Shown: one piece after another, positions 1-64,000 of the stretch | How the letters are laid out: each line of letters begins with the position of its first letter | How positions within the stretch are numbered: the first letter of the stretch is position 1 | Origin: an uncultured virus (IMG/VR IMGVR_UViG_650377941_000004) | Lineage: Duplodnaviria; Heunggongvirae; Uroviricota; Caudoviricetes | IMG/VR virus record: IMGVR_UViG_650377941_000004 | Direction: 5' to 3' (one strand) | Length of the DNA stretch: 64,000 nt | Made by a program: the position numbers and the translations under genes | Notes under the pieces: model-generated | The model's database searches: none | Told to the model about the DNA's origin: nothing | Seen by the model: only the letters and a program-made list of their open reading frames with translations

Positions 1-38
1 TCAAGAGGCCGTGAGTTCGATTCTCGCCACTCGGACCA
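1..38 (+). tRNA. 3' half of a tRNA gene (possibly tRNA-Pro), prophage integration target
   Basis: TCAAG-AGGCC-GTGAG TTCGATT CTCGC-CACTCGG-A-CCA: T-arm, acceptor 3' strand and CCA. The anticodon lies outside the window, so the isotype is a guess. Confidence 0.8.
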
Positions 39-1545
39 GACGCATCCCAGACGAACTTTCTTTTTGTAAGTTTGTCTGGGATGTTTTTTTGTTTTTGTTA
101 ACGGTTTCTTCTGAAACATTAAAATTGATAACCAGTTCACGGTCACTAACTACCATACTTGTTACGAAAGTGTTAACAAGTCGGCGTCCATACTCCGGTG
201 TACGCTCGGACGGCTCCACCAAGAACTGTTCCAGCAGGAAAAGGTACTGCTCTTTGGTGAATACAACCGGCTTCTCCTTTTCCAGAGCAGAGAGCTGGAA
301 GTTCAGAGTGCGCTCCTGTTCGGTCAGATCATCCAGACGGGCGCACAGCTGCGCATTAGCGGTGCCGTTTTCAATGGCGTCCAAAATGTTTTTACTGCGG
401 CGGCGGACATCGGAAAGGCTCTGTTCGATGGCTACACGTTCGGCGTTGGGCTTTTCAACGTCGGCCTTTTGCACCTCGACCATGGCTTCGGCCAGTGCTT
501 CCATAGATTCCGGCTGCAAGAGATGATCCACGATGGACTGCATGACCTTTCCTTCCAGATCGTCCTTCGGGATGTTCCGCAGGTGGCAGTCCTTATTGGG
601 GCAGGTGTAGTAGCGGTAGACTTCGCCGGTGGCACTGTGGCCGCTCATACCGCGCATGAGGGAACCACAGGAGCAGTAGAGCTTGCCGGACAGGATGTAG
701 TCCGCTTTTGGTTCATTCTTTGCCTTGAGCTGACGGTTCAGTTTCAACATGGTTTGTGCCCTCTCCCAAAGTTCATCGTCGATAATGGCCGGAATGGCTC
801 CTTCAATGCGCACGTCATACGATTTGCTGATGTACACGCCGCGATAGGCTTCGTTCTGGATGATCCGGGGAATGCTGCTCTTGTTGAAGGGGTTGCCCTG
901 ACTGGTGCGCAGTCCTTTGGCGTTGAGCTGTTCAACAATAGACATGGCGGATTCCCCGGCGGCGTAATGCTCAAAGATAAAGCGCACAGTGGGTGCGGTC
1001 TTTTCATCAATGACGAACCGTTTGTGCTCGTCCGTTTTCAGGCCAAGGGCGCGGCAACGGCTGATGGCCTGCCCTTTGAGAGCACTTTCCCTCATGCCGC
1101 GGCGCATCTTCTCAGCCAGCTCGGCGGAATAGTATTCGGCCAGCGCTTCCATCACGCCCTCAATGATGATACCTTCCGCACCGGGAATGTTGGATTCAGC
1201 AGCATAGACGATCTCAACACCGTTGTCACGCAGACGCTTCTTGTACACGGCAGAATCATAGCGGTTCCGGGCGAAGCGGTCTGTTTTCCAGCAGATCACC
1301 ATATCGAATGCACCCTTGTCGCTGTCAGCAATCATTTGTTGGAATGCCGCACGATCATCGGTCTTGCCGCTGATGTGACGATCCACATATTCTTTCTGGA
1401 TGGTCATATTGTGCAGGCGGGCGTAGGCCTCGCAGTCCCGGCGCTGGCCCTCAATGGATTGCTCAGTCTGCCCGCTGCCGCCGCTGTATCTGTAATAGGC
1501 GACCAGCCGAACCTCGCCGCCCTTGTTGAATTTTCTTTTTGCCAT
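1..1545 (-). CDS. Large serine recombinase (integrase)
   Basis: N-terminal YYRYS...SIEGQ resolvase domain, DRFARN, recombinase domain, Zn ribbon (LSGKLYCSCG...YYTCPNKDC), coiled coil; ATG 1545 preferred over 1659. Confidence 0.95.
   Translation of the reverse strand: MAKRKFNKGGEVRLVAYYRYSGGSGQTEQSIEGQRRDCEAYARLHNMTIQKEYVDRHISGKTDDRAAFQQMIADSDKGAFDMVICWKTDRFARNRYDSAVYKKRLRDNGVEIVYAAESNIPGAEGIIIEGVMEALAEYYSAELAEKMRRGMRESALKGQAISRCRALGLKTDEHKRFVIDEKTAPTVRFIFEHYAAGESAMSIVEQLNAKGLRTSQGNPFNKSSIPRIIQNEAYRGVYISKSYDVRIEGAIPAIIDDELWERAQTMLKLNRQLKAKNEPKADYILSGKLYCSCGSLMRGMSGHSATGEVYRYYTCPNKDCHLRNIPKDDLEGKVMQSIVDHLLQPESMEALAEAMVEVQKADVEKPNAERVAIEQSLSDVRRRSKNILDAIENGTANAQLCARLDDLTEQERTLNFQLSALEKEKPVVFTKEQYLFLLEQFLVEPSERTPEYGRRLVNTFVTSMVVSDRELVINFNVSEETVNKNKKTSQTNLQKESSSGMRLVRVARIELTAS
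14..57. other. attL (tRNA arm + GGACCA core + phage arm)
   Basis: AGTTCG-N13-GGACCA-N13-CGAACT; the phage arm is an imperfect inverted repeat of the arm at 53440-53463. Confidence 0.7.
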
Positions 1546-1663
1546 ACCTTGAGCGTCCTTTCGAGTAATCGTCTCATTTAACCCGCAGATTAGACGAAAG
1601 CGCAACGTGTGAGACGAAAAATCATAAATCGCTGCTGAATTATATAAATACAGTTTCATCTAT

Positions 1664-1701
1664 AGCCCGTCAGGCTTCGGCCCGGCGGGCTTTTTCTTTT
1701 T
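1664..1701 (+). terminator. Intrinsic terminator-like hairpin
   Basis: AGCCCGTCAGGC TTCG GCCCGGCGGGCT followed by a T-tract on the + strand. Confidence 0.6.
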
Positions 1702-1873
1702 GCAAATTTTACGAAAATGAAGAATAAAAGATAATCAACGTAAAATTGTGGAGTAAAAAGGCGAATTGACTTTGGAAAAGATGGCGGCTCCGCGTGCTAC
1801 ACTGGATATGTAAGCAACAGAGTGTAGCACGCGGAGGTTCCCCTGTATTGACAGGGGAACCTCATGGATTCTA

Positions 1874-2182
1874 TCAAGCCTCACCATTGAGATCAAGAAG
1901 TTTGCAAACTGCGCTCTGAATGGCAGGTGTCGCGCTTCGATATTGCTCCAATAGGTTACGCTCAAACTCCGAGAGAAGGGGATAACGAACACCACGGCTG
2001 CTTCCAAGAAGATAGTCGATGCTGCAATTGAAGTATTCACCGAGCTTTAAGAGCGTTTCATAGTCCGGTTCACGCTTGCCGGATTCATAGTTGCCGTATG
2101 CTTGACGAGAAATACCGAGATAGTCAGCGACTTCCTGCTGGGTAGCGTGAGATTCTTTACGGATGATAGTCAGATTTTCCAT
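1874..2182 (-). CDS. CI-like XRE HTH repressor
   Basis: TQQEVADYLGISRQAYGNYESGKREP HTH motif; divergent from the cro-like gene; GGGGG RBS. Confidence 0.9.
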   Translation of the reverse strand: MENLTIIRKESHATQQEVADYLGISRQAYGNYESGKREPDYETLLKLGEYFNCSIDYLLGSSRGVRYPLLSEFERNLLEQYRSATPAIQSAVCKLLDLNGEA

Positions 2183-2203
2183 TGAGCATCCCCCTTTTAC
2201 TTT

Positions 2204-2232
2204 ATTATAGCAACTGATTGTTGCTTTTTCAA
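2204..2232 (-). promoter_or_regulatory. Leftward (repressor) promoter
   Basis: TTGAAA-17-TATAAT on the minus strand. Confidence 0.7.
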
Positions 2233-2415
2233 CAGAGGAAACAAAATGTTGCAAAGAAACTGTGCAATACGCTGAAAATGCAACGTATTGTTGACATTTG
2301 AAAGGAGCAAAGCTATTATGATAGCAACGACACGTTGCAAGGGAGGGAGAGAACAGGTGAGAGAATACCTTATTGAAGCCCGCGAAAAGGCCGGTCTTAC
2401 GCAACAGGATGTTGC
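2210..2415. promoter_or_regulatory. Five GCAAC-N5-GTTGC operator palindromes
   Basis: Exact at 2210-2224, 2324-2338 and 2401-2415; one mismatch at 2238-2252 and 2280-2294. Confidence 0.75.
2291..2319 (+). promoter_or_regulatory. Rightward (lytic) promoter
   Basis: TTGACA-17-TATTAT. Confidence 0.8.
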
Positions 2416-2608
2416 AAACCGCATTGGAATCTCGCGGCAGTATTATCAGATGGTCGAAACCGGAGAGCGTCAGAAGCGGATGGACTTGTCCCTTGCGGGC
2501 GGTCTGTCGGTGGTTCTGAATATTCCGATTGCTGAGATTGTGCAGAGGGAAAGCGCCGCACAGGAATCCGAAAGGCAGGAGGGCGGAGCACATGACGCTG
2601 AAACCTGA
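2357..2608 (+). CDS. Cro-like XRE HTH regulator
   Basis: LTQQDVANRIGISRQYYQMVETGER; GTG start after GGGAGG. Confidence 0.85.
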   Translation: MREYLIEAREKAGLTQQDVANRIGISRQYYQMVETGERQKRMDLSLAGGLSVVLNIPIAEIVQRESAAQESERQEGGAHDAET

Positions 2609-2876
2609 ACACATTGTAGAAGCGCTGAACAAAAAGACGTTTGATGAAATCGACCCGGACGAAGTTCTGAAACATTACGGCTACAAGCCGGAAGAAGTTC
2701 GTTGCAACGGCGTCGGGATCGGTGTATGGCGCAAGGAAGAAGCGTTTCAGAAGTTGGGGGACATCGGGGCATTCATGAGGTTTGTTGACCATAAAGCAAA
2801 AGCCCGGATCGAGTTCAACTACGACCCGGACTTTCCGGCGGCGTTGCTTATTACACACGCCGCCACAAAGACGTAA
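2592..2876 (+). CDS. Hypothetical phage protein
   Basis: ORF with GGAG RBS overlapping the end of cro. Confidence 0.65.
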   Translation: MTLKPEHIVEALNKKTFDEIDPDEVLKHYGYKPEEVRCNGVGIGVWRKEEAFQKLGDIGAFMRFVDHKAKARIEFNYDPDFPAALLITHAATKT

Positions 2877-2878
2877 GA

Positions 2879-3088
2879 TCAGTTTCCCAGAAGCGTGCAT
2901 TTGCATCCTTGAGGAAAACAAGGAGAAGATTCAAAGTCCTCTGGCGATGTCCAGCAAACCTCTGCGGATTCAAGGCCGGATGTTCCAACCTTTTCAAAGA
3001 CTTCCCATGCGTACTGTTCCATTTTCTTACAAGCTGCTATACGTTCAGATATGGGTAGTGCGCAAAGATCGACAAAGTAGTATTTCAT
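2879..3088 (-). CDS. Small hypothetical protein (counter-oriented, moron-like)
   Basis: GGAGGGGG RBS and upstream TATAAT on the minus strand. Confidence 0.55.
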   Translation of the reverse strand: MKYYFVDLCALPISERIAACKKMEQYAWEVFEKVGTSGLESAEVCWTSPEDFESSPCFPQGCKCTLLGN

Positions 3089-3174
3089 AAATTCACCCCC
3101 TCCCCATTTTATATGTTCAAATTATAGCACGGCGGGGAGTACAAGCACAACAAGGAGCACGAGGGTATGAGCAA

Positions 3175-3360
3175 ATGGCCGAAAAGATGAAGCCGGACAA
3201 GCTGATGCTGGATGTCCGGCAGGCCGACGCCGCGGGGCTGTCCTACGGCAGGTGGAGATTTGAAGAAACCGAGCGTATTCGCAAGGGAAAAGAGATCATC
3301 CGCCGTCAGTGCGAAGAACGGCGGCGTCGGCGAGATGAAGCCTTATCTGGCAAGGGCTGA
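3175..3360 (+). CDS. Hypothetical phage protein
   Basis: RBS; AxxAGLSYGRW motif common in Clostridial phage small proteins. Confidence 0.6.
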   Translation: MAEKMKPDKLMLDVRQADAAGLSYGRWRFEETERIRKGKEIIRRQCEERRRRRDEALSGKG

Positions 3361-3418
3361 AAGAACACGCCAGAGCGGCCCGCATGGGCAGGCGGTATGT
3401 CCGACACCGCCTTTATAT

Positions 3419-3486
3419 GGTGCGGCCAGTGCAGGCGGGGAGCGTCAAGCCCCGCCGCCCGGTGTCAACTCCGGGGCGCACCCCCA
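3419..3486 (+). ncRNA. tRNA-like structured RNA 1
   Basis: GGTGCG/CGCACC acceptor-like stem + CCA, CCCGG/CCGGG T-like arm, internal GGCGGGG/CCCCGCC hairpin, no D arm. Confidence 0.5.
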
Positions 3487-3525
3487 TATCCGAAAATTTA
3501 CCTGCAAGCAGAAAGGACAAAGAGT

Positions 3526-3873
3526 ATGGCATACGCATTTATTCACGGAGAGGTCAAGGGCAGCGGTGCGTCGGTCGAGTTCAAGGGAAACGGGCTTGAT
3601 CTGCTGGATTTGACGATCCAGATCGTGGGCAGCGTTGTAGCAGAAGTTCCCGAACCGCTTCGTCCGCACGTTATCAAGAAGATTCAGGACAAAATTCCTG
3701 ATGCGGTGCAGAACGATTTGGAAGCGCAGGGAAAGGCGGCTCCGGCAGAGAAGAAGGAAAAGCCTCCCGTTGGCGAAACGGTGGGGTTCCGCATGGCCCG
3801 GCAGTTTGCAGAGACAGAGCCGGGCTTCAAGGACTTCATTATGGCGCTGGCCGACAAGTTGTCGAACGGCTGA
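3526..3873 (+). CDS. Hypothetical phage protein
   Basis: AAGGA RBS; paralog-like N-terminus to the next gene. Confidence 0.7.
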   Translation: MAYAFIHGEVKGSGASVEFKGNGLDLLDLTIQIVGSVVAEVPEPLRPHVIKKIQDKIPDAVQNDLEAQGKAAPAEKKEKPPVGETVGFRMARQFAETEPGFKDFIMALADKLSNG

Positions 3874-3889
3874 GTTTGGAGGTCGGAAT

Positions 3890-4186
3890 ATGAACTGCAA
3901 TGTAAAAATCACAGCCGTGGGAACGGCTGACGGTCTGGAAGTCAGCATTCACGGCGGTTCGGTTGGCATGATGACGGCGGCAGAGCTTATTGTGGTCCGT
4001 GTCCTCATGGCAGTAGCAGACGACGAGGAAAATCTGGCAGGTCTGAAAGACAGTATGTTTGAGATTATCAATGAAATGGTCAAGGACTGCTGGGCTGAAA
4101 AGACGGCCAAGACGGAAGCCGAAAAAGAAGCTGCAGTCAACCAGCTGAAAGCCTTTGTGGCAATGCTCTTTGAACCGGAGGACTGA
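3890..4186 (+). CDS. Hypothetical phage protein
   Basis: GGAGG RBS. Confidence 0.7.
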   Translation: MNCNVKITAVGTADGLEVSIHGGSVGMMTAAELIVVRVLMAVADDEENLAGLKDSMFEIINEMVKDCWAEKTAKTEAEKEAAVNQLKAFVAMLFEPED

Positions 4187-4407
4187 CACAGGGCGGTTCC
4201 AATGGCGGGAGGAACGAAAACAAAACCCGCTGCCAGAAATACAGGCAGAAAGGCGGGGGAGTGTGAGCAGTGAATTTACGCCCTTTGTGGCGGCGTCCAT
4301 GCGGGAAATGCTTTTGGATATGCTCGAAAAGCACCCGGAGATTTTCGACAGACCGACAAGATACCCGGAGGGCCGGGCAGAATTTTTGAAACAGAAGGAG
4401 CCGAACC

Positions 4408-4974
4408 ATGGATAACGAAAAACTGTATGAGGACATGAAGCCGAAAGAAAAGTTTGAGGTTCTCTGGGCGGAGAGCGGCCTTGCTGATCGTCCGGGAGCG
4501 GAAAACCTTTGGCAGCAGATGGTGGCTTTAGGGTTCTTTGAAAAGCCTGCAAGCATTAAGCACCATTCCAACCATCCCGGCGGTCTGTGTGAGCACTCGG
4601 TTTGTGTGGCAGAGGCGGCAATGGAACTGTGCAGAACAAATCACGCTTTCAAAAAGTGTAACCGGAATGAAGTTCTTGCGGCGGCGCTCCTGCACGACTA
4701 TTGCAAGGTGGGCAAGTACCGCGATAAAGGCAACGGCGAGTACGAATACTTTGACGCCGGTCTGGTGGGCCATGGAGAAGGAAGCGTCATCATGGCACAG
4801 CAGTACATCAAGCTGACGGCGCGGGAGATCGTGGCGATTCGCTGGCACATGGGAGCATACAGCGGGTCGCAGGACTGGGATACGCTCAGTGCTGTTTATG
4901 ACCGCTACCCGGAAGCCCTGTGTCTGCACTTCGCGGATATGATCGCTACACACTACGATGAAGTTCCTTTCTGA
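4408..4974 (+). CDS. HD-domain phosphohydrolase
   Basis: PAS..HH...GGL.EHS, LLHDYCKVG, GHGEGS, IRWHMG, LHFAD motifs. Confidence 0.9.
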   Translation: MDNEKLYEDMKPKEKFEVLWAESGLADRPGAENLWQQMVALGFFEKPASIKHHSNHPGGLCEHSVCVAEAAMELCRTNHAFKKCNRNEVLAAALLHDYCKVGKYRDKGNGEYEYFDAGLVGHGEGSVIMAQQYIKLTAREIVAIRWHMGAYSGSQDWDTLSAVYDRYPEALCLHFADMIATHYDEVPF

Positions 4975-5197
4975 GGCTGTAAATGAAGGTACATAACAGA
5001 AGTCCCACCGAAAAAGACCTGCACAAAAATGAACAGTGCAGGCACACGTTCGAGATCACCCACAAACGGTGTGCACCGTGCAGTGGCTATGATACGAACT
5101 GTGAACGTTACGAAAAAACCAAGGGTGCTGCTGATACAAAAACATCTAAGGTATGAATGAGCCGCCACGCACCGCGTCAGCGCGGCGGCTTTTATAT

Positions 5198-5265
5198 GGC
5201 GCGGGGCTGAACCTTGAAACGACGCAGGGGGAAACCGCCAGCGGGGCCACACCCCGTCCGCGCCG
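5198..5265 (+). ncRNA. tRNA-like structured RNA 2
   Basis: Perfect 7-bp GGCGCGG/CCGCGCC stem, 5-bp arm with a 7-nt loop in the T-arm position, non-canonical interior. Confidence 0.5.
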
Positions 5266-5549
5266 CTTTGCAGCAGGTATTCATGGAAGCCGGTGCGTTT
5301 GTCCATAATTTGACGCACCGACAGGGGCAGAGGGTGCCGTATGGCGGCGTTTCTCCCGTGTAAGCTGGTGCAAGACCACGCTGCCTTTCTGCCAAGCTAC
5401 GCCCGCATGACGGTGCGGAAACCGATTTGGGCGTGCACGCCGCATGAGCGAAGAAATGCCTTGTCCGATCCACCCAAGCCAAAGGTGGAAGGTCTGCTTG
5501 ACCAAGACCGGCCCGCCGCGCTGCTCTCTTGCGCGGTGGGTTCTGATAT

Positions 5550-5626
5550 GCGGGTGCAGCAAGGAAGTTGTCCGCCGTCCTGATCCCCCATCGGTAGGCA
5601 AGCCGGTTCGATTCCGGCCACCCGTG
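5550..5626 (+). ncRNA. tRNA-like RNA 3 (non-canonical anticodon arm; possibly a pseudo-tRNA)
   Basis: GCGGGTG/CACCCGT acceptor stem, GCAA/TTGT D-like arm, GCCGG TTCGATT CCGGC T-arm. Confidence 0.6.
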
Positions 5627-5662
5627 CAAGAACTATGAAAAAATCAATAGGAGGTAAAAAGA

Positions 5663-5863
5663 GTGCTTTACGTCGATGCAATAAGGATTTTGGAGAAAAT
5701 TGCACAGGCGAGATTCCTTCACGCGACAATGCCGAAACAAGAAGAAATCGAAGAAGCGATTAAGGTTGTGGCAAGTCAGGTAACGGTTCAGGCTTGTCCG
5801 GGCTTCGCGCTTCATGCCGCACTGTGGTGGATGGCAATTAAATCTAAAGAGGCAGAAGAATGA
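5663..5863 (+). CDS. Hypothetical phage protein
   Basis: GGAGG RBS; stop overlaps the MTase start. Confidence 0.65.
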   Translation: MLYVDAIRILEKIAQARFLHATMPKQEEIEEAIKVVASQVTVQACPGFALHAALWWMAIKSKEAEE

Positions 5864-7275
5864 TTCATTTGGGCGACATTACTAAAATCCATGGAGACCA
5901 GATTGAACCCGTGGACTGCATCACGTTTGGTTCGCCTTGTCAGGATTTGTCCATGGCAGGCTTGAGAGCTGGCCTTGAGGGGAAAAATTCCGGTCTGTTC
6001 ACAGAAGCCATAAGAGTTATTGTAGAAATGAGGGTTGCCACAAATGGAATGTATCCAGCTTTCGCTATCTGGGAAAATGTTCCCGGAGCTTTCAGCTCAA
6101 ACGGCGGAGAAGATTTCAGAACCGTGCTGGAAAAACTTGCCCACGCGGCACAACCAGACGTTTCAATTCCTCGACCTGCGGGGGGGGGGGGGCGATGGTG
6201 CAAGGCCGGAGCAATCATCGGAAACGGCTGGTCTCTGGCATGGCGGTTGCTCAACGCTGAACGTTGGGGAGTGCCCCAGCGTAGAAAGCGTATCGCAGTT
6301 GTCGCAGATTTTAGAGGTCAATGTGCCGCAGAGATACTTTTTGAGCGCACGGGCCTGTCAGGGAATCCTGACAAGAGCATCCCGACGTGGCAAAGCGTTA
6401 CCGGATTTACTCAAAACTGCCCTGCTGGACATGATCGAGTGGTGGCAGGGGAGGCAGCCTACACCCTGAAAATCCGTTCGGGATGTGCAGGAGGCGGGAA
6501 AGGCGCACTGGTGCAGACAGAAAAGACGGGAACGCTCTCGACGCTTCAAGACCAGACCCTTTTCCAGCCAATCGTCTTTGACGCTCGTGGAAATGGCAAC
6601 GGTAAGACAGTTCCGACCATTACCGGGGATCATGAGAGCCGCGTCACAGACTATACGGCTATTGCGGTCGATCTGTACAACGGAGCTGTTACCGGAAGCA
6701 AGGCGGCAGCCTTGAGTTGCAAGAATACCGGGACGACAGCGGGGCCGCAGGTTGCTGAAAGAAAAACCTATAGCGAGCAGACTTTCTCTACATACAAGGA
6801 AAGCGACAGCAGTGCAACACTGAAAGCGAAAACGGGAAATATCGGAAACGGTGGGGAATGCCTTGTGGCGGAACGTGTCGTGCGCTGGATCGTCCGAAGA
6901 TTGACCCCGACGGAATGTGAGCGCCTGCAGGGATACCCGGACGGATGGACAGACATCGGGGAATGGACGGACACCAAAGGGAAAAAGCATAAACCGGCAG
7001 ATACGCCGCGCTATAAGGCACTGGGAAACAGCATTGCCCTTCCGCAGTGGTTCTGGATTGCCCAGAAGATGCGGCCATACCTGAAAGATAAGCCAACACT
7101 GGGAAGCCTGTTTGATGGAATTGGCGGTTTCCCGCTTGTGTGGGAGACGGCATATGGAGCAGGTACAGCAGTGTGGGCGTCTGAAATTGAAGAATTTCCA
7201 ATTGCAGTAACAAAAAGGTGGTTTGGAAATGACACGGAAAATGAAAGCAATTCTGGTGCTGTTCTTCGCGGCTGA
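5860..7275 (+). CDS. DNA (cytosine-5) methyltransferase, circularly permuted
   Basis: GSPCQD, WENVPG, PQRRKR, RRLTPTECERLQG, YKALGNS; motif I (SLFDGIGG) is at the C-terminus. Confidence 0.92.
   Translation: MIHLGDITKIHGDQIEPVDCITFGSPCQDLSMAGLRAGLEGKNSGLFTEAIRVIVEMRVATNGMYPAFAIWENVPGAFSSNGGEDFRTVLEKLAHAAQPDVSIPRPAGGGGRWCKAGAIIGNGWSLAWRLLNAERWGVPQRRKRIAVVADFRGQCAAEILFERTGLSGNPDKSIPTWQSVTGFTQNCPAGHDRVVAGEAAYTLKIRSGCAGGGKGALVQTEKTGTLSTLQDQTLFQPIVFDARGNGNGKTVPTITGDHESRVTDYTAIAVDLYNGAVTGSKAAALSCKNTGTTAGPQVAERKTYSEQTFSTYKESDSSATLKAKTGNIGNGGECLVAERVVRWIVRRLTPTECERLQGYPDGWTDIGEWTDTKGKKHKPADTPRYKALGNSIALPQWFWIAQKMRPYLKDKPTLGSLFDGIGGFPLVWETAYGAGTAVWASEIEEFPIAVTKRWFGNDTENESNSGAVLRG
6044..6469 (+). CDS. 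Alternative-frame overlapping MTase subunit (M.EcoHK31I beta-like)
   Basis: Nested +1 ORF with LSQILE..VPQRYFLSARACQGILTRA..RGK.LP. Confidence 0.6.
   Translation: MECIQLSLSGKMFPELSAQTAEKISEPCWKNLPTRHNQTFQFLDLRGGGGDGARPEQSSETAGLWHGGCSTLNVGECPSVESVSQLSQILEVNVPQRYFLSARACQGILTRASRRGKALPDLLKTALLDMIEWWQGRQPTP
6180..6192. repeat. G13 homopolymer in the MTase gene
   Basis: 13 consecutive G. Confidence 0.9.
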
Positions 7276-7759
7276 GATCGTCAACAGCGCAAAGGTCGGC
7301 GTACTGAAAGGCCGTATTGCAGACCTTGAGACCCAGCGGGATATTTACGCAAGCCGTGCCCAGAACTGGCTTGACCGGGCTGTAGAGGACGAAGAAGTTA
7401 TTGATTCTCTGCAAATTCGCCTTGATGAAACAGCGGACAGGAAAATCGAGCTGACAGAGGCAGGTACATTTTTCTGCACGGCATATTGCACAGAACAGTA
7501 CGAACATATCTGCGGAGAAGGACACGGAATTACGGCCAGCGGCCAGCCTATACAGGCAGGCGTCACTGTGGCAGCGGACACGTCCATCTTTCCGTATGGA
7601 ACGGTTCTGTACATTGAGGGCGTAGGAATCCGCATTGTGCAGGACAAAGGAGCCGCCATTCAGGGAAAACACCTTGATGTAGCTGTGGACACTCACGAGA
7701 ATGCCGAGAAGTGGAACGGCTGTGGAAATCATAGAGTATGGGTTTTGAAGGAGGAATAA
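7241..7759 (+). CDS. 3D-domain (cell-wall binding/lytic) protein
   Basis: TAYC...GITASG...VAAD..IFPYGT.LYIEGVG...QDKGAAIQG.HLDV; hydrophobic N-terminus. Confidence 0.85.
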   Translation: MKAILVLFFAAEIVNSAKVGVLKGRIADLETQRDIYASRAQNWLDRAVEDEEVIDSLQIRLDETADRKIELTEAGTFFCTAYCTEQYEHICGEGHGITASGQPIQAGVTVAADTSIFPYGTVLYIEGVGIRIVQDKGAAIQGKHLDVAVDTHENAEKWNGCGNHRVWVLKEE

Positions 7760-7762
7760 ACT

Positions 7763-8257
7763 ATGGCGAACTGGGTAAAAGGAAAACTTAAAATCCGCGG
7801 AAAGCCGGAAGATATTAAGCGGTGGGTGGAAGAATGCCTGCACTGCTACTTCACAAAGTGGTTTAGAGATGGCTCATACGAAGATGAACTTGTAGATGAC
7901 GCTGTCGTATTTGAACATGATCCGAAAGCCCGCGAGATGCGTTTGGATACGATCGAGGACGCTTATATCGAAGGAACGAAAAGAAACTTTGTTGAAAAGG
8001 GGGTCTACGGGGATTCTTACAGAGAAGATGAAAAGCCGATCCTTGTTGTAAGCATGAAAGCAGCATGGAACGTTGATGAAACGCCCTACATTGAAATGTC
8101 CAAAAAGTACAATGTGGATTTCCGCGTGTATGGATATGAAATGGGTTTGGAGTTCAACAGGGAAATTGAGATCGTGGAGGGCAGACTTGTCACGAACCGG
8201 AGAATCAAATTTAAGGACTACAAATGGGAATGCCCTGATCCGACGCTTGGAGGGTGA
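7763..8257 (+). CDS. Hypothetical phage protein
   Basis: GGAGG RBS; long ORF in operon. Confidence 0.75.
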   Translation: MANWVKGKLKIRGKPEDIKRWVEECLHCYFTKWFRDGSYEDELVDDAVVFEHDPKAREMRLDTIEDAYIEGTKRNFVEKGVYGDSYREDEKPILVVSMKAAWNVDETPYIEMSKKYNVDFRVYGYEMGLEFNREIEIVEGRLVTNRRIKFKDYKWECPDPTLGG

Positions 8258-8260
8258 GCG

Positions 8261-8512
8261 GTGAAGATAAAAAGAGCGCTGGAAGAAGTTGCAGCAGAGG
8301 CCCAGAAGGATGGGTATGGGTTTGAATATATGCGAAACATCCGGGATGGATCGCTTGAAATGAGAATTTTCAAGGGACGATTTGGCGAAAGGGTGACTTT
8401 ACCCGTCAGGGAAGTGGTCGAGCATGAAACGTCCGGGACGGGGCACAAGCTCATTTTCGATACTTACTTTGCCCTGAAAGATCAATACGAGAGGGACGAA
8501 GTATGGATGTGA
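8261..8512 (+). CDS. Hypothetical protein
   Basis: RBS, operon spacing. Confidence 0.6.
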   Translation: MKIKRALEEVAAEAQKDGYGFEYMRNIRDGSLEMRIFKGRFGERVTLPVREVVEHETSGTGHKLIFDTYFALKDQYERDEVWM

Positions 8513-8712
8513 AGCAGTCTCAAAAGGCAGGAAATAATGCAATTCAAATCCAGCAAACGGTTGTCGGAGACAATAACTATGTTGTCGGAATTGAAATTGA
8601 GAACGACAGCCGCAAGCCGAACGACAACCAGCCCAAAAGGTCACTTCTGCGTAGGCTTGCTGCTTTTCTAAATGATATGGTAGCGGAGATTATCGACGCA
8701 TTGGAGCTGTGA
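8503..8712 (+). CDS. Hypothetical protein
   Basis: Overlapping operon spacing. Confidence 0.55.
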   Translation: MDVKQSQKAGNNAIQIQQTVVGDNNYVVGIEIENDSRKPNDNQPKRSLLRRLAAFLNDMVAEIIDALEL

Positions 8713-8713
8713 A

Positions 8714-8935
8714 ATGACCCAGTATTGCAGATATTGTTCACTGGCGTCCCTGCAGGACGACGATCTAATTTACTGTGAAGCAAGAAAAGAAATCCGGGAT
8801 AAAAAGAAAATTGTCAGCCCGAACCGCTGCAAGCAGTTTGAATTTAATCCGGTTGATGTCCTGAACGAAGAAAAGGACTACAAGCCGCGCGAAACGAAAA
8901 ATAAGAATCCAGAGGGGCAGGTGAGCTTCCTGTAA
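8714..8935 (+). CDS. Small Cys-rich protein
   Basis: CRYC...C...C pattern. Confidence 0.6.
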   Translation: MTQYCRYCSLASLQDDDLIYCEARKEIRDKKKIVSPNRCKQFEFNPVDVLNEEKDYKPRETKNKNPEGQVSFL

Positions 8936-9027
8936 TGGGATTATCAAAGTGGCGTCCCTATTTACCACGATCCGATTTAATCCAGCTTTCGCCCGTACAT
9001 AAACGCATGAGCGAAAGTTGAGGAAAC

Positions 9028-9939
9028 ATGATTCTTTTTATTATCGGCGCACTGTTTGTACTGATCGCGCTGGCTATCCTGATTTTCTCGGATGATGCAA
9101 AAAGAACTGCAATCATCCCGGCGGTGGTGGCTGTCATTTTTATCGGCATTTCCTGTGTGTCCTATGTCCCTACCGGCTATACCGGCATCGTCACGACCTT
9201 TGGCAAAGTCGAGGATGGCACGAAGGACGCAGGTGTGGTGTTCAAGGCCCCGTGGCAGTCCATCGTGAAGATGGATAACCGTGTTCAGGAAATGAGCATG
9301 GACTTGTCAGCATTCAGTTCTGACATTCAGGAAGTCTCCACCAGTGTGGCGGTTGGCTACCGGATCAATCAGGCAAATGCAATGACCATCTACAAAGAGG
9401 TCGGCAAAAAGTATGAGGACACCCTGATTACTCCCCGTGTCCTTGAAACGGTGAAAGCTGTAGTTGCCCACTACGATGCAAGCAGCCTGATTTCTAACCG
9501 GGATGCAGTCGCTTCCCAGATGGACACGAAACTGCGGGAAGTGCTGGCACAGTACAACATCGACCTGCAGTATATCAGCGTAACCAATTTTGACTTCACT
9601 GATACCTTTACCGATGCGGTGGAAGCAAAGGTCAAGGCCCAGCAGGAAAAGGAAAAAGCCGAGACTGACGCCGACAAGCGCCGTGTCGAAGCACAGGCCA
9701 CGGCGGACGCTGACCTGATCGCAGCCAATGCGGAAGCGGAAAAGTCTAAGGTTGCAGCGGACGCAGAGTTGTACGTTGCAGAGAAAAAGGCGGAAGCAAA
9801 CCGCGCCTTGAACGACAGTCTGAACAGCAACCTGCTGGAATACTACAAGATCACCGACGTGGAATCCCGCTGGAACGGTGAACTGCCTGCCTATGTTGGC
9901 GATGGTAACAGCATCCCCATTATCAACGGCATCAACTGA
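9028..9939 (+). CDS. SPFH/band 7 (prohibitin) family membrane protein
   Basis: Two N-terminal TM helices, VPTGYTGIVTTFGKV, FTDAVEAKVKAQQ coiled coil, RWNGELP. Confidence 0.9.
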   Translation: MILFIIGALFVLIALAILIFSDDAKRTAIIPAVVAVIFIGISCVSYVPTGYTGIVTTFGKVEDGTKDAGVVFKAPWQSIVKMDNRVQEMSMDLSAFSSDIQEVSTSVAVGYRINQANAMTIYKEVGKKYEDTLITPRVLETVKAVVAHYDASSLISNRDAVASQMDTKLREVLAQYNIDLQYISVTNFDFTDTFTDAVEAKVKAQQEKEKAETDADKRRVEAQATADADLIAANAEAEKSKVAADAELYVAEKKAEANRALNDSLNSNLLEYYKITDVESRWNGELPAYVGDGNSIPIINGIN

Positions 9940-9945
9940 TCTTTT

Positions 9946-9974
9946 GGAGCCGCCCAGAGCGGCGGCTCCTTTTT
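9946..9974 (+). terminator. Terminator-like hairpin
   Basis: GGAGCCGCC CAGAGC GGCGGCTCC followed by TTTTT. Confidence 0.7.
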
Positions 9975-9978
9975 ATAT

Positions 9979-10024
9979 GAGCATAGGGAATAGGCCCCGC
10001 CCGGTTCAAGCCCGGAAGTGCCCA
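9979..10024 (+). ncRNA. Minimal tRNA-like RNA 4
   Basis: CCGG TTCAAGC CCGG T-arm, imperfect GAGCAT/GTGCCC stem, preceded by TTTATAT. Confidence 0.4.
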
Positions 10025-10055
10025 CCGAAAGAAAATGAGCAGAAAGGAGCAGAAA

Positions 10056-10241
10056 ATGGCAAAGTTCAGTATCATGCTGTTCGGCATTGACAGCTACACG
10101 AAAAACAAGATGCAGCTACCGTACAAGCTGGACGCAAAAAGCTCAGATGCAGCACTCCGTGAGGCACGGATGTGCGCAATGACCTTTTATCCGAGGTTTA
10201 GTGAAACGGAAAAACCGGACGTGGAGGTGGTCAAAAGATGA
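10056..10241 (+). CDS. Hypothetical protein
   Basis: AAGGAG RBS. Confidence 0.6.
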   Translation: MAKFSIMLFGIDSYTKNKMQLPYKLDAKSSDAALREARMCAMTFYPRFSETEKPDVEVVKR

Positions 10242-10879
10242 AACTTTCAGGGCTGACAAAGATGGTCAAGCGGCAGCTTGTCTGCAATGTTTTCCATAAC
10301 GACGAGAGTGATGATTTCTACATTGGAACTGCGTCGGCGATTTACTGCGCTACCGGTTTCCCGCGTCCGCTGAACCGCAACCAGATGGGCGCTATGCTGG
10401 GAATCAGCGAGGATACCATGATCGAAAAGGTGGTTTACAACGACTTCGACTGTGCATACAAAATTGATTTTCAGGGTTTCAATCTTGACGACACAATTAA
10501 GGATGAAGTCGAAGTGAAGAAACTGGGCATCGGTATTTACTGCAGTGGAGAAATCCTTATCCCGCTTGTGACCGAGGATCGCCACATGGTCGGCATTATC
10601 TGTCAGTCGCACCTTGCGCCGCTGGAGGATGAAATTAAGAATAACGGTTTTATCCGCTATTACCAGAGAAAACAAACCGACGGAACGGTTTATTATGTCG
10701 TGAAGAACGGCATGAGGGTACGAGCCGCCGTTATGGCATATACGGTGCCGGACTACGCAGAAGCAAAGCTGCAAGAACTGGTTGCAATGCTGGCAGAAAC
10801 TCACATCGGTGAACAGGAAGAACCGGAACAGACGTTCGATGATTTGAACGCCGAAAAGGATTCCGAGCAGCAGGAGTAA
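10238..10879 (+). CDS. Hypothetical phage protein
   Basis: Long ORF, ATGA coupling. Confidence 0.75.
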   Translation: MKLSGLTKMVKRQLVCNVFHNDESDDFYIGTASAIYCATGFPRPLNRNQMGAMLGISEDTMIEKVVYNDFDCAYKIDFQGFNLDDTIKDEVEVKKLGIGIYCSGEILIPLVTEDRHMVGIICQSHLAPLEDEIKNNGFIRYYQRKQTDGTVYYVVKNGMRVRAAVMAYTVPDYAEAKLQELVAMLAETHIGEQEEPEQTFDDLNAEKDSEQQE

Positions 10880-10897
10880 TAAGAAGGAGAAACGACC

Positions 10898-11545
10898 ATG
10901 AGCAAGATTTTGAAAAGCACAACTTTGGGCAATGTGAAAAATGGCGGCATCTTCAAGGCGCTGGGCAAAGAGTTTGTGAAGCTGGATGCAGACGAACACG
11001 GTTGTCTGGTGCTGGCAAAGGACATTTGGACGAAAATGCCGTTCCGTGACGGCGACGACCCGGAGTGTCCCAACGATCTGCGCCGGAGCGATGTTATGAA
11101 GTATCTGGGTAACTGTCTGGCAGAGTTTACCGAGAAGGGTACGCCGCTGGATACTTTTATTCCGTTCAAGATCGACCTGCAGGACACAACCGGACAGACC
11201 GAATACGGAACCGTTGAATACAGAATCGGCCTGTTGACCCTGCGTCAGTATGGAAAGTATTGGCGGCTGATCCCGAAGGTAGATACGCCGTGGTGGTTGG
11301 CGACGCCTTACGGTACGCCGAATTGCTCTCCGTACACCAGCAGTAACAACTACGTCTGGGTCGTCTACACCGATGGCTCCGTCAACTACTACTGGTACTA
11401 CCGCTCCATTGGTGTTCGCCCCGCTTTGTACTTTCCCTCTACACTCTGGGTCTCTACCGAGGATGAAGGAGAAGCCGGGTTTTGCCTCGCCGATGTTCCA
11501 TTGGATGATCTGCTGGCTGAAATCAAGAGCCGGGCGGAGGAATAA
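10898..11545 (+). CDS. Remote DGR target protein (DUF6273/C-type lectin-like fold) carrying VR2
   Basis: WWLATP...VW.V.TDGS...GVRPAL motif; DNA matches TR except at adenines. Confidence 0.88.
   Translation: MSKILKSTTLGNVKNGGIFKALGKEFVKLDADEHGCLVLAKDIWTKMPFRDGDDPECPNDLRRSDVMKYLGNCLAEFTEKGTPLDTFIPFKIDLQDTTGQTEYGTVEYRIGLLTLRQYGKYWRLIPKVDTPWWLATPYGTPNCSPYTSSNNYVWVVYTDGSVNYYWYYRSIGVRPALYFPSTLWVSTEDEGEAGFCLADVPLDDLLAEIKSRAEE
11325..11425 (+). repeat. DGR variable region VR2
   Basis: 101 nt vs TR 48811-48911: 16 mismatches, 15 at TR adenines. Confidence 0.9.
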
Positions 11546-11547
11546 CC

Positions 11548-11934
11548 ATGGACGTTATCACAAAAGATGTCCGTGCTCTGGCAAAGAAGGAGCTGGCGGC
11601 AGCAAACCGCCGCTTTCGGATGTTCGCAAGTCCGCATGAAGGGTATGCGGTGATCCGGGAAGAACTGGACGAACTGATAGACGAGGTGCGGAAGCTCCAC
11701 TTTGGCTTGACAATCCGGCTGTGGCGAGATGTCAAGAGAAACGAACCCATGAAGCGGGAGCACCTGAATCTCATTTATGATGTGGCAATCCACGCAGCGG
11801 TGGAAGCTATTCAGCTGGCCGCAATGGTCAAGAAATACGAACGCAGCCAGCGGCACGACTGGCCGGGCGGCTGGGTGCCGGACTATGGAACGGGGCCTGA
11901 ACCTCTGAAAAAGAAAGGCGGGGAAACGGTATGA
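11548..11934 (+). CDS. Hypothetical protein, possibly MazG-like NTP pyrophosphohydrolase
   Basis: F.SPHEGYAVIREELDEL...EAIQLAAM pattern. Confidence 0.55.
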   Translation: MDVITKDVRALAKKELAAANRRFRMFASPHEGYAVIREELDELIDEVRKLHFGLTIRLWRDVKRNEPMKREHLNLIYDVAIHAAVEAIQLAAMVKKYERSQRHDWPGGWVPDYGTGPEPLKKKGGETV

Positions 11935-12323
11935 TTTTGGCAAAGGATGATATTGAAAAGGCTGTCAGCTGGTGGGCTGGAAAGCTGATGGATCACCAGC
12001 CGCATAGCAACGGAGACGATAGCTTTACCTCTGTTGCAGTGTGCTTCCTTGCGGATACGATGCGACAGAGCGTTACGCTGGATCAGCTGAACACATTCAA
12101 GGCGGCATTGGCAAAAAGCATTGAGGAATACGCGAAAAGCATTCAAGCTTTCGGCTTTTCCATCGGGAGTGATTACGGCCCGTGCAAAATGCTGGCCGAT
12201 GCTGCCGCCGAAGCTGGCATCGACAGAGCAAACTTTCCGTTCAAGACGACAATGTTTTTTACGGAAAAAGAGGGGGTTCTGGTACGGGATGGCTACGGTG
12301 CCCCGGCTGTCAGGATTTGTTGA
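11931..12323 (+). CDS. Hypothetical phage protein
   Basis: Coupled ORF. Confidence 0.7.
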   Translation: MILAKDDIEKAVSWWAGKLMDHQPHSNGDDSFTSVAVCFLADTMRQSVTLDQLNTFKAALAKSIEEYAKSIQAFGFSIGSDYGPCKMLADAAAEAGIDRANFPFKTTMFFTEKEGVLVRDGYGAPAVRIC

Positions 12324-12332
12324 GGTGACAGA

Positions 12333-12824
12333 ATGGTAACAAAAAATAAGACCCCGGCAGAGGTTGAGGCCGTGACCATCACCATGAGCCGGGAGACAGC
12401 ACAGGCCGTGAAGCAGGCGTGCGAAGAATACCTCCGGTTCCGCATGGGCCAGTTTGAGGACTTCACCAATGAGGTTTGCTGCTGGGATTATGTGGACAAG
12501 ATGGAAAAGCGGTGCCACACGACCGAAGAACGAAAGCAGTTTCATAAAGACCACGAAGCGGATTTTCTCAAGTGTATGCGGCTTCGTAACCAGATGCGGC
12601 AGGGCATGGACGCACTTTGGAAGCAGAACGTTCCGCCTGCATCTATCGACACGACCATGAAGGGAGCATACCGGGCAGAAACCGTCTGGCTGACGATCCG
12701 GTACGCGCTTGCGTGGCACGACTTCCCGGAGGGTGGACAGTGGGTCGATTTCTATGAACCGATGAACCGTTCGGATCAGCCCATGCCGAAAGTGGAACTG
12801 AAACTGAAAGGCGAAGAAAAATGA
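12333..12824 (+). CDS. Hypothetical phage protein
   Basis: GAGGTG RBS. Confidence 0.7.
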   Translation: MVTKNKTPAEVEAVTITMSRETAQAVKQACEEYLRFRMGQFEDFTNEVCCWDYVDKMEKRCHTTEERKQFHKDHEADFLKCMRLRNQMRQGMDALWKQNVPPASIDTTMKGAYRAETVWLTIRYALAWHDFPEGGQWVDFYEPMNRSDQPMPKVELKLKGEEK

Positions 12825-13066
12825 CGATCACAACATACCCGGACGGTCATTCCGTCCAGCAGGGAACACCGGAAGAACTGGCGCAGTTCATTTTCGCGGC
12901 GACGGAGGTTCAAACCTTGCAAAAATTCAAAAGTCTGGTCGAGGCAATCCCGGCGGAAATGGAGAAACAAAGGGATATTGTGGTGACGATACCGGATTTG
13001 CCAAAGAAGAAGCGAACGCCCAGAAAGAAAGCGGGAAAAGAAAATGAAAGAAAAACGTCTGGTTGA
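12821..13066 (+). CDS. Hypothetical protein
   Basis: Coupled ORF. Confidence 0.55.
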   Translation: MTITTYPDGHSVQQGTPEELAQFIFAATEVQTLQKFKSLVEAIPAEMEKQRDIVVTIPDLPKKKRTPRKKAGKENERKTSG

Positions 13067-13508
13067 TGCAAACCATTTCATGCAGGTACTCAAGAACATA
13101 GAGTATGCACTGAAAGGGGAGCTGACACACGGGAAAATCAAAACCAGTGTAGTGCAGATGATCGAGGGCAGTTTGAATGCCGAACCGACCATTGCCCCGG
13201 AGAGCCTGCAACCGCTGACATACAATGAGAACCGGGACTACATAGACTGCGACGAATTTATTTGCCACAAGTGCGGCATTCACGTTGAGGACTGGAAGCA
13301 AATCAAAATCGACCCGGACGACGGGGAGAAAGAACTTTGCGAGTACAAGTTTAAGCACTGCCCAGAGTGCGGCGCAAAAGTCACTTCACACAAAAGCTGT
13401 GAATTTTGCAGGTGGCATTTGCAGGACGGGACGTGTTTCAACAAACATCATTCTCAGCCCGTGACAGGCCGGGAAGCTTCCTGCTGGAACTGGGAGGAAC
13501 GTGAGTGA
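13044..13508 (+). CDS. Zn-ribbon-containing phage protein
   Basis: RLVDA N-terminus, CHKCG, CPECG, CEFC. Confidence 0.7.
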   Translation: MKEKRLVDANHFMQVLKNIEYALKGELTHGKIKTSVVQMIEGSLNAEPTIAPESLQPLTYNENRDYIDCDEFICHKCGIHVEDWKQIKIDPDDGEKELCEYKFKHCPECGAKVTSHKSCEFCRWHLQDGTCFNKHHSQPVTGREASCWNWEERE

Positions 13509-13642
13509 TGGAAAAAGAGTGTTTCACATGCGCATGGCATGATAACTTTTCATGGGTGTGCTTCAATGGAAATTCTGAGCATCGGGCGGATTTCACAGAC
13601 CCGGAAGATAGCTGCCCTGTGTGGGAAGGAAGGGAAGATAGT

Positions 13643-13796
13643 GATGAAAAAGAAGAAAAGTGAGTTCGGCGCTTACGCTATCGGCTGGCTGTACCTGCTG
13701 GCACCGGTGATTATTCTTGCCGTGGTGCTGGTGGTAAAATATTTTATTGCAGCATCCGACCTGCCGGATTGGTTCAAATTCGCCCTGCTGAAATAA
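13643..13796 (+). CDS. Small membrane protein
   Basis: Single hydrophobic helix. Confidence 0.5.
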
Positions 13797-13801
13797 GCAA
13801 G

Positions 13802-14050
13802 ACAAGCCCTCTACCTTATATATAAAGAGCGTCCGTCGTTAAATTGCCGCCCTGACGAGGCGGCAAGGGGCTTGTATATCGGAGCTAAACTAAGGGACAT
13901 TCTGAGAAATCAGAGAAAAACAGGAGCTTTCCCCCGGCGGGGAAAGGGAGTGCAGAGGGAAAACGAGGGCAGCGTTCTGATGGCTTGCCGGAAGCAGGAT
14001 CGTAGGGAACGCGGCCCGGTGTTGTTCCTCTGCATCGTTCCCTTCTCGTG
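13802..14050. other. Hairpin-rich non-coding region, candidate replication origin
   Basis: TTGCCGCC/GGCGGCAA (13844-13866), ACAAGCC/GGCTTGT and TGCAGAGG/CCTCTGCA inverted repeats directly upstream of Rep. Confidence 0.4.
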
Positions 14051-14109
14051 TTTGTGGTTCAAGATTCAGAAAATTCCATGACGTGTACGGAAAGGAGGAC
14101 GTGGAGAGT

Positions 14110-14943
14110 ATGACCGCGGGATTCAGAGTACGAGAGCAAAAATTTATCTGCGGCAAAGACTATGCCACGGCTGACACCATGCAGGTGGATTTTTTCGAGA
14201 TCACGGAACAGCAGCACAAGGCCAGCACCCGCAAGAAAAAAGAGCTGGCAAGCTCCATTGCGAAGGAAGCGTACAATTTGCGAAAAAGTGGACGGTATTT
14301 AGAGCTGTTGGTTCAGCGCAACTTCCACAAGAGCGATTATTCTGTTACATACACCTATGACGATGAACACCGGCCCGACCCGGCGGACACAAAGCGTGTG
14401 GATAAGGATTTTTCCGCCGCCATGAAAAAGCTATACCGGATGTGCGATAAAAAAGGCATTCGGCACCCGAAGTGGATCGTCGTGCATGAATACTCGACGT
14501 ATGTTGACGGGGTGTGGGTGGGAAAGCACCATCACCATGTCATTATGCAGCGCGTTTACGGTCTGACCCGTGAAATGGTAGAGGAAGCGTGGAGCGGGCG
14601 CGGCATGGCCCGTTGCGAACCTCTACACTTCGATCATGGCTACATCACGAGCCTTGCAAAGTACATCATGAAGAATGTGAGGTGCAAGCGCCATTGGCGG
14701 CAGAGCCGCGGGCTGAAACCGCCGAAAATGCCCCGCCCGAACGATGGGAAAATGAGCCGCACCAAGTTGAAAGATGTTTGCGAGAACCGTCTGGAAGATC
14801 GTGCATTCTGGGAGAAGATGTACCCCGGATACACCCTGCACTACTGCGAACCCATAATCACCGGCAACAACACCCGGCACCTGATCGTGCGCCTATATCG
14901 CAAAGAGACTGGGATGCAGCAGAACAGGAGGAACCGGCCTTGA
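14110..14943 (+). CDS. HUH-type rolling-circle replication initiator-like protein
   Basis: Motif 1 VTYTY, motif 2 HHHHVIM, motif 3 LAKYIMK, SRGL.PP. Confidence 0.7.
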   Translation: MTAGFRVREQKFICGKDYATADTMQVDFFEITEQQHKASTRKKKELASSIAKEAYNLRKSGRYLELLVQRNFHKSDYSVTYTYDDEHRPDPADTKRVDKDFSAAMKKLYRMCDKKGIRHPKWIVVHEYSTYVDGVWVGKHHHHVIMQRVYGLTREMVEEAWSGRGMARCEPLHFDHGYITSLAKYIMKNVRCKRHWRQSRGLKPPKMPRPNDGKMSRTKLKDVCENRLEDRAFWEKMYPGYTLHYCEPIITGNNTRHLIVRLYRKETGMQQNRRNRP

Positions 14944-14945
14944 GT

Positions 14946-15455
14946 ATGAGGATGGAACTTTCTGACCTGCCACCAAAGTATCGGGCACAGGCGGAAGCAC
15001 AGATTGCGGCCAGATGCAGAGCAAAAGCACCGACGCTGGAAGCCGTGGCTGCAGCCGCCAAGAAAACAGGACGGGAGTTTGACAGCAGGGGCGAGTACGA
15101 CTACTACATGGGAATGATTCTGCCAAAAGTCCAGCGCGGGGAGATCGTGAAGGTGGAATCGCACCGCAGGTTTACCATGCTGCCCGAAAAAGAATACGGC
15201 AATGTGAAACTACCGGCGATGCACTATACCCCAGATTTTGTGCTGACTTATGCAGATGGCACAGTTGAGGTTGTAGAGGTGAAAAGCAAATTCACCCGGC
15301 GGCAGCAGCGCGATTACATCCACCGCCGCCGTATGTTCATCGACCTTGTGGCGGAGCCGCGGGGCTGGCGCTTTGTGGAACACATTACCCCTGATACTGC
15401 AGCAGAAATCAAAGCATGGAAGAAGTGCGCCCAACAGACCGAAAGGAAAGGATGA
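14946..15455 (+). CDS. DUF1064-like PD-(D/E)XK nuclease
   Basis: FDSRGEY...YTPDFV...VVEVKS. Confidence 0.7.
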   Translation: MRMELSDLPPKYRAQAEAQIAARCRAKAPTLEAVAAAAKKTGREFDSRGEYDYYMGMILPKVQRGEIVKVESHRRFTMLPEKEYGNVKLPAMHYTPDFVLTYADGTVEVVEVKSKFTRRQQRDYIHRRRMFIDLVAEPRGWRFVEHITPDTAAEIKAWKKCAQQTERKG

Positions 15456-15461
15456 AACATC

Positions 15462-16079
15462 ATGAGCAGAGGAATCCCAAGGGCAGTGTCTATGCATATG
15501 GCACAGAATGCCTTTGCCCGGTGCGCCGAAAAGGTAAACACCAGAAAGAACCTGACGCTGAACCGGCAGGCCGTTGGCGAGGTGGTGAGCTACTGCACCA
15601 TGATCGCCGCCAATGACACGCTAGATTTCAACCGGGACAAGCAGGAGCGGCTTTGCACGGAAATGAACCACCGGGCAGAGGTATACACGGTTGAAATGAG
15701 CGCATATGGGCAGCCGAAAGCCCGCGAGAAGCTGAGAGAGCGCACAGCACCGATGCTGGATAAGCCGTTTGTCCTCCCGGCGGGACAATACCCGCGCAAA
15801 CAGCGTGAAAAAGACGCGCTGGCCGAACGGCGTGCCGCTGGTGATCTCGTGATCCGGTTCTTCATCGAAGCGCTGGATTCTATGGGCTATGATCGTGCCC
15901 AGATCAACAGCACCGTGGAAGAAGCCAGAAAAAACTATGAACAGTTCCTCGAATGGGCAAAAGACGGGGAGTATGTGGCGTATACCAAACTGGGCCGGTG
16001 TGTCGCCCAGATGACCGGCGGCAGTACGGAGGTTGCGCGTGTGCCCGGTGCAGGGCCTATCTTCTCGACAGAATTTTGA
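15462..16079 (+). CDS. Hypothetical phage protein
   Basis: Long ORF with RBS. Confidence 0.75.
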   Translation: MSRGIPRAVSMHMAQNAFARCAEKVNTRKNLTLNRQAVGEVVSYCTMIAANDTLDFNRDKQERLCTEMNHRAEVYTVEMSAYGQPKAREKLRERTAPMLDKPFVLPAGQYPRKQREKDALAERRAAGDLVIRFFIEALDSMGYDRAQINSTVEEARKNYEQFLEWAKDGEYVAYTKLGRCVAQMTGGSTEVARVPGAGPIFSTEF

Positions 16080-16103
16080 CGGTACGGAGCGTAGGAGGGC
16101 AAA

Positions 16104-16604
16104 ATGCAGGCAGAAGAAACGAAAATGATTTTGCGCTACTTTGGCGGGATTGAAGCACAGCTTGATGATGTCAACATTGAGCTGGCAGAACTGCGAGACC
16201 GCTACAATCCCATCAAGGGCATTGCTATGGACGGTATGCCGCACGGCAGCACGCCGGGAGACAGTACCGCGTCGCTGGCTGTGAAACTGGCCGATGATGT
16301 GGAGTGCCAGCGCCGGGAAAATGAACTTCGTGTTCGGAAGGATGTTCTCCGTGCAGATCAGACCACGATCCGGGGACAATTAGACCGGCTGAACAGTCGT
16401 TACAAAACGATCCTGTGCGGGCGGTATGTCTACAGTGATCCGTCGTTACAAAAAGGCTGGAAAACCATAGCCCGCGAACTGAGAAAAACAGAGATCACAG
16501 CCCAGCGGTGGGAAAAGTTCGCGCTGGTCGTTCTGGGTTCCATGCTGGATGAAGTCCCGATGGTCGAAGAACTGCTCTCACGCGCGTATGACGCGCGCGA
16601 TTAA
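16104..16604 (+). CDS. RinA/ArpU-like late transcription regulator
   Basis: DGMPHGS, IL..RY, W..IA.EL C-terminal HTH; last gene of the early operon. Confidence 0.7.
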   Translation: MQAEETKMILRYFGGIEAQLDDVNIELAELRDRYNPIKGIAMDGMPHGSTPGDSTASLAVKLADDVECQRRENELRVRKDVLRADQTTIRGQLDRLNSRYKTILCGRYVYSDPSLQKGWKTIARELRKTEITAQRWEKFALVVLGSMLDEVPMVEELLSRAYDARD

Positions 16605-16811
16605 AAGGGGCTGTAAAATGGCTTATGCCTGATTTTTGATAGAAAACCTGCAAAAACAGGCCCTTAGAATCGAACTTCAGCGATCTTAATTCGTGCCGGA
16701 AAGACACTATAGGGTAGAGAATGAAGCGAATTTATGCGCGTGCAGAATGAAGGGCTTCCGCGAAACCTCCGAACCGCTCAGAAAAACAAACTTGCGAATC
16801 GTCAAAAACAG

Positions 16812-16845
16812 AAATCCCCCGGCGGGTAATTCCGTCGAGGGATTT
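16812..16845. terminator. Bidirectional terminator between convergent operons
   Basis: AAATCCC.CGGCGG...CCGTCG.GGGATTT. Confidence 0.55.
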
Positions 16846-16852
16846 CGTGCGT

Positions 16853-17110
16853 TTATGGTTCGTTTTTCTTGATGATGATTTTCGGAACGGTGGGCGGTTC
16901 GCCGTGCTGCTTCATGTACTCGGCGATTTCGTTCGGCAGGCCAACAGGAAAGCCGTTTTCGTCCAGCGGCCCGTCATACCCGGAAAAATCCACAACATGA
17001 ACCGTGGGCGGTTCCTGCAGGGTGCCGCAATACTGGCCGTCCTCATAGTTTACATCCGTGACACGGTTCCAATAGCCAATGTCGCCGTGCTCGGTCTGGG
17101 CAGCTTCCAT
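16853..17110 (-). CDS. Acidic hypothetical protein (frame extends further 5')
   Basis: Open frame continues to ~17220; start uncertain. Confidence 0.5.
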   Translation of the reverse strand: MEAAQTEHGDIGYWNRVTDVNYEDGQYCGTLQEPPTVHVVDFSGYDGPLDENGFPVGLPNEIAEYMKQHGEPPTVPKIIIKKNEP

Positions 17111-17333
17111 TGCGGCGTGGGCCTGTTCCTCGGTCAGACCGTCGAACGTGGCGCGGGTGCCGTCGGCAAAACTGGCAACCAGACGCCAAGGCGCAAAAAA
17201 TTCGACTTCGTTCGTAAAAATGCCCCCTTTTTTGCAAATTCGTTGTTGGAATTGAACTTTTCGTGATGAAAAAGTCCAATTTCGTTAGTGAAAGTATATC
17301 ACAAGATGCCCCGGCATGGAACCGGGGCGTGGG

Positions 17334-17651
17334 TCATTCTTGTTCCTCTAAGCGCTTGCGAAAGGCTTTGTTCACAGTGTCGTACTGCTTGTTCAGAACG
17401 TCGTTGCCGTGGTCGTACTCGCTTGCCCACGAAAGCAGCTTGTCGGACAGACACCGGCAGGCAGCCGCCATGCAGACGCAATATTCGTTGTGGGTGTTGG
17501 GCAGGGGAAAGCTGCGCAGGATGTACATTTCATCGAAAACGGTATGCCGGACTTCAATGCGCCCGTTCCAGATCGTTATGTTGACGGTGGCCAAGTGGCG
17601 GCAGGAAGTGATCCTATGCAGGACTGAGAGAAAGCGTTCGTTGGTTGTCAT
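17334..17651 (-). CDS. Hypothetical protein
   Basis: AAAGGAG RBS. Confidence 0.7.
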   Translation of the reverse strand: MTTNERFLSVLHRITSCRHLATVNITIWNGRIEVRHTVFDEMYILRSFPLPNTHNEYCVCMAAACRCLSDKLLSWASEYDHGNDVLNKQYDTVNKAFRKRLEEQE

Positions 17652-17682
17652 GGTTCGTTGCTCCTTTTCGTGGTGGTGATGT

Positions 17683-18162
17683 TCAGCGAGCCGGTCGCCG
17701 CTGAAAGGTAAAGCCGGGGTTACGTTCGGTCATTCGTGCAACAACCTTGTCCGCCTGATCTTTCGTGAACCGGGGCGCAAAAACCTTGTTCATGCCGCGC
17801 CTACCGCCCCACGGGTCGCAGAGGGTAAAATGCTGGTCGCTGGGGCCTTTGCAGTAGATGAAGTAGTAAATCGTGCTGGCCGCGGGCATACCGGGGTATC
17901 TGCGGGGCGTGGAACGTGCAGCAACTTCGACAGAGAACACGGACAGCTTCGCGCACCCGAAAAGATGGGTGCAGCAGTTCGTTTTGCGGTCGAGGATTGC
18001 AGCCCCGTCCAGCTCGCGCCCGTCTGTTGCATACTCCTTGACCAGATAGGCGATTCGTGTATGGGCTTCGGCAATGGTGCGAAAACTCATATCTTCGTCG
18101 GTGAAATCGGCAGAAGCGCAGGTAATGACCTGATACCGATGGTTCGGATCGTATTCACGCAT
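17683..18162 (-). CDS. Hypothetical protein
   Basis: AAAGGAG RBS following a repeat copy. Confidence 0.7.
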   Translation of the reverse strand: MREYDPNHRYQVITCASADFTDEDMSFRTIAEAHTRIAYLVKEYATDGRELDGAAILDRKTNCCTHLFGCAKLSVFSVEVAARSTPRRYPGMPAASTIYYFIYCKGPSDQHFTLCDPWGGRRGMNKVFAPRFTKDQADKVVARMTERNPGFTFQRRPAR

Positions 18163-18246
18163 GGTTTGTATCTCCTTTTCGTTTTGTGGTAGCCTTGCGG
18201 CTGGGGCTGGGCTGCTTTGAACGGTGCAACCCGGCTAGAGTATCCG

Positions 18247-19869
18247 TTATTCGCCAAGCTGTAAAAGCGTGGCTTTCGTGGGGATCAGATGCCGTGCAAG
18301 AGTGTCCGTGTAACTCGCTTCGCCCTCGTAGCTGTCCACGATCTTCTGCTCTGCCTTGCTCATGTCGTGGTAGGATTTCTTGCCGTAGGACGGCGGCAAC
18401 CATCCTTTCTTCTGGCTGGCGAACAGGTTGAACGACTTCAAAACGTCGTCATTCGTGAATGTGATGTGGCAAGTGCCTTTTTTGTAGAAAGTGGCGGTGA
18501 AGTAGCGGAACTGCACGTTCTGGCTTTGTCCGCTCTCCTCGGCGGCTTTGAGCGTTGCCCGGAGTTCGTCGCCGTTGTACTTCTTGCCGTTCGTGTCGAG
18601 ATAGTGCAGGGTGCGCTCGATTCGTGACAGGCAGCTCTCAGCGTTCCAACCGGGTTCAAACCGCCCGGAGTAATCACCCCACGCCGAACACCGAAAGATC
18701 ACTTTCTTGCCGACTTTGTACGCTTCGTTCGTGCACCAGCCGTTGTAATAGTGAACGTTCTTCGAGTATTCGGAATTGTAGTGCAGATTTGTCCAGTCGT
18801 TGAAAAGGCCGATTATTTCATCTTCAATGCCGTTCACGATGTTAGCGGACATTTCTTCCCGGATCGTTAGAATGTTGTAGGGGCTGAAATCGTAGTTGGC
18901 AAGCTCGGAGATTCGGTTCTGGTACTCGCACTGCATCGCTTGCGTGAGGTTGTCCCGGATTTGCGGCAGGTCAAAGAGCTTCTTCCAGTACAAGCTGCGC
19001 AAGCTGTGAATCGCTTCGTTATAGCTCTTGTTGAAGTTCAGCACTTCGGTTTCCTTGTCGTCTGCGGTAGCGGCAGAAAACAGGCTCTTGATTCCGTTGT
19101 ACTCTTCGTAAATACGGCGGATGCCCTCGGCGGCGGCATTGTACCGTTCCACCGCGGCGGCGATGGGATCAGCAGACACCAGCGCGGCAAGCTGCGGATC
19201 GGCTTTCATGCGGTCGGTCATTTCGTTGTTGAGCTCCAACCGGATTTTGCTTACTGGCTCCTTGTCGGGAATGTCAACGGAGATCAACGCCACTTCAACG
19301 CGGGCGGCGCGGCGGGCGTTCTTGAAAGCGTCCGGGATGTATTTGATCTGGGCGTTGAGCTCGTTTAGCTTCTGCGCCAGCTCTTTCCGCTCGTTCGTGT
19401 AGGGATTGCGGATCGTTTCGGCGTTGAGCAGACAGCGGATTTTGCCGCCGTCTTTCATGATCTCTAAAGCCTTGAGCAAGTGAGCAGCACCGGCGGAAAA
19501 AGGCGGGTTCATGATGATCGCCGCGTATTTCTTCGCGGGGCGGAACGTGAGAAAATCGTCATGCACCACGCGGAAACCGTCTTTCTTCAGTTTGGCGCGG
19601 AAGTCGCTGGACAGTTCCACACAGTCAAGATCAAACTCTTTCGCCTTGCTCGTGCTGTAACGGTCAAGCTCTCCCGTTTTGGGATCGTGCCGAATATCTG
19701 CGACGGCGTGAATCTGGCGGGCCAGTGCGCCGTCACCGGCAGAGGGTTCAAGGATGGGCTGCGGCAGGTGCTTCCAGCCGTATTTTGTGCTTTGCAGGCT
19801 GTAAGCCATTTCCCACGCGAGATTGTCCGGGGTGGGGTAAAAGTCCCGGCTATCGTTCGGGGTCGTCAT
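18247..19869 (-). CDS. SAM-dependent DNA methyltransferase-like protein with DUF4942-like domain
   Basis: DFYPTP, ILEPSAGDG, IIMNPPF, C-terminal FYKKGTCHITF. Confidence 0.85.
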   Translation of the reverse strand: MTTPNDSRDFYPTPDNLAWEMAYSLQSTKYGWKHLPQPILEPSAGDGALARQIHAVADIRHDPKTGELDRYSTSKAKEFDLDCVELSSDFRAKLKKDGFRVVHDDFLTFRPAKKYAAIIMNPPFSAGAAHLLKALEIMKDGGKIRCLLNAETIRNPYTNERKELAQKLNELNAQIKYIPDAFKNARRAARVEVALISVDIPDKEPVSKIRLELNNEMTDRMKADPQLAALVSADPIAAAVERYNAAAEGIRRIYEEYNGIKSLFSAATADDKETEVLNFNKSYNEAIHSLRSLYWKKLFDLPQIRDNLTQAMQCEYQNRISELANYDFSPYNILTIREEMSANIVNGIEDEIIGLFNDWTNLHYNSEYSKNVHYYNGWCTNEAYKVGKKVIFRCSAWGDYSGRFEPGWNAESCLSRIERTLHYLDTNGKKYNGDELRATLKAAEESGQSQNVQFRYFTATFYKKGTCHITFTNDDVLKSFNLFASQKKGWLPPSYGKKSYHDMSKAEQKIVDSYEGEASYTDTLARHLIPTKATLLQLGE

Positions 19870-19959
19870 GGTTCGTTCTCCTTTTCGTGTTGGATTCACC
19901 CCGGCGGGGTGTGGGATCGGGTCGCTTTTCGTTCGGTGCGGCCCGTCAAGGCATCCGTT

Positions 19960-20484
19960 TCACTGCTGGGCTAAAATCGTGCTCAACCATGTGGAAGAGT
20001 CGGCGCAATCAACCATTTTCGCAAAGTAGCGGCCCGTTACAAGCTGGAACGCATATTGCGTGGTGTAAGTGCCGCTGTACATTTCCCGGCTGCAAAACTC
20101 TTCGACGTTGTTCCGGGTGTGCAAGCCGCGCGGCGGCAATACGTTCAGCGCGTCCTCATAGTCCTGTTTCGTGATCTCGACCATTTCCGGCGCGAGCAGC
20201 TTTTCCCGCTCAAAGTCCAGCCATTCGCCGTAGGTCATGACGGCATAAGAGCGGGCCTTTTCTTGCGCAAGGCGGCTTTCCCAATATCCCCGGTCGCTTT
20301 CGTGGTCGCCGGACTCGATGATCTGGGTGATCCGCTGGATGCTTTCGGCGGTGCTCTTCCGGGCGGCATTCAACACCTCTTCGGCGGTGCGGGGCGTGGG
20401 CCAGCCGGACACGGTGAAAGCGTAGATCTGGACGTTGGGAACATCCACAACAACAAGTTCGTTTTTTTCTTCGTTGGCGGTCAT
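19960..20484 (-). CDS. Hypothetical protein (DUF1419-like)
   Basis: EIT..DY.DALNVLPP...F...E.YSG.YT pattern; AAAGGAG RBS. Confidence 0.55.
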   Translation of the reverse strand: MTANEEKNELVVVDVPNVQIYAFTVSGWPTPRTAEEVLNAARKSTAESIQRITQIIESGDHESDRGYWESRLAQEKARSYAVMTYGEWLDFEREKLLAPEMVEITKQDYEDALNVLPPRGLHTRNNVEEFCSREMYSGTYTTQYAFQLVTGRYFAKMVDCADSSTWLSTILAQQ

Positions 20485-20580
20485 GGTATAATCTCCTTTT
20501 CGTTTTCGTGATTCACCCCGGCGGGGCGTTGGGATCGGGTCGCTTTGTCCGGTGCGGCCCGTCAAGGTATCCGGGGCGGG

Positions 20581-21555
20581 TCATGCGAGAAGATTTGCGG
20601 CGATGCTCTCAAAATCGAGCTGCTGGACGCTGGGGACCATTTCGGGGGCGTTGCGCTTGTGGCTGAGTTCGTCGAGAGCCATTACAAACGCGGCGGCTTC
20701 GCGGTCGCTGCTGATAAAGTCGCAACGATGATTTGTGAACTGCTGGACGATGGAAGAAAATTCGGGGTCGTTCTTGCTCTTCTGGTCAAACGTCTTGACG
20801 GCTTCCCGGTATTCCTTGCTGTCGTTGTCGTCGTGGGTGCGGTAAAAGTTGGAATACCACTTTTCAAAAACCGGCTCTAACTCTTCCATGTCAACGGCAA
20901 CGGCGGCGGGCTTTTTCGTGGTGCGGGACTTCTTCGGGGCGGGTTTCGTGGGCAGCGGCTCAACATGAACCAGTTCGGGAAGTTCGTGGTGCTCTTCAAC
21001 GACGATCGGCGCGGGGCGGGCAGCTTCGGCGGCTGCTTTTGCGGCGGCTGCTTTTGCGGCGGCTTCCTTTGCGGCCTTGCGTTCGGCGGCAAGCTGCTTG
21101 TTGTAAGCGATGATCTCCGCCGTGGACTTGAACCGGGCTTGCGGGGCGGGCTTGCTGCTTTCAACTTGTAAGCAGCTGAAAAGATGGGACTTCGTAGGGT
21201 AGTAATGCGGATCGGGTGCGGCTTCCTTGCCCTCTGCCGCGGCCTTTTCGCGCTGCTCTTTGCTGGGCTTCGTGGTGTACTTCCACAAGTAGCATTCAAG
21301 CAACGCTTTTTCGCCTTTCTTGACGCTCTTGCCCTCTTTCTTCCAATAGTCGAACGTGTGCAGCTCGTCCGCTGCAAACATGATCTCGATATCCGCGGCG
21401 GTGGCGGGCTTTTCGTTGCCGTCCTTGTCAACGATCTTGCAAGATGCAGCAACGGCGGCGATCTCTTCCGGGGTGTGGTGTACGGCGGCAATCTGGTGCA
21501 GCGTGGCCGGGTCAAGACGTTCAGCGGCGGCGCGGATAATCTGTTTATTCGTCAT
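20581..21555 (-). CDS. Protein with ArdC-like N-terminal ssDNA-binding domain
   Basis: TFDYWKKEGKSVKKGEKA...LW...LFS..QV motif; Ala/Lys linker. Confidence 0.65.
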   Translation of the reverse strand: MTNKQIIRAAAERLDPATLHQIAAVHHTPEEIAAVAASCKIVDKDGNEKPATAADIEIMFAADELHTFDYWKKEGKSVKKGEKALLECYLWKYTTKPSKEQREKAAAEGKEAAPDPHYYPTKSHLFSCLQVESSKPAPQARFKSTAEIIAYNKQLAAERKAAKEAAAKAAAAKAAAEAARPAPIVVEEHHELPELVHVEPLPTKPAPKKSRTTKKPAAVAVDMEELEPVFEKWYSNFYRTHDDNDSKEYREAVKTFDQKSKNDPEFSSIVQQFTNHRCDFISSDREAAAFVMALDELSHKRNAPEMVPSVQQLDFESIAANLLA

Positions 21556-21666
21556 GGTAAATACTTCCTTTCGTGTTTCGTTTTGTGGATCGTCCCGGCG
21601 GTGTGCCGGGGGAATGGGATCGGGTCGCTTTCGTTCGGTGCGGCCCGTCAAGGTATCCGGCGGGGT

Positions 21667-22008
21667 TCAATCTTCGGTTTCGTCGCAATCGTGGCAATAC
21701 AGCGCATCAATAACCTTGTCGTCGCTGAAATCGTCCGGGGTTCCGTTGGCATCGACCACAAGATCGATCCGGTCAAAAATCCGCAAGTCGGTTTCGTTGT
21801 CCACGATGAAAAACCAGTCGTCACCGTCCAGCGCGTCGCTGCACCAGACTTCAATCTGGTTTTCGTTGGTGGCGGTCATGCCTTTCACAATGGCCGGGGC
21901 GATATACCGCCCAAAAGGACCGACTTTGTAGGGACAGGCGGCAGCGGCGCGGGGTGCGCTGGACAGCAGCGCGGCGGCAAGTGCGGCGGCGGTCAAAATT
22001 CGTTTCAT
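21667..22008 (-). CDS. Small acidic protein with signal peptide
   Basis: MKRILTAAALAAALL N-terminus; AAGGAG RBS. Confidence 0.7.
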   Translation of the reverse strand: MKRILTAAALAAALLSSAPRAAAACPYKVGPFGRYIAPAIVKGMTATNENQIEVWCSDALDGDDWFFIVDNETDLRIFDRIDLVVDANGTPDDFSDDKVIDALYCHDCDETED

Positions 22009-22121
22009 GGTTCATATCTCCTTTTTGCTTTCGTGGTGTGTGTTCGGCTTTCTCCCGGACGCTTCCGGGGTGGTGGGATCGGGTCGCTTTTCGTGGTGCG
22101 GCCCGTCAAGGTATCCGGGGG

Positions 22122-22511
22122 TCATGCGTAAATTTCATTGAACACTTCGACGGCGTTCCATTGCACCGCCTTTTCACGCTGGGCAGCTTTCGCGGCGTTC
22201 TGGTCGCCGCCGTTGGCTTTCAATGCCATATAGAAAGCATCAACAAGGGCGGCTTTTTGCCGTTCGCGTTCCCGATATGCGGCGATCTGTCCGGCGTCAT
22301 ACACCTTGACCGCCCACGATTCATAGTGAATCGGGGTCAATGTTTCATGGTGCAAGCCCTTGCAGCGGTTCAGAACGGCAACGATCTTACCGGCATCCTC
22401 ATAAGTTGGGGCGGCGATGATGTAGCAAGGGACAGCGGCGCGGGCTTGCTTCTCGATGTTCCACCGGTGACGGGTGGCAATCTGGTTTATTTTCTTGTCG
22501 AATGCGGTCAT
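22122..22511 (-). CDS. Hypothetical protein
   Basis: AAGGAG RBS. Confidence 0.7.
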   Translation of the reverse strand: MTAFDKKINQIATRHRWNIEKQARAAVPCYIIAAPTYEDAGKIVAVLNRCKGLHHETLTPIHYESWAVKVYDAGQIAAYRERERQKAALVDAFYMALKANGGDQNAAKAAQREKAVQWNAVEVFNEIYA

Positions 22512-22606
22512 GTTCTCGATCTCCTTTTGATTTTTTGATTCACCCCGGCGGGGCGGTGGCATAGGGTTGCTTTTGCGGCAGCGGTGCAGCCCTTGAAAGT
22601 GTCCGC

Positions 22607-22635
22607 TTGACTTTACCGGCGAAAGCTGGTAGAAT
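22607..22635 (+). promoter_or_regulatory. Sigma-A-type promoter for an antisense sRNA
   Basis: TTGACT-17-TAGAAT with extended -10 TG. Confidence 0.75.
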
Positions 22636-22638
22636 CAT

Positions 22639-22709
22639 TGCAAGATCGGAACTCGAAAACCTATCTTGCAAGCCTGTCACCCTTTACCGGGTGGCGGGCT
22701 TTTTCTTTT
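22639..22709 (+). ncRNA. Putative antisense sRNA (type I antitoxin-like)
   Basis: TGCAAGAT/ATCTTGCA hairpin + terminator AGCCTGTCACCC/GGGTGGCGGGCT-TTTTCTTTT. Confidence 0.6.
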
Positions 22710-22782
22710 GCCATTCGGCAAGAAGAGCAGCCCAAACTGCCCGCTTGACGGCTTTCGGCAGCTTGAAAAACTCTTTATTCAC
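22684..22782 (-). CDS. 32-aa peptide MNKEFFKLPKAVKRAVWAALLAEWQKKKPATR
   Basis: GAGGTG RBS, GTG start; fills the slot after a repeat copy; below the ORF track size cutoff. Confidence 0.6.
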   Translation of the reverse strand: MNKEFFKLPKAVKRAVWAALLAEWQKKKPATR

Positions 22783-22877
22783 GCTTTTCACCTCTTTTCT
22801 GGTTTGATTCACCCCGGCGGGGTGTTGGGATCGGGTCGCTTTCAGCGGTGCGGCCCGTCAAGGTGTCCGGCGGCGAG

Positions 22878-23087
22878 TTAGAACCCCTGATTTTTCATCT
22901 GCTGGAGAATGTTCTGGTAAATCGCTTCCCACATTTCAGCATTCCGCACGGCGGATTCATGCGCCATCTTGCCGGACTTTTCATCACGGGCTTTTTCTTT
23001 CCAGTCGCAAACCACGAAACCGACACTTGCAAGAACGGTTCTCATGTCATCAGTGTCAAGGGTGATTGTCATTTTTTCAGCGTCCAT
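22878..23087 (-). CDS. Hypothetical protein (first gene of the leftward operon)
   Basis: GAGG RBS, promoter upstream. Confidence 0.65.
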   Translation of the reverse strand: MDAEKMTITLDTDDMRTVLASVGFVVCDWKEKARDEKSGKMAHESAVRNAEMWEAIYQNILQQMKNQGF

Positions 23088-23134
23088 AATGCAACCTCTT
23101 TTCTGCTTTGCGGTGTTTCGCTTGCCGTGGCTAT

Positions 23135-23212
23135 ATCATAGCATGAATCATGCAATGCGTCAAGCATGAATCATGCAATTTTACGAAATGCACAAAAAAG
23201 CATGATTCATTC
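23135..23212 (-). promoter_or_regulatory. Leftward operon promoter with GCATGAATCATGC operators
   Basis: TTGACG-17-TATGAT (23135-23163); palindromes at 23141-23153, 23164-23176 and degenerate 23200-23212. Confidence 0.75.
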
Positions 23213-23284
23213 CGTCAATTTTTGCATGGTGCATTCCGGGAAAATTTGATATAATGGGGACAGGCAGAAAGAGAGGTGACAAAA

Positions 23285-23503
23285 ATGCCGCTCACAGACA
23301 AGAAAAGAATAACGAACGACCGCTATTTATCAAAGTTTGCGACAAAATCAATTAGAATCCCGAAAGAAATTGAAGAGGATTTGAACACCGCCGCCGCCCA
23401 CGCCGGGGAAAGCGTGGCGGGGTATATCGTGAACGCCACGCGGGAAAGAATGGCCCGCGATGGATTCCAGCCGCCCGACGACAGCAGCACCGGCGGCGGG
23501 TGA
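23285..23503 (+). CDS. Ribbon-helix-helix (Arc/CopG-like) regulator
   Basis: KSIRIPKE...L..AA..AGESVAGYI..A; TG-A-TATAAT promoter at 23247-23255. Confidence 0.7.
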   Translation: MPLTDKKRITNDRYLSKFATKSIRIPKEIEEDLNTAAAHAGESVAGYIVNATRERMARDGFQPPDDSSTGGG

Positions 23504-24537
23504 TTCCAGCCGCCCGAAAATTTGACGCGAAAAAAGAGGTAGACACGGCCCGCGCCGCGCCTACCTCTTTTTTGTTGCCTGTTTTCCGTGGGGCGTTTTC
23601 CGTGGGCGGCTTTTCCGTGGATCACACCCCGGCCCCGCCGCCGGTGTGAAGATCGCACCCGCCCGCCGCTGCTGCTGTCTGGACACGCCGCCGCGCCGAT
23701 GATCCGCGCCGATGATCCACGCCGCCGATCTTCACCCCGCGCCGCCCCGATGGGGACGACAGGCAGCGCACCGGCCCCGNNNNNNNNNNNNNNNNNNNNN
23801 NNNNNNNNNNNNNNNNNNNNNNNNNNNNNNNNNNNNNNNNNNNNNNNNNNNNNNNNNNNNNNNNNNNNNNNNNNNNNNNNNNNNNNNNNNNNNNNNNNNN
23901 NNNNNNNNNNNNNNNNNNNNNNNNNNNNNNNNNNNNNNNNNNNNNNNNNNNNNNNNNNNNNNNNNNNNNNNNNNNNNNNNNNNNNNNNNNNNNNNNNNNN
24001 NNNNNNNNNNNNNNNNNNNNNNNNNNNNNNNNNNNNNNNNNNNNNNNNNNNNNNNNNNNNNNNNNNNNNNNNNNNNNNNNNNNNNNNNNNNNNNNNNNNN
24101 NNNNNNNNNNNNNNNNNNNNNNNNNNNNNNNNNNNNNNNNNNNNNNNNNNNNNNNNNNNNNNNNNNNNNNNNNNNNNNNNNNNNNNNNNNNNNNNNNNNN
24201 NNNNNNNNNNNNNNNNNNNCGCCCGCCGCCCGGCGCCGGGCCGATGACCACGGCCCGCCCGCCCCCGCGCCCGTAGGTACTGGGAGCGGCGTTTCAATCC
24301 TTTACGGGTCCGAAAGCCCGAAAATTTTCTAGGTATAAACGGATTTTTGCCCTTCCCCAGAAGGGGGTCTGAAAAAATTTAGGGGGATTTTTTGAAGAAA
24401 ATTTTCAAAATGATGTATCGTGATGCCTTTTTCCTGCTATAATCGGTACAGTGATAGGTGCGAAGCTCCATGACATTCCGTCGTGGGGCTTTTTCTTTTG
24501 CGTGTATTTTGGAAACGGGGTGCAGGAGTGATGCCGG

Positions 24538-25299
24538 ATGCCGAAGCGGAACGACAAGCGCGACACCGCCAAGGCTGAGTACATCAAGCGGCGGCGGTCG
24601 GGCGAGAAAGTAAATCTCAAAGACCTTGCCGAAAAGCTGGGCGTGACATACGGAACCGTCCGCAACTGGAAACGCATTGACCAATGGGACGATGCGATGG
24701 AGCGCAAGCGCGGGGGACAGCCCGGAAACAAAAACAGCCGGGGCAAGAGGAATGCCAAGGGCAATCCCGGCGGCGGTGCGCCGAACGGAAACACCAACGC
24801 AGAGAAGGACGGTGCATATAGCACGGTTCACCTTGAACGTTTGAGCCAAGAGGAACGGGACTGGCTGGATCAAATGCCGACCGGTGCAAACGAGAACAAC
24901 ATTTATGAGTTGAAGCTGCTTCGGATTCAGCAGCGGCACATCATGGAACGGATCGCAGAGTATGAAAGCTGCGACCCGGAAAAGCTGTTCACTGCATCCA
25001 TCACCGATATGCGAAAACCGGGAAAGGACAAAGACGGGAAGCAGGCGGACGGAGCTGTGCAGAAGATGGTCATGGATAACAAGGACAGTGCCTTTGTTCG
25101 AGTGACCCAGCTGCGGGAGGCCCTGAACAAGGTCTCCGGCAGAATTATTTCCCTGACCACACAAATCCGTCAGCAGGAAGAATTTGAAAAACGGTACGCT
25201 CTGGAACTGGAACGCCTTGACATTGCAAAGACGCGGGCGACCGGTGAGGTGGATGTAGACCCGGAGGGAGGGACAGAGGATGAAACTGTACACGACTAA
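24538..25299 (+). CDS. Terminase small subunit-related protein (N-terminal HTH)
   Basis: LAEKLGVTYGTVRNWKRIDQW, GGQPGNKN, GAPNGNTNAEKDG. Confidence 0.8.
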   Translation: MPKRNDKRDTAKAEYIKRRRSGEKVNLKDLAEKLGVTYGTVRNWKRIDQWDDAMERKRGGQPGNKNSRGKRNAKGNPGGGAPNGNTNAEKDGAYSTVHLERLSQEERDWLDQMPTGANENNIYELKLLRIQQRHIMERIAEYESCDPEKLFTASITDMRKPGKDKDGKQADGAVQKMVMDNKDSAFVRVTQLREALNKVSGRIISLTTQIRQQEEFEKRYALELERLDIAKTRATGEVDVDPEGGTEDETVHD

Positions 25300-25783
25300 G
25301 ATCGTTGCACAGTATCTCGACCTGTCCGAACGCCGGGTGCGGCAGCTCCGAGACGAGGGCGTGCTGGAAGAAAAGGCCCCCGGCCTTTACGACCTGCGTT
25401 CCAGCGTCCGACGGTACATCAACTACCTGCGGGGCGACGAGGGCGGCAAAGCTGACCTCAACGAGGAACGGGCGAAGCTGACCAAGGAAAAACGGATCGC
25501 CGCCGAAACCGAGAATAAAGTTCGCAATGGGGAACTGTACCGGAAATCTGACATCACGGTTGGCATGACCACCGTTGTTATGAACCTGCGCTCAAGGCTC
25601 CTTGCCCTGCCCAACAAGTTGGCTGCAAACATTGCCAAGCTGGACGGTGATGAGGGCAAGATCATGGACTTATTGCAAAGTTCCCTCTATGAGATCATGG
25701 AGGAATTTTCTAATTATCAGGTGGCGTTGCAGCCGCCAAAGGATGATGAAGAAGATGAACAAGACGGAGAAGAAACCGGATAA
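25280..25783 (+). CDS. Nu1-like terminase small subunit
   Basis: wHTH LDLSERRVRQL..EG, YDL...V..YI, ERAKLTK, LLALP. Confidence 0.8.
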   Translation: MKLYTTKIVAQYLDLSERRVRQLRDEGVLEEKAPGLYDLRSSVRRYINYLRGDEGGKADLNEERAKLTKEKRIAAETENKVRNGELYRKSDITVGMTTVVMNLRSRLLALPNKLAANIAKLDGDEGKIMDLLQSSLYEIMEEFSNYQVALQPPKDDEEDEQDGEETG

Positions 25784-25869
25784 GCCCGGCGGCGCTTGCA
25801 AGCACTGCCCGTGGGGCAAACGCATCCACCAAAGGCTGATCCTGTGTATGTTCCCAGCTTGCGTAAGAG

Positions 25870-27729
25870 GTGAACCGAAACGTGAAGAAAAAACGGATCG
25901 TGAAACTTGAACCGCAGACCGTGGAACTGTTCGCCGAGGTTCTAAGCAAACTACGCCCGCCGCCGCCCCTGACAGTCAGCCAGTGGGCGGACAGATACCG
26001 GGTGTTGTCCGCAGAATCCAGCGCAGAACCGGGGCGGTGGCACACCGAGAAAGCCCCGTATCAGCGGGCTATCATGGATGCCATCGGTGATCCTCACGTC
26101 CGTTCTGTCGTCGTCATGTCGGCGGCGCAGATCGGAAAGACGGATGCTTTCATTCTGAACCCGCTGGGCTACTACATGGACTATGCACCCTGCCCGGTGA
26201 TGTGTATGCAGCCTACCCTTGACATGGGGCAGACGCTCTCAAAAGACCGTATCGCTCCCATGATCCGGGACACGCCCCGGCTTACCGGTCTGGTGGATAC
26301 CAAAAGCCGGTACGCTGGAAATACCGTCATGAAGAAGAACTTCCCCGGCGGGCACATCACCATTGTTGGCGCAAACAGCCCGTCGAGCCTTGCCAGCCGC
26401 CCCATCAAAGTGCTGCTGGCGGACGAGATCGACCGCTACCCCAAGAGCGCAGGAACAGAGGGCGACCCTCTTGATCTGGCAAAGAAACGCCAGACGACCT
26501 TTTGGGATTACAAGACCGTCATGGTCAGCACGCCCACCATCAAGGGAGACAGCCGCATTGAGGACGCCTACCTACTTTCTACACAAGAAGAATGGAACGT
26601 GCCTTGCCCGGAATGTGGGGCATACCAGCCGTTCCTTTGGGAGAATGTCAAGTTCGACAAAGACGACCTCGACAAGGGAATTGGATATGTCTGCAGGGAA
26701 TGCGGCTGTGTATCAAATGAATACCGCTGGAAAGAGCAGGGGAAATACGGTAAGTATGTTGCCGCCAATCCCGGTGCAGAATCCAGAGGCTTCCACCTGA
26801 ACACGCTGGCTTCAACCTTTGTTGGCTGGAAAGAGATCGTGACGAAGTTCATCGAAGCGAAAATTGCCCTCGATCATGGCAACCCGGAACAAATGAAGGT
26901 CTGGGTGAACACAGAGTTGGGCGAGACGTGGGAGGAACGCGGCATTCAGTTGGAGGACATCGAGCTGTTCAACCGCCGCGAAATCTACGCCGCAGAGGTG
27001 CCGGATGATGTTCTGTACCTCACTGCTGGTGTTGACGTGCAGGATGATCGCTTTGAAGTTGAAGTGGTCGGCTGGGGCGAGGGCACAGAGAGCTGGGGCG
27101 TTCGCTACCAGAAAATCTTCGGCGATATGCTTTCGGATCAGGTATGGGACGATCTGGACAACTTTCTACTTCGGACATGGCACAAGGCAGACGGAACGGC
27201 ATACCCGCTGTTGGCGACCTGCATTGATTCCGGTGGACACCACACCGATGAAGTTTACCGGTTTGCAAAGGAACGGCTCAACCGGCGCATCTTTGCCATT
27301 AAGGGCATGGGCGGCGCAGGAGTGCCGTTTATCCGCAACCCGTCCAAGAACAATCGTGTTCGGGCAGACCTGTTCATTCTGGGCGTTGATGCGGGCAAAA
27401 CGACCATCTATCAGCGTTTGGAAGTCAAGACGCCCGGCCCGAACTACTGCCACTTCCCGTCAAATGAGGAAGCAGGCTACACCGAAGAATACTTCAAGGG
27501 CCTAACAGCTGAGAAGAAAGTGGTGCGGTTCGTCAAGGGTCATTTGAAAGAATACTGGGAAATCAAAGATAAAGAGCATAAACGAAACGAGCCGCTGGAT
27601 TTGCGCAATTACGCAACCGCGGCTCTTGCTATTTCTCGCCCTGTGCTGAAAAAACCGGATGCAGACGGAACGCCTGCCCAGCCGGTCAAGAAATCACGGG
27701 GCCGTCGTCAGCTTTCGGGAGGTATCTAA
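25870..27729 (+). CDS. Terminase large subunit, lambda GpA family
   Basis: VSQWAD..R, AQIGKT, LADEIDRY, STPT, GVDVQDDR, RNEPLD. Confidence 0.95.
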   Translation: MNRNVKKKRIVKLEPQTVELFAEVLSKLRPPPPLTVSQWADRYRVLSAESSAEPGRWHTEKAPYQRAIMDAIGDPHVRSVVVMSAAQIGKTDAFILNPLGYYMDYAPCPVMCMQPTLDMGQTLSKDRIAPMIRDTPRLTGLVDTKSRYAGNTVMKKNFPGGHITIVGANSPSSLASRPIKVLLADEIDRYPKSAGTEGDPLDLAKKRQTTFWDYKTVMVSTPTIKGDSRIEDAYLLSTQEEWNVPCPECGAYQPFLWENVKFDKDDLDKGIGYVCRECGCVSNEYRWKEQGKYGKYVAANPGAESRGFHLNTLASTFVGWKEIVTKFIEAKIALDHGNPEQMKVWVNTELGETWEERGIQLEDIELFNRREIYAAEVPDDVLYLTAGVDVQDDRFEVEVVGWGEGTESWGVRYQKIFGDMLSDQVWDDLDNFLLRTWHKADGTAYPLLATCIDSGGHHTDEVYRFAKERLNRRIFAIKGMGGAGVPFIRNPSKNNRVRADLFILGVDAGKTTIYQRLEVKTPGPNYCHFPSNEEAGYTEEYFKGLTAEKKVVRFVKGHLKEYWEIKDKEHKRNEPLDLRNYATAALAISRPVLKKPDADGTPAQPVKKSRGRRQLSGGI

Positions 27730-27960
27730 ATGGCAGGAATTACGCTGGAAACGGCACAGAAACAGCTTGACCTTTGGATTGCCGCCGAGGAAAAGGTGAC
27801 ACACGGGCAAAGCTACCAGATCGGCAATAGGTCATTGACCTACGCAGACCTGACGCAGATTGGAAAGCGGATTGATTATTGGTCGAACAAGGTGACGGAA
27901 CTTTCTCAGCAGAGAAAGGGACGGAACCGGATGGGGCATTTTGTGCCGCGTGACCTGTAA
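27730..27960 (+). CDS. gpW-like head-tail joining protein
   Basis: GQSYQIGNRSLTYADL; position between terL and portal. Confidence 0.8.
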   Translation: MAGITLETAQKQLDLWIAAEEKVTHGQSYQIGNRSLTYADLTQIGKRIDYWSNKVTELSQQRKGRNRMGHFVPRDL

Positions 27961-27972
27961 GGAGAGTAGAAG

Positions 27973-29595
27973 ATGGGATTCTTCGATACCCTGCTCACGG
28001 CGATTGCCCCGGAGCGGGCAGTAAAACGTGTTGCCGCACAGACGGCAATACGGGCAATCAATTCGGGATATTCCAACTATGGCGCAAGTCTGCACAAGAA
28101 ATCTATGCGGGGCTGGATGTGGCACGGTGGAAGCCCGAAAGAGGACATCGAAGATAATCTTCGCGTCCTGAGAGAGCGGAGCAGGGACGCTTATATGGGC
28201 GTCCCGCTGGCAACCGGTGCCATCAAGACCATGCGCACCAATGTAGTGTGCGGCGGTCTGACACCGACACCGCAGATCGACAACGCATTTTTGGGTATTT
28301 CAGACGAGGAAGCCCAGAAAATCAATGAACAAATCGCAAGAGAATTTGCTCTGTGGGCCAATAAGCCGACCTGTGATGCAGACCGCATCGACAATTTCTA
28401 TATGTTGCAGCAGTTGGCATTTACGGGATTTCTGCTGAATGGTGATTCATGGGCAGTCCTGCAGAACAAAAAGACGCCCGGTGTACCGTATGACCTGCGT
28501 GTGCGGATCATCGAAGCCGACCGCATTTGTTCTCCTGCGTTTATGGACATCCTTTCGCCGACGGACATTAACGAGCATCATGTTGAAAAGATCGTGCAAG
28601 GTGTTGAAACCGATGCAGACGGCATGGTCATTGCGTACTGGGTTTGCGACCGGCACCCGCTGGCGTCTACCAGCGTGACGGGATTGACGGCCTCGCACTG
28701 GACAAGAGTGGAAGCCTACGGCAAAAAGACCGGGCGGCAGAATGTTCTCTGTCTGATGCAGCGCGAACGTGCCGGTCAGCTGCGCGGCGTACCACTGCTG
28801 GCACCGGTGCTGGAAAGCCTGAAACAGCTTGGGCGTTTTACGGACGCAGAGCTGACAGCCGCGGTGATCTCCGCGATGTTCACAGTGTTTATCAAGAAGT
28901 CGGATCAATCTGACGAGGTGCCGTTTGGCGAAATGCTTCCCCCGGATGTGCAGGTAGATACGCCTGATAAGACCAGTGTGGAGCTGGCACCGGGCGCGTT
29001 TATCGACCTGAACCCCGGAGAGGAAGTGCAGTTCGCAGACCCGAAGCACCCAACGACCGGGTTTGAAGCGTTCATGAACGCCATTGTAAAGCAGATGGCG
29101 GCGGCGTTGGAAATTCCGTCTGAGGTGCTGTACAAGCAGTTCAGCACCAGCTATTCTGCGGCCCGCGGCGCTTTGAATGAATTTTGGAGAACCACGGGAA
29201 TGCACCGAGACTGGTTCGCGGATTCTTTCTGCCAGCCGGTCTATGAGGCATGGTTCCGGGAAGCCGTGTGCAAGGGACGGATCAAAGCGCCGGGCTTCCT
29301 GACAAACCCGGCGGTTGCAGCGGCCTACATGAACTGCAACTGGAATGGCCCGGCAAGAACAAACCTGAACCCCAAGGATGAAGCCGAAGCAGCCCAGATG
29401 CGGGTGAACAGCGGATTCTCCACGGCGGCACAGGAAACCGCTCAGATGACGGGCGGAAGCTATGAGGCAAATATGCGGCAGCGGAAAGCCGAAGCCGCAC
29501 TGAAACGGGAGGTGGACGAAATTGCGGGAGCACAAGTGCAACAGCAAACCGCTGTTCCTCAACGGAGCGGCGGCGACCCCGGCAAGTCCGAGTAA
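27973..29595 (+). CDS. Portal protein, lambda family
   Basis: LRERSRD, RAGQLRGVP, SYSAARGAL, LNPKDE. Confidence 0.95.
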   Translation: MGFFDTLLTAIAPERAVKRVAAQTAIRAINSGYSNYGASLHKKSMRGWMWHGGSPKEDIEDNLRVLRERSRDAYMGVPLATGAIKTMRTNVVCGGLTPTPQIDNAFLGISDEEAQKINEQIAREFALWANKPTCDADRIDNFYMLQQLAFTGFLLNGDSWAVLQNKKTPGVPYDLRVRIIEADRICSPAFMDILSPTDINEHHVEKIVQGVETDADGMVIAYWVCDRHPLASTSVTGLTASHWTRVEAYGKKTGRQNVLCLMQRERAGQLRGVPLLAPVLESLKQLGRFTDAELTAAVISAMFTVFIKKSDQSDEVPFGEMLPPDVQVDTPDKTSVELAPGAFIDLNPGEEVQFADPKHPTTGFEAFMNAIVKQMAAALEIPSEVLYKQFSTSYSAARGALNEFWRTTGMHRDWFADSFCQPVYEAWFREAVCKGRIKAPGFLTNPAVAAAYMNCNWNGPARTNLNPKDEAEAAQMRVNSGFSTAAQETAQMTGGSYEANMRQRKAEAALKREVDEIAGAQVQQQTAVPQRSGGDPGKSE

Positions 29596-30742
29596 CAAGA
29601 AGTTTTGGGAGTTCCGCAATGCAGCCGAGACCGGCGGCACGGCGGAACTTCTGCTTTACGGTGATATTAGCCGTACGAGCTGGTGGGGTGATGAAGTGAC
29701 CCCGCAGGCGTTCGCCGCAGACCTTGCGACGATTCCGGCTATGGATGACCTGACTGTCCGTATTTGCAGCGGCGGCGGGGATGTCTGGGCCGCACAAGCC
29801 ATTGGCGCAATGTTGGAAAACAGGCTTGGCACGGTGACAGCGCAAATCGAAGGTATCTGTGCCAGCGCGGCGACCATCGTCGCCAGCCATTGCAAAGTGG
29901 TCAAGGCGGCAGAGGATGCAACCTACATGATCCACCCCATCAAGGTAAACCCGAACGGGTTTGTGGACATGGAGGGCTTGAAGCAGCTCATGGATGCACT
30001 GACCGTGATGCGCACCAATGTCTTGAACCAGTATGCGAAAAAGACAGGACACACCGTCGAAGAAGTGGCGGCGTGGATGGACGCTACATCGTGGTGGACG
30101 GCGGCAGAAGCAAAAGAAAATGGCTTCATCGACGAAATCACGGAAAGCAACCAGACTGCAAAAATCGAAAACAGGAATGGTGCGCTGTTTGTCAACAGCA
30201 TTGCCGTTCCGGGCACATTTGATGATGCCCCTGAATTTGTACGAAACCGCGCCGTGGTGGCCCCTGCCACGACTGAGGGTTTTGTAAATAACACTGACCC
30301 GGCAGGAAAGCCGGACAAGAACGATGGAGGTAACGACATGGAGTTCAAGAACGCAGATGAACTGCGCAACGGCTGTCCTGATCTGGTGAAAGAGATTGTG
30401 GACGAAGCCCATGCGGAGGCACAGAAGCAGGAGCGTGATCGTTTGGCTGCCATTGACGAGATCGCGGATGCAGTCCCGTCCGATCTGGTGGCCGAGGCAA
30501 AGTATGGTGACAAGGCTTGTTCTGCGGAGCAGCTTGCTTACCGTGCGGCGCTGGATGCAAAGAAGAAGGGCCACAAACTGCTGGATGATACCGAAGATGA
30601 TGCAGATACCAGCGGCGCAAACAGCGTTGGCGGTGCTGCCCCGGACGGTGTCTCTGGCACTGGCACGAAGAACAAGAACCAGACCGACGCCGAAAAGCGT
30701 GCGATGGTCAAGAACCTGTTCCACCCGAAGAAGGAGGGCTAA
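29522..30742 (+). CDS. ClpP-type head maturation protease/scaffold
   Basis: LYGDI, ICSGGGD, GICASAAT, YMIHP, EAKENGFID; start uncertain. Confidence 0.9.
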   Translation: MREHKCNSKPLFLNGAAATPASPSNKKFWEFRNAAETGGTAELLLYGDISRTSWWGDEVTPQAFAADLATIPAMDDLTVRICSGGGDVWAAQAIGAMLENRLGTVTAQIEGICASAATIVASHCKVVKAAEDATYMIHPIKVNPNGFVDMEGLKQLMDALTVMRTNVLNQYAKKTGHTVEEVAAWMDATSWWTAAEAKENGFIDEITESNQTAKIENRNGALFVNSIAVPGTFDDAPEFVRNRAVVAPATTEGFVNNTDPAGKPDKNDGGNDMEFKNADELRNGCPDLVKEIVDEAHAEAQKQERDRLAAIDEIADAVPSDLVAEAKYGDKACSAEQLAYRAALDAKKKGHKLLDDTEDDADTSGANSVGGAAPDGVSGTGTKNKNQTDAEKRAMVKNLFHPKKEG

Positions 30743-30745
30743 ACG

Positions 30746-31144
30746 ATGGCTGAAAAAATGCTGAGTGAAAAGCTGGGCGAGGTTGAGTACGACGGCCTGA
30801 TCGCAGGCGTGAACCCGAAAAAGCGCGTCGGCCCCGGCGTGATTGCTGGCCCGGAAGCAGAAACCACCTTTGTGCGTGGCACGGTGTTTGCCAAGAGCGC
30901 AAAGGATGGAAAGCTGCACATTCTGGGAACCGAGGCGTCCGGCGGCGATACTCTGACCGCTGACTGCATCCTGATTGAGGATGTGACTATGAAGGCCAGC
31001 ATGGATGAAACCGTTGCAGTCTATCTGGCAGGCTGTTTCAACCCGGACAAGCTGACCGTCAAGGACAGCTACACCATGACCGAGGCAGACAAAGACGCAC
31101 TGCGGATGCGGGACATCGTTCTGCTGCCTGTGGTCGAAATGTAA
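30746..31144 (+). CDS. Head decoration protein
   Basis: Position before the capsid gene; RGTV, ILIED, VYLAGCFN, LR..DI. Confidence 0.75.
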   Translation: MAEKMLSEKLGEVEYDGLIAGVNPKKRVGPGVIAGPEAETTFVRGTVFAKSAKDGKLHILGTEASGGDTLTADCILIEDVTMKASMDETVAVYLAGCFNPDKLTVKDSYTMTEADKDALRMRDIVLLPVVEM

Positions 31145-31159
31145 CAGGAGGACGTTTCA

Positions 31160-32236
31160 ATGGCAATTCTGATTAACTTCTTTGATAATGTTATCCTTCA
31201 GGCAATTTCCGAGGAAATTGTCCCGAAGGTCAGCTTTTTCAAGGATCGCTATTTCCCCACCGGGGCAGGTGACATCTTCAAGGCAAACGAAGTTCTGACC
31301 GAGTACCGTAGCGGCGACCGTAAGCTGGCGGCATTCGTGGATCAGAAAGCGGGCGACATTCCCATTGGTCGCCGGAGCTATGAGGTGCATTCCTATAAGC
31401 CCGCCTATATCGCCCCGTCTCGTCTGCTGACCCTCGACGAGCTGACTAAGCGTGGCTTCGGTGAGGCTCTGTATCCGGGCATGGATGAAGCACAGCGTGC
31501 CGCCCGCCTGCTGGCAGACGACATGAACGACATGGAAAACCGCATTGCCCGCCGCGAGGAATGGATGGCGGCGGAAACCATGATCGGCAACGGCTGCGTT
31601 ATGCAGGAGTACATCGACGGTGCAACCAAGGGCGATTCTCTGGTTGTGAAGTTCTACGACGGCACCAGCGATCATACCTATACCGCTTCCAAGAAGTGGA
31701 ACGAGAACGGTGGTGACTTCTGGGGCGACGTTAAGGCCATGTGCCGTATGCTGTCTGCTCGTGGTCTGCCTGCAAAAGACCTGATTCTCGGCACTGATGT
31801 GGCCGACTACATCCTGACTGACGAAAGAACCCGCCAGCTGCTCGATAAGAACAGCGGCATCATCGTAGGCGAGATTCGCCAGCAGCTCACCCAGTACGAC
31901 GGCGTTGTGTTTATGGGTACGCTAAACTTCGGCGGTTTCATGCTGAACGTGTTCAGCGTGGACGAAACCTATGAGGACGAGACCGGCAAGAGCGCCAGAT
32001 ACTTCCCGGCTACGGCAGCTATGGTGACTGCGCCGGACTGCGGCCATATGATGTACGGCTCCATTACTCAGATGGACTACGGCAAGACCGACTACACGAC
32101 CTATGCCGCAAAGCGTGTTGCAAAGCTGGTTGTGGATCAGGACAAGGATACCCGCAAGCTCCGTCTGGGCTGCCGTCCTCTGGCCGCACCCAAGACCTAC
32201 TGCCCCTACATCTATGCAGCTGACGTTGTGGGCTAA
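31160..32236 (+). CDS. Major capsid protein (lambda E family)
   Basis: FFKDRYF, LAAFV, YKPAYI, IARREEWM. Confidence 0.9.
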   Translation: MAILINFFDNVILQAISEEIVPKVSFFKDRYFPTGAGDIFKANEVLTEYRSGDRKLAAFVDQKAGDIPIGRRSYEVHSYKPAYIAPSRLLTLDELTKRGFGEALYPGMDEAQRAARLLADDMNDMENRIARREEWMAAETMIGNGCVMQEYIDGATKGDSLVVKFYDGTSDHTYTASKKWNENGGDFWGDVKAMCRMLSARGLPAKDLILGTDVADYILTDERTRQLLDKNSGIIVGEIRQQLTQYDGVVFMGTLNFGGFMLNVFSVDETYEDETGKSARYFPATAAMVTAPDCGHMMYGSITQMDYGKTDYTTYAAKRVAKLVVDQDKDTRKLRLGCRPLAAPKTYCPYIYAADVVG

Positions 32237-32253
32237 GAGAAAGGAGCAGGAAT

Positions 32254-32532
32254 ATGAAGGTCGTTCAGATCATTTCCGGCGGCTATGGCTTCCGGGCGAA
32301 AGCTGGTGCACCCACGAAGCTGATTCTGGCGGGCGAGGTCGTTTGCGTTGATGATGCAGAGGCGGAACGCCTTGTGAAATTGGGCGTTGCCGCTGAAGCG
32401 GAACTGGATGCGGAAACTAAGGCCATTGTGGAGCAGGCTGACGCCGACAGCAACGATGTGGAAACGCAGGAAGAAGCATCCGAAGCCGAGGAAAAGCCCG
32501 GCAGAAAAGGCCGCAAGACTGCAGCAGAGTAA
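32254..32532 (+). CDS. Hypothetical head-associated protein
   Basis: EAERLVKLG motif; position. Confidence 0.7.
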   Translation: MKVVQIISGGYGFRAKAGAPTKLILAGEVVCVDDAEAERLVKLGVAAEAELDAETKAIVEQADADSNDVETQEEASEAEEKPGRKGRKTAAE

Positions 32533-32544
32533 GCAGGTATTACC

Positions 32545-32880
32545 ATGACCGACTTTTTGGAAATGGCAATGGCTGATATTGACGATGTGTTTTTTCAGGA
32601 GTTTGTAGAACAGCATACCATCGACGGAGAAACGTTTGATGTGGTGCCGTATGAAACCGGACTGAAAGAGCGCAAGTCACACTGGGAAGCCGGTGCCAAG
32701 CAAAACTTTGACCAAGGCTTGTACATCTCGCAAAAGCAGTTCTTTATCCGGGCGGCTGACTATGGCCCTGCTCCAAAGATTGGAAAGCCGATGGAGTACG
32801 ACCGAATCAGCTACACGATAAAAAGCTGTCAAAATGAGCATGGACTGTATCTGGTCACGTTGGAGAGGGTGCGGCAGTAA
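32545..32880 (+). CDS. Head closure/joining protein
   Basis: Position and size. Confidence 0.65.
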   Translation: MTDFLEMAMADIDDVFFQEFVEQHTIDGETFDVVPYETGLKERKSHWEAGAKQNFDQGLYISQKQFFIRAADYGPAPKIGKPMEYDRISYTIKSCQNEHGLYLVTLERVRQ

Positions 32881-33563
32881 TGGCAAAGGCAATCTATGAC
32901 GTGCAGGTGCCGAACATCGGTGAAGTGGAACGTGCACTGGGAGATATGCGGGATAAGGCCCCGCGGGCCATGAAAAACGCTGTCAACCAGACTGCGACGA
33001 GAGCCAAAAACATGATGATCCGGCAAGCGCGGCTTCGGTATGCTGTCAATTCTGCTGGCCGTCGTCACCTGAATGCGCTGAAAGTTCGCAACAGGGCGAC
33101 AACGCAGAACCCGACGGCGGAGATTTTTATTTCCAGCCGGAGAAATGATCTGGGCGACTTCCAGTCGAACCCGTCTGTTCCGCATATGGGAAGGGACTGG
33201 GTGTTGTCGCCGGAGTTCCACACATCGCGTGTTTTGAAAAAATCGCCGATGGAAGCATTGACCGGCGGACATACGGCGCTGGGACAGGCAAGCAAGGGCT
33301 TTCTTGTGAAGTTTGACAGTGGGCACGTCGGCATGGTGCAGAGGTTGATCGGTCGTCCGGCGGCAAATCCGAAATCGACCAGATGGCGCAGTAAGAATGG
33401 CGTCGTAGAAAAACTCTACACCATGTCCAGCCCGTCTGCCAGTGCGATGCATAGCACCGTATGGAGAGAGGAAGTCGAGCCGGACAGCGAGATTATCTTG
33501 CAGGAACGGCTGCAGCATGAAGTATCCAAAATTCTGACGCAGGCCGGGAGGAAAACAAAGTGA
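32880..33563 (+). CDS. Tail completion/neck protein (gpZ-like)
   Basis: APRAMKNAVN; basic protein; position. Confidence 0.65.
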   Translation: MAKAIYDVQVPNIGEVERALGDMRDKAPRAMKNAVNQTATRAKNMMIRQARLRYAVNSAGRRHLNALKVRNRATTQNPTAEIFISSRRNDLGDFQSNPSVPHMGRDWVLSPEFHTSRVLKKSPMEALTGGHTALGQASKGFLVKFDSGHVGMVQRLIGRPAANPKSTRWRSKNGVVEKLYTMSSPSASAMHSTVWREEVEPDSEIILQERLQHEVSKILTQAGRKTK

Positions 33564-34096
33564 GAGCGAGTAATTACACACCGGTTGACGCTGTGAAAAA
33601 GCTGCATGAAGAACTGGACAAGCTCTTTGCAGGAAAGACATTCAGTGGTCAAGGCAAAAATAAGCCGCTCAACATTTTCGATTTTGAATTTCCGACCGAC
33701 TTCGGCAATGACGAGGATGTGGATACGGTGGCTGCAGCGGCTCCGTTTATTCTGGTCAAGGCAGCAGGTTGGAGCATTGATAAGATGGAAGAACCTGAAA
33801 TGGTGGACATGAGCCTGATTATTTGCACATATCAGACACCTATTCGCAACAAAGAGGAAGGTGTGCGGGATAAAAAAGCTCCCGCCGTTCTGGATTTGTA
33901 CAACATCATGCAGGATATTGGACAGCATTTCCGCGTCTACAACATCTTTGGCGATTATTTCAACGTGTTGCTTCCCATTGACTGCGCAATTCAACAGGAC
34001 GATACAAGCCCGTATTACTTCGCTACGGTGCAGATGGATGTTACTTGTCCGAGCATGAGCAGCGAAAACAACCCGGAAATCGAGGAACTTATATGA
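33560..34096 (+). CDS. Putative tail terminator protein
   Basis: Position before the sheath gene. Confidence 0.55.
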   Translation: MRASNYTPVDAVKKLHEELDKLFAGKTFSGQGKNKPLNIFDFEFPTDFGNDEDVDTVAAAAPFILVKAAGWSIDKMEEPEMVDMSLIICTYQTPIRNKEEGVRDKKAPAVLDLYNIMQDIGQHFRVYNIFGDYFNVLLPIDCAIQQDDTSPYYFATVQMDVTCPSMSSENNPEIEELI

Positions 34097-34389
34097 GCAA
34101 TGCAAAAAATACTCAGACCGAAAAGGCGGCTGCGACCGAAACTCCGGTCAAGAAGGATGGGCCGATGGTTTACTGCGGCCCGACGGTAAAAAACACGGTG
34201 AAGCAGTACACGGTGTACCATGACAGTAAGGCGGTGCCGGATGCGGTGAACCGTTTCCTTGATGCCGTACCGATGGCAAGGGGCCTGCTGGTGCCTCTTG
34301 ATAAATTCAAAGATACTCGCGTGGCTCTTGAGAACCCCAAGAGCAGCGCGGGTATTCTTTTTGCCGCAGTGAAAGCGGCACTGAACTAA
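34093..34389 (+). CDS. Hypothetical tail-region protein
   Basis: VYCGPT motif; coupled ORF. Confidence 0.65.
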   Translation: MSNAKNTQTEKAAATETPVKKDGPMVYCGPTVKNTVKQYTVYHDSKAVPDAVNRFLDAVPMARGLLVPLDKFKDTRVALENPKSSAGILFAAVKAALN

Positions 34390-34402
34390 GGAGGGAGAGA
34401 AC

Positions 34403-35851
34403 ATGGCATACAAGCATGGCGTTTATGTTGCCGAGCAGGGAACCAGTATCGTGGCACCCGTGACGGCAACTGCTGGCCTGCAGGTCGTTATCGGCACTGC
34501 GCCGATCAACCGCGCAAGTGATCCGTATCACTGCACGAATACCCCCATGCTGGCAAATACGCTGGCAGGCGCAACTGCCGCAGTGGGTTACGACGATGAT
34601 TATGAGAAGTACACCGTCTGCCAGAGCATGGGCGCAAGTTTCAAGGTCGTCGGCGTGTCGCCGATGATCCTGATTAACGTGCTTGATCCCAACAAGCACA
34701 AGAAAAATCTGCCGGAAAAAACTGTGCAGGTCAATGACGGCGTTGCAGTGGTGGAGGAAAAGGACATCCTGCTGGACAAGCTGACCGTTAAGGCAGAGGA
34801 AACTCCGCTGGCGGCTGGTACGGACTACACCGCAGCATTTGACGATAACGGTTATGTGAACATCGTGGTGATCCCCGGCGGTGCTGGCGACAGCGCAACG
34901 AGCCTGACTGTGAGCGGTGTCCAGATCGACCCGACTGCTGTTACCCCGGCAGACATCGTTGGTGCGGTTACTGCAGATGGTGTTGAGAGCGGCATGGAAG
35001 TCATTCGCCAGATTTTCCCGAAGCTGAACATGACCCCCGGCATTCTGCTTGCTCCGGGCTGGTCGGAGAATGCACTGGTGTCGGCTGGCCTGCAGGCAAA
35101 GACAAGCCACATCAACGGTGTTTTCAACTGCGTGTGCATCGTGGACATCGACAGCTCTACTGCCGGTGCAACCAAGTATGACGACGTGAAGCGTCAGAAG
35201 GAAAAGCAGGCTGTGACCAGTGCGAATTGCTACGCTGTGTGGCTGTACGCAAAGGTTGGCGACGTGATCTATGCGGGTTCGGCAATGGCTGCTGCGGCGA
35301 CCGTGGCGACCGATGCGAACAACGGCGATATTCCCAACGTAAGCCCGGATAACAAGCCTATCTCTATTTCTGCTGCCTGCCTGAAAGATGGAACGGAAGT
35401 TCTGCTGGATCAGGAGCAGGCCAATGTGGTCAACTCCTTCGGCGTTGCAACGTGGCTGAACATGAACGGTTTCCGTCTGTGGGGCAACAACACTGCCTGT
35501 TATCCCGGCAACACTGACCCGAAGGATCGCTGGTTCAGCGTCCGCAGGTTCTTCTGCTGGGATGATAACACCTTCATCCAGACCTATTTCCAGAAGGTCA
35601 GCGACCCGCTGAACAAGCGCCTGATCGAGGCTCTGGTTGACAGCGAGAACGTGCGCGGCAACAGCTTTGTCAGCCGTGGCATTTGCGCCCGCTATGAGCT
35701 GCAGTACATCGAATCCGAAAACCCCACGACCGATCTGCTGAATGGCACGGTGAAGTTCCACAAGTATATGTCTCCGTTTAATCCGGCGGAGGACATCGAG
35801 GAAATTGTGGAGTTTGATCCCAACGCGATTTCTACCGCGCTGGCGGGCTAA
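34403..35851 (+). CDS. Contractile tail sheath protein
   Basis: YKHGVY, IGTAP, LLAPG, LWGNNT, SVRRFF, PAEDI. Confidence 0.95.
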   Translation: MAYKHGVYVAEQGTSIVAPVTATAGLQVVIGTAPINRASDPYHCTNTPMLANTLAGATAAVGYDDDYEKYTVCQSMGASFKVVGVSPMILINVLDPNKHKKNLPEKTVQVNDGVAVVEEKDILLDKLTVKAEETPLAAGTDYTAAFDDNGYVNIVVIPGGAGDSATSLTVSGVQIDPTAVTPADIVGAVTADGVESGMEVIRQIFPKLNMTPGILLAPGWSENALVSAGLQAKTSHINGVFNCVCIVDIDSSTAGATKYDDVKRQKEKQAVTSANCYAVWLYAKVGDVIYAGSAMAAAATVATDANNGDIPNVSPDNKPISISAACLKDGTEVLLDQEQANVVNSFGVATWLNMNGFRLWGNNTACYPGNTDPKDRWFSVRRFFCWDDNTFIQTYFQKVSDPLNKRLIEALVDSENVRGNSFVSRGICARYELQYIESENPTTDLLNGTVKFHKYMSPFNPAEDIEEIVEFDPNAISTALAG

Positions 35852-35872
35852 CCCAGAAAGGAGGAATAAACA

Positions 35873-36400
35873 ATGGCACTGGACACGAATCTGACCCCGG
35901 AAATCGTCAACAGCTTCAACGTTTACATTGACGGCGTGAAAGCAATTGGCACTGCACCGGAAATCACTCTGCCGCAGATCACCTCGGAGACTATCGACGT
36001 TTCCGGCGCTGGTATCCTCGGTAAGATTTCCGCACCGAACATCGGCCAGTTTGAATCCATCGAGCAGGAAGTTTCCTTCAACCTCGTATATTCGAGCTTT
36101 GTCAACGTCCTTTCTCCGAAGCGTCAGGTGAACCTTACCTTCCGCGTTGCACAGCAGGCGGTGGATAAGAGCCTCGGCTATGCCTATAAGGGCCTGCGCA
36201 TCGTTGAGGTTGGCCGCGTCAAGGAGTTTACTCCCGGCAAGATCAAGGCGGGCGAGGGCATGGAAGCCAAGGTTAAGCTGGAACTGACCTACATCATGAT
36301 CGAGAACGACGGCGAGGAAATCATTGCCATCGACAAGCTGAACGGCGTATACCGCGTTCAGGGCGAGGATATGCTGGCAGACGTTACCGCGCTGATCTAA
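35873..36400 (+). CDS. Tail tube protein (P2 FII family)
   Basis: FNVYIDG, ITLP, GAGILG, IDKLN..YRV.G.D. Confidence 0.9.
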   Translation: MALDTNLTPEIVNSFNVYIDGVKAIGTAPEITLPQITSETIDVSGAGILGKISAPNIGQFESIEQEVSFNLVYSSFVNVLSPKRQVNLTFRVAQQAVDKSLGYAYKGLRIVEVGRVKEFTPGKIKAGEGMEAKVKLELTYIMIENDGEEIIAIDKLNGVYRVQGEDMLADVTALI

Positions 36401-36476
36401 CGCCAAAGAAATGAAGCGACCGCCCCGAAAGACCGGGGCGGTCAATTTTTATATCTGAACAGAAAGGAAAACCACC

Positions 36477-37142
36477 ATGGAAAAGAATGTTTCTTCCGTC
36501 GCAGAACAGGACAAGACCGCTGAGGTTAAGAAGAACCCGAAGCTGATCGAGTTGGCCCGCCCGTACAAGTTTGATGATAAGGAGTATACCGAGATCGACC
36601 TGTCCGGTCTGGATGATCTGACCATCAAGGATGCGGTGCTCATCATCAAGAAACTGTACAACGAGGGCGAAATGGCCGTGATGATTACCCCTGAAACTGC
36701 GACTGCATACACCGACGCTCTGGCCGCTGCCGCAACGAAGCTCCCCATCGAGTTTTTCCAGCTGCTTCCCATCGGCGCAAGCAAGAAGGTTCGCCAGACT
36801 GTTCAGGCGTCGCTCCGTAGCGCCGCCGCAGAGGAAGATGGCGACGAGGACGAGCACAGCCACATCATGAAGTTCGGCAAGCCCTACACCTACAAGGGCG
36901 AAAAATACACCGAAGTTGACCTGTCAGGCGTGGCGAACCTTACCGGCATGAACGTCCGTCAGGCGGAAAACCGCATGGAGGAAGAAGATATTCGCGCAGC
37001 GGAAAAGACCCTGAACTACTATTACTGCTGCCTGATCGCATCTATGGCCACCGGTAAGGATGTGGCATTCTTCCTCGGCCTGCCGCTGGCGGAGGCTGTA
37101 CAGCTTCGCGCAGGGGTGAACCACAAGGATTTTTTCGCCTAA
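36477..37142 (+). CDS. Tail assembly chaperone (tandem domains)
   Basis: Duplicated PY...Y.E.DLSG...LT repeat; slippery T6 before the stop. Confidence 0.85.
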   Translation: MEKNVSSVAEQDKTAEVKKNPKLIELARPYKFDDKEYTEIDLSGLDDLTIKDAVLIIKKLYNEGEMAVMITPETATAYTDALAAAATKLPIEFFQLLPIGASKKVRQTVQASLRSAAAEEDGDEDEHSHIMKFGKPYTYKGEKYTEVDLSGVANLTGMNVRQAENRMEEEDIRAAEKTLNYYYCCLIASMATGKDVAFFLGLPLAEAVQLRAGVNHKDFFA

Positions 37143-37291
37143 AGGGCGGATACAAAACCATCAGAAAGGCGGCGATAGCCCTCGCCACGGCTACACACAC
37201 GAGTGCAGATTTCTACCTGAATCTGCCCGTGCGTGAGCTGGTGGAAATCAACGAGGAGGTGGCGGAGGAGTGGCAAAAAATCAAACCCTAG
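37130..37291 (+). CDS. -1 frameshift extension of the tail chaperone (E+E'-like)
   Basis: GAT TTT TTC; the -1 frame reads RLKGGYKTIRKAAIALATATHTSADFYLNLPVRELVEINEEVAEEWQKIKP*. Confidence 0.7.
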   Translation, partial: FFRLKGGYKTIRKAAIALATATHTSADFYLNLPVRELVEINEEVAEEWQKIKP

Positions 37292-40200
37292 AGCTTTCTA
37301 TTTTGATCGGCGGTCACGTTGATAACTCGCTGACGCAGGCTGTAAAGTCTGCGAATACTCAGCTCAGCAGTATGGCGAACGGCGCATCGAAACTGGCAGC
37401 GAATATCGCAAAAGTAACGGTGGGCATAGCCAGCGGCATTACAGCGGGGCTGGTAGATGCAACAAAAGAAGCAGTTGCATTTGAAAGCGAAATGCTTGAT
37501 GTGACGAAGTACGTTGGCGGTCTGACGGACGCGAACGGAAAGGTCAAAACGGACGCTTATGCGGAAATGTCGAAAGACATTCTTGACTTGAGCACACAAA
37601 TTCCGTACACCGCCAAAGAGCTGACACGTCTGGCAGCTGCGGCTGGTCAGTCCGGAAAGAGCATGGATGACCTAATAAGCGGCGGGTTTCTAAAGGACGT
37701 TGCCGAAATGGGCACGGCCATGGATATTTCTGCGGATCAGGCAGGCGACTGGGCAGCAAAGTGGGAAGTTGCATTCAACATAAACCACGATCAGGTCATG
37801 GAGCTGGCAGACCAGATTAACTATCTGGGTGCCCACTACGCAACGACCGCCGCTGAAATTGCCCAGACCGTAAACGACACCGGCTCTCTGGGTCAAATCG
37901 CTGGCATGGATGTTCAGAGCACGGCAGCGCTTTCTACAGCACTGCTGGCAATGGGCGTTGATTCTGGTAAAGTGGCAACATCCATCCGCCGGATGTATAC
38001 GAACCTTTCTATGGGTTCAAAAGCTACAGATGCACAGTCTGCGGCTTTTGAACAGCTGGGATTTACTGCGGAACAGTTTGCAAAGGATATGCAAAAAGAC
38101 GCCCCGGCAGCATTGAAAAGTTTGTTTACCGCTATCGGTACTCAGCCGAAAGACAAGCAAGTGGGTTATCTGAAAACTCTGCTCGGTCAGTGGGCCATTG
38201 AGAGTGGCGCAAAACTAACCGGCAATCTTGACTTGTTTGTGAAAACGCTGGACGACGTAGGCGATGCTTCTAAGTATAACGGCAGTATGTATAAAGAGTT
38301 TATGCTGAAATGCGAAACCTCTGAATCTGTATTGACGATGCTTGGGAGCGCATGGCGGGCCGTCCGCATTGAGGTTGGAAATAATTTCCTTCCGGTGCTG
38401 AAAGATGTAGCCGGGTTTGGCATCGAAAAGCTGAATGACCTCCGCGCCGCTCTGCCGGATATTGCAGAACGTGTAAGGCAGGTAATTGAGTATCTGCTGA
38501 ATAATGGCGATAAGGTAGCTACGACCATCGCGGGTATCGGCACGGCATGGGCAGGAATGCGGTTTGCACCGCAAATCCTGCAGGTGGTATCCAGCGCGAC
38601 GAAGTTTGCAAGCGGGGCGGCAAGCCCTGTGGGGCTTGTACAGAAGGGCGTGTCTGGCGCAGGAAAAGCTGGCAATCTGTGGCAGGCTGCAAAACTTGGA
38701 ACACAGCTGGCAAACAGCGCTGTTCCGGCGGGCAGCAATCCTAGCTTCGGGCAGAGAGTGCAGAACACCATCCTTGGTAGCGTCCTTGGAATGCAAAACA
38801 GCAAAAAGCTGTTTGGAGCAAAGACACCTGCTGGGATGGCAAAGGCAACGAGTGCGCTGTTTGGCAGCATTCAGCAGGCACAGGCTTCCGGCGGAATAAT
38901 CGGATTGTTGAAAGGCAGTTCGATAGGGCAATACGGAGCCAGAGTTGCAAGGTCTGCAAAAAATCTGGCGGGGACAGACTTTATTCAGAACACGGTCGGC
39001 GTTGGAAAGTGGATCGGCCAAAAAGTTGCCGGTACACAACTTGGCGGCTTTGTAGGGAACATGGGCCAAAAGGCTATGGGCTTTGGACAAGGATTGCTGG
39101 GCGGAGCAAAAAACATTGCAGGAACGGCAATTGGCGGCGTAAAAAATCTGGCAGGCCGCGCAGCATCTACTAAAGCTGGACAATTTGCCTTAAACGTTGG
39201 CGGGGGAATTGCGAAAGGAACAGGGGACACGTTCAAGTTCCTTGGTTCTGGACTGAGCCTAGCCAACACGGCGGTAGGCCCGATAGCCGGTAAATTGGGC
39301 GGTGCATTTATGGGATTGCTCGGCACCTTCGGCCCGGTGATTACCGGAATCGGTGGAATCATCGCAGTGGTCAGTCTGCTGGGAGATCACTTTGAGGACA
39401 TCCGCCAGATCGTCGGGAACGTGTTCGGCGAAAAGGGACTGGCAATGTTTGATGGATTTACGAGTAAAATCCACGATATTGCAGGCAACGTCCGAGATTC
39501 GGTGAGCAATGCATTCTCTTTGGAAAACCTGCAAAACATCCAGCAGAGCTTGAGCGGAAAGAGTATTTTCGGTATCGACGACTTGGGAACCACCTTCGGG
39601 GCAGTGATACCGATTATCGAATCGGTGAAAGGGCTGATTGGACAGATCGTAGACCTCGGAGTGAATCATATTAAGCCGCTGCTGGCTGATATTATGAGCT
39701 TCGCTGTAAACGAATTGTTCCCCGCAGTGTCGCCGCTGATAAGCATGATTATCAGTCTGGTTGGCACAACCCTGATAAACGCAATCAAGCTCGTCGTCGA
39801 TGTGATCCACGGACTACTGCCGGTGATTGAACCGGTTATTCAGGGCATCGTCGGGTTGATAAAGGGCATTGTATCGGTGACGATTACGGTTGCGAATGCA
39901 ATCATCGGCACGTTGAACAAATTGTCTTTTACGGTGCCTGATTGGGTGCCCGCCCTCGGTGGAAAACAATTCGGCTTCAACCTGAAAGAAGTTGCAATGC
40001 CTGCCTTTGCGAACGGCGGTTTTACTCACGGTGTCAGCATTGCAGGCGAAGCTGGAACAGAGGCGGTTATCAGCTTCAAGCCTAGTGTTCACGATAGCAA
40101 CGTCGAAAACTGGGTGCGTGCAGGCCGGATGCTGGGAGTGTCTGGCGAGGATGCAACTCGTGCGGCGGGTGTACGGTATTTTGCAAACGGCGGTTTCACC

Positions 40201-40773
40201 GACGGAAGCAAGGAAAAACTGGACAACCTGATTGATTTCTCCAAAGCATACGGTAAGTACGCACTGCGTTCCAATGGCATCCGAACCACCGGCGACGCTT
40301 TGTCGATGCTATGGACGGTCGCCAACAACTCAATGTCTGGTGACGCTTCGCTTGCACTGGCGGCGACCAGCCTTGCAGCTGATGTTGCTCCGCTTCTGCT
40401 GAACAAGTACCTCGGAAGTGACAGCCCTGTAACCACTGCACTGACCGAAGCAGCCAAAAACTACAACGGCGGCACGGTGCTTTCAAGCTGGCAGGACGGT
40501 GTCCTTACAGACACAGGAACGCCGCTTTATGTGCTGCCGCCGAGGGATACCGGGCGCACGCTGTCCGAAATCCCGGTGAGCGCATATCAGAATACACCTG
40601 TACCCGGCGGCAACGGCGGAAGCTCTCCGCAGTTTGTATTTGCTCCGAACATCACAATCACTGGTGATGCAGACCGCCAGCAGATTGCTTCGATTATGGA
40701 GGACGAGTACGAAAAGTTCAAAGCCTTTATGGACAAATACAACCGAGAAAACAATCGAACCCGGTATGCATAA
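37270..40773 (+). CDS. Tail tape measure protein (TP901 family)
   Basis: AFESEMLDV, AAAAGQSG, Gly/Ala-rich, FANGG...AGEAG.EAVI. Confidence 0.95.
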   Translation: MAKNQTLELSILIGGHVDNSLTQAVKSANTQLSSMANGASKLAANIAKVTVGIASGITAGLVDATKEAVAFESEMLDVTKYVGGLTDANGKVKTDAYAEMSKDILDLSTQIPYTAKELTRLAAAAGQSGKSMDDLISGGFLKDVAEMGTAMDISADQAGDWAAKWEVAFNINHDQVMELADQINYLGAHYATTAAEIAQTVNDTGSLGQIAGMDVQSTAALSTALLAMGVDSGKVATSIRRMYTNLSMGSKATDAQSAAFEQLGFTAEQFAKDMQKDAPAALKSLFTAIGTQPKDKQVGYLKTLLGQWAIESGAKLTGNLDLFVKTLDDVGDASKYNGSMYKEFMLKCETSESVLTMLGSAWRAVRIEVGNNFLPVLKDVAGFGIEKLNDLRAALPDIAERVRQVIEYLLNNGDKVATTIAGIGTAWAGMRFAPQILQVVSSATKFASGAASPVGLVQKGVSGAGKAGNLWQAAKLGTQLANSAVPAGSNPSFGQRVQNTILGSVLGMQNSKKLFGAKTPAGMAKATSALFGSIQQAQASGGIIGLLKGSSIGQYGARVARSAKNLAGTDFIQNTVGVGKWIGQKVAGTQLGGFVGNMGQKAMGFGQGLLGGAKNIAGTAIGGVKNLAGRAASTKAGQFALNVGGGIAKGTGDTFKFLGSGLSLANTAVGPIAGKLGGAFMGLLGTFGPVITGIGGIIAVVSLLGDHFEDIRQIVGNVFGEKGLAMFDGFTSKIHDIAGNVRDSVSNAFSLENLQNIQQSLSGKSIFGIDDLGTTFGAVIPIIESVKGLIGQIVDLGVNHIKPLLADIMSFAVNELFPAVSPLISMIISLVGTTLINAIKLVVDVIHGLLPVIEPVIQGIVGLIKGIVSVTITVANAIIGTLNKLSFTVPDWVPALGGKQFGFNLKEVAMPAFANGGFTHGVSIAGEAGTEAVISFKPSVHDSNVENWVRAGRMLGVSGEDATRAAGVRYFANGGFTDGSKEKLDNLIDFSKAYGKYALRSNGIRTTGDALSMLWTVANNSMSGDASLALAATSLAADVAPLLLNKYLGSDSPVTTALTEAAKNYNGGTVLSSWQDGVLTDTGTPLYVLPPRDTGRTLSEIPVSAYQNTPVPGGNGGSSPQFVFAPNITITGDADRQQIASIMEDEYEKFKAFMDKYNRENNRTRYA

Positions 40774-40785
40774 GGAGGTGGCCTG

Positions 40786-40989
40786 ATGTCTTACACGACA
40801 AAGAGCGGTGACACTTGGGATGGTATTGCAAAAACTGTCTACGGTGACGAGTTGAAAGCCGATGTGCTGATGACTGCCAACCGGGAGTATATCGAGGTGT
40901 ACAAGTTTGATTCCGGGGTGGTGCTTGCCACGCCGGAAGTGGAAGTTAAGGCAAAAACAGACGAAAGTCTGCCGCCTTGGAAAAGGTGA
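40786..40989 (+). CDS. Tail protein X (LysM-like)
   Basis: YTTKSGDTWDGIA...LPPWK. Confidence 0.9.
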   Translation: MSYTTKSGDTWDGIAKTVYGDELKADVLMTANREYIEVYKFDSGVVLATPEVEVKAKTDESLPPWKR

Positions 40990-40999
40990 GGTGTGAGGG

Positions 41000-41998
41000 A
41001 TGATTACGCCACGTCAAGCGTTCCTGACGCTTGAATATGACGGAAAGGACATTTCAAGCGACATCCGCAAAGATGTGGAAAACTTCACATACACCGATAG
41101 CGGTTCGGATTCGAGTGACAGCCTTTCTATTAAGGTAAACGCGATGGATCACAAGTGGATCGATTCGTGGATGCCAGACAAGGAAGCCGTGCTGCACCCG
41201 ACCCTCTGCACGACAAACTGGATCGTGCAGGGGGATAGAACCGTTTTGGATTGTGGAACGCTGGTAGTTGATGATCTGAGCTTTTCGGCCTGCCCGGATG
41301 TTTTGACGATTGGAGCGGTCGCCCGGCCAAACGGGACGAGCTTTCATGAAAAAAACAGAGAGCAGGTTTGGAAGAACACGAGCATCAAACGCATTGCAGA
41401 AACCATTGCTGGGCGGTACGGCTTGGAATGCAAGATGGATGCAGAGGATGTCAGCGTCGCTCTGAAAGAACAGGACGATAATGACAGCTCTTTCTTGCAG
41501 AAAATTTGCAGCACATACGGGCTGATCCTCAAAACATACCGGAACAAAATCTGGATTTTTGACCGTGAAAAGTACAAGAAAAAGGATTCGGTAGCAACGG
41601 TAAAACCGATTGACATTGTGCCCGGCTCGTTGAGCTGGAACACAACGCTGGCAGGAACATACACCGGAGGCGAGTTCACTTATTCCAACCAAAAGAAAAA
41701 AGTGAATATCAAGGTGACAATCGGAACGGCAGACCGGATGTTGAAGCTAAACCAGTATGCATCAAGTGAAGCGGACGCAAAACGGCAGCTGCAGGCGGCT
41801 ATCGACAACAAAAACCATTCGGCTACAACCATTTCCTTTACAACTATGGGAAACCTGACATATTGCGCGACGCAGTGTATTGACGTGGAAGGATATGGGA
41901 AAATCGACGGAAAATATTACATGGACAGTGTAGGGCACACCATGAATAAATCCGGCGGTTTTGTGACGAAGGTCTCAGCAAGCAGAGTGGGAGGGTGA
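41000..41998 (+). CDS. Late control D/baseplate hub protein
   Basis: FTYTD..SDS, EQ.DNDSSFL, GKIDGKYY...V.H. Confidence 0.9.
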   Translation: MITPRQAFLTLEYDGKDISSDIRKDVENFTYTDSGSDSSDSLSIKVNAMDHKWIDSWMPDKEAVLHPTLCTTNWIVQGDRTVLDCGTLVVDDLSFSACPDVLTIGAVARPNGTSFHEKNREQVWKNTSIKRIAETIAGRYGLECKMDAEDVSVALKEQDDNDSSFLQKICSTYGLILKTYRNKIWIFDREKYKKKDSVATVKPIDIVPGSLSWNTTLAGTYTGGEFTYSNQKKKVNIKVTIGTADRMLKLNQYASSEADAKRQLQAAIDNKNHSATTISFTTMGNLTYCATQCIDVEGYGKIDGKYYMDSVGHTMNKSGGFVTKVSASRVGG

Positions 41999-42002
41999 CA
42001 CG

Positions 42003-42620
42003 ATGAGCAGCGTCATTCGCATTGGCACAGTGTCCAAAGTGAATTACGAGGATGGCACAATTGAAGTTGCATATGAAGATCGGGACGGTTCTGTGACCGA
42101 TGAAATCTGTGTGGTTTCAAATGCGCTGTACCGGATGCCGGTTGTCGGTGCTATGGTTTGCGTTCTCCACAATTCCGATAGTCAGGAAATGGGAACGTGC
42201 ATCGGAACGTTCTGGAATGAGGATAACAAGCCGGTCGGTGGAAAGAAACAACGTTACCGGTATGACTACAACGATAAGAAGGGCAAAGCCTTTGAACAAT
42301 ACGATGGAGATAGCGGAGACTATGAAGAAAAAATCGACGGGAATGCAAAAGAGACCATCGGTAAAAATCTGGACTTCACTGTTGGTGGGGACGTGACCTT
42401 CAAGGTCGGGGCTTCGACCGTCAAGGTTTGCCAGAGCGGAACGATTGAAATTACCGGAACGACGGTGAAAATCACAGGAGCAACGGTGAATATTTCGGGC
42501 GGCTCTGGCGACTGCAAAATCAATGGCGTAAGCCTTGTGAATCACAAGCACGAACATGACGGGTCGGCAAAAGCTGGCCCGTATACTGTTTCGGGGAATA
42601 CCGGCGTCCCGGTAAAGTGA
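42003..42620 (+). CDS. Baseplate spike protein (gpV)
   Basis: IRIGTVS, MPVVG..V, SLVNHKH. Confidence 0.9.
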   Translation: MSSVIRIGTVSKVNYEDGTIEVAYEDRDGSVTDEICVVSNALYRMPVVGAMVCVLHNSDSQEMGTCIGTFWNEDNKPVGGKKQRYRYDYNDKKGKAFEQYDGDSGDYEEKIDGNAKETIGKNLDFTVGGDVTFKVGASTVKVCQSGTIEITGTTVKITGATVNISGGSGDCKINGVSLVNHKHEHDGSAKAGPYTVSGNTGVPVK

Positions 42621-42633
42621 GGGGGTGTTCTTT

Positions 42634-43035
42634 ATGGCATGGGGCAGCATCGGTAGCTTTGCTGGACTGGTGTTTACAGTATCAAGTTGGCGAGTTCTTA
42701 CGCCGGACAACATCAGTGGAAGTACGTCGAGCAACTGGGCGACGCACAGCGTGATCGGCGGAAAAGATAAAAGCGAATATGTAAGTCCCGGCCTGCGAGA
42801 GTATCAGTTCAACATTACGCTTAGTTCAAGGCTGGGAGTAAATCCGCGAAAGGTCTTTGACGCCCTAATGGATTTGTGCGAAGCCGGAGCAGTAGACTAC
42901 TTCATCATCAACAACAGGCCGGTTTCTCAAAATCCGTTTATGCTTGAAAAAGTAGCGGATGAATGGGGCGCGGTACATCGGTTCTGGGGACTGACAAGCG
43001 GAAAGCTGACCTTGACGCTAAAGGAGTACACATGA
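42634..43035 (+). CDS. P2 GpU-like tail protein
   Basis: GSF..LVF, WATH..IG.K...EY..PGL, LKEY. Confidence 0.85.
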   Translation: MAWGSIGSFAGLVFTVSSWRVLTPDNISGSTSSNWATHSVIGGKDKSEYVSPGLREYQFNITLSSRLGVNPRKVFDALMDLCEAGAVDYFIINNRPVSQNPFMLEKVADEWGAVHRFWGLTSGKLTLTLKEYT

Positions 43036-43358
43036 GCGGTGAGCTGGAAAAGCTGATACTGGGCGATATTGATGTAGAGATCAATCCGTCTGAAAGCACA
43101 GAAGAACGGGATGTATATAACTGTCTCAAGACGCTTTATGGGAGCCGAGAAGGTGAACAGGCACTTGACCGGGAGTTTGGCCTGAACATGGACTGCTTGA
43201 GCCTGCCAGCCGAAGCTGCCGAAGCGAAGCTCACGGCAGAGATCATCCGAAAGACAAAAAAGTACGAACCGAGGGCACAAGTGCTGGAAGTAAGCTATGA
43301 AACCAGCCGAAGCCAGCAGGGGAACATTCGACCGAAGGTGGTGATAAACATTGTCTAA
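43032..43358 (+). CDS. Baseplate wedge gpW/gp25-like protein
   Basis: LDREFGL, KYEPRA. Confidence 0.85.
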   Translation: MSGELEKLILGDIDVEINPSESTEERDVYNCLKTLYGSREGEQALDREFGLNMDCLSLPAEAAEAKLTAEIIRKTKKYEPRAQVLEVSYETSRSQQGNIRPKVVINIV

Positions 43359-44532
43359 TATCGCTGAATTTGCCGAAATCCCGGAGTATAGCGTCACAGA
43401 TAATATGACGCTTGAGGATGTAAATAATCTGGTGACAGAAATTTACACCCGAAATTACAAAGCGGTAAACGGAACAACCCCGCCGTTGCACAGTGCTGAC
43501 CCAATCACTCTTACGCTGAAAAGTATTTCTGAGCTGTATTACATGGTGCTGCAGGTTGCAGAAAAAAGAACCCGCTGCGCCTTGCTGAAAACAGCAACGG
43601 GTGCAGCGCTGGATAATATGGGGCTTCCGTTCGGCGTGAAGCGGAATGAAGCAACCTATGCAACGGTGACAATCCGATTTAATCTTTCGGCTGAACAAAA
43701 AACAGTTGTAATGATTCCACAGGGAACCCGCGTCAGAACTGCCGCGGGTATTTATTTTGCCACAGCGGCCTATGCACAGATTGCCATTGGCGAGACCTAT
43801 GTTGATGTGTTGGCGCAAGCCGAGGTGGTAGGAGCCAGCGGAAACGACGTTCCAATCGGCGTTGTCGATACGCTGGTAGACGCCATTCCTTATGTTGCGG
43901 CAGTGGAGAATGTGGATACATCCAGCGGCGGCGCAGACGCGGAAAGCGACGATAGCTTGACCCGGCGGATTTGGCTGTCACCGACAACGTATAGTTGCGC
44001 AGGGCCGCGAGACGCCTACGAGTATTGGGCAATGAGCTTCCGCTCTGATGTGGAAAATGCAATTGCAGTCAGTCCACGGAGCCAGCCTTGCACAGTGTAT
44101 ATCTTTTTCATGCTGACGGGCGGAAGGATGCCGAGTGAAAAGGATATGAGCGAAATGCAAGCATATCTGATGAACGAAGCTCGACGCCCCATGACAGATC
44201 AGGTGATCTGTAAGGCCCCGGAAGAAGTGGAGTACGGAATTGACTTTACCTATTATATCGGAGCGGGCAACGCGAAGGGCGCAAGTATTGTTCAGGAAAA
44301 CGTTACAAAAGCTGTTGAGGAATTTCAGCAGTGGCAGCGCTCCATCGGGAGAGACATTAGCCCGATGGAATTGATTTATCGCTTGCGTGTCGCTGGCGTA
44401 AAACGAGTAGAGCTTAGACAACCGGTTTACATGGTAGTCGAAGGCGGTTCGGATTTGGAAAAAGCAACAGTGCAAATCCCAAAACTGAGCGGAACCCCGA
44501 CGATCATCTACGGAGGTGTCGAGGATGATTAA
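43351..44532 (+). CDS. Baseplate J protein
   Basis: ATGAALD, GGADAESDD.L, AGP..AYEY, RPMTD.V. Confidence 0.92.
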   Translation: MSNIAEFAEIPEYSVTDNMTLEDVNNLVTEIYTRNYKAVNGTTPPLHSADPITLTLKSISELYYMVLQVAEKRTRCALLKTATGAALDNMGLPFGVKRNEATYATVTIRFNLSAEQKTVVMIPQGTRVRTAAGIYFATAAYAQIAIGETYVDVLAQAEVVGASGNDVPIGVVDTLVDAIPYVAAVENVDTSSGGADAESDDSLTRRIWLSPTTYSCAGPRDAYEYWAMSFRSDVENAIAVSPRSQPCTVYIFFMLTGGRMPSEKDMSEMQAYLMNEARRPMTDQVICKAPEEVEYGIDFTYYIGAGNAKGASIVQENVTKAVEEFQQWQRSIGRDISPMELIYRLRVAGVKRVELRQPVYMVVEGGSDLEKATVQIPKLSGTPTIIYGGVEDD

Positions 44533-45292
44533 GCTGCAGGACGCGAGAATTGCAGATGGACTGCCGCGGGTCGTTGCTGAACAGCCGTGGGCAAAGGTGC
44601 TGTCTGCAGTATACGGGGAACTTCAAGGCCGGATGCTGGAATATCTGGCAACGGGCATGACGTTCTCGGATGTGGATAACTGTAGCGAGGGAATGCTGGA
44701 TCAAATGGCAATCTATCTCAAAATCGAATGGTACGATTCTGCCGCCGATATTGAGACGAAGCGTAAGCTCGTAAGAACCGCAATTGAAATCCAGCGTTAT
44801 GCAGGAACGGTAAAGGCTGTTCGTGAACAGGTGGAGACAATTTACAAAAAAGCCAGAATTGAGGAATGGTTCTCGTATGGGGGGACACCGGGATTCTGGA
44901 AACTGTATGTTGACATCACCGACGATCAGGAAACATATCACACCGCAGCAGAAATGGAAAAGCTGCTGGGCTACACAAAACGCTGCACTGCTCACCTTGA
45001 GCACATCATCTACACCATCGAACCGCATGAAAGATCGCCCGCCTACATCGCCGCCGTACCATGCGGCATGGCGACATCCTGCACCGTAAAGGTCCCCGGT
45101 AGGATCAAGCCGCGGGAAGTTGGCGCAAAGGCGTATGTTGCCGGTGCGGTCGGAAGATCGAAAATGCAGGTTGCCGTGGCGCTGCCCGGTGCCGTTGAAG
45201 CAAAGGCAGTGAAAGCACGAGCCTTTACGGCGGGCACTGTTGAGCGGTCGCACACGGCGATAAACATTGTTATTGGAGGACAGACAACGTGA
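44525..45292 (+). CDS. Tail protein I (P2-like)
   Basis: LDQMA, GTVKAV, IEEWFSYGG.PG. Confidence 0.85.
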   Translation: MIKLQDARIADGLPRVVAEQPWAKVLSAVYGELQGRMLEYLATGMTFSDVDNCSEGMLDQMAIYLKIEWYDSAADIETKRKLVRTAIEIQRYAGTVKAVREQVETIYKKARIEEWFSYGGTPGFWKLYVDITDDQETYHTAAEMEKLLGYTKRCTAHLEHIIYTIEPHERSPAYIAAVPCGMATSCTVKVPGRIKPREVGAKAYVAGAVGRSKMQVAVALPGAVEAKAVKARAFTAGTVERSHTAINIVIGGQTT

Positions 45293-46416
45293 GTTGGGAA
45301 AAATCTAACTACACCGCCGCCGGTGCCGCCCTGCTGTCGGAATCTCTCTCCGGTGGTGCGCTGGTAATCACCCGCGCTGTGAGCGGCACCGGCACGGCAG
45401 ACGCAGACCTTTCGGAGGAAACCGGGGTAAGCGGCGAAACACATGACCTGAAATTGCTGGACATCGAAACTGTTGAAAGCAACGGCGAAACTGCCCGGCG
45501 GGTAAAAATCCAGATCACCGGTGCGGATGAAACGTACATCATGCATCAGGTGGGCGTTTACGGCAGGCTGAACGACGATGCAGAAACACTCCTGTTTATT
45601 ATGCAGGATGCACGCGGAGTGGAGGTCCCGTCCACGAAAGTGAACGGCGATTTTGAAATTGAGCTGTCGGCGCTGCTTGCTGTGTCGAACAAGGCCAATA
45701 TCAGCATTACCGTTGACCCGCAGATGCAGGCTCTCGCAAAGCTGGTCAAGGCCGAGATCGAGAAGCACAACGCCGACGCCAGTGCCCATGCGGCGACTAT
45801 CACGGCAGCGGTCAGCGCAGCCGTGAAGAACCTGTCTGAATCCGGGGAAATCCTGAACGAAGAACAGGTAAAGGCTCTTATCAAGGAGCAGGTGGACGGC
45901 GGCACAGGCGGCGGCTACTATGGCTCCTACAAACTCACCCTTGCAGCTGACGAGTGGAAGCCCGCCCGCAGCGAGGATGATTACGAAAACGCTGGCGGTA
46001 TGGATTACTACCAGTGCATTTATGATGCAGAACTGTCGGACAGCACCAGCGAGCTTGTACCCGTTGGCGTTGTATCTCCCGGCAGCTTCTATACTACGAC
46101 CAAAGCGGGCGTCCTGAACGGGTGCGAAACGCATGATGGTTTCATCAGATTTTTCGCTCAGCGCATCCCGGAAGCAGATATTCAGGCGACCGTAACCCTG
46201 TTCGGGAAAGGAGATGGTTCGGGTGAAACCGGTAGCGTAAGCATCGGTCAGGGCTTGAAGCGCGACGCAAGCGGCGCTATTGCCGTCCGCATCGGCGAAG
46301 GTCTTGACTTCGACAGCGCAAACGCGCTGACCGTCCGCAAAGAAACCGTTATGACGAGTGAAGACCTGCTCGACGAGGAAGAAACGCAGCAGGAAATCGT
46401 TGATATGCTGAAATAA
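45289..46416 (+). CDS. Tail fiber/collar protein
   Basis: T.AG..L...ITRA.SG.G collar-like N-terminus; HN.D.SAH motif. Confidence 0.75.
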   Translation: MSWEKSNYTAAGAALLSESLSGGALVITRAVSGTGTADADLSEETGVSGETHDLKLLDIETVESNGETARRVKIQITGADETYIMHQVGVYGRLNDDAETLLFIMQDARGVEVPSTKVNGDFEIELSALLAVSNKANISITVDPQMQALAKLVKAEIEKHNADASAHAATITAAVSAAVKNLSESGEILNEEQVKALIKEQVDGGTGGGYYGSYKLTLAADEWKPARSEDDYENAGGMDYYQCIYDAELSDSTSELVPVGVVSPGSFYTTTKAGVLNGCETHDGFIRFFAQRIPEADIQATVTLFGKGDGSGETGSVSIGQGLKRDASGAIAVRIGEGLDFDSANALTVRKETVMTSEDLLDEEETQQEIVDMLK

Positions 46417-46435
46417 TTTTTAGGAGGACACTATT

Positions 46436-47305
46436 ATGTCTAAGCAGATTTCTACCAAGACCACCATCCGCAACCTGACCGCTGAGATCAAGAAGACTTT
46501 CGTCAAGAAGGACGCCTTTACCCCTGTGCAGGCCGCAGCCAACGCTGCTATCAAGTCTCTTGGCGTTGACGGCAACACCGTGAACTTCTACACCTCTACC
46601 GACAAGAGCGGCACTGCTGCTTTCTCCGTTGACTTCCCCTCTGAGCTGTTCCTCGACCAGACCAAGACCACCTTCGTGGCCAAGTTCAAGTTCGATGCTG
46701 CGACCTACCCCGGCGCTACCGACCCCAAGCTGGACGGCAAGCCCGTCATGGTGCTGGCCGTCAAGGGCGAGAATCCTGACTCCTGCACCTACTCTTTCCT
46801 GAGCATGGCTGCGCTGGTGGATACCTACAAGGCTAAGGCCGTCGGCAAGGATGCTTCCACCACCGTTACCATCGCTGGCTATGAGGTGGATGTCAAGGTC
46901 AATGTTTCCGCTGCTGCAGGCAACGCTCTGACCCTGAAGGACGACGGTCTGTATGTTCCCACCCCTGAGGAAGTGGACATTTCCGGCAAGGCCGATAAGG
47001 TCACTGGTGCTACCACCGGCAACCTCGCTGCGCTGGACGGCGAGGGCAACCTGACCGACAGCGGCAAGAAGCCTGCCGACTTTGTGGCCGCCGAGGCTGG
47101 CAAGCGCCTGATGACCGATGCCGAGGGCGAAAAGCTGGCCGGTGTCTCTGAGGGTGCCACCAAGACCGCAGCCAGCTCCACCAACGGCAATGTGAACATT
47201 GACGGCAAGGAAGTCGTCGTGTACACCGAGCCGGAGAATGTTCTGCACGACGAGGATGTGGAGGACTTCTCCGCAGAGGAGATCGCCGCTCTGCTGGCTG
47301 ACTAA
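46436..47305 (+). CDS. Tail-associated structural protein
   Basis: DISGKADK...GNLAALD.EGNLTDSG fiber-type motif; strong codon bias. Confidence 0.7.
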   Translation: MSKQISTKTTIRNLTAEIKKTFVKKDAFTPVQAAANAAIKSLGVDGNTVNFYTSTDKSGTAAFSVDFPSELFLDQTKTTFVAKFKFDAATYPGATDPKLDGKPVMVLAVKGENPDSCTYSFLSMAALVDTYKAKAVGKDASTTVTIAGYEVDVKVNVSAAAGNALTLKDDGLYVPTPEEVDISGKADKVTGATTGNLAALDGEGNLTDSGKKPADFVAAEAGKRLMTDAEGEKLAGVSEGATKTAASSTNGNVNIDGKEVVVYTEPENVLHDEDVEDFSAEEIAALLAD

Positions 47306-47325
47306 GACATGAGGAGGTAAGCTCT

Positions 47326-47775
47326 ATGGCAAAAGCGAAGATCAAAACGCTTTTGGGCACAGGGCTTGCCGCGCTTTGCAGCCACATCAAGCAGTGCAAC
47401 ACCGCAATCGGAGACCTTTCCGAAGCAACGGCAAACGGATTCGAGGAAACCGATGACATCCTGCACGAAAAGCAGGATGTCACGGCTGCGGTGTCTTTTA
47501 CGATTCCGGTCGATGGCTGGGGCGAGGATGATTCCTCCCCCGGCTATTTTTATTGTGACATCCCCATTGCGGGCCTGTTGGCTACCGACATTGTGGATGT
47601 TACGGTACTGCCGGAATTTTACGATGTGGCGGGTGCGGTGGGCTTTATTGCGACCGAAAGCCTCGAAGGAAAGCTGCGGCTGAGGGCCGCCAAAGCTCCG
47701 ACCGAGAAAATTTCTGCACAGTATCACATTACAAGCACCGTGAAATACACGGATGCACAGGAAGGGGGAACCTAA
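47326..47775 (+). CDS. Hypothetical tail-associated protein
   Basis: GGAGG RBS; resembles the C-terminal domain of 45289-46416. Confidence 0.7.
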   Translation: MAKAKIKTLLGTGLAALCSHIKQCNTAIGDLSEATANGFEETDDILHEKQDVTAAVSFTIPVDGWGEDDSSPGYFYCDIPIAGLLATDIVDVTVLPEFYDVAGAVGFIATESLEGKLRLRAAKAPTEKISAQYHITSTVKYTDAQEGGT

Positions 47776-48162
47776 ATGGCATACGGTTCTTTTAACGCAG
47801 GCCCCGGCAAGGCGCCGGATGAAGATGTTGTCCGCACTGACCAGATCGGCATTCCGGGCGGCATTGCCACGCTGGATGCAGACGGCCACCTGACCGAGAG
47901 CCAGCGGTGGGAAGTGGACGGCTACAAAAAGGCCGAGACCGACCAGCGCATCAGCGCAGCCGTGGACGCTCACAACGGTGCGGAGAACGCCCACAGCGAC
48001 ATCCGTGCCAGTGTGGCAGCTATGAACGCCAGCATCAAGGCCATTGAGCTGAAGTTCGGCACGAACGTCACGAAAAACCCGTTTTCTGCCACGTTCGGCA
48101 GTCTGGACGGCCTGACCGTGACCGGCGCGTGGAATGCCGAGCAGGCAAGGGTGGAGTTCTGA
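47776..48162 (+). CDS. Tail fiber-related protein
   Basis: GIATLDADG, HNGAENAHSDIR. Confidence 0.7.
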   Translation: MAYGSFNAGPGKAPDEDVVRTDQIGIPGGIATLDADGHLTESQRWEVDGYKKAETDQRISAAVDAHNGAENAHSDIRASVAAMNASIKAIELKFGTNVTKNPFSATFGSLDGLTVTGAWNAEQARVEF

Positions 48163-48164
48163 CG

Positions 48165-48740
48165 ATGGCTGAAACATTCAAGGTCGGCGCGAATGCGCGG
48201 GAGCTGCTGCGGTACACCCAGAGGGCAACCCGCATTGTCACCGACGACATCAGCCGGAGCGATGCCCGGAAGATCATCCAGAAAGTCGCAGCGCTCGAAG
48301 ATGTGCGCGACATCCAGAAGGTGTGTGGCACTGCCGTCCATGCACTCGACACACGGGACAGGGAGGGCTTTTCCAAAAGCACTTTCCGTCTGTACGGTGA
48401 GGGCATCCGGCTGACTGCCCGGCAAATCCTGCTGGATGCACACGCGGCAAACAACGTCAATTTCCAGACCGACTACGACAAGCGCGTTGAGAAGATCGGC
48501 GCAGTTGTGGACGGCTGCTCTCTGCTGCTGGAATACCTGACCATCTGCACGGAGGAAGGTATCATCAGTGCGAAGAAAGCCGGTATCTGGACAAAGAAGG
48601 TCACGGACGTAAAATACCCGGCGATGAAGTGGCTCACGTCGGAACGCGGACGTGCCGAAAAACTCCGGGCAGAAGCGGAACGGAAACGGCTGACCGAACA
48701 GGCTGCCGCCCTGAAAGCCGTCCTTTACCCGGAACCGTAA
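48165..48740 (+). CDS. avd: DGR accessory variability determinant (Avd-like)
   Basis: Helical basic protein immediately 5' of TR; FSKSTFRLYG..IR, W.K.V..VK. Confidence 0.75.
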   Translation: MAETFKVGANARELLRYTQRATRIVTDDISRSDARKIIQKVAALEDVRDIQKVCGTAVHALDTRDREGFSKSTFRLYGEGIRLTARQILLDAHAANNVNFQTDYDKRVEKIGAVVDGCSLLLEYLTICTEEGIISAKKAGIWTKKVTDVKYPAMKWLTSERGRAEKLRAEAERKRLTEQAAALKAVLYPEP

Positions 48741-48791
48741 ACGCACAGCGGGCAACCGCTTTGCATAAAGGGTGCGGTTTGTTTGTCTGAC

Positions 48792-48911
48792 GCTGCCATT
48801 TGGTGGCTGCGCTCTCCGAACACCAACAATAACAACAACGTCTGGAACGTCAACACCGATGGCTCCAACAACAACAACTGGTACAACAACTCCTATGGTG
48901 TTCGCCCCGCT
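48792..48911 (+). repeat. DGR template repeat (TR)
   Basis: Intergenic, 14 AAY codons in the VR frame; matches VR1 and VR2 except at adenines. Confidence 0.95.
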
Positions 48912-49081
48912 CTGATGGAACCGTGTGACGAGTAGGCATAAGCTGAAAGCAGTGCGCCCATCAAAGGAAACCGCATCCTGTCGCTTGCCGATGCAGGCAA
49001 GTGATAAATACATCCCGCTGAGGTGGGCCATCCCTGCCGGATGCAGCCCACTACCGTAACGCGAACCAGCGGAGGGCAATT

Positions 49082-50311
49082 TTGACATACGAAGAACTGT
49101 GCAGCTTCGAGGTGCTTTACAAAGCCTACCTTGAAGCCCGGAAGGGAAAGCGCAGTAAAAGCAAAACAATCGAGTACGAGGCGCAGGCGCTGGCCTGCAC
49201 GGAAAAGCTGTCCCGCAAGCTGGCTGTGCGTGATGTACGCCAGCCGGGCGGCGACATCCGGCAGCAGATATGCTATGTGCCAAGTAAGTTTGAGGTCTTT
49301 GCCGTCTATGAGCCGAAGCGCCGCATGGTACACGCCCCCGCATTTGTGGACAAGGTGGTGCTGCACGCTCTGGTCGATAACATCCTGTATGATGCCCTGA
49401 CAAGGAGCTTTATCCGGGACAGCCACGCCAGCCAGACCGGCAAAGGCACAGACGACGGCCTGATGCGCCTGAAAACCCACATGGTGGACTATTACCGCCG
49501 TGAGGGCCACGGCGCGGACGGCTGGGTGCTGAAAGGCGACGTGCGGCATTTCTTCGCCAGCATCGACCACCGGAAGCTAAAACGCAAGCTCAAAGCCGTG
49601 CTGGACAAGCGCGGCGTTGACCCGCGTGTCTATGAGCTGCTTTGCATCTACATCGACGTGATGGAGGACGGCTTGCCGCTGGGCTACCAGACGAGCCAGC
49701 TTTTCGCCCTCATGTTTTTGGACGAGTTCGACCACATCATCAAAGAAAAGTACCGCATCAAATACTATGGCCGATACATGGATGATTTCTACATCATCTG
49801 TTCGGACAAGAAGAAATTGCAGTGCATTCTCCGGGATGTTCGGGCGCTCATGGACAGTTACGACCTTGAACTGAACCAGAAAACCGCCATTTTCCCGCTG
49901 CGGAACGGTATTGATTTTCTGGGATTCCATAGCTACCTGACCGACACCGGCGCGGTCATCCAAAAGCTGCGCCGGGATAGCTCCAAGCGGATGAAGAACA
50001 AGATCAGATATTGGGAGACGGCATACCCCGCAGGCGAAGTGACCAAGCAGGAAATCCTGCGGAGCTTTGATGCGTGGGATGCCCATGCCGCCCATGGTGA
50101 TACTTACTCTTTACGCCGCAAGTACGCTGACCGGCTCGAAAAATTGCTTGACTGTAAAATCCCTATCCATCGAAAAATCAACTCGAACAAACTCGCGCGT
50201 GACAGACGGCGGGCGAGGCAATGCCGCTGCATCTACAAGAAGCAGCACAAAGCCCTGTCCCTCTCTGTATCGCAGAACACGCGGCCCGCGGAGATCATGC
50301 CGTGGGCCTGA
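49082..50311 (+). CDS. DGR reverse transcriptase
   Basis: AY..ARKGK, EPKRR, DKVVLHAL, LKGDVRHFF.SI, GLPLGYQTSQ, RYMDDF, IDFLGF. Confidence 0.97.
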   Translation: MTYEELCSFEVLYKAYLEARKGKRSKSKTIEYEAQALACTEKLSRKLAVRDVRQPGGDIRQQICYVPSKFEVFAVYEPKRRMVHAPAFVDKVVLHALVDNILYDALTRSFIRDSHASQTGKGTDDGLMRLKTHMVDYYRREGHGADGWVLKGDVRHFFASIDHRKLKRKLKAVLDKRGVDPRVYELLCIYIDVMEDGLPLGYQTSQLFALMFLDEFDHIIKEKYRIKYYGRYMDDFYIICSDKKKLQCILRDVRALMDSYDLELNQKTAIFPLRNGIDFLGFHSYLTDTGAVIQKLRRDSSKRMKNKIRYWETAYPAGEVTKQEILRSFDAWDAHAAHGDTYSLRRKYADRLEKLLDCKIPIHRKINSNKLARDRRRARQCRCIYKKQHKALSLSVSQNTRPAEIMPWA

Positions 50312-50331
50312 ACGAAAACAAGGAGGTAACA

Positions 50332-51591
50332 ATGGCAAACGTAAAACTGGGCACGAAAGCCGTTGGCAGCATTGTCAAAATCAAAGTCAACGGCGCGTCC
50401 AAAGATTTTATTGTTGTGCAGCAGGGCAACCCGAACACCAGCACCTATGATTCGAGTTGCAATGGAACGTGGCTGCTGATGAAGGACATCTACACCACGT
50501 CCACGTTCGGCAACAATAACTCCTACAAGGATTCCAGCATCCACACATACCTGAACGGAACGTTCTACAACCTCATCGACAGCAACATCCGGGCGGCTAT
50601 TAAGCAGGTGAAAATCCCGTACCAGAACGGCACTGGTTCCGGCGGCAGCCTTGCCACCGGCTCCAACGGCCTGAGCACAAAAGTGTTCCTGCTGTCTGGT
50701 TATGAGGTTGGTTGGACGACCAGCGACAACGGCTATTTCCCGAAGGACGGTGTGAGGCTGGCATACTTTGGCAACAGCTCTAGCGGTAACAGCAAGCGTA
50801 TTGCATACAATGGCAGCTACGCTGCCGTTTGGTGGCTGCGCTCTCCGTACACCAACGGTAGCAACAGCGTCTGGGGCGTCAACACCGATGGCTCCGGCTA
50901 CGGCTACTGGTGCGGCAACTCCTATGGTGTTCGCCCCGCTTTCATTCTTCCCTCTACACTCGTGGTCTCTGACGATGGCACGGTCAGTGTCAACACTGCA
51001 CCTACCGTCAGCACGGACGGCGCAGCTCTGGGGCGGAAGAACGCGGCCTTTGCGTGGAAGTACACCGTCAGGGATGCCGACGGCGACACCTTGACCGTCA
51101 CCGAAAAGCTGGACGGCAAGACCACCAAGACCCGCACCGGCGTTGCCAGCGGCACGGCCCTGACCTTTGAGCAGACGGCCAGCGCTGCCGGATTCCAGAA
51201 AATCCTGAACGGCAACCACACCATCACCGTTGAGGTGAGCGACGGCAAGGAAACCGTCAGCACGTCCGCGACCTTTACCAAGGCCGTCCACGCCGCAAGC
51301 GTGACGCTGGCTGAACCGTTGGCCGTTGAGGGCGACATTACCGTTGCCGTGCTTCAGGTGACCGGCTCCATCCCCGATGATGCGAAGTTCAAAGCCGAAG
51401 TGACCAACAACGCACTCGACAGCTCCCCGGTCTGGCAGGATGCCACGACCGAGGTAAAAAAAGGCGTGAACATCGTCTTTGAGAATAAGACCGCCACCAA
51501 CGGCGCGGCGTTTAACTTCCGCGTCAGCGTGGAGCGCGGCGAATCCGGCGAGGGCGGCTACATCGAAGCCGTCTCCGGCGCATTCCAGTAA
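50332..51591 (+). CDS. DGR target protein 1 (DUF6273/CLec-like domain + beta-rich C-terminal region), likely adhesin/receptor-binding protein
   Basis: KVFLLS..E, WWLRSP...GVRPA; contains VR1; GGAGG RBS. Confidence 0.9.
   Translation: MANVKLGTKAVGSIVKIKVNGASKDFIVVQQGNPNTSTYDSSCNGTWLLMKDIYTTSTFGNNNSYKDSSIHTYLNGTFYNLIDSNIRAAIKQVKIPYQNGTGSGGSLATGSNGLSTKVFLLSGYEVGWTTSDNGYFPKDGVRLAYFGNSSSGNSKRIAYNGSYAAVWWLRSPYTNGSNSVWGVNTDGSGYGYWCGNSYGVRPAFILPSTLVVSDDGTVSVNTAPTVSTDGAALGRKNAAFAWKYTVRDADGDTLTVTEKLDGKTTKTRTGVASGTALTFEQTASAAGFQKILNGNHTITVEVSDGKETVSTSATFTKAVHAASVTLAEPLAVEGDITVAVLQVTGSIPDDAKFKAEVTNNALDSSPVWQDATTEVKKGVNIVFENKTATNGAAFNFRVSVERGESGEGGYIEAVSGAFQ
50821..50940 (+). repeat. DGR variable region VR1
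   Basis: 120 nt vs TR: 17 mismatches, all at TR adenines. Confidence 0.95.
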
Positions 51592-51605
51592 GGAGGACAG
51601 TCACC

Positions 51606-51809
51606 ATGATTCAGTGGAAAAAGGACAATCTGCCCACCCGGCAGGAGAAGGAAGCCGCAGCCAAGAAGCAGCAGGAGCACGAACAGTTGCCCGACCGTGT
51701 GGCTGAAATGGAAGATGCCCTGTGCGAACAGGACGCGGCCAACGAGAAGCGCTTGACCGACATCGAAACCGCGCTGTGTGAGCTGGACGCAGCGCTGAAC
51801 AAGGAATAA
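51606..51809 (+). CDS. Small coiled-coil phage protein
   Basis: GGAGG RBS. Confidence 0.7.
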   Translation: MIQWKKDNLPTRQEKEAAAKKQQEHEQLPDRVAEMEDALCEQDAANEKRLTDIETALCELDAALNKE

Positions 51810-51821
51810 GGAGGTATCACC

Positions 51822-51989
51822 ATGAACATTATCTGGGCAAACCGCCTGATTGCAGGCACTAAGACTTGGGCAGAGATGCCCGCATCCCGCCGCGCCGGTG
51901 TCAAGAAAGTTCTGGCCGAGCGCATAAACAAGGGCGAGATCACCGCAGACGACTACAAGGACATCACGGGCGAAGACTATGCAGCATAA
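51822..51989 (+). CDS. XkdX-like small protein
   Basis: KGEITADDYKDITGEDY motif. Confidence 0.7.
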   Translation: MNIIWANRLIAGTKTWAEMPASRRAGVKKVLAERINKGEITADDYKDITGEDYAA

Positions 51990-52141
51990 AAGCTGGCCCG
52001 ATCTGTGCGAAAGCCTGCTGACCCGGCTGGAAACCAGTGGTGCGGACACGACCGCAGAGCGCGGCGAATTTGCCGTGCTGGTGGCTGAGTGCGGGTCGAG
52101 CGGCTGCAAAATGGCATTGAGCCAGAAAGGAGAAAACGACA

Positions 52142-52555
52142 ATGGCGATTAAAGCCTATTCACTGGCAAAGGATGGTAACAAGAAACTGTCCGCAAATTT
52201 TGCCGTGAAAGAGTTTCGCTGCAAGGATGGGACTGACCCCATCTTTATTGATGATGTGTTGGTGAAACTGTTGCAGAACATCCGGAATCACTTTGGAAAG
52301 GCTGTTACGATCACCAGCGCATATCGCACTGCCGCCCATAACAAGGCGGTCAAGGGCGCAACGTACAGTCAGCATTGCTACGGTATGGCGGCAGATATTC
52401 GGATTCAGGGCGTGGACGTGGAAACGCTCGCGACCTACGCCGAAACGCTGCTGAAAAACACCGGCGGCATCGGACGTTACCCGGTAAAAACTGGTCGTCC
52501 TGCTGGCTGGGTACACATCGACACCCGTGCGGTAAAGAGCCGTTGGGTGGGTTAA
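52142..52555 (+). CDS. Endolysin, peptidase M15 family
   Basis: F..KEF.CKDG, ITSAYR...HN..V.GA..SQH.YG.AADI, WVHIDTR. Confidence 0.9.
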   Translation: MAIKAYSLAKDGNKKLSANFAVKEFRCKDGTDPIFIDDVLVKLLQNIRNHFGKAVTITSAYRTAAHNKAVKGATYSQHCYGMAADIRIQGVDVETLATYAETLLKNTGGIGRYPVKTGRPAGWVHIDTRAVKSRWVG

Positions 52556-52573
52556 GAGTAGGAGGAAAACAAA

Positions 52574-52969
52574 ATGGAGAACATTCTGAAAGTTTTTCTG
52601 ATGGCATTCCCTGAATGGCTGGCCTGTATCTTCATGATGGTCGGCCTTGTGGTCACGGCGCTGGCGGCGGTACGTCTGGGCTACGGCCTTGTGGTCGCAA
52701 AGACTGTGTACAAGTGGATCGTCAACGCAGAGGAAAAGTTCGGCAGTGGCGCGGGTGCAGAAAAGAAAGCCCATGTCATTGCCGTACTGCGTGGGTACAC
52801 CCCGGACTGGCTGGACTGGGCAATCAATGAGCGGACGCTGGATTGGATCGTGCAACTTGTGTTCGACTTTACCAAGAAGAAGCTCGAAGATTACATGGCA
52901 AAGAAATCTGCAGAAACCACTACTGTGGCCCATTTCGGTAACGTGGGGGAGAACAAGCGTAATGACTGA
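52574..52969 (+). CDS. Holin-like protein
   Basis: N-terminal TM, AEEKFG.G.G.EKK motif. Confidence 0.7.
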   Translation: MENILKVFLMAFPEWLACIFMMVGLVVTALAAVRLGYGLVVAKTVYKWIVNAEEKFGSGAGAEKKAHVIAVLRGYTPDWLDWAINERTLDWIVQLVFDFTKKKLEDYMAKKSAETTTVAHFGNVGENKRND

Positions 52970-53279
52970 CGAGGAACTGGAACATCGCCTGACAGCGGTC
53001 GAAAACCGTGCACAGAGCAACACCCACCGGCTGGACGAGCTGGGGAAGCTGACCGATGCAGTAAACGGCATGAACACCAATATCAAGTTGACCATCCAGC
53101 AACTCGAAACCACAAACCGGAGCCTTGAAGTTGTGACGGCACAGAACAAGAAGCAGGACGACCGCTTGACCGCGCTGGAAAAAGCCCCCGGAGTATTTGG
53201 AAACAAACTCTGGTGGGCAGTCATTGCGGCAGTGATCGCAGGCTTTGTTGCATCTGAATTGGCAAGGTATCTCCACTAA
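52962..53279 (+). CDS. XhlA-like lysis accessory membrane protein
   Basis: RLTAVE.R..SN.HRLD coiled coil + C-terminal TM. Confidence 0.65.
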   Translation: MTDEELEHRLTAVENRAQSNTHRLDELGKLTDAVNGMNTNIKLTIQQLETTNRSLEVVTAQNKKQDDRLTALEKAPGVFGNKLWWAVIAAVIAGFVASELARYLH

Positions 53280-53287
53280 GTAAAGCA

Positions 53288-53331
53288 ATGCCCCACTGGC
53301 ATCCTGACGGATTGCTGGCGGGGCATTTTTT
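53288..53331 (+). terminator. Late operon terminator
   Basis: AATGCCCC...GGGGCATT followed by TTTT. Confidence 0.7.
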
Positions 53332-53439
53332 GTTTGCGCAAAGATTACAAAATAATTACAGATTATGCGGTGCGCCACAAACGGGCCGAAAATTGGTGTT
53401 CAACCAGTGAAAAGTAGCCGGAAGCCGCATAAAGGGAAT

Positions 53440-53488
53440 AGTTCGCTTGTTGATGTGCAAGGTGGACCAAACAAAAATAATCCGAACT
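53440..53488. other. attR
   Basis: AGTTCG-N18-GGACCA-N13-CGAACT; composition shifts to low GC afterwards. Confidence 0.7.
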
Positions 53489-53628
53489 TGTTTCCGATAG
53501 GAGACGGGTTCGGATTATTTGTTTTCTTCGGAAAGTTCAATGCAGGTGTCCGTGGAAGATGAAAATTAAGGATAATGAACTATTAATCGCAAATAATCTG
53601 TGCTATAATACTAAAGGGAGGTGTCATA

Positions 53629-54801
53629 ATGCAGATTAACGTGAAGTTGTCTCCAGATGTGCTAGACTGGGTTATGGCACATATTCAACAAGAAAATGTT
53701 CCGCGGGATGTTGTAAAGTATTTAACAATATGGAAAAGTGGTGAAAAATTGCCCACTTTTAATCAGATCGAAAAAGTTAGTAAAGCATCTGGAATCCCAT
53801 TTGGGTATTTTTTCCTCCAAGAACCTCCCAAAGAAGAATTTCCGTTATTAGAGTACAGAACCATAGATAGCACATCGGCAATGAATCCGAGCAGAAATAT
53901 TATTGATGTTATGCATGATATGGAACAAGTTCAGGATTGGGCTAGAAATCATGCTATAGAGGAAGAACAGCAGGCTCCAGAATTTATTGGAAGCCAAAAA
54001 AACAATGTGGATACTGAAGACTTTGCCGAATATGTCCGAACAGTTTTAGAGTTAGAAATTAAATGGTATGAAAACAGCAAATCGGCTGTAGAGTCTTTTA
54101 AAACACTGAGAGATAAAATTAGTCAAGCAGGCGTTATTGTTATGATGAGTGGTATTGTTGGAAATAATACGCATCGACCGCTCGACATAAATGAATTTCG
54201 TGCTTTTGCGATGGTAGATGATCTTGTACCATTAATTTTTATCAATTCAAACGATTCGGTTAGCGGGAAACTATTTTCTTTGCTACACGAATTTGCTCAT
54301 ATATGTATAGGAAATAATAGTTTATACAATGACAGATATAGCTCTGGAACAAGGGTTAGTAAGGCGGAAAGTGTATCTAATGCAGTGGCTGCGGAAATTT
54401 TAGTTCCACAGGTCATGTTTGAGAAAAAGTGGAAAGAAATCGATAAATTTGATGATCCAATTAAAACGATTGATGCGCTTACAAAGTATTTTAGCTGTGG
54501 GACGACAGTTATAGCAAGGAAAGCATTAGATAACGGATATATTGATTATTCTGTATATAGGAAGCTGTCACAAATTGCGGTTAATCGTTACAATGAAAAA
54601 CGAAAAAAGGAAAAAGAGCAAGGCGGTGGCGGAGACTATTATAGAACTGCGGCAAGCCGAATTGATACACGGTTTTTCAAGAGCTTGGTCTCAAGCGTTC
54701 ACGAAGGAAAAACTTTATACACGGACGCTTTTAGACTTACTAATACCAATAGATCTACCTTTGAAAATTTGGTTAACAAAATGGGGGGTGGGTCGAAGTG
54801 A
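53629..54801 (+). CDS. HTH + ImmA/IrrE metallopeptidase
   Basis: W.SGEKLPTFNQ, EFRAFA, FSLLHEFAH (HEXXH), AVAAEILVP. Confidence 0.9.
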   Translation: MQINVKLSPDVLDWVMAHIQQENVPRDVVKYLTIWKSGEKLPTFNQIEKVSKASGIPFGYFFLQEPPKEEFPLLEYRTIDSTSAMNPSRNIIDVMHDMEQVQDWARNHAIEEEQQAPEFIGSQKNNVDTEDFAEYVRTVLELEIKWYENSKSAVESFKTLRDKISQAGVIVMMSGIVGNNTHRPLDINEFRAFAMVDDLVPLIFINSNDSVSGKLFSLLHEFAHICIGNNSLYNDRYSSGTRVSKAESVSNAVAAEILVPQVMFEKKWKEIDKFDDPIKTIDALTKYFSCGTTVIARKALDNGYIDYSVYRKLSQIAVNRYNEKRKKEKEQGGGGDYYRTAASRIDTRFFKSLVSSVHEGKTLYTDAFRLTNTNRSTFENLVNKMGGGSK

Positions 54802-55313
54802 ATCAAGAAGTTTTTCTAATAGATACAAATGCTTTGCTGACACCGCATCTTATGTATTATCCGTTTGACCTCGCACCTAGCTTTTGGGAACAGCTAGAAG
54901 AAAAACTTAAAGATGGTTCAGTTGTTCTCTTAGATATGGTGAAAAATGAAATAACAGAGGGTCATGATGAACTTTCAAATTGGATGAAGTCATTACAGGG
55001 GATAAACATCATTGACCATAGAACTCCCGAAATCATAGAAAAATATAGTAGAGTTTTAGGTGCAGTTCAAAGCAATACATGCTATAAGCAAAGTGCGCTT
55101 GCAGAGTGGTCAAGAGAAAGTGTTGCAGATCCATGGCTAATTGCAACTGCGGCAGTAAGAAAATTAACAATAGTAACATTTGAAAAAAAGAATGGTGGTC
55201 TGTCACCCAAAAATCCGAGTAAAAATGCTAAAATACCAGATGTGGCGATTGAGTTTGGAGTAAGCGTTTGTGATCTATATTATATGATGAGAAGTTTATC
55301 ATTTCGTCTTTAA
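54798..55313 (+). CDS. DUF4411 family PIN-domain protein
   Basis: FLIDTN, YYPFD..P.FW, ADPWLIA, IVTFE, KIPDVA. Confidence 0.85.
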   Translation: MNQEVFLIDTNALLTPHLMYYPFDLAPSFWEQLEEKLKDGSVVLLDMVKNEITEGHDELSNWMKSLQGINIIDHRTPEIIEKYSRVLGAVQSNTCYKQSALAEWSRESVADPWLIATAAVRKLTIVTFEKKNGGLSPKNPSKNAKIPDVAIEFGVSVCDLYYMMRSLSFRL

Positions 55314-55751
55314 TAGAACCTAAATTGCATTATGTGATATAACAAAAACAGGGTGCGCCCGCCCGGACGCACCCTGCCAAAAGCCACAGACAATAACGAT
55401 ATGTACAGCAGGAAGTTCCCCAACGGGAACTTCCTGTTTTTCTTTTCCTGCAAGATGAGCCTGTTCTGTCTGCCATGCGGCAAACTCCCTCTGGCCTTCC
55501 TCGCTGTTCCAGCAGGCAAGGATGGCCGGGTAGAATGCCCGCGCCAGACGGTCAATGACTTCATCGGGATAAGGGGAAGTATTTGTGGACTTTTTCTTTT
55601 TGTTCAAACGCACACTCCTTTGACTGTCCCACCGTGGCAAAGCCGGGCAAGAAAATCAAAGTTCCAATTTCATGTCAGGCGCAAGGGCGCGGATGCTTTC
55701 CGCCCTGTACTTGCGGCTGGTGGCTCATTGATGGCTTACAAGTGCCTGCCG

Positions 55752-56687
55752 TTATGCCGTTTTAGAGGATTCACTGCTGGATTCTGCAAGAACTTCGTCC
55801 AGCGTTTTCAAAAATTCAAGATGAGGTTTCAAGGCAAAGCGAAGAACTTTGACCTGTTCCGGATGCGTAAGAAGTTTCGGGTTCAAGTCGAACGTAACCT
55901 CCCAACTCTTTCGCATGAGAGATTCAGCATTGTGGAGCCGGTAGTACAGTTCGAGAAACTTTTGGGGAACATCATAGTTTTCATCAATGGTGTTGCTGGC
56001 GGCTTTCTCTGCCTGCTTCACCGTTACCTTGTTAGGCTTGACCTTCTTCGGCTTCGGCACATAATTCTTGATTTCCTCAAAAATTTCAGCCTGTTCTTCG
56101 GGCTTGGCCTTGCCGAGATTTTCGAGAAGATAATCGGGAATGTGCAGTTCCTCGCGGAAGAACCGATCACGGAAACCGGGAGACAATTCATCCGCAACGT
56201 CAACACCGTGCGCATAGTATTCTGCACGGCGGACAGAACTTGCACTGCTGTGATTTTCCTGTGCGATGCGCTCACAGGTTTTCATAGGCTTCTGGTTGTG
56301 TTCAGACTGAACACTGCCAGATTTCTTTACAGTATGCTGATTGCCGCGAAATGTTTCGGTACGCTTTTCAGAGGAATACTGCTTGCCCATCAGAAACTTC
56401 TTTTGCTCCGGGGTTAAATTGCGCCGCCCCAACTGGTTTTTGCAAATCCAAGCGAGAACTTCTTCCCGGCTTTCAAAGGGGAGCGGCATGGTGGAGAAAT
56501 AAATCTCAGGATGCTTCTGGAGAATGGCATAACGGTTGTGTCCATCAACAAGGGTATTGTTCCAGACAATCAAAGGAGAGAGCAGCTTGCCCTCTTTGAG
56601 GATGTTTTCTTCAAGCTGCTTAAATTCATCATCGGTCAGAGGAGGAATCTGGGACTGGAACTCCGGGTCGATTTTCAGATTGATCAT
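55752..56687 (-). CDS. ParB/Srx-like N-terminal domain protein of a mobilizable element
   Basis: IDPEF...IPPLT.DE..QLEENIL.EG, LVDGHNRY, NQLGRRNL. Confidence 0.8.
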   Translation of the reverse strand: MINLKIDPEFQSQIPPLTDDEFKQLEENILKEGKLLSPLIVWNNTLVDGHNRYAILQKHPEIYFSTMPLPFESREEVLAWICKNQLGRRNLTPEQKKFLMGKQYSSEKRTETFRGNQHTVKKSGSVQSEHNQKPMKTCERIAQENHSSASSVRRAEYYAHGVDVADELSPGFRDRFFREELHIPDYLLENLGKAKPEEQAEIFEEIKNYVPKPKKVKPNKVTVKQAEKAASNTIDENYDVPQKFLELYYRLHNAESLMRKSWEVTFDLNPKLLTHPEQVKVLRFALKPHLEFLKTLDEVLAESSSESSKTA

Positions 56688-56699
56688 ACGCACACTCCT

Positions 56700-58345
56700 T
56701 TATCTCTCCTGCTGCGTCTGTTCTTCCTCCCGGAAAAAGGACGCAACATTCTGCTTTGCGGTTTTCAGTTTGAGCAGTTCTTCCTTAGCTTCCTTGTACT
56801 GCTCGTAGAACTTTGCCTTTTCGGATGCCAGCTGCGCATACTCGGCTTCCAGCTTTTTCGGGCTGGGCAGCTTGGTGAGGTTGTTTGCCTTGAAATAGGC
56901 TGCTGCCGCCCGGTACGCTGTCAGCTCTGCACGATGCTGTTCCTCAAAGACTGCGGGGCGCTTGGCGGTCTTTAACTGCTGGGCAACATTCTTGGTGCTG
57001 GTGTAGGCTGCGATATGATAGCGCAGCTCATTGTTGGTCTTCATGCGACCTTCGAGGTCTTTCACCACCGCCAGCGAGTCGTGATACTTGGCTTCCAGTT
57101 TGGCGATGCGCTGGTTCAAGGTGTCCTCGTCGGTCAAGCCCTTTTCCTGCAGAAGCNNNNNNNNNNNNNNNNNNNNNNNNNNNNNNNNNNNNNNNNNNNN
57201 NNNNNNNNNNNNNNNNNNNNNNNNNNNNNNNNNNNNNNNNNNNNNNNNNNNNNNNNNNNNNNNNNNNNNNNNNNNNNNNNNNNNNNNNNNNNNNNNNNNN
57301 NNNNNNNNNNNNNNNNNNNNNNNNNNNNNNNNNNNNNNNNNNNNNNNNNNNNNNNNNNNNNNNNNNNNNNNNNNNNNNNNNNNNNNNNNNNNNNNNNNNN
57401 NNNNNNNNNNNNNNNNNNNNNNNNNNNNNNNNNNNNNNNNNCGATGCGCTGGTTCAAGGTGTCCTCGTCGGTCAAGCCCTTTTCCTGCAGAAGCTTCACG
57501 GTCTGTGCCATAATTTTGAGATTGTGTTTCGTGAGCCAACGCTTATAGCCGATGCCCTTGTCCTCGATCATCCTCGACTGGATGTCGATCAGTTTCCCGA
57601 TGGCATCCTGCTTGAACTGCACCTTAGGTTTGCGTTCGGCGTTTGCCTGCAACGTGGCAAGCACTGCCGCCTTATCGAACTTGTCACTGAGATGTTTCGC
57701 TCGTATGAACTTTGTTCTTCCAGCAGGTAGATAACTTAGGCACCCACGACTTTCCTTGCCGGCAATTCCGTACTGCTGCAAGAGCCTGTCGGAAAAATCT
57801 TCAAAGCTGGTGGCACGGTACAATACAGACGAAATCTGTCTCCGCAAAGTGTCCTTCACGGTTTCAAACTTCTTCTGCTGGGGCGGCTGTCCAGCTGCGG
57901 TGAGGGCTGCGTTTTCGCGGTCAAGTTTCAACTGGCCGCGCCTGTGCGCCCAATACTCAGCTTCGCTCACACGCTCTTTCGAGCCGTTGAGCAGGTCGAT
58001 CTGGTACAGTCCGGCACCCTCGCACAGCTCCATGACCTCGACACGCAAATGCCGCATGGTCTGGGCTGTGCTGGAGTGCTTCATGCCCTCTAGCCAGTCA
58101 CGGGGCTTCTGCATATAGGGCTTGCGCTCCACCTCTCGTGTTCGGATGCTGCCGATCACGATGTGGACGTGGATGTTTCCCGGTACTGTTGTGCCCATCC
58201 GGGTGAGTGCAGACGATGGCAGGATGAGTGGGGAAGTTGTCCTTGCAGAACTGCAAGCCAAGGGCTTGCGCCCGCTCCATGGTCAGGCCGTTCTCTACTG
58301 CGTCCTTCGGGTCGAAGCTGATGATATAATGGTGGGTCTTCACGT
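56700..58345 (-). pseudogene. Relaxase (MOBP-like) remnant, 5'-truncated and frameshifted, spans an assembly gap
   Basis: KTHHYIISFDP and HPDGHN in one frame, NIHVHIVI in another; N-terminus missing. Confidence 0.7.
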
Positions 58346-58606
58346 CCGCAGACTGTTCGTAAAACAGTATTCAACAAATGACACGGCAACTGGATGTCAG
58401 GATTGGTTACTGTTCACTCCGCTAGGCCTAAAAAGCATTAAGTCCCATGACCACACCGCCGAGGTGTTGGCCATGGGACTTTTTGTGTCTGGGAGCGGCA
58501 CACCTCTATCGAGGTGTAACACACTAGACTTTGTTTCAAAGTCGTGTGCCAAAGGAGATTACGCTCCTTTGAAATTTCCGTCATCATAGAGGAAAGAAAC
58601 AATCTA

Positions 58607-59062
58607 TTAACTTTCCCATGCAGCAACAATGCTTCTTTCTGGGTTTTGAGGGTCAATAGTCACCTTTATAGGTGTTCCCTTGCTCACGAGAGGGTTGAAC
58701 CAAAACCAATGGGACTGTCCATAATAAGTGTCTTTTCCAATCTTGTATTGGTACCGAATCACCCAAGGATAAATTACATCTTCATCAGCAAGGTGATAGG
58801 TACTCATGTGGAATTTTATGTGAACCCTTTTTACTGCATTAACTTTTCCGGAAACAATCTTTCCGTTTTTCAGCAGGTCTGCTTTGCGGATGTCTGTAAT
58901 CCATGCTACCCCGATAATTGCCATAGCAATAAGCCACGCAGCTATGAGTGCCCCGATTCCAACTTGCTTATAGGCGATAGAAATCAGAAAAGCAACAAAA
59001 ATCCCAACAGCACCAAGAATATGGAGCAAATCTTTAGAAAAGAACTTATGGATTTTTTTCAT
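58607..59062 (-). CDS. Membrane protein, DUF3592-like
   Basis: Two TMs; G.V..V...I.Y.Y...G..Y...KG..IKV.IDP.NP. Confidence 0.7.
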   Translation of the reverse strand: MKKIHKFFSKDLLHILGAVGIFVAFLISIAYKQVGIGALIAAWLIAMAIIGVAWITDIRKADLLKNGKIVSGKVNAVKRVHIKFHMSTYHLADEDVIYPWVIRYQYKIGKDTYYGQSHWFWFNPLVSKGTPIKVTIDPQNPERSIVAAWES

Positions 59063-60003
59063 GGAAAGACACTTCCTTTCTCGGTAGACAACATTATTTG
59101 TTCTATTGTATCATATGCTCTGTGTTTTTTCAAACCAAGTCAAGTGATTGGTGAAACGACATGAAATAATTGCATCTCACGACAGGTCACCGAAGATAAT
59201 TGGATTTTTGCAAAAAAGAGGAGTAGTGTATCGTCGAAGGATGTGTTATACTCAGTCCATGGAACAATTATGAACTTTATTGTTACTCGGCAGGGTTTGG
59301 GGCAGGCACGCCCCAACAAGAAGCACTTCGGAAACGCACGAGCGTTGCAGAAGTGTAGTCCCGGAGGAACACAGAATTTTCAAGAATTGAAAATTTGTGT
59401 CCACGGGACGGTTCTTGCCCTCTACCGCTGCGCTCAAAACGCATTTTCAACAAATGTTTCCGAATTTTTAAGGCGCAAAAATAAGTAGAGGTGGTGCTGC
59501 TCATGTAATGGGGTCACCGTTTGCTCCGAACGAAGTTCCTGCCCCTGTTTGTGCAGCGGCGTTGACGGAAAGTCGGTATCACGTTCGGTCGGCTCATGAA
59601 ATTTTCAAGGTACAACTCCCGTAAAGAAAAATACCACCCTGCAAGACAGGCGAAAAATTTTGTCGGGTGAATCGGCGGCAAAATGAATCGGGTGTGTTGC
59701 GGGGCGGTAAATCTTTCAGGGATAATCCACGGTGAGGCAGTGTTCAAAATGAACACGACCACATTTTGTGGGTGGCTTCAAACCAATCCACAAAGACGGT
59801 GGGATTTACAAGAAAAATACCACTGTATGTGAAATTCGTCAAGAGGGTTTTGGAAAATTTATTACGGTAAAGTGGCGATAGTAAGACTTATCCGACAAAA
59901 AACAAAAGCATATGCAGAGAAATTTTGCGCACAAATTGGAAAATCGAGCTATCTGTGTTATACTCAAGTCAGAATTTGTTGAGCAAAACGGAGGTACTGA
60001 GCT

Positions 60004-61548
60004 ATGGCAGAGAAAAACACCGCCGACATTGGGTTTGAAAAGCAGATTTGGGATGCCGCCTGTGTGCTTCGGGGTAATATGGATGCTTCGGAGTATAAGG
60101 GCGTTGTCCTTGGTCTTATTTTCTTGAAATATATTTCGGATCGTTTTGAAGATAAGTACAATCAGCTGGTTGCAGACGGTGATGGTTTTGAGGAAGACCG
60201 TGACGAGTACACATCGGAAGGAATCTTCTTTGTGCCTGCTGGTGCGCGTTGGAGCGATGTTTCTGCAAAGGCACATGATCCCGAAATCGGTCAGGTAATC
60301 GATGATGCAATGCGTGCTATCGAAAAAGAAAACGCGCGCCTAAAAGATATTCTGCCGAAAAATTTTGCGCGTCCGGAATTAGATAAACGTCGGTTGGGCG
60401 AAGTTGTTGACCTGTTTACGAACATCAAAATGATTGAACACGGCAGCGAAAAGGACATTCTGGGGCGCACTTATGAATACTGCCTGTCGATGTTTGCAGA
60501 GCAGGAAGGCAAGCGCGGCGGCGAGTTCTTTACACCGTCCTGTGTTGTGCGGACACTGGTGGAAGTGCTGCAACCGTTTAAGGGACGAGTGTACGACCCT
60601 TGCTGCGGCAGCGGCGGTATGTTTGTTCAATCTGCAAAATTTGTAGAGAACCATAGCGGAAATATCAACGATATTTCAATTTATGGTCAGGATTCCAACC
60701 CGACTACATGGAAGCTGGCACAGATGAACCTTGCTATCCGTGGCATTGAACCCGACCTTGGCAAGTATGCAGCAGACACATTCCTTGATGACCAGCACCC
60801 GACCATGCGGGCAGACTATATTATGGCGAATCCCCCTTTTAACCTGTCGAATTGGGGCGCAGAGCAGCTCAAAGATGATGTACGCTGGCAGTATGGTATG
60901 CCGCCTGCAAGCAACGCGAACTTTGCATGGCTTCAGCACATGATTTATCATCTTGCGCCGGGTGGCCGCATGGGTATGGTGCTTGCAAACGGTTCGCTCT
61001 CTTCTCAGTCTGGCGGCGAAGGTGACATCCGCAAAAATATTGTGAATGCTGACCTTGTGGACTGCATCATTGCCATGCCGACACAGCTTTTCTATACCAC
61101 ACAGATTCCGGTTTCGCTCTGGTTTATCTCCAAACGCAAGAAACGAGCCGGAAAAACGTTGTTTATTGACGCCCGTAAGATGGGCGTTATGGTGAGCCGC
61201 AAACTGCGTGAACTTACAGATGGCACAAAAGAAGAATACAAAAACGAAGATGGTACATCAAAAAATGACATCAAAAAGATTGCCGATACCTACAATGCCT
61301 ATGTTAATGGTACACTGGAAGATGTAAAAGGTTTCTGCGCAGTTGTTGATACAGAGAAAATTGCAGAGCAAGATTATATTTTAACGCCGGGCCGTTATGT
61401 TGGGGTTGAGGAACAGGAAGATGATGGTGAGCCGTTTGAAGAAAAAATGGCTCGACTGACTTCTGAACTTTCGGATTTGTTTAAGCAGTCGCACAAGTTG
61501 GAAGCAGAAATCAAGGAGAAGCTGGGGGCGATTGGATATGAAGTTTGA
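60004..61548 (+). CDS. hsdM: Type I R-M methyltransferase subunit
   Basis: GEFFTP, VYDPCCGSGG, MANPPFN, LTPGRYV. Confidence 0.97.
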   Translation: MAEKNTADIGFEKQIWDAACVLRGNMDASEYKGVVLGLIFLKYISDRFEDKYNQLVADGDGFEEDRDEYTSEGIFFVPAGARWSDVSAKAHDPEIGQVIDDAMRAIEKENARLKDILPKNFARPELDKRRLGEVVDLFTNIKMIEHGSEKDILGRTYEYCLSMFAEQEGKRGGEFFTPSCVVRTLVEVLQPFKGRVYDPCCGSGGMFVQSAKFVENHSGNINDISIYGQDSNPTTWKLAQMNLAIRGIEPDLGKYAADTFLDDQHPTMRADYIMANPPFNLSNWGAEQLKDDVRWQYGMPPASNANFAWLQHMIYHLAPGGRMGMVLANGSLSSQSGGEGDIRKNIVNADLVDCIIAMPTQLFYTTQIPVSLWFISKRKKRAGKTLFIDARKMGVMVSRKLRELTDGTKEEYKNEDGTSKNDIKKIADTYNAYVNGTLEDVKGFCAVVDTEKIAEQDYILTPGRYVGVEEQEDDGEPFEEKMARLTSELSDLFKQSHKLEAEIKEKLGAIGYEV

Positions 61549-62746
61549 CATTTGGAAAGAGTGCCCGAAAGTACCGTTGCCCAGTGTTCTTTTAACGGTT
61601 GTTGACAACCGAGGAAAAACTGTACCAACTGCCCCTTCGGGACATAAACTAATTGCAACAAATTGTGTCAGAAATGAAAATCTATACCCTGTATATGAAA
61701 AAATTAGGTATCTCTCAGAGGAAACATACAGAACGTGGTTTAGAGCGCACCCTGAACCTGGAGATATTATTTTTGTGTGTAAAGGAACACCTGGAAGGGT
61801 GTGTTTGGTGCCCGATCCAATAGATTTTTGTATTGCGCAAGATATGGTTGCATTAAGAGCCGATCCTAAAATTGTATATAACAAATATCTTTTAGCTGTT
61901 TTGCGTAGTTTTCAAATTCAAGAGCAAATTCTAAGTACAAGTGTAGGTGATGTGATTCCACATTTCAAAAAAAGTTTTTTTGATCAAATAATGATTCCGA
62001 TACCGAATATGGATATTCAAAAGTCAATCGGTGATTTTTATTACACAATATCCGAGAAAACGGAGTTAAACAAAAAGATAAACGATAATTTAGAGCAGCA
62101 AGCCGCCACCTATTTTCAAGAATTATTTATCAACAATGCAAATCCCATGTGGCAAATCAGCACAATAAGTGACCTTGGAACTGTTGTGGGCGGTAGTACG
62201 CCTTCAAAAACCAAGCCTGAATACTATACCAATAATGGTATTGCGTGGATAACGCCAAAAGATTTATCTATCAACAAGTCCAAATTCATATCTCATGGCG
62301 AAAATGATATCACAGAACTTGGTTTGAAGAACAGCAGTGCAACAGTCATGCCCAAGGGTACAGTATTGTTTTCATCACGTGCTCCCATCGGATATATTGC
62401 AATTGCATCTAATGAAGTTACAACCAATCAAGGCTTTAAGTCTGTTATACCTTACTCGGAAATTGGAACAGCGTTTGTATACTTTTTCTTGAAACACAGT
62501 CTTCCGGTTATTGAGAGTGCAGCATCAGGCTCGACATTCAAAGAAATTTCAGGAAGTGCCATGAAGAATATCCCCGCCATCATTCCTGATCGGAACACAC
62601 TTGACCAATTTAATAGTTTCTGTGCGCCAATCTTTGCGCAACAAAAAATCTTGGAAGAGCAAAATCATTCACTTGCTATGCTAAGAGATAGTCTGTTACC
62701 TAAACTAATGTCTGGTGCAATTGATATCGCGAGTATTCAGATCTAA
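61538..62746 (+). CDS. hsdS: Type I R-M specificity subunit
   Basis: Two TRDs, INDNLEQQA linker, GGSTPS, SSRAPIG, LRDSLLPKLMSG. Confidence 0.93.
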   Translation: MKFDIWKECPKVPLPSVLLTVVDNRGKTVPTAPSGHKLIATNCVRNENLYPVYEKIRYLSEETYRTWFRAHPEPGDIIFVCKGTPGRVCLVPDPIDFCIAQDMVALRADPKIVYNKYLLAVLRSFQIQEQILSTSVGDVIPHFKKSFFDQIMIPIPNMDIQKSIGDFYYTISEKTELNKKINDNLEQQAATYFQELFINNANPMWQISTISDLGTVVGGSTPSKTKPEYYTNNGIAWITPKDLSINKSKFISHGENDITELGLKNSSATVMPKGTVLFSSRAPIGYIAIASNEVTTNQGFKSVIPYSEIGTAFVYFFLKHSLPVIESAASGSTFKEISGSAMKNIPAIIPDRNTLDQFNSFCAPIFAQQKILEEQNHSLAMLRDSLLPKLMSGAIDIASIQI

Positions 62747-62766
62747 GCCGCTAAATTATCGTTTAT
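62078..62766. repeat. 16-bp inverted repeats flanking hsdS TRD2
   Basis: ATAAACGATAATTTAG (62078-62093) / CTAAATTATCGTTTAT (62751-62766). Confidence 0.85.
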
Positions 62767-62786
62767 AAAAGATATGAAGGGATAAT

Positions 62787-64000
62787 ATGGAAGATTTTGA
62801 TAATGCTAAGACAAGAAATCCGAGGGAATGCGTTGTTACAAACCTTAATAGCTACCTGACCTACATTTCTGATATAAAGGAAACCATAAAGAAAGAGGAA
62901 GGTGCGGAAGTAAGCGCAAAGCATTATTTCTTCCGTGGACAGGCCAGCAACGAATGGAACGTCATGCCGGGAGTGTTCCGTGGTGGGATGCTGCCACATG
63001 AAGCAGAATTGATAAATGCGGCTTACACACGAAATCCCGATGACTTCCGGCAACTGACAACAGATTTTGAAAAACTCGCAAAATTGCAGCACTACGGATT
63101 GCCGACAAGACTGTTGGACGTGACGGAGAATCCGCTAGTGGCACTGTATTTTGCTTGCCAGAACAATCAAGAGAGAAAGACAAATGACGGGAAGACCACA
63201 TTGTTGCCGCCGACCGATGGAAAAATCTATTATAAGCGCGATTACGGAAAAAGCTATAGCGACATAGAGATCAAAGTGCTGGCATATTTAGCGAGTCATA
63301 AAATTTCGGGCGATTATACATTAGAAAAGCTGCTCTCGGATTTGAACAAGTATGGAATTTATACAGATAAAGAGGTAAAAGAGTGCGAGGCAAGCGAGTA
63401 CAAAAGCTTGCTTTCGACTATTCAAAGAAATTATTTTGTGATTTCCAACTTGAATAATGAAAGATTGGTACGGCAAAGCGGCTCTTTTTTGATCTGCGGA
63501 AAATATAATGTTCAGCTGAAAGAAAAACTCGGACAGAGCATTGTTAAACGGGCATATAGTGATGTCCAAGATGAATTTGAACTTCAAAGTTTTAGAATAC
63601 CAGCGGGAAGAAAAGATGCGATTTTAGAGGAACTGAGTTTTTACAACATCAACGAAGGGACGCTGTTCCCGGAACTTGAGCACCAGATGGCATATATTAA
63701 AAGCAATTATGCGAACACACAAAAGCCTATGGTTGATCGGTTTGTGAAAACAGAAGTTCCGATAACAAGTATTAGAGAAGTGCGTGATTCAGATGTTTCA
63801 GACGATAAAGTGGACGAGATTATTCGAGAAGCATTGCATAATGCTGTGCATCCAGAAATTTTTGATGATTGTTACGTTGCAATTCAAAAGAATCTGATGC
63901 CGGATTGGTATCGCAAGGAAATTGGACTCAGTAAAGTTCGATTGGCACTGACGGACACATTGGATAATGGTACGCCGATAGGACGTGCGATGGCAAAAAG
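62787..64000 (+). CDS. FRG-domain protein (runs off the window end)
   Basis: YFFRGQ, LQHYGLPTRLLDVTENPLVALYFAC, RLVRQSG.F, LFPELE. Confidence 0.9.
   Translation, partial: MEDFDNAKTRNPRECVVTNLNSYLTYISDIKETIKKEEGAEVSAKHYFFRGQASNEWNVMPGVFRGGMLPHEAELINAAYTRNPDDFRQLTTDFEKLAKLQHYGLPTRLLDVTENPLVALYFACQNNQERKTNDGKTTLLPPTDGKIYYKRDYGKSYSDIEIKVLAYLASHKISGDYTLEKLLSDLNKYGIYTDKEVKECEASEYKSLLSTIQRNYFVISNLNNERLVRQSGSFLICGKYNVQLKEKLGQSIVKRAYSDVQDEFELQSFRIPAGRKDAILEELSFYNINEGTLFPELEHQMAYIKSNYANTQKPMVDRFVKTEVPITSIREVRDSDVSDDKVDEIIREALHNAVHPEIFDDCYVAIQKNLMPDWYRKEIGLSKVRLALTDTLDNGTPIGRAMAK

What the first reader, a model, noticed from the sequence alone, without database searches (positions are those of the whole stretch)
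3390..10024. Repeated hairpin + ATAT + tRNA-like RNA modules in the early operon
Seen: four loci share one architecture. A GC-rich hairpin (3390-3412, 5160-5190, 5510-5542, 9946-9969) is followed by TTTATAT or CTGATAT, then a G-starting fold with acceptor-like stem and T-like arm (3419-3486, 5198-5265, 5550-5626, 9979-10024) but no canonical anticodon arm. A more degenerate fifth may lie at ~5324-5390. Known: acceptor + T-arm is the RNase P/RNase Z recognition unit, and phage P1 C4 and P4 CI RNAs are RNase P-processed regulators. Inference: processed regulatory sRNAs, tRNA decoys against anticodon nucleases, or transcript-processing signals.
Basis: partly seen in the sequence, partly recalled or inferred. 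Interest (0 to 1): 0.7.

Follow-up and report, generated by a model that had tools for sequence, protein, structure and literature searches.

The report
tRNA-like RNA punctuation in gut phage
A Faecalibacterium prophage carries, between its early genes, four conserved folded RNA elements that copy the body and the upstream cutting-site context of host tRNAs, so they probably tell host tRNA-trimming enzymes where to cut the phage's long early transcript.

Summary
The window is a Faecalibacterium prophage: 100% identical to phage Lelie and 98.3% to FP_Toutatis over the 7.2 kb compared.

All four modules are real, intergenic and on the gene strand. Each has a GC hairpin, a U/A-rich linker ending in A/G-U, and a G-start multi-helix fold. 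No tRNA finder or Rfam 15 family claims them.

- **Module 3 (5550-5625)** is a tRNA-Gly(UCC)-derived look-alike. Its acceptor stem and T arm covary across at least six prophage lineages, but the anticodon arm is replaced by a variable stem with a conserved C-rich loop.
- **Modules 1 and 2** are paralogous three-way junctions and show compensatory changes.
- **Module 4** is a conserved mini acceptor-plus-T-arm, with covariation at only one pair.
- **The "fifth" element** is not a module. It belongs to a conserved, covarying ~245-nt structured RNA between modules 2 and 3. That locus always follows a small zinc-ribbon ORF.

The ...AU|G junction matches genuine pre-tRNA leaders of a host genome. 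The best reading (about 0.5) is RNase P/Z-type processing that leaves hairpin-protected mRNA 3' ends. I obtained no expression or cleavage data, so function remains inferred.

The parts
3390..3412 (+). Hairpin before module 1: 7-bp GC stem, 9-nt loop, followed by only 3 U
   Evidence: MFE fold; sequence
3413..3418 (+). Linker UUAUAU ending in A-U before G+1 of module 1
3419..3482 (+). Module 1: three-way junction with P1 GGUGCG/CGCACC, P2 GGCGGGG/CCCCGCC and P3 CCCGG/CCGGG. It is a paralog of module 2.
   Evidence: The covariance model built from module-2 sequences alone hits 3413-3485 (18.8 bits, E 0.01), the only other hit in the 64 kb. A homolog in a group-3 prophage carries compensatory changes in P1 and P3. 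Among the 10 distinct close variants, changes fall in loops or the tail, or create G-U pairs.
4983..5156 (+). Small zinc-ribbon-like ORF (57 aa; QCxHTFxIT...CAPCxGY...CxxY) that always lies directly upstream of the RNA locus
   Evidence: no Pfam family
5159..5191 (+). Hairpin H1 plus an invariant UUUU tract: a canonical intrinsic-terminator shape
   Evidence: In 12 sequences from several lineages, 5 of 11 pairs show compensatory change and the U tract is kept.
5198..5264 (+). Module 2: 7-bp closing stem P1, a variable hairpin P2, a 4-nt joiner and a conserved hairpin P3 (GGGGCC..CCCC) that abuts the 3' strand of P1
   Evidence: A9: 21 pairs, 13 with changes on both sides, 93.9% of cells paired, 0 of 500 shuffles as high
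5265..5510 (+). Central conserved structured non-coding RNA (~245 nt). Its function is unknown.
   Evidence: Conserved across lineages with non-triplet indels. RNAalifold predicts 37 pairs, 12 of them compensatory, including a long-range YCAUG/CAUGR helix. No Rfam match.
5511..5541 (+). Hairpin H2: 11-bp GC stem with no proper U tract. The structure is kept with entirely different sequences in other lineages.
5550..5625 (+). Module 3: a tRNA-Gly(UCC)-derived tRNA-like RNA. It has a 7-bp acceptor stem, a short D-like arm with GG and a canonical T arm. The anticodon arm is replaced by a longer interrupted stem with a CCCCC loop. The discriminator is G at 5626 and there is no encoded CCA.
9946..9969 (+). 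Hairpin before module 4: 9-bp stem with 8 GC pairs, followed by UUUUU. Terminator shape.
   Evidence: Hairpin sequence nearly unchanged in all three lineages; the U tract is lost in group 3.
9979..10023 (+). Module 4: a mini tRNA-like fold. It has a 6-position acceptor-like stem with a conserved A.C mismatch, a small GGG/CCC hairpin and a T arm with a UUCAAGC loop.

Best explanation
The four modules are conserved cis-encoded RNA structures in the rightward early transcript of a Toutatis-like Faecalibacterium prophage. Each one imitates a tRNA precursor. A U/A-rich leader ends in A/G-U. A G+1 then opens a terminal stem that stacks on a 3' hairpin, as the acceptor stem stacks on the T arm.

Module 3 is a full tRNA-Gly-derived look-alike. 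Module 4 is a cut-down one. Modules 1 and 2 are paralogous three-way junctions.

Inferred mechanism:
1. Host RNase P cuts immediately 5' of G+1.
2. For the CCA-less module 3, RNase Z probably cuts after the discriminator.
3. The polycistronic early RNA is thereby punctuated.
4. The upstream mRNA is left ending in a stable GC hairpin that shields it from 3' exonucleases.
5. The downstream mRNA starts at or behind a compact fold, just upstream of a purine-rich leader and ribosome-binding site.
6. Small tRNA-like RNAs and the ~245-nt central RNA are released as discrete species.

Two of the hairpins (before modules 2 and 4) also have full terminator shape. Processing would therefore act on read-through transcripts.

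Shown: structure, conservation, covariation, tRNA-Gly ancestry and leader mimicry. Inferred: transcription, cleavage and any stabilising effect.
For: Identity and context
- The tested 7.2 kb (3000-10200) matches Lelie at 100% and FP_Toutatis at 98.3%. No RNA genes are annotated at these sites.

Module 3
- In 20 sequences from four sequence groups plus one recombinant, 98.8% of cells are paired, 7 of 12 pairs change on both sides, and 0 of 500 shuffles do as well.
- An independent set gives the same picture. It was found downstream of the zinc-ribbon ORF in 37 of 40 loci (23 distinct). Two of the three misses end before the expected site, and one hit is cut off. In this set 98.5% of cells are paired and 6 of 12 pairs change on both sides.
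- G-U pairs place the RNA on the + strand.
- The best real-tRNA matches of the module-3 model are host tRNA-Gly(UCC) genes. In alignment they share the leader ...ATAT|GCGGG and the T loop.
- In one lineage the Rfam tRNA model scores 26.3 bits, just under its cut-off of 29.
- Of 41 distinct full-length copies, 40 keep GG in the D region. The leader is ATAT|G in 32, TTAT|G in 8 and ATAT|A in 1.

Leader mimicry
- The sample is 37 tRNA genes lying around the 30 best tRNA hits of the nearest genome, G001.
- U is at -1 in 28 of 37.
- The last two leader bases are AT in 18 and GT in 6 of 37.
- ATAT is present in 8 of 37.

Modules 1, 2 and 4
- Module 2: 13 of 21 pairs are compensatory and 93.9% of cells are paired.
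- Module 1 is hit by the module-2 model and covaries in a second lineage.
- Module 4 is conserved in three lineages, and pair 6:67 varies as AU, UA, UG and CG.

Hairpins
- Hairpins are kept as structures even where the U tract is absent or lost (H2 in most lineages, and the module-4 hairpin in group 3). This fits a 3'-end protecting role better than pure termination.
Against: - There are no expression, end-mapping or cleavage data.
- None of the modules encodes a 3' CCA.
- The 3' hairpins of modules 1 and 2 lack a T loop.
- Module 4 has a conserved A.C mismatch and a 2-3-nt offset between its stems, and it shows covariation at only one pair.
- Single-sequence folds are not unusually stable (z -0.8 to -1.7).
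- H1 keeps an invariant UUUU tract in 12 of 12 sequences, and the module-4 hairpin has 5-6 U in two of three lineages. These look like efficient terminators, which would leave the downstream modules untranscribed unless there is read-through or antitermination.
- The A/U-rich linker could simply be the terminator tail.
- Sequence conservation goes beyond what cutting needs. Examples are the C-run in the module-3 loop (CCC in 39 of 41 copies) and the near-invariant module-2 P3. This hints at a further or different function.
- The covariation counts come from related sequences, so they are not independent events.
- The module-1 hit has E 0.01 from a roughly calibrated model whose leader positions add to the score.
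Confidence: 0.5

Rival explanations
1. The elements are stand-alone functional small RNAs, and processing is only their maturation step. Module 3 would be a tRNA-scaffolded RNA whose conserved C-rich loop binds a host or phage partner. Candidates are a factor that recognises the tRNA-Gly anticodon loop (decoy) or G-rich mRNA sites (regulator). The central ~245-nt RNA, perhaps together with the zinc-ribbon protein, would be the main product of the locus. This is not exclusive of the best explanation.
For: - The loop motif (A)UYCCCC(A)U is kept while the stem beneath it changes completely in sequence and length. CCC is present in 39 of 41 distinct copies and CCCC in 31 of 41.
- Module-2 P3 and its joiner are almost invariant.
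- The central RNA has its own covarying helices.
- The locus is tightly linked to one small ORF (37 of 40 loci).
Against: - I noticed no complementary G-run conserved across lineages when reading the alignments; this was not searched systematically.
- The discriminator is G or A rather than the U seen in the three host tRNA-Gly genes aligned.
- The loop is 5-19 nt, so it is not an anticodon-loop mimic in shape.
- Modules 1 and 4 have no comparable conserved single-stranded motif.
- There are no expression data.
Confidence: 0.25
2. The hairpins are ordinary intrinsic terminators that partition the early region. The downstream folds are 5'-UTR structures (mRNA stabilisers or insulators against 5' exonuclease) on read-through or re-initiated transcripts. 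RNase P plays no part.
For: - H1 and the module-4 hairpin fit the terminator consensus, and the H1 U tract is invariant.
- Modules 1, 3 and 4 each lie about 30-40 nt upstream of the next start codon, followed by a purine-rich leader.
Against: - The consensus scan lists no promoter-like site between any hairpin and the next gene, and the 6-10-nt linker leaves no room for one.
- H2 lacks a U tract in most lineages, and the module-4 hairpin loses it in group 3, yet both hairpins are conserved.
- This reading does not explain the tRNA-Gly ancestry, the canonical T loop, the D-loop GG or the pre-tRNA-like leader.
Confidence: 0.15
3. The folds are cis-acting processive antitermination RNAs, in the manner of HK022 put or the Bacillus EAR element. 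They would modify RNA polymerase so that it reads through the next terminator in the operon.
For: Several terminator-shaped hairpins sit inside one operon, which implies that some read-through mechanism exists. Each fold is a compact ~45-76-nt multi-hairpin RNA transcribed before the next terminator.
Against: No sequence or Rfam similarity to any known antitermination RNA. The tRNA-derived architecture has no precedent for that role. Each fold directly follows a hairpin rather than preceding one.
Confidence: 0.05
4. The elements are decaying tRNA pseudogenes or chance GC-rich folds with no function.
For: tRNA finders reject all four, and single-sequence z-scores are weak.
Against: Compensatory changes maintain the stems across lineages whose flanking HD protein is only 66-67% identical. 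The non-coding locus contains many invariant columns across lineages whose flanking HD protein is only 66-67% identical.
Confidence: 0.03

Closest known systems
Host tRNA-Gly(UCC) genes and their precursors
   Same: Module 3 shares several features with them: the leader ...AUAU|G, a GCGGG acceptor start, the UUCGAUU T loop, D-loop GG, and a C-rich motif at the place of the CUUCCAA anticodon loop.
   Different: There is no 5-bp stem with a 7-nt anticodon loop. The discriminator is G or A rather than U. No CCA is encoded. ARAGORN and the Rfam tRNA model reject it.
tRNA-like processing signals: mitochondrial tRNA punctuation, plant mitochondrial t-elements, and the MALAT1 mascRNA with its upstream 3'-end-protecting structure (recalled from memory, not from a call)
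   Same: A tRNA-shaped element inside a longer transcript would recruit RNase P/Z. A stable structure immediately upstream would protect the new 3' end.
   Different: Those systems are organellar or nuclear. Here the setting is a temperate phage of a gut Firmicute, the protecting structure is a terminator-like hairpin, and cleavage is untested.
Phage P1 C4 and P4 CI RNAs; the phi80 M3 RNA; T4 species 1 and 2 RNAs (recalled from memory)
   Same: Phage-encoded non-tRNA RNAs matured by RNase P, or tRNA-like stable RNAs of unclear role.
   Different: C4 and CI are antisense immunity regulators with defined targets. I found no target complementarity here, and the elements recur between early genes rather than in an immunity region.
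RNase III processing sites between early genes of T7 and of Bacillus phage SP82 (recalled from memory)
   Same: Structured intergenic sites that cut a polycistronic early transcript and leave stabilising hairpins.
   Different: The stems here are 7-11 bp, too short for RNase III by what I recall of its substrates. The fold is tRNA-like, pointing to a different enzyme.
Acceptor-stem/T-arm minihelix model substrates of bacterial RNase P (recalled from memory)
   Same: In module 2 a terminal stem stacks directly on a 3' hairpin (7+6 bp). Modules 1 (6+5 bp) and 4 (6+4-5 bp) are similar but have 1-3 unpaired nt between the two. All have U-1 and G+1.
   Different: There is an extra arm, no RCCA tail, and the loops of modules 1 and 2 are not T loops.

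Membership tests
tRNA (Rfam RF00005 / ARAGORN) | 7-bp acceptor stem and a 5-bp T stem with a UUCRANY loop | tested here: met
   Met by module 3 only. Module 4 has a 4-5-bp T stem with a canonical loop. Modules 1 and 2 do not meet it.
tRNA (Rfam RF00005 / ARAGORN) | 5-bp anticodon stem with a 7-nt loop, and a score above the family cut-off | tested here: not met
   ARAGORN gives 0 tRNAs in the window and 0 in 10 related loci. There is no RF00005 hit at E<=10 in the window region. None of the 65 tRNA hits in G001 lies at the module-3 locus. The best score in any lineage is 26.3 bits against a cut-off of 29. Loops are 5-19 nt.
RNase P substrate (pre-tRNA-like) | Coaxial terminal stem plus T-stem-like helix of about 12 bp, with a G+1 pair and U at -1 | tested here: met
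   Module 3 has 7+5 bp. Module 2 has 7+6 bp. Module 1 has 6+5 bp with 1 unpaired nt. Module 4 has 6+4-5 bp with a 2-3-nt offset. U-1/G+1 holds in all four and matches host tRNA leaders.
RNase P substrate (pre-tRNA-like) | 3' RCCA tail | tested here: not met
   The 3' flanks are G-CAAG, GCUUUG, CCCAUA and ACCG.
RNase P substrate (pre-tRNA-like) | Actual cleavage 5' of G+1 | not testable with these tools
   No RNA run held the phage.
Intrinsic (Rho-independent) terminator | GC-rich hairpin directly followed by a U tract | tested here: inconclusive
   Met by H1 (invariant UUUU) and by the module-4 hairpin in groups 1 and 2. Not met by H2 in most lineages, by the module-4 hairpin in group 3, or by the module-1 hairpin, which has only 3 U.
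Any Rfam 15 family, including tmRNA, Y RNA-like, ROOL, GOLLD and ribozymes | Covariance-model match | tested here: not met
   The gathering-threshold search gives only RAGATH-5 elsewhere in the window. E-value searches of 2800-10800, of 5150-5640 and of three diverged loci give only terminator-like or T-arm fragments.
RNase P-processed phage antisense regulators (P1 C4 / P4 CI) | Complementarity to a target site in the phage's own transcript | not tested
   No systematic search was done. I noticed no conserved G-run complementary to the module-3 C-loop when reading the alignments.

The most novel reading that the evidence does not exclude
The locus encodes a phage RNA system rather than mere punctuation. 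After RNase P/Z maturation and CCA addition, module 3 becomes a stable tRNA-Gly mimic. Its conserved C-rich loop would then capture a host factor that normally reads the tRNA-Gly anticodon loop, such as a tRNA-targeting defence enzyme or toxin, or would pair with G-rich ribosome-binding sites. The ~245-nt central RNA and the always-adjacent zinc-ribbon protein would form a previously unknown ribonucleoprotein acting early in infection.
Probability: 0.18. Interest if true: 0.8.

Novelty: new variant of a known kind. Interest (0 to 1): 0.6.

Why it matters
- If the modules are cut by RNase P/Z, this would show a temperate phage of a major human gut commensal using tRNA-style punctuation to shape its early transcripts. 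That strategy is textbook for organelles but barely documented for phages.
- Whatever the function, the work defines at least three uncatalogued RNA families, none of them in Rfam 15: a tRNA-Gly-derived look-alike with a C-rich loop, a three-way-junction minihelix, and a ~245-nt structured RNA.
- These families recur in Faecalibacterium prophages: about 10 of 91 genus genomes searched, and 37 of the 40 zinc-ribbon-ORF loci tested (of 148 found in IMG/VR).
- They give concrete coordinates for end-mapping experiments.
- The same phage also places RAGATH-5 elements in every gap of another operon, which suggests that intergenic RNA processing is a general theme of its gene expression.

Tried and rejected
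- **Expression data.** The look-up of sequencing runs listed no RNA holder. Of the runs laid, three raw-read RNA runs of the same species label cover only positions 1-38, the host flank. Their strain lacks the prophage. The fourth run is probably DNA. Nothing can be said about expression.
- **Own genome.** The window's assembly is not held. I used the nearest genome G001 and the virus record G002 instead.
- **Known RNA families.** tmRNA, RNase P RNA, Y RNA-like, ROOL/GOLLD and self-cleaving ribozymes were considered for the central region. Rfam gave no support.
- **Promoter in the linker.** I considered ATAT as a -10 box. No promoter-like site lies between any hairpin and the next gene, and the spacing to G+1 is wrong.
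- **Small ORFs.** I considered ORFs starting at the AUG/GUG formed by the junction. There is no ribosome-binding site, the frames differ, and the indels in relatives are not multiples of three.
- **Frameshift-suppressor tRNA-Gly with a CCCC anticodon.** Rejected because the loops are 5-19 nt on stems of variable length.
- **Module 1 in group 2.** It was not found within 2.5 kb upstream in those phages.
- **Genome-contig scan with the central motif.** Of 12 hits, only 1 is a true locus (Faecalibacterium intestinale). The other 11 lack module 3 and are taken to be chance matches.
- **Two module-3 copies in G471.** They belong to an exact 2,064-bp tandem duplication and are not independent.
- **Literature.**
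  - In the Lelie paper I saw only passages found by term search. 'tRNA', 'non-coding' and 'terminator' each occur 0 times.
  - 'tRNA-like' with 'Faecalibacterium' returns 1 paper, judged unrelated from its title and abstract start.
  - 'RAGATH-5' returns none.
  - For all other papers I saw search listings only.

Full report
**Identity and setting**

The tested 7.2 kb (window 3000-10200) is 100% identical to Faecalibacterium phage Lelie and 98.3% identical to FP_Toutatis. Neither record annotates any RNA at the sites in question. The finding lies in the rightward early operon. That operon sits downstream of a serine-recombinase gene and divergent repressor-type genes. It encodes mostly unknown proteins plus an HD-domain protein, a cytosine methylase, a 3D-domain protein and an SPFH protein.

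**The observation**

- Four GC hairpins lie at 3390-3412, 5159-5191, 5511-5541 and 9946-9969.
- Each is followed by a 6-10-nt U/A-rich linker ending in ATAT.
- A G then opens a terminal stem. The folds span 3419-3482, 5198-5264, 5550-5625 and 9979-10023.
- TKATATG occurs 14 times in the window against 7.37 +/- 2.55 expected, and 0 of 100 shuffles reach 14. The other ten sites have no such hairpin.
- ARAGORN finds no tRNA.
- Rfam finds nothing at the modules at gathering or E-value thresholds.
- Single-sequence folding energies are unremarkable, with z between -0.8 and -1.7. The case therefore rests on comparison with relatives.

**Relatives**

I anchored searches on flanking proteins, on a conserved non-coding motif and on covariance models. 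This recovered the same elements in at least six sequence groups of Faecalibacterium prophages and IMG/VR contigs.

Between groups whose HD protein is 66-67% identical, the whole 5157-5662 intergenic region stays alignable. It has many invariant columns and indels that are not multiples of three. So modules 2 and 3 are the two ends of one ~470-nt conserved non-coding locus.

**Module 3**

- In 20 sequences, 98.8% of cells are paired and 7 of 12 pairs in the acceptor and T stems change on both sides. None of 500 shuffles or slid registers comes close.
- A model built from these finds only this site in the window at a significant score (83.7 bits; the next best are 10.7 and 9.9 bits).
- An independent sample was taken downstream of a small zinc-ribbon ORF.
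  - The model hit 37 of 40 loci. Two of the three misses end before the expected position, and one hit is cut off.
  - Of the 23 distinct sequences, 98.5% of cells are paired and 6 of 12 pairs are compensatory.
- G-U pairs fix the RNA on the + strand.
- In the genus, about 10 of 91 genomes have a hit of 40 bits or more.
- In 151 genomes across the family, only the nearest genome G001 has a hit clearly above the tRNA range; the next best is 41 bits.
- The weaker hits are real tRNAs, and the best of them are tRNA-Gly(UCC).
- Aligned with those genes, module 3 shares several features:
  - the leader ...ATAT|GCGGG;
  - the T loop;
  - a C-rich motif where the CUUCCAA anticodon loop would be.
- In one lineage the Rfam tRNA model scores 26.3 bits against a cut-off of 29.
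- Module 3 is therefore a tRNA-Gly derivative that has lost its decoding arm. In its place is a stem of variable sequence and length with a 5-19-nt loop.
- Of 41 distinct full-length copies, the loop region keeps CCC in 39 and CCCC in 31. GG is kept in the D region in 40.

**Modules 2 and 1**

- Module 2 has four parts:
  - a 7-bp closing stem;
  - a variable hairpin;
  - a 4-nt joiner;
  - a nearly invariant hairpin that abuts the 3' strand of the closing stem.
- Of its 21 pairs, 13 are compensatory, 93.9% of cells are paired, and 0 of 500 shuffles do as well.
- A model built only from module-2 sequences gives one other hit in the 64 kb: 3413-3485, exactly module 1 (18.8 bits, E 0.01, rough calibration).
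- A group-3 prophage carries a module-1 homolog with compensatory changes in the closing stem and the 3' hairpin.
- Among the 10 distinct close variants of module 1, substitutions fall in loops or the tail, or create G-U pairs.
- Modules 1 and 2 are thus paralogs. They are only loosely tRNA-like.

**Module 4**

- It is conserved downstream of the SPFH gene in three groups and absent from relatives at 78-79% protein identity.
- It reads as a 6-position acceptor-like stem with a conserved A.C mismatch, a small hairpin and a T arm with a canonical loop.
- Only one pair covaries: AU 4, UA 3, UG 3 and CG 1 of 11. The structural evidence here is mainly conservation.

**The 'fifth' element**

It lies inside a ~245-nt central RNA (5265-5510). 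Across 15 sequences this RNA has 37 predicted pairs, 12 of them compensatory, including a long-range YCAUG/CAUGR helix. It has no Rfam match. Its function is unknown.

**Hairpins**

- H1 covaries at 5 of 11 pairs and keeps UUUU in 12 of 12 sequences. It is a canonical terminator shape.
- The module-4 hairpin is terminator-like in two groups but loses its U tract in the third.
- H2 has no proper U tract in most lineages, yet it is kept as a hairpin with unrelated sequences.

**Leader mimicry**

- In 37 tRNA genes around the 30 best tRNA hits of G001, U is at -1 in 28.
- The last two leader bases are AT in 18 and GT in 6.
- ATAT is present in 8.
- A second set of 41 leaders gave AT in 26, but it is biased because the module-3 model includes leader positions.
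- The module junctions use these same endings.

**Interpretation**

What is shown:
- four conserved, strand-specific RNA structures;
- tRNA-Gly ancestry for module 3;
- imitation of the pre-tRNA cleavage context.

What is inferred: host RNase P (and RNase Z at the CCA-less module 3) cuts there. That would leave the upstream mRNAs ending in protective hairpins and would release small RNAs and the central RNA.

I put this reading at about 0.5. The extra sequence constraint in the module-3 loop and in module-2 P3 keeps open a stand-alone RNA function (about 0.25, not exclusive). The remaining rivals are plain terminators plus 5'-UTR folds (0.15), put-like antitermination (0.05), and pseudogenes or chance (0.03).

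No expression evidence could be obtained. Comparisons with t-elements, mascRNA, P1 C4/P4 CI, T7/SP82 RNase III sites and minihelix substrates are from memory.

In the library searches I ran, nothing describes these elements. I saw only listings, apart from term-search passages of the Lelie paper.

Noticed in passing
window 18195-22870, minus strand: Seven RAGATH-5 (RF02685) matches of 53.8-69.9 bits. Each lies in an intergenic gap of the minus-strand operon at about 17.6-23.1 kb, just after a stop codon. Five are followed by a CCCCGCCGGGG hairpin. This is a second kind of intergenic RNA punctuation in the same phage. No paper in the searched library holds the term 'RAGATH-5'.
   Followed up: partly
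window 1-38: The first ~37 bases look like the 3' part (T arm plus acceptor strand) of a host tRNA gene. Reads from a prophage-free strain stop at position 38. This is therefore the prophage/host junction beside a tRNA gene.
   Followed up: partly
window 4983-5156 and loci L209-L288: A small zinc-ribbon-like domain (QCxHTFxIT...CAPCxGY...CxxY) with no Pfam family. It occurs alone (57 aa) or at the C-terminus of ~150-aa proteins, and it always sits immediately upstream of the RNA locus. IMG/VR holds 148 relatives.
   Followed up: partly
downstream of window 5626; loci L046, L058, L035: The genes right after module 3 differ between otherwise near-identical phages. One contig (L035) joins a group-1 left part to a group-2-like module 3. 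The conserved RNA locus therefore sits at a mosaic recombination boundary.
   Followed up: no
L208 (G471:C31) 2972-3050 and 5036-5114: An exact 2,064-bp tandem duplication carries the whole RNA locus twice in one genome. It could be real or an assembly artefact.
   Followed up: no
window 5860-7275 versus FP_Toutatis gp14/gp15: The cytosine-methylase gene is one 471-aa frame in the window but is annotated as two genes in FP_Toutatis.
   Followed up: no

Follow-up and report, generated by a model that had tools for sequence, protein, structure and literature searches.

A single DGR almost certainly diversifies two genes of the prophage carried by the window (the whole stretch of DNA that was analysed, 64,000 nt), one retroelement rewriting both the variable region VR1 of a large target beside its reverse transcriptase (RT) and the variable region VR2 of a remote small target (Table 1). 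This two-target DGR is already known, having been published for the same phage, Faecalibacterium phage Lelie, for which two variable regions are in print (PMC11792537); the layout has also been described in Toutatisvirus (preprint 10.1101/2024.10.15.618418) and in the phages nd4 and nd12 (PMC10743442). The original prediction of one template serving two genes adds little alone because it repeats published work on the same phage. New here are the 17-site contrast at VR1 between the window and the Lelie record, the activity of VR2 in the population, and the gene context of the small target across lineages.

Table 1. Coordinates in the window of the prophage, of the DGR cassette and of its two targets.
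Feature	Position	Strand	Evidence or remark
Integrated prophage	33..53469	+	Faecalibacterium phage Lelie (PP479942.1); 3 collinear megablast segments span the 53,400-nt record
Terminator-like hairpin	9946..9969	+	9 pairs (8 G-C) and a T-run; follows the SPFH gene (consensus scan only)
Small target, 215 aa	10898..11545	+	phrog_9958, E 1.4e-86, full length
VR2	11325..11425	+	aa 144-176 of the small target
3' flank of VR2	11426..11455	+	Counterpart of 50941-50970
avd, DGR accessory protein	48165..48740	+	phrog_3206 'Avd protein of DGR', E 5.5e-36
Template repeat (TR)	48792..48911	+	34 A in 120 nt; 14/40 codons AAY
TR-to-RT spacer	48912..49081	+	Contains the block CAGTGCGCCCATCA..AAGG
DGR reverse transcriptase	49082..50311	+	RVT_1, E 6.4e-18; phrog_1423, E 1.7e-121
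Target 1, 419 aa	50332..51591	+	DUF6273, E 4.4e-36 (aa 44-208); phrog_10993, E 2.6e-144
VR1	50821..50940	+	aa 164-203 of target 1
3' flank of VR1	50941..50970	+	Candidate IMH-type target-recognition element

Each prophage junction shows a 6-bp overlap, and profile searches found a complete phage module set in the window. Lelie is a relative of FP_Toutatis and is inducible in culture (PMC11792537), and the question of what the small protein does is therefore directly testable. Over the 53.4 kb compared, the window differs from the Lelie record by 17 substitutions, every one of them at a TR-adenine site of VR1, and by one 1-base indel, an N-run being a further departure from PP479942.1. VR1 has thus been rewritten very recently, with 17 TR-adenine changes separating the two copies of this prophage.

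The avd-TR-RT-target cassette lies at 48165-51591 as had been proposed, with all coordinates upheld and the parts identified by profile matches. A DGR-type RT, an adenine-restricted TR/VR pair and an Avd beside the TR were all found. The RT translation contains LGYQTSQ and YMDD, which we take to be a DGR signature; searches of NCBIfam, which has no DGR-specific model, gave the RT only subthreshold matches to other RT classes, and Pfam and NCBIfam searches gave no match for avd. The window, Lelie and FP_Toutatis have the same TR, without a mismatch over 185 nt, while the VRs differ. The block CAGTGCGCCCATCA..AAGG of the TR-to-RT spacer also occurs 3' of the TRs of FP_Brigit and nd4, as judged from sequence comparison of the three phages, and the spacer is presumably part of the DGR RNA, a function that stays putative.

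Our recount agrees with the mismatches first reported: all 17 between TR and VR1 fall on TR adenines, as do 15 of the 16 between VR2 and TR 48811-48911, a segment of 101 nt that includes 33 A. The hypergeometric probability of such a restriction is 1.2e-11 for VR1 and 4.5e-8 for VR2, and these adenine-restricted mismatches at both sites sustain the claim that one DGR serves two genes. The sole non-A mismatch of VR2 is T48894>A, adjoining A48895>T (codon TAT>ATT). A direct comparison of VR1 with VR2 gives 18 differences over 101 positions, in support of the view that each was mutagenised independently. The distance of 37 kb given for the two targets holds for the integrated form only; in the packaged or circular genome, VR2 is ~15.8 kb from TR because the cos site lies at 24306/24307 of the window. 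The layout recurs with mismatches at TR adenines in FP_Brigit (7/7) and nd4 (9/10), and with A-only mismatches at both VRs in two further genomes, G275 (12/12 and 11/11) and G144 (12/12 and 8/8).

The DGR of Bordetella BPP-1 comprises Avd, TR and RT and directs adenine-specific mutagenesis to the tip of a C-type-lectin fold, its VR having a G+C-rich 3' end common to TR and then a VR-specific flank. BPP-1 has one target beside TR, Mtd, which forms a trimer at the fibre tip and, at 381 aa, has additional N-terminal domains, whereas Lelie has two, one of them remote and single-domain. A G+C-rich TR-like end followed by a VR-specific flank was found, as a sequence pattern, at both VRs of the window and also in FP_Brigit and nd4. 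Beyond the TR homology, the flanks of VR1 and VR2 have 23 of 30 nt in common, and TR is without them. No clear hairpin was found on folding the VR 3' elements. The VR 3' flank also codes for a conserved PSTLxVS strand, a caveat to its reading as a recognition element. We propose a model in which TR would be copied into RNA and then reverse-transcribed with errors at adenines only, the cDNA overwriting any DNA with a matching 3' end, i.e., the TR-identical G+C-rich block and then the VR-specific flank. Such an address would be carried by two genes, the tentaclin-type gene beside RT (VR1) and the gene for the 215-aa single-domain lectin-like protein in the early/replication region (VR2), and in both the rewritten codons would form the exposed hairpin of the DUF6273/C-type-lectin-like fold.

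VR2 is active in the population. Each of the 43 related small-target genes carries a distinct VR2 (43/43), close kin with the same TR included. Within the close clade (n = 20), all 33 TR-A columns are variable, versus 5 of the 68 other VR columns and 36 of the 547 columns outside VR. Between the window and FP_Toutatis, VR2 shows 16 differences at TR adenines, 1 at a T and 2 downstream. Invariance of VR2, or variation as frequent at non-A as at A sites, had been named as the outcome that would count against the original prediction; instead, VR2 varies across related phages, nearly always at TR adenines. In 5 of 48 metagenomic loci, the contig ends at VR2 or within ≤10 codons of it. Evidence against recent activity in this particular copy comes from the two sequencings of the same prophage, in which VR2 has 0 differences while VR1 has 17, and from the one non-A change, which no copy of TR could write. 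Nor did the authors of the Lelie study see any variation among reads at VR1 or VR2 in culture (PMC11792537). That VR2 is here a fossil, once a target and no longer serviced, with only VR1 live, nevertheless seems to us quite improbable: a single VR1 rewriting event suffices for the contrast of 17 versus 0, the same ATT codon is found in phage L012, whose VR2 otherwise differs, and VR2 retains its G+C-rich 3' end and the shared flank, in addition to the diversity of the 43 relatives.

Target 1 is of the tentaclin type and carries VR1 in a lectin-like DUF6273 domain at its N terminus. Its gene is flanked by tail genes on one side and lysis genes on the other, so that the designation as a tail-module protein stands by position only; the C-terminal half of the protein itself matches a PHROG labelled 'Hoc-like head decoration.' A Pfam search of aa 210-419 gave no match, and an Ig-like domain is reported for the Toutatis orthologue (preprint 10.1101/2024.10.15.618418). 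The tentaclins of nd4 and nd12 described by Baykov et al. (2023; PMC10743442) have the same layout as target 1, with an N-terminal lectin-like domain.

The small target belongs to the small 'target 2' type (phrog_9958; nd4_tgt2), with a single DUF6273/C-lectin domain in ~200 to 300 aa, a VR near the C terminus and flanking helices. It scores 20.5 bits against Pfam DUF6273, below the 23.5 cutoff, and 64 of its 83 aligned relatives match that family. The AF2 model (pLDDT 92.3) predicts one lectin-like domain, an acidic linker and a C-terminal helix (aa 202-214). The best PDB match of the model is 9qa6, the only solved DUF6273 domain (E 1.8e-6), and the next are C-lectin-like chains with E >0.1. 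Alignment of the small target gives 34% identity to nd4_tgt2 (E 1e-22) and 29% to nd12_tgt2, and all three are single lectin-like domains with short flanking helices from different phage genera. Known phage receptor-binding proteins use the same fold, an observation that speaks against an intracellular role.

The survey of gene contexts favours a non-structural gene. In 11 of the 14 lineages examined, small targets neighbour genes for replication, recombination or regulation, and in none of the 14 do they lie in a head or tail module. In the window, the gene lies in the gene string that follows the terminator-like hairpin (10035-13508); as first described, it sits in the early/replication region and has no signal-like N terminus, nor was such an N terminus seen in any of 150 family representatives by a crude hydrophobicity test. 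An intracellular reading is plausible because these genes mostly adjoin replication, recombination and regulatory genes and, in the lineages examined, are not in a head or tail module. We infer that the small protein is quite possibly, if still short of probably, a non-virion protein expressed together with the early genes, which may act in the cytoplasm as a diversified binder, e.g., in counter-defence or host take-over. In its favour, the nd12 small target carries a fused DUF3310 (E 2.5e-16), the domain of SaV, an early, toxic lactococcal phage protein (PMC8306868). Against a cytoplasmic role, the fusions across the family are mixed (HTH, Rep, LPD15 and SufE in single representatives; LysM, CW_7 and CHAP in others), and in two lineages the small target adjoins a transglycosylase-like gene whose product has virion-associated lysins as secondary PHROG matches. 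Pfam, moreover, did not confirm a MazG-like PHROG match at the C terminus of the G144 small target (E 1e-17), and the place of a gene speaks only circumstantially for its timing. The three papers that treat small targets likewise favour receptor binding or leave the function open (PMC10743442, PMC11792537, preprint 10.1101/2024.10.15.618418).

The published view, which we hold possible but doubtful, is that the small protein belongs to the virion and serves in receptor binding or adhesion, as a minimal counterpart of Mtd docked on the tail or capsid by its terminal helix, so that the DGR would widen the range of hosts or ligands at two sites of the virion at once. It accords with the C-type-lectin-like fold and the VR on an exposed hairpin (AF2/Foldseek; PMC10743442; preprint 10.1101/2024.10.15.618418), with the conserved C-terminal helix past the acidic linker as a possible docking element, and with the core status of the small target in Toutatisvirus (98.8% of 173 genomes; preprint 10.1101/2024.10.15.618418); a signal peptide is not needed by virion proteins. 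Against it, besides being absent from head and tail modules in the 14 lineages, the small target is among the first genes past the lysogeny switch in FP_Brigit and G140. Moreover, as one globular domain in 215 aa, it lacks the N-terminal beta-prism and beta-sandwich domains that join Mtd to the fibre (PMC10743442), and Mtd (1yu0) is not among the best 50 listed Foldseek matches of its model.

The transglycosylase-like genes mentioned above, which directly adjoin the small target in G140 and G152, suggest another role, at or beyond the envelope: a protein made early without a Sec signal would be released at lysis or work with membrane-anchored wall enzymes, binding cell-wall or gut ligands and, for example, blocking receptors on debris or neighbouring cells. 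The membrane-anchored 3D-domain protein and the SPFH membrane protein encoded 1 to 3 kb upstream in Lelie and the LysM, CW_7 or CHAP fusions of single family members point the same way. We nonetheless regard such a role as unlikely, given the lack of an export signal in all 150 representatives and neighbours that are mostly DNA-metabolism genes.

Returning to the cytoplasmic binder, we would tentatively extend it to the family, as a possible, though less than probable, generalization: the small DUF6273 proteins (phrog_9958) could form a widespread class of early, intracellular, DGR-diversified proteins, programmable binders for counter-defence, host take-over or inter-phage competition, and would then be the first class of non-virion DGR targets in phages. 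Our literature search found no demonstrated phage example of a non-virion DGR target. Precedents for cytoplasmic targets are cyanobacterial regulators (PMC7517822) and putative antigen sensors of multicellular bacteria (PMC10907252), which, unlike the Lelie phage DGR, belong to cellular DGRs and are multidomain signalling proteins. Such an intracellular class would have been missed by large DGR surveys because the small targets are remote from RT, and the largest survey states that remote targets are undetectable to it (PMC8144416). In at least 12 unrelated gut phage lineages, a hypermutation system is devoted to a small protein whose gene lies with those for replication and regulation. If that protein is intracellular, DGRs would be more than host-range devices and would let phages keep pace with variable intracellular opponents; if it is a virion protein, it would be a minimal receptor-binding module with an odd gene location.

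For the same element, Gulyaeva et al. (2024; PMC11792537) describe DUF6273 in both the large and the small target of Lelie, with the VR at its C terminus, and the same pair in the divergent prophage CP11; cognate genomes were too few for them to align Lelie, whereas the 43 relatives gathered here each have their own VR2. The Toutatisvirus DGR hotspot of Egorov and Atkinson likewise has two DUF6273 targets and one TR, with the second target 17,480 nt from TR, the DGR itself in 68%, C-lectin-like fold predictions for the targets, and receptor binding proposed (preprint 10.1101/2024.10.15.618418); the early-region position and the cross-genus comparison are considered here. Finally, the nd4 paper places both targets in one 'cassette' (PMC10743442), whereas in the nd4 record the small target is ~11.6 kb from TR and adjoins replication genes.

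The prediction that one template diversifies two genes of this prophage was borne out, and the mismatch counts and coordinates first proposed for the template repeat (TR) and the two variable regions (VR1 and VR2) of its diversity-generating retroelement (DGR) proved exact on recount. TR, which holds 34 adenines in 120 nt, differs from VR1 at 17 positions, all of them template adenines, and from VR2 at 16 positions, 15 of them template adenines; the sole exception, T48894>A, adjoins A48895>T (TAT>ATT). By the hypergeometric distribution, such a restriction to adenines has a probability of 1.2e-11 (VR1) and 4.5e-8 (VR2). As usual for a DGR, the template is built on AAY codons (14/40). Moreover, a comparison of VR1 with VR2 shows differences at 18/101 positions; neither was thus copied from the other. 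The claim that each was mutagenised independently is likewise supported. Altogether, the dual-target observation is genuine and accurate, well outside what chance would give, and its DGR part is secure and ordinary.

The two-target finding is already published for Faecalibacterium phage Lelie, to which the prophage corresponds, and for its genus. Gulyaeva et al. 2024 (PMC11792537) named Lelie, stated its two variable regions, placed DUF6273 in both the large and the small target with the VR at the C-terminus of this domain, and found a corresponding pair in CP11, a divergent prophage; variation at the read level was not seen in the Lelie VRs, and the role of the pair was called "not entirely clear." The same layout was reported by Egorov and Atkinson (10.1101/2024.10.15.618418) for 173 Toutatisvirus genomes, with a DGR in 68% and a core (98.8%) second VR gene 17,480 nt from TR. 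Baykov et al. 2023 (PMC10743442) defined tentaclins and small "target 2" proteins in the gut phages nd4 and nd12, and Cornuault et al. 2018 (PMC5883640) reported the DGR of Toutatis, to whose target no function was assigned. These published descriptions do not appear to treat the genomic setting of the small targets, and their supplements may list further repeats. Our study adds a natural experiment (17 changes at VR1 versus 0 at VR2), a population test of VR2, a second DGR target in FP_Brigit, and a cross-lineage rule for the location of small-target genes.

Pfam and PHROGs searches showed that the window encodes a complete temperate phage of the myovirus type (table below). By megablast against a phage collection, Lelie (PP479942.1) matches 9000-13600 at 100% identity and the cassette (avd, TR, reverse transcriptase [RT], and target 1) at 99.5%, followed by FP_Toutatis at 95.7 to 97.1%. 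After its two halves had been joined, the Lelie record aligned with the window in three collinear segments, and over 53.4 kb all differences amounted to 17 substitutions, one 1-base indel, and the N-run of the window. All 17 substitutions lie inside VR1 at template-adenine positions, whereas VR2 is identical. The window and the record thus correspond to two sequencings of one prophage, with substitutions only where the DGR writes and at one address of two; in the one recent step between them, VR1 alone was rewritten.

Coordinates of features in the window
Feature	Coordinates	Strand	Remarks
Prophage	33-53469		
Serine integrase	1-1659	-	Left end; Pfam/PHROGs; HTH repressor also present
Attachment core	33-38, 53464-53469		Within the integrase reading frame
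Early region		rightward	Long; HD hydrolase, C5 methylase, 3D-domain protein, SPFH membrane protein, small target, regulator, replication initiator, DUF1064 nuclease
C5 cytosine methylase	5860-7275		471 aa
Membrane-anchored early-region pair	7223-7759, 9028-9939		Upstream of small target; 3D-domain (wall-binding or transglycosylase-like) and SPFH/prohibitin proteins
Neighbors of small target	10238-10879, 11548-11934, 11931-12323		
Small target	10898-11545		215 aa; contains VR2
VR2	11325-11425		Aligned with TR 48811-48911
Leftward block	16800-24300	-	Between replication genes and cos
550-aa protein	18247-19899		In leftward block
356-aa protein	20581-21651		In leftward block
N-run	23780-24219		Just upstream of cos site and small terminase gene
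Start of packaged genome	24307		
Structural genes			After leftward block; terminase, portal, capsid, sheath, tube, tape measure, baseplate, fiber
Right part of phage			avd, TR, RT, target 1, then lysis genes
TR	48792-48911		
Target 1 (tentaclin-type)	50332-51591		Beside RT; contains VR1
VR1	50821-50940		Aligned with whole TR
Right host flank	53629-64000		
Type I restriction-modification	60004-62746		In right host flank; methylase and specificity subunit

TR, VR1, and VR2 end in one identical A-free block (GGTGTTCGCCCCGCT), beyond which TR departs immediately while VR1 and VR2 are alike at 23/30 following nucleotides. FP_Brigit and nd4 follow the same 3'-end pattern with their own sequences. 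This arrangement of an A-free block and a VR-specific flank presumably fits the IMH logic of BPP-1. As the flank also encodes the conserved strand PSTLxVS, protein constraint may partly explain the likeness. When the DNA 3' of the two VRs was folded, no convincing sign of a conserved hairpin emerged.

With the small target as query, IMG/VR yielded 48 loci. Full-length genes from 40 loci were aligned with those of the window, Toutatis, and MT836117, and each of these 43 genes carries a distinct VR2 (43/43). Among the 20 members of the close clade, which have the same TR type, variable columns comprise 33/33 template-adenine positions versus 5/68 other VR positions and 36/547 outside the VR; in the 80 to 85% clade (n = 15), the corresponding counts are 33/33, 2/68, and 99/547. 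VR2 is hence neither invariant nor alike in variation at non-adenine sites, the two outcomes checked for. Eight sequences with a common set of non-A differences were counted separately, and these differences point to a putative second TR allele. In 5/48 loci (L048, L050, L052, L054, and L055), the contig ends at VR2 or within 10 codons of it, the kind of break that within-sample heterogeneity produces in assemblies. The distinct VR2 of every gene and the concentration of variation at template-adenine columns indicate that VR2 is a bona fide target, often used in the population.

Most small-target genes share a setting. Lelie and Toutatis have theirs in the early rightward region. FP_Brigit gp06 (L058:3948-4559), a second DGR target of the small type with 7/7 mismatches at template adenines and ~41 kb from TR in the record, is the third gene past the lysogeny switch, followed by exonuclease, RecT, and replisome-organizer genes; Cornuault et al. 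2018 (PMC5883640) appear to name only the Hoc-like target of this phage. The small target of nd4, ~11.6 kb from TR, overlaps the start of an exonuclease/Pol III-like gene that is followed by SSB and DnaC, and that of nd12 has unannotated neighbors. Among 301 genomes searched, all from the same order, 21 gave matches, and 10 loci were examined for context, with PHROGs run on 270 of the 399 candidate ORFs (at least 80 aa) around them (150 plus 120, the latter picked as longer and mostly nonoverlapping). Replication, recombination, or regulatory genes lie within about 3 kb of the small target in 8/10 loci (exonuclease, replication initiators, helicases, DNA polymerase, SSB, DnaC/DnaD loaders, SbcCD, Holliday-junction resolvase, repressors, and integrases). 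Two settings were not assigned, with a Zot-like ATPase gene adjoining in G039 and a transglycosylase-like gene as the only recognizable neighbor in G152. A head or tail module was found around the small target in 0/10 loci among the ORFs scanned. Genomes G275 and G144 display the full two-target layout, with TR/VR1 mismatches at adenines in 12/12 and 12/12 cases and remote small VRs, about 21 to 32 kb away, at 11/11 and 8/8, respectively. In G115 (L136:9544-10702), a pair of small DUF6273 targets in tandem immediately precedes avd, TR, and RT (mismatches at adenines, 11/11 and 14/16). This cassette is located between repressor and replication genes of a small prophage-like element, and the 20-kb stretch showed no tentaclin. 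Over 14 lineages, the setting is early/replication in 11, not assignable in 3, and structural in none, and small targets would as a rule be early-region genes.

Among 1.84 billion representatives, a profile search identified 2,286 relatives of the small target at E ≤ 1e-3, 195 of them at E ≤ 1e-30. An AF2 model on a 29-row alignment of three lineages (pLDDT 45.7) was unusable and was superseded by one on 83 rows (pLDDT 92.3, pTM 0.82), in which a single globular domain carries VR2 (aa 144 to 176) on a beta hairpin, followed by an acidic linker and a C-terminal helix (202 to 214). In PDB, Foldseek ranks first 9qa6 (E 1.8e-6), an IgA peptidase of Thomasclavelia ramosa with an N-terminal domain annotated as DUF6273 (PMC12402451). 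Lower matches, with E above 0.1, are C-type-lectin-like (Lcl, LOX-1, NKR-P1, EgtB, and Bacteroides pilin 4eps).

The original prediction placed the small target among early genes and without a signal peptide; both points held, the latter by a crude hydrophobicity test that found no signal-like N-terminus in the protein or in 150/150 family representatives. Together with the fusion of the nd12 small target to DUF3310, a SaV-type domain (PMC8306868), gene position and lack of an export signal favor a putative nonstructural early protein. The fold's record in receptor binding argues against this reading, and receptor binding was suggested for the Toutatisvirus targets (10.1101/2024.10.15.618418) and favored for those of nd4 and nd12 (PMC10743442); we consider a virion-borne small target doubtful, albeit far from negligible, a head or tail module having been seen around the gene in none of the 14 lineages. 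Domain fusions are mixed in the family, which also speaks against the nonstructural early reading, and were set aside as a clue to location. Wall-enzyme neighbors in two lineages, which have secondary PHROG matches to virion lysins, count against it as well. A role at the envelope or after lysis seems improbable to us. For the nonstructural early protein that we favor, action inside the cell could be tentatively proposed, with slightly less than even confidence.

Around the small target of Lelie, a strong terminator-like hairpin follows the SPFH gene. A promoter scan of 2400-17000 gave 8 sigma-70-like sites versus 9.6 expected, none of them before the small-target operon. PADLOC on the small target and seven neighbors gave zero matches, as did NCBIfam on avd, both targets, and the three neighbors in the table. 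When the early regions of Lelie, Brigit, nd4, and nd12 were compared all against all by BLASTP, no gene beyond the small target proved common to the four; 10238-10879 has a relative in nd12 and in G275 (phrog_24518) and none in Brigit or nd4. Four RNA runs labelled with the same species gave 0 reads on 33-20000; they may lack the prophage and so say nothing on expression. In G144, the small-target ORF (L134:8949-9860) extends into a C-terminal stretch matching an NTP pyrophosphohydrolase PHROG (E 1e-17), a MazG-like match to which Pfam gave no confirmation, and the small target of G275 (L133:7826-8515) is closely preceded by a pyrophosphatase gene.

Other observations concern the prophage as a whole. 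Outside the VRs, and apart from the N-run, where the Lelie sequence is very G+C-rich and repeat-like, the window departs from the record only by an indel of one G at ~6180. This indel shifts the ORF start of the C5 methylase gene (compared with Lelie orf49, 35169-36401), and an error of sequencing or phase variation in the run may account for it. The integrase gene spans the junction in the excised Lelie record (29057-30784); with the attachment core inside its frame, integration replaces the C-terminal ~35 integrase codons with host-flank sequence. In the leftward block, the 550-aa protein combines an adenine-methylase-like N-terminus with DUF4942, and the 356-aa protein weakly matches ArdC-N anti-restriction (E 2e-4). 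Beside its type I restriction-modification genes, the right host flank encodes an M78 peptidase/DUF4411 pair and an FRG-domain protein.

Follow-up and report, generated by a model that had tools for sequence, protein, structure and literature searches.

Seven RAGATH-5 RNA elements in a Faecalibacterium prophage operon, and their interchange with ribozymes at gene boundaries

A leftward operon with seven intergenic repeats

The window analyzed here, a DNA stretch of 64,000 nucleotides, is a Faecalibacterium prophage. Its leftward operon is 100% identical in sequence comparison to phage Lelie, a cultured, spontaneously induced phage of Faecalibacterium sp. L2-61 (PMC11792537). The seven-repeat operon of this temperate phage is accessory and probably early. 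Its features are given below in the order of transcription, each repeat being named after the family to which it belongs (see next section).

23178-23164 and 23155-23141, with a partial copy at 23210-23200: repeated TTGCATGATTCATGC words at the promoter-like site, read from sequence
23135..23163, minus: promoter-like site of the leftward operon (TTGACG, 17 nt, TATGAT; 10/12 consensus matches; TG precedes the -10)
22878..23087, minus: Gene A, 69 aa, first gene of the operon, Lelie orf79
22810..22870, minus: RAGATH-5 copy 1 (core 22870-22826, hairpin 2 22824-22810; Rfam 22870-22819, 68.7 bits)
22684..22782, minus: Gene B, 32 aa, GTG start, read from sequence; relatives start with ATG
22541..22606, minus: RAGATH-5 copy 2, divergent (core 22606-22557, hairpin 2 22555-22541; Rfam 22606-22550, 53.8 bits)
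22122..22511, minus: Gene C, 129 aa, phrog_34109
22054..22118, minus: RAGATH-5 copy 3 (core 22118-22074, hairpin 2 22069-22054; Rfam 22118-22067, 66.6 bits)
21667..22008, minus: Gene D, 113 aa, signal-peptide-like N-terminus, phrog_32350
21594..21660, minus: RAGATH-5 copy 4 (core 21660-21615, hairpin 2 21610-21594; Rfam 21660-21608, 67.4 bits)
20581..21555, minus: Gene E, 324 aa, weak ArdC N-terminal-like similarity, phrog_34979
20514..20574, minus: RAGATH-5 copy 5 (core 20574-20530, hairpin 2 20528-20514; Rfam 20574-20523, 69.9 bits)
19960..20484, minus: Gene F, 174 aa (ORF list)
19897..19958, minus: RAGATH-5 copy 6 (core 19958-19912, hairpin 2 19911-19897; Rfam 19958-19905, 62.4 bits)
18247..19869, minus: Gene G, 540 aa, N6-adenine methyltransferase-like with a DUF4942 domain (PF13708, 2.1e-51)
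18192..18247, minus: RAGATH-5 copy 7, divergent (core 18247-18202, hairpin 2 18201-18192, GCCGCAAGGC; Rfam 18247-18195, 60.7 bits)
17683..18162, minus: Gene H, 159 aa (ORF list)
16805..16852, minus: hairpin and U-run after the last leftward gene (16853-17110), read from sequence; probable operon end

Gene A matched no Pfam or PHROG family and has no RAGATH-5 copy on its upstream side. The similarity of Gene E to PF08401 reaches 22.0 bits, below the 22.6 cut-off; its family is the most frequent cargo of RAGATH-5 arrays (80 loci). At the other end of the operon, the final two gene junctions are without a RAGATH-5 element; the 31-nt gap after Gene H holds none. No eighth copy was found in the 64-kb window, either with Rfam at the gathering score or with a purpose-built covariance model (R1, E≤1). 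A strong terminator lies on the plus strand at 22670-22711.

An earlier note on this DNA had described seven same-strand intergenic repeats, and seven elements are indeed found on the minus strand (18195-22870). Its more detailed observations also hold. Six of the seven begin within 8 nt of a stop codon, the distances from stop to model position 1 in copies 1-7 being 7, 77, 3, 6, 6, 1 and -1 nt: copy 7 overlaps the stop by 1 base and copy 2 sits 77 nt past it. Two sequences, both 17-mers, are each present exactly five times, and were matched in 0/100 shuffles of the window. The divergent copies preserve the stem by compensatory change (GGGCUGC/GCAACCC at 22606, GGGUUGC/GCAGCCC at 18247), and hairpin 2, which exists in four different sequences, pairs in 7/7 copies. 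In six copies the next start codon lies 39-65 nt past the CCCA beyond the stem; for the copy at 22870 we read the start as the GTG at 22782, about 43 nt past CCCA.

RAGATH-5 membership and covariation of the fold

The seven repeats belong to a known, catalogued family, RAGATH-5 (Rfam RF02685). All 7/7 copies score above the gathering score of 50 bits (53.8-69.9), over model positions 1-53, and no other Rfam family reaches threshold anywhere in the window. The full 53-position model is matched, invariant unpaired bases included, with no difference in kind: alignments show the bulged hairpin, the conserved loop (ACCG...AAA) and the unpaired flanks (CGGAYACC, CCCCA). The earlier note had not recognized the repeats as a named family and had itself set an Rfam match as the end of their novelty, which therefore falls. 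The RAGATH-5 motif reportedly stems from the comparative search of Weinberg et al. in 2015 for RNAs near twister- or hammerhead-associated genes, and we take the name to denote occurrence near these ribozymes or near genes that accompany them. Such a neighborhood is seen in 13/20 related genome loci, where RAGATH-5 and twister-sister or type II hammerhead ribozymes stand together on one strand; in the window itself, Rfam found no ribozyme beside the RAGATH-5 copies. Known self-cleaving classes (hammerhead, twister, twister-sister, pistol, hatchet, HDV-like) gave no match in 17600-23400, even at E≤10.

The Rfam model describes the hairpin only, its last position falling in the 5' arm of hairpin 2. 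What the present analysis adds to it is the covariation of pseudoknot and triples, hairpin 2 itself, and the position relative to stop codons. Covariation was assessed on 128 distinct sequences, in which stem columns hold 79 cells changed on both sides as compared to 28 in shuffles, with 0/500 shuffles as high, a figure that overstates significance because related sequences are not independent. Together with its placement, this confirms a covarying structured element on the transcribed strand at gene boundaries. The 5' flank (CGGAYRCCYU), a point absent from the earlier note, is not a plain single strand and covaries with both stem and loop. Flank column 9 and stem column 43 are C-G in 90 sequences, U-A in 38 and unpaired in 0; flank column 10 and stem column 44 are U-A in 80, C-G in 46, U-G in 1 and otherwise in 1. 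The covariance model behind the alignment was built without these pairs. None of 500 shuffles equaled the observed flank-stem pairing score, subject to the same non-independence, and slid controls reached at most 64.8% pairing. The register is parallel, which fits the requirement of a major-groove triple, and the layer formed by columns 9, 43 and 23 is (C,G,C) in 89 sequences and (U,A,U) in 34. The two triple layers occur in every one of the four possible combinations, with at least 2 states in 26/42 loci and three in the window.

In the loop, pair 2-29 is C-G in 122 sequences, G-C in 2, U-A in 1, U-G in 1 and otherwise in 2, and the adjacent pair is complementary in 58/84 as compared to 33% in shifted controls. 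The pseudoknot stem rests mainly on invariant bases, both sides of pair 2-29 having changed in 3/128 rows. The covariation indicates a pseudoknot, with the 5' flank apparently forming two base-triple-like layers on the stem, and the RNA of the gene strand most likely folds as an H-type pseudoknot. In this model the first four bases (N-C-G-G) would pair with C-C-G-N of the hairpin loop, and the next bases of the flank would run along the deep groove of the 10-11 layer stem to give two triple layers of the pyrimidine-purine-pyrimidine type. The hairpin loop is closed by an invariant AAA, and an invariant CCCA lies directly 3' of the stem.

Telomerase RNA, the SAM-II, preQ1-II and guanidine-III aptamers and luteovirus frameshift knots are all H-type pseudoknots with major-groove triples. 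RAGATH-5 resembles them in that its loop 1 is predicted to occupy the deep groove of stem 2, forming layers of the U.A-U and C+.G-C types, and in an A-rich loop 3, but shares no sequence or model similarity with them and differs in context and repetition.

A GC hairpin of variable sequence, hairpin 2, follows the core in most Faecalibacterium-phage copies. It begins 0-5 nt past CCCA in 245/253 copies, occurs as 102 different sequences and moves together with the downstream gene; its absence from some copies in other lineages makes it non-essential. On the gene strand, A.C accounts for nearly all stem mismatches, and in 124/128 cores the better fold is that of the reverse complement, a stability that taken alone would favor the opposite strand.

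Placement, gene shuffling and interchange with ribozymes

Copies are co-oriented on one strand in 144/144 related loci with at least 2 copies, and their median copy-to-copy spacing there is 699 nt. An ORF stop lies -1 to 47 nt upstream in 243/253 copies, with a mode of 6-7 nt, and counting each independent upstream gene cluster once, 55/68 are within 0-12 nt of the stop. A start codon follows 34-71 nt past CCCA in 242/253 copies. The earlier note had named a fixed gene order between repeats as part of what would refute its reading; in relatives the gene content between repeats is shuffled. The 330 elements link gene clusters, 69 on the upstream and 80 on the downstream side, in 113 types of junction, with at least 2 partners for 16/80 downstream and 17/69 upstream clusters, and homology between relatives begins at the stop codon and stops at CCCA, the edges of the repeat core.

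The 20 related genome loci hold 68 RAGATH-5, 13 strong twister-sister and 4 hammerhead-II matches to Rfam models. The ribozymes of these sister arrays start 1-9 nt past a stop in 11/17 cases, and in 16/17 there are 15-33 nt between their end and the next start. RAGATH-5 and ribozymes occupy equivalent slots, with the same upstream gene and the same downstream genes: one upstream gene family precedes RAGATH-5 in 3 contexts and twister-sister and hammerhead in 4 each, and five downstream gene clusters have RAGATH-5 upstream in one genome and a ribozyme in another. Perreault et al. (2011; PMC3088659) report prophages in which single genes, ardA included, are flanked by multiple hammerheads, and infer that these process transcripts into gene-length mRNAs. 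The two arrangements are alike, with same-strand structured RNAs flanking single genes or short blocks of variable identity and cargo that includes anti-restriction-type genes (PMC3088659). Unlike those hammerheads, RAGATH-5 matches no ribozyme model, and its cleavage is something we infer.

Possible roles at gene boundaries

The module fills the gap between stop and RBS that twister-sister or type II hammerhead ribozymes fill in sister arrays. Given this, we put at about even the chance that RAGATH-5 is an intergenic RNA boundary module that does the job of the ribozymes, processing or insulating the long message. Among the roles proposed in the earlier note, RNA processing is the best supported, through this sharing of slots. 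Beyond the family membership, fold covariation, placement and ribozyme interchange observed here, the module would cut the long message, or mark it for cutting, to yield gene-length mRNAs whose ends are structured and protected. The upstream piece would end in the pseudoknot and the downstream piece would be headed by hairpin 2, the cut being guessed to fall in CCCA or just 3' of it. The cutter may be the RNA itself or a nuclease. Counting against the reading, the operon has neither an element ahead of Gene A nor one at its final two junctions, some copies elsewhere do without hairpin 2, and RAGATH-5 may not cut itself under standard conditions (see below). Exchange of single-gene modules between phages, with the conserved core as the patch of homology, would be a by-product.

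Phage T7 offers a parallel: RNase III processing sites lie between its early genes, in an early operon that begins with an anti-restriction gene, and cutting leaves protective hairpins at mRNA ends. In both systems conserved, structured sites separate the cistrons of an operon that is early in T7 and probably early here. The T7 sites are long, irregular duplexes that host RNase III cleaves, whereas RAGATH-5 would be a compact pseudoknot whose stem has only 10-11 layers.

A more specific proposal, possible but doubtful, is that RAGATH-5 is an unrecognized class of self-cleaving ribozyme, or one needing a condition missed in earlier tests. The authors of the RAGATH candidates are said to have reported self-cleavage only for twister-sister, pistol and hatchet, so RAGATH-5 may not cut itself under standard conditions. 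What was missed might be low pH, on which the C+.G-C and A+.C layers would depend, or else hairpin 2 or the bases immediately upstream. The H-type pseudoknot with its two base triples would be the active form, and the cut would fall at the edge of the element, one mRNA ending in the knot and the next beginning with the hairpin.

It is unlikely that the element instead acts, with no cleavage, by docking a protein of phage or host, for example a processive antiterminator or a regulator of translation or decay, each cassette carrying its own copy. About 25 near-invariant bases, unpaired ones too (CGGA, GCACC, AAAGC, CCCA), persist across 205 distinct cores and at least 57 cargo families, which suits one conserved partner, and the operon has its own promoter-like site, apparently operator-flanked. 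But no conserved RNA-binding or antiterminator gene accompanies the arrays, whose cargo families are mostly unknown and variable, and a docking role leaves self-cleaving ribozymes in the same slots unexplained. To our knowledge, antitermination sites occur once per operon and not at every junction.

The position of the knot some 6-8 nt past the stop raises another idea, to which we give a low probability: that it meets the ribosome at the entry channel while the stop codon occupies the A site, and could there delay or adjust termination, prevent sliding further downstream or bring about recoding. Triplex-bearing H-type pseudoknots are classic recoding stimulators, and known frameshift and read-through pseudoknots have a spacer equal to the peak seen here (6-7 nt; 7-9 nt to the C of CGGA by gene cluster). 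However, twister-sister and hammerhead ribozymes in sister arrays are equally close to stops (1-9 nt, 11/17), so this spacing is a property of the array and not of the fold. The frame between stop and element varies as well (gaps 7, 3, 6, 6, 1, -1), and thus no extension is conserved; Gene A read past its stop meets a new one after 11 codons, and no shared slippery sequence was noticed upstream in the relatives' contexts inspected.

The earlier note also offered a platform for swapping single-gene cassettes. Its descriptive part stands, as gene content between repeats is shuffled among related phages and breaks at the core edges, while site-specific recombination is unsupported. That the element is chiefly a DNA-level recombination platform, like integron attC or IncN CUP repeats, is in our view improbable. 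The 113 junction types and the homology bounded by stop codon and CCCA fit such a platform, and the likeness extends to co-oriented cassettes that end in a post-stop structured repeat. Yet no integron-type (IntI, tyrosine) integrase is present at or near the array, the sole recombinase seen being a large serine integrase (1-1659) about 20 kb off (Pfam and PHROG; 40 and 30 ORFs). Reading the seven copies on both strands revealed no attC core sites (GTTRRRY/RYYYAAC); the nearest word, GTTGGGA, occurs in 2/7 copies. Excised circles are unsupported by any result. CUP repeats are much longer, promoter-bearing DNA repeats, whereas RAGATH-5 covaries as an RNA-strand pseudoknot: a pure recombination site needs no triple-covarying pseudoknot, nor would ribozymes replace it. 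Ordinary homologous recombination at a 45-nt repeat accounts for the mosaicism.

A ligand-sensing pseudoknot riboswitch is very improbable. The predicted architecture and the many invariant bases recall SAM-II, preQ1-II or guanidine-III aptamers, but their Rfam models gave no match even at E≤10, the copies read have no expression platform (the RBS lies 20-35 nt past hairpin 2 and is not sequestered), and seven copies per operon ahead of unrelated genes are unlike any riboswitch. Hardly any credence goes to the opposite strand as the working one, as antisense RNA or single-stranded DNA: the greater stability of the reverse complement comes from A.C mismatches turning into G.U, the unpaired bases of the gene strand being almost only A and C, which flatters the complement in silico, while copies are co-oriented with genes in all multi-copy loci and locked to stop codons and ribosome-binding sites, and the plus-strand terminator described above would halt long antisense transcripts.

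RAGATH-5 was thus already catalogued but is still an orphan family, with no mention and no function found in the literature searched. The seven copies in cultured Lelie (PMC11792537) provide a direct experimental handle. The covariation gives a structural model in three dimensions that can be tested, namely a pseudoknot with two triple layers, and the slot-for-slot exchange with twister-sister and hammerhead ribozymes makes a sharp functional prediction. If the boundary-module reading is true, it would be relevant to the question of why phages punctuate accessory operons, some with anti-restriction-type genes, by self-processing RNAs, and would show how such operons shuffle single genes.

Identity and placement of the intergenic element

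Searching all of the window with the Rfam models at their gathering scores returned seven matches, all to RF02685 (RAGATH-5), on the - strand and over the full model, with scores of 53.8-69.9 bits (cut-off 50). The earlier note did not recognise the element as a named family and stated that a match to a characterised Rfam family would remove the novelty; since all seven copies match RAGATH-5 above the gathering score, the element is not unnamed. It is a real feature, already catalogued as RAGATH-5, and the words described as invariant in that note are, in alignments to the Rfam model, invariant positions of the family. The Rfam model covers the bulged hairpin only and ends within the 5' arm of the second, variable hairpin (hairpin 2). 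A permissive scan at E<=10 added sub-threshold noise only, without any ribozyme or riboswitch family. RAGATH-5 is an orphan family despite its Rfam entry: our literature search found no paper naming RAGATH-5 or RF02685 and none mentioning RAGATH together with hatchet and twister-sister, and the RAGATH mentions that it did find concern RAGATH-18 only.

On the - strand of 17800-23300 lies a leftward operon that starts at a promoter-like site (23163-23135), continues through genes A to H and carries one repeat in each of seven of its intergenic gaps. The original description of seven repeats stands as written. A covariance model built from the copies (R1) finds the same seven and nothing more in the 64-kb window at E<=1. 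The two 17-mers reported as shared occur exactly five times each (0/100 window shuffles gave a match), and hairpin 2, said to change in sequence and always to pair, forms in every one of the seven, in four sequence versions. The distances between the preceding stop codon and the element are 7, 77, 3, 6, 6, 1 and -1 nt.

Placement across relatives was counted on 253 de-replicated copies with sufficient flank. An ORF stop lies -1 to 47 nt upstream in 243 of them (mode 6-7 nt) and, when each upstream gene cluster is counted once, within 0-12 nt for 55/68. The first paired base of hairpin 2 falls 0-5 nt past the CCCA that ends the core in 245/253 copies. Hairpin 2 takes 102 different strings (median z-score of -2.7 against shuffles), stays with the downstream gene where the upstream gene differs, and is absent from some copies in other lineages.

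The phage, its operon and the distribution of arrays

The window is a prophage. It encodes a large serine integrase (1-1659), a repressor-like protein, terminase (from 24538 onward) and capsid and tail proteins. Over 6501 nt its operon matches positions 45926-52426 of Faecalibacterium phage Lelie with 100% identity; identity to FP_Toutatis is 88.4% over 43% of the operon length, and in that phage six RAGATH-5 copies reach the gathering score and a seventh falls slightly below it. All operon genes are labelled 'hypothetical' in both records, except for one 'primase' in Toutatis, and no RNA feature stands among the features listed for these stretches. Lelie is described in PMC11792537 as a phage that is active in its lysogen, with spontaneous induction in Faecalibacterium sp. 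L2-61, and that has cohesive ends; because its record begins at the predicted cos site, the operon lies some 1 kb or less from the right genome end. Two runs of N interrupt the window, at 57157-57441 (285 bases) and at 23780-24219 (440 bases), the latter separating the region of the operon promoter from the small terminase gene, close to the Lelie record end and its predicted cos site. A preprint on a Toutatisvirus hotspot covers another locus, which has the tail genes on one side and the integrase on the other.

Two cargo genes of the operon are recognisable: one is DUF4942 adenine-methyltransferase-like, the other weakly ArdC-N-like. We clustered array ORFs with starts picked by ribosome-binding site, and found no constant partner protein among the 57 cargo families, almost all of which lack a Pfam family.

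At 23135-23210 (- strand), repeated TTGCATGATTCATGC words surround the operon promoter: one stands just 5' of the -35, one between the -35 and -10 and a partial third further up. From its sequence the promoter looks like a repressor-controlled early one. A divergent 75-aa gene (23276-23503, + strand) bears weak similarity to ribbon-helix-helix antitoxins (PF08681, E 0.0048). Further features in and beside the operon are:

22607-22635, + strand: promoter-like site (TTGACT, 17 nt, TAGAAT, with TG), by consensus match
22670-22711, + strand: strong intrinsic terminator (13-pair stem and T-run), from the sequence
17295-17336, - strand: CCCA then a GC-rich hairpin (GCCCCGG...CCGGGGC), without the pseudoknot core, directly 3' of the stop of gene 17334-17651

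The two + strand features lie inside the 77-nt gap after gene B (32 aa), antisense to its 3' end. They delimit a candidate antisense RNA of ~65 nt, and the arrangement possibly represents a type I toxin-antitoxin-like pair; similarity to ctRNA_p42d is weak and below threshold (23.8 bits, E 0.089). The 17295-17336 hairpin may be a remnant of the element or a weak terminator.

Beyond these phages, a pattern scan of viral contigs matched at least 132 stretches. A genus survey with one genome per species gave matches in 9/91, above the cut-off in 8, and among the above-cut-off matches listed each genome has one cluster of 3-7 copies on a single strand; a family survey with one genome per genus gave matches in 3/151. 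A looser pattern applied to species genomes matched in Faecalibacterium, Gemmiger, Subdoligranulum, Oscillibacter, Flavonifractor, Acutalibacter and other Oscillospiraceae, mostly with several matches to a contig. It also gave single matches in unrelated phyla, most of them unsupported by the profile (31 loci without a profile match). Wherever a locus holds at least two copies, all lie on one strand (144/144), with a median spacing of 699 nt.

Predicted tertiary fold of the core

Mutual information was calculated on 247 distinct strings, each a core extended by 15 flank bases, that derive from 205 distinct cores. Two non-stem pairs, each joining the 5' flank to the 3' stem arm, ranked at or near the top. 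In an alignment of 128 distinct rows (A3) made by a model without these flank-stem pairs, columns 9/43 pair in every row, 90 times as C-G and 38 times as U-A, and columns 10/44 are U-A in 80, C-G in 46, U-G in 1 and otherwise in 1. This covariation was reached by 0/500 shuffles and pairing in slid-partner controls was at most 64.8%, the sequences being related. The two pairs run in parallel register, which is impossible for an ordinary helix. Column 43 also pairs with column 23; 89 rows show (C,G,C) at layer 9/43/23 and 34 show (U,A,U). Such states in parallel register are the signature of pyrimidine-motif major-groove triples. Column 21, the nominal stem partner of column 44, is unpaired with it in 81/128 rows, so that column 10 is its real partner; (U,A,U) does not occur at layer 10/44/21. 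The triple layers were found in each of their four possible combinations, with more than one combination in 26/42 loci, so a single inherited change does not account for the signal.

The invariant 5' CGG is able to pair with a loop CCG. Pair 2-29 is C-G in 122 rows, G-C in 2 and U-A in 1, this loop stem being mostly invariant, and the next pair outward is complementary in 58/84 versus 33% in shifted controls. Together these patterns indicate that the core would fold as an H-type pseudoknot, with loop 1 in the deep groove of stem 2 and the invariant AAA in loop 3. Nearly every stem mismatch on the gene strand is A.C, in 45, 49 and 80 of 128 rows at columns 13-51, 16-48 and 21-44 respectively; G.U pairs number only 22 in all. 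The mismatches may be protonated A+.C wobbles or reflect a rule allowing only A or C among unpaired bases.

Interchange with ribozymes and possible function

Rfam searches of 20 related genome loci gave 68 matches to RAGATH-5, 13 strong ones to twister-sister and 4 to the type II hammerhead, with ribozymes on the same strand as RAGATH-5 in 13/20 loci. Of the 17 ribozymes, 11 start 1-9 nt past a stop, and 16 leave 15-33 nt between their end and the next start. Members of a single upstream gene family have RAGATH-5 (3 contexts), twister-sister (4) or hammerhead (4) after them, and five downstream gene clusters have RAGATH-5 upstream in one genome and a ribozyme in another. In terms of position, then, RAGATH-5 (together with hairpin 2 in the copies that have it) and self-cleaving RNAs can replace one another. 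The cargo of the window was of no help for testing this substitution, as tblastn matched the ArdC-like gene in Lelie and Toutatis only and the methyltransferase gene in distant phages only. Mixed same-strand arrays of the three RNAs occur at the related loci L166, L173 and L144 and at other Oscillospiraceae genome loci; a further related locus, L175, has a DUF3800-VIII RNA match on the opposite strand (106-173).

In Perreault et al. (2011; PMC3088659), multiple hammerheads flank single prophage genes, ardA included, and long phage transcripts are inferred to be processed into gene-length mRNAs. Structured RNAs likewise stand beside single genes in our arrays, whereas for RAGATH-5 we only infer cleavage. 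Because RAGATH-5 swaps places with ribozymes, and given this hammerhead precedent, we put at about even the chance that the element is a processing or insulation module between cistrons. It may cleave itself, recruit a nuclease or merely shield RNA ends; a cut at or after CCCA, our guess, would leave the knot on the 3' end and hairpin 2 on the 5' end.

A protein-binding site is an unlikely alternative, since it leaves the ribozyme interchange unexplained. The stop-proximal placement of a pseudoknot recalls recoding signals, but ribozymes in related arrays are equally stop-proximal and the frame of the element relative to the stop varies in the window, which makes a ribosome-directed signal quite improbable. 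The earlier note had also proposed a platform for swapping single-gene cassettes. Gene content is indeed shuffled, and this mosaicism, with 113 kinds of junction among 69 upstream and 80 downstream gene clusters, is the one observation in favor of recombination; however, neither an integron-type recombinase (Pfam/PHROG, 40 and 30 ORFs) nor core sites (both strands of the seven copies) were found, and we consider such exchange by the element very unlikely. A riboswitch, which would also not account for the interchange, is highly improbable. That the opposite strand is the working one is barely credible: the reverse complement folds better in silico for 124/128 cores because the gene-strand mismatches are A.C, and folding of hairpin 2 in sense and antisense did not discriminate the strands, but the way the copies are oriented and placed links them to the gene strand.

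Two forms of mimicry were also rejected. An RNase P/tRNA-like substrate (stem then NCCA) would be cut inside the pseudoknot and leaves the conserved 5' flank unexplained; a CRISPR repeat or type III antitoxin was dropped on reasoning, as genes lie between the repeats, and we know of no cognate nuclease for that reading.

To the Rfam description of the processing or insulation candidate RAGATH-5, our analysis adds a predicted pseudoknot-with-triples model, hairpin 2, placement at stop codons, and slot-for-slot exchange with twister-sister and hammerhead ribozymes.
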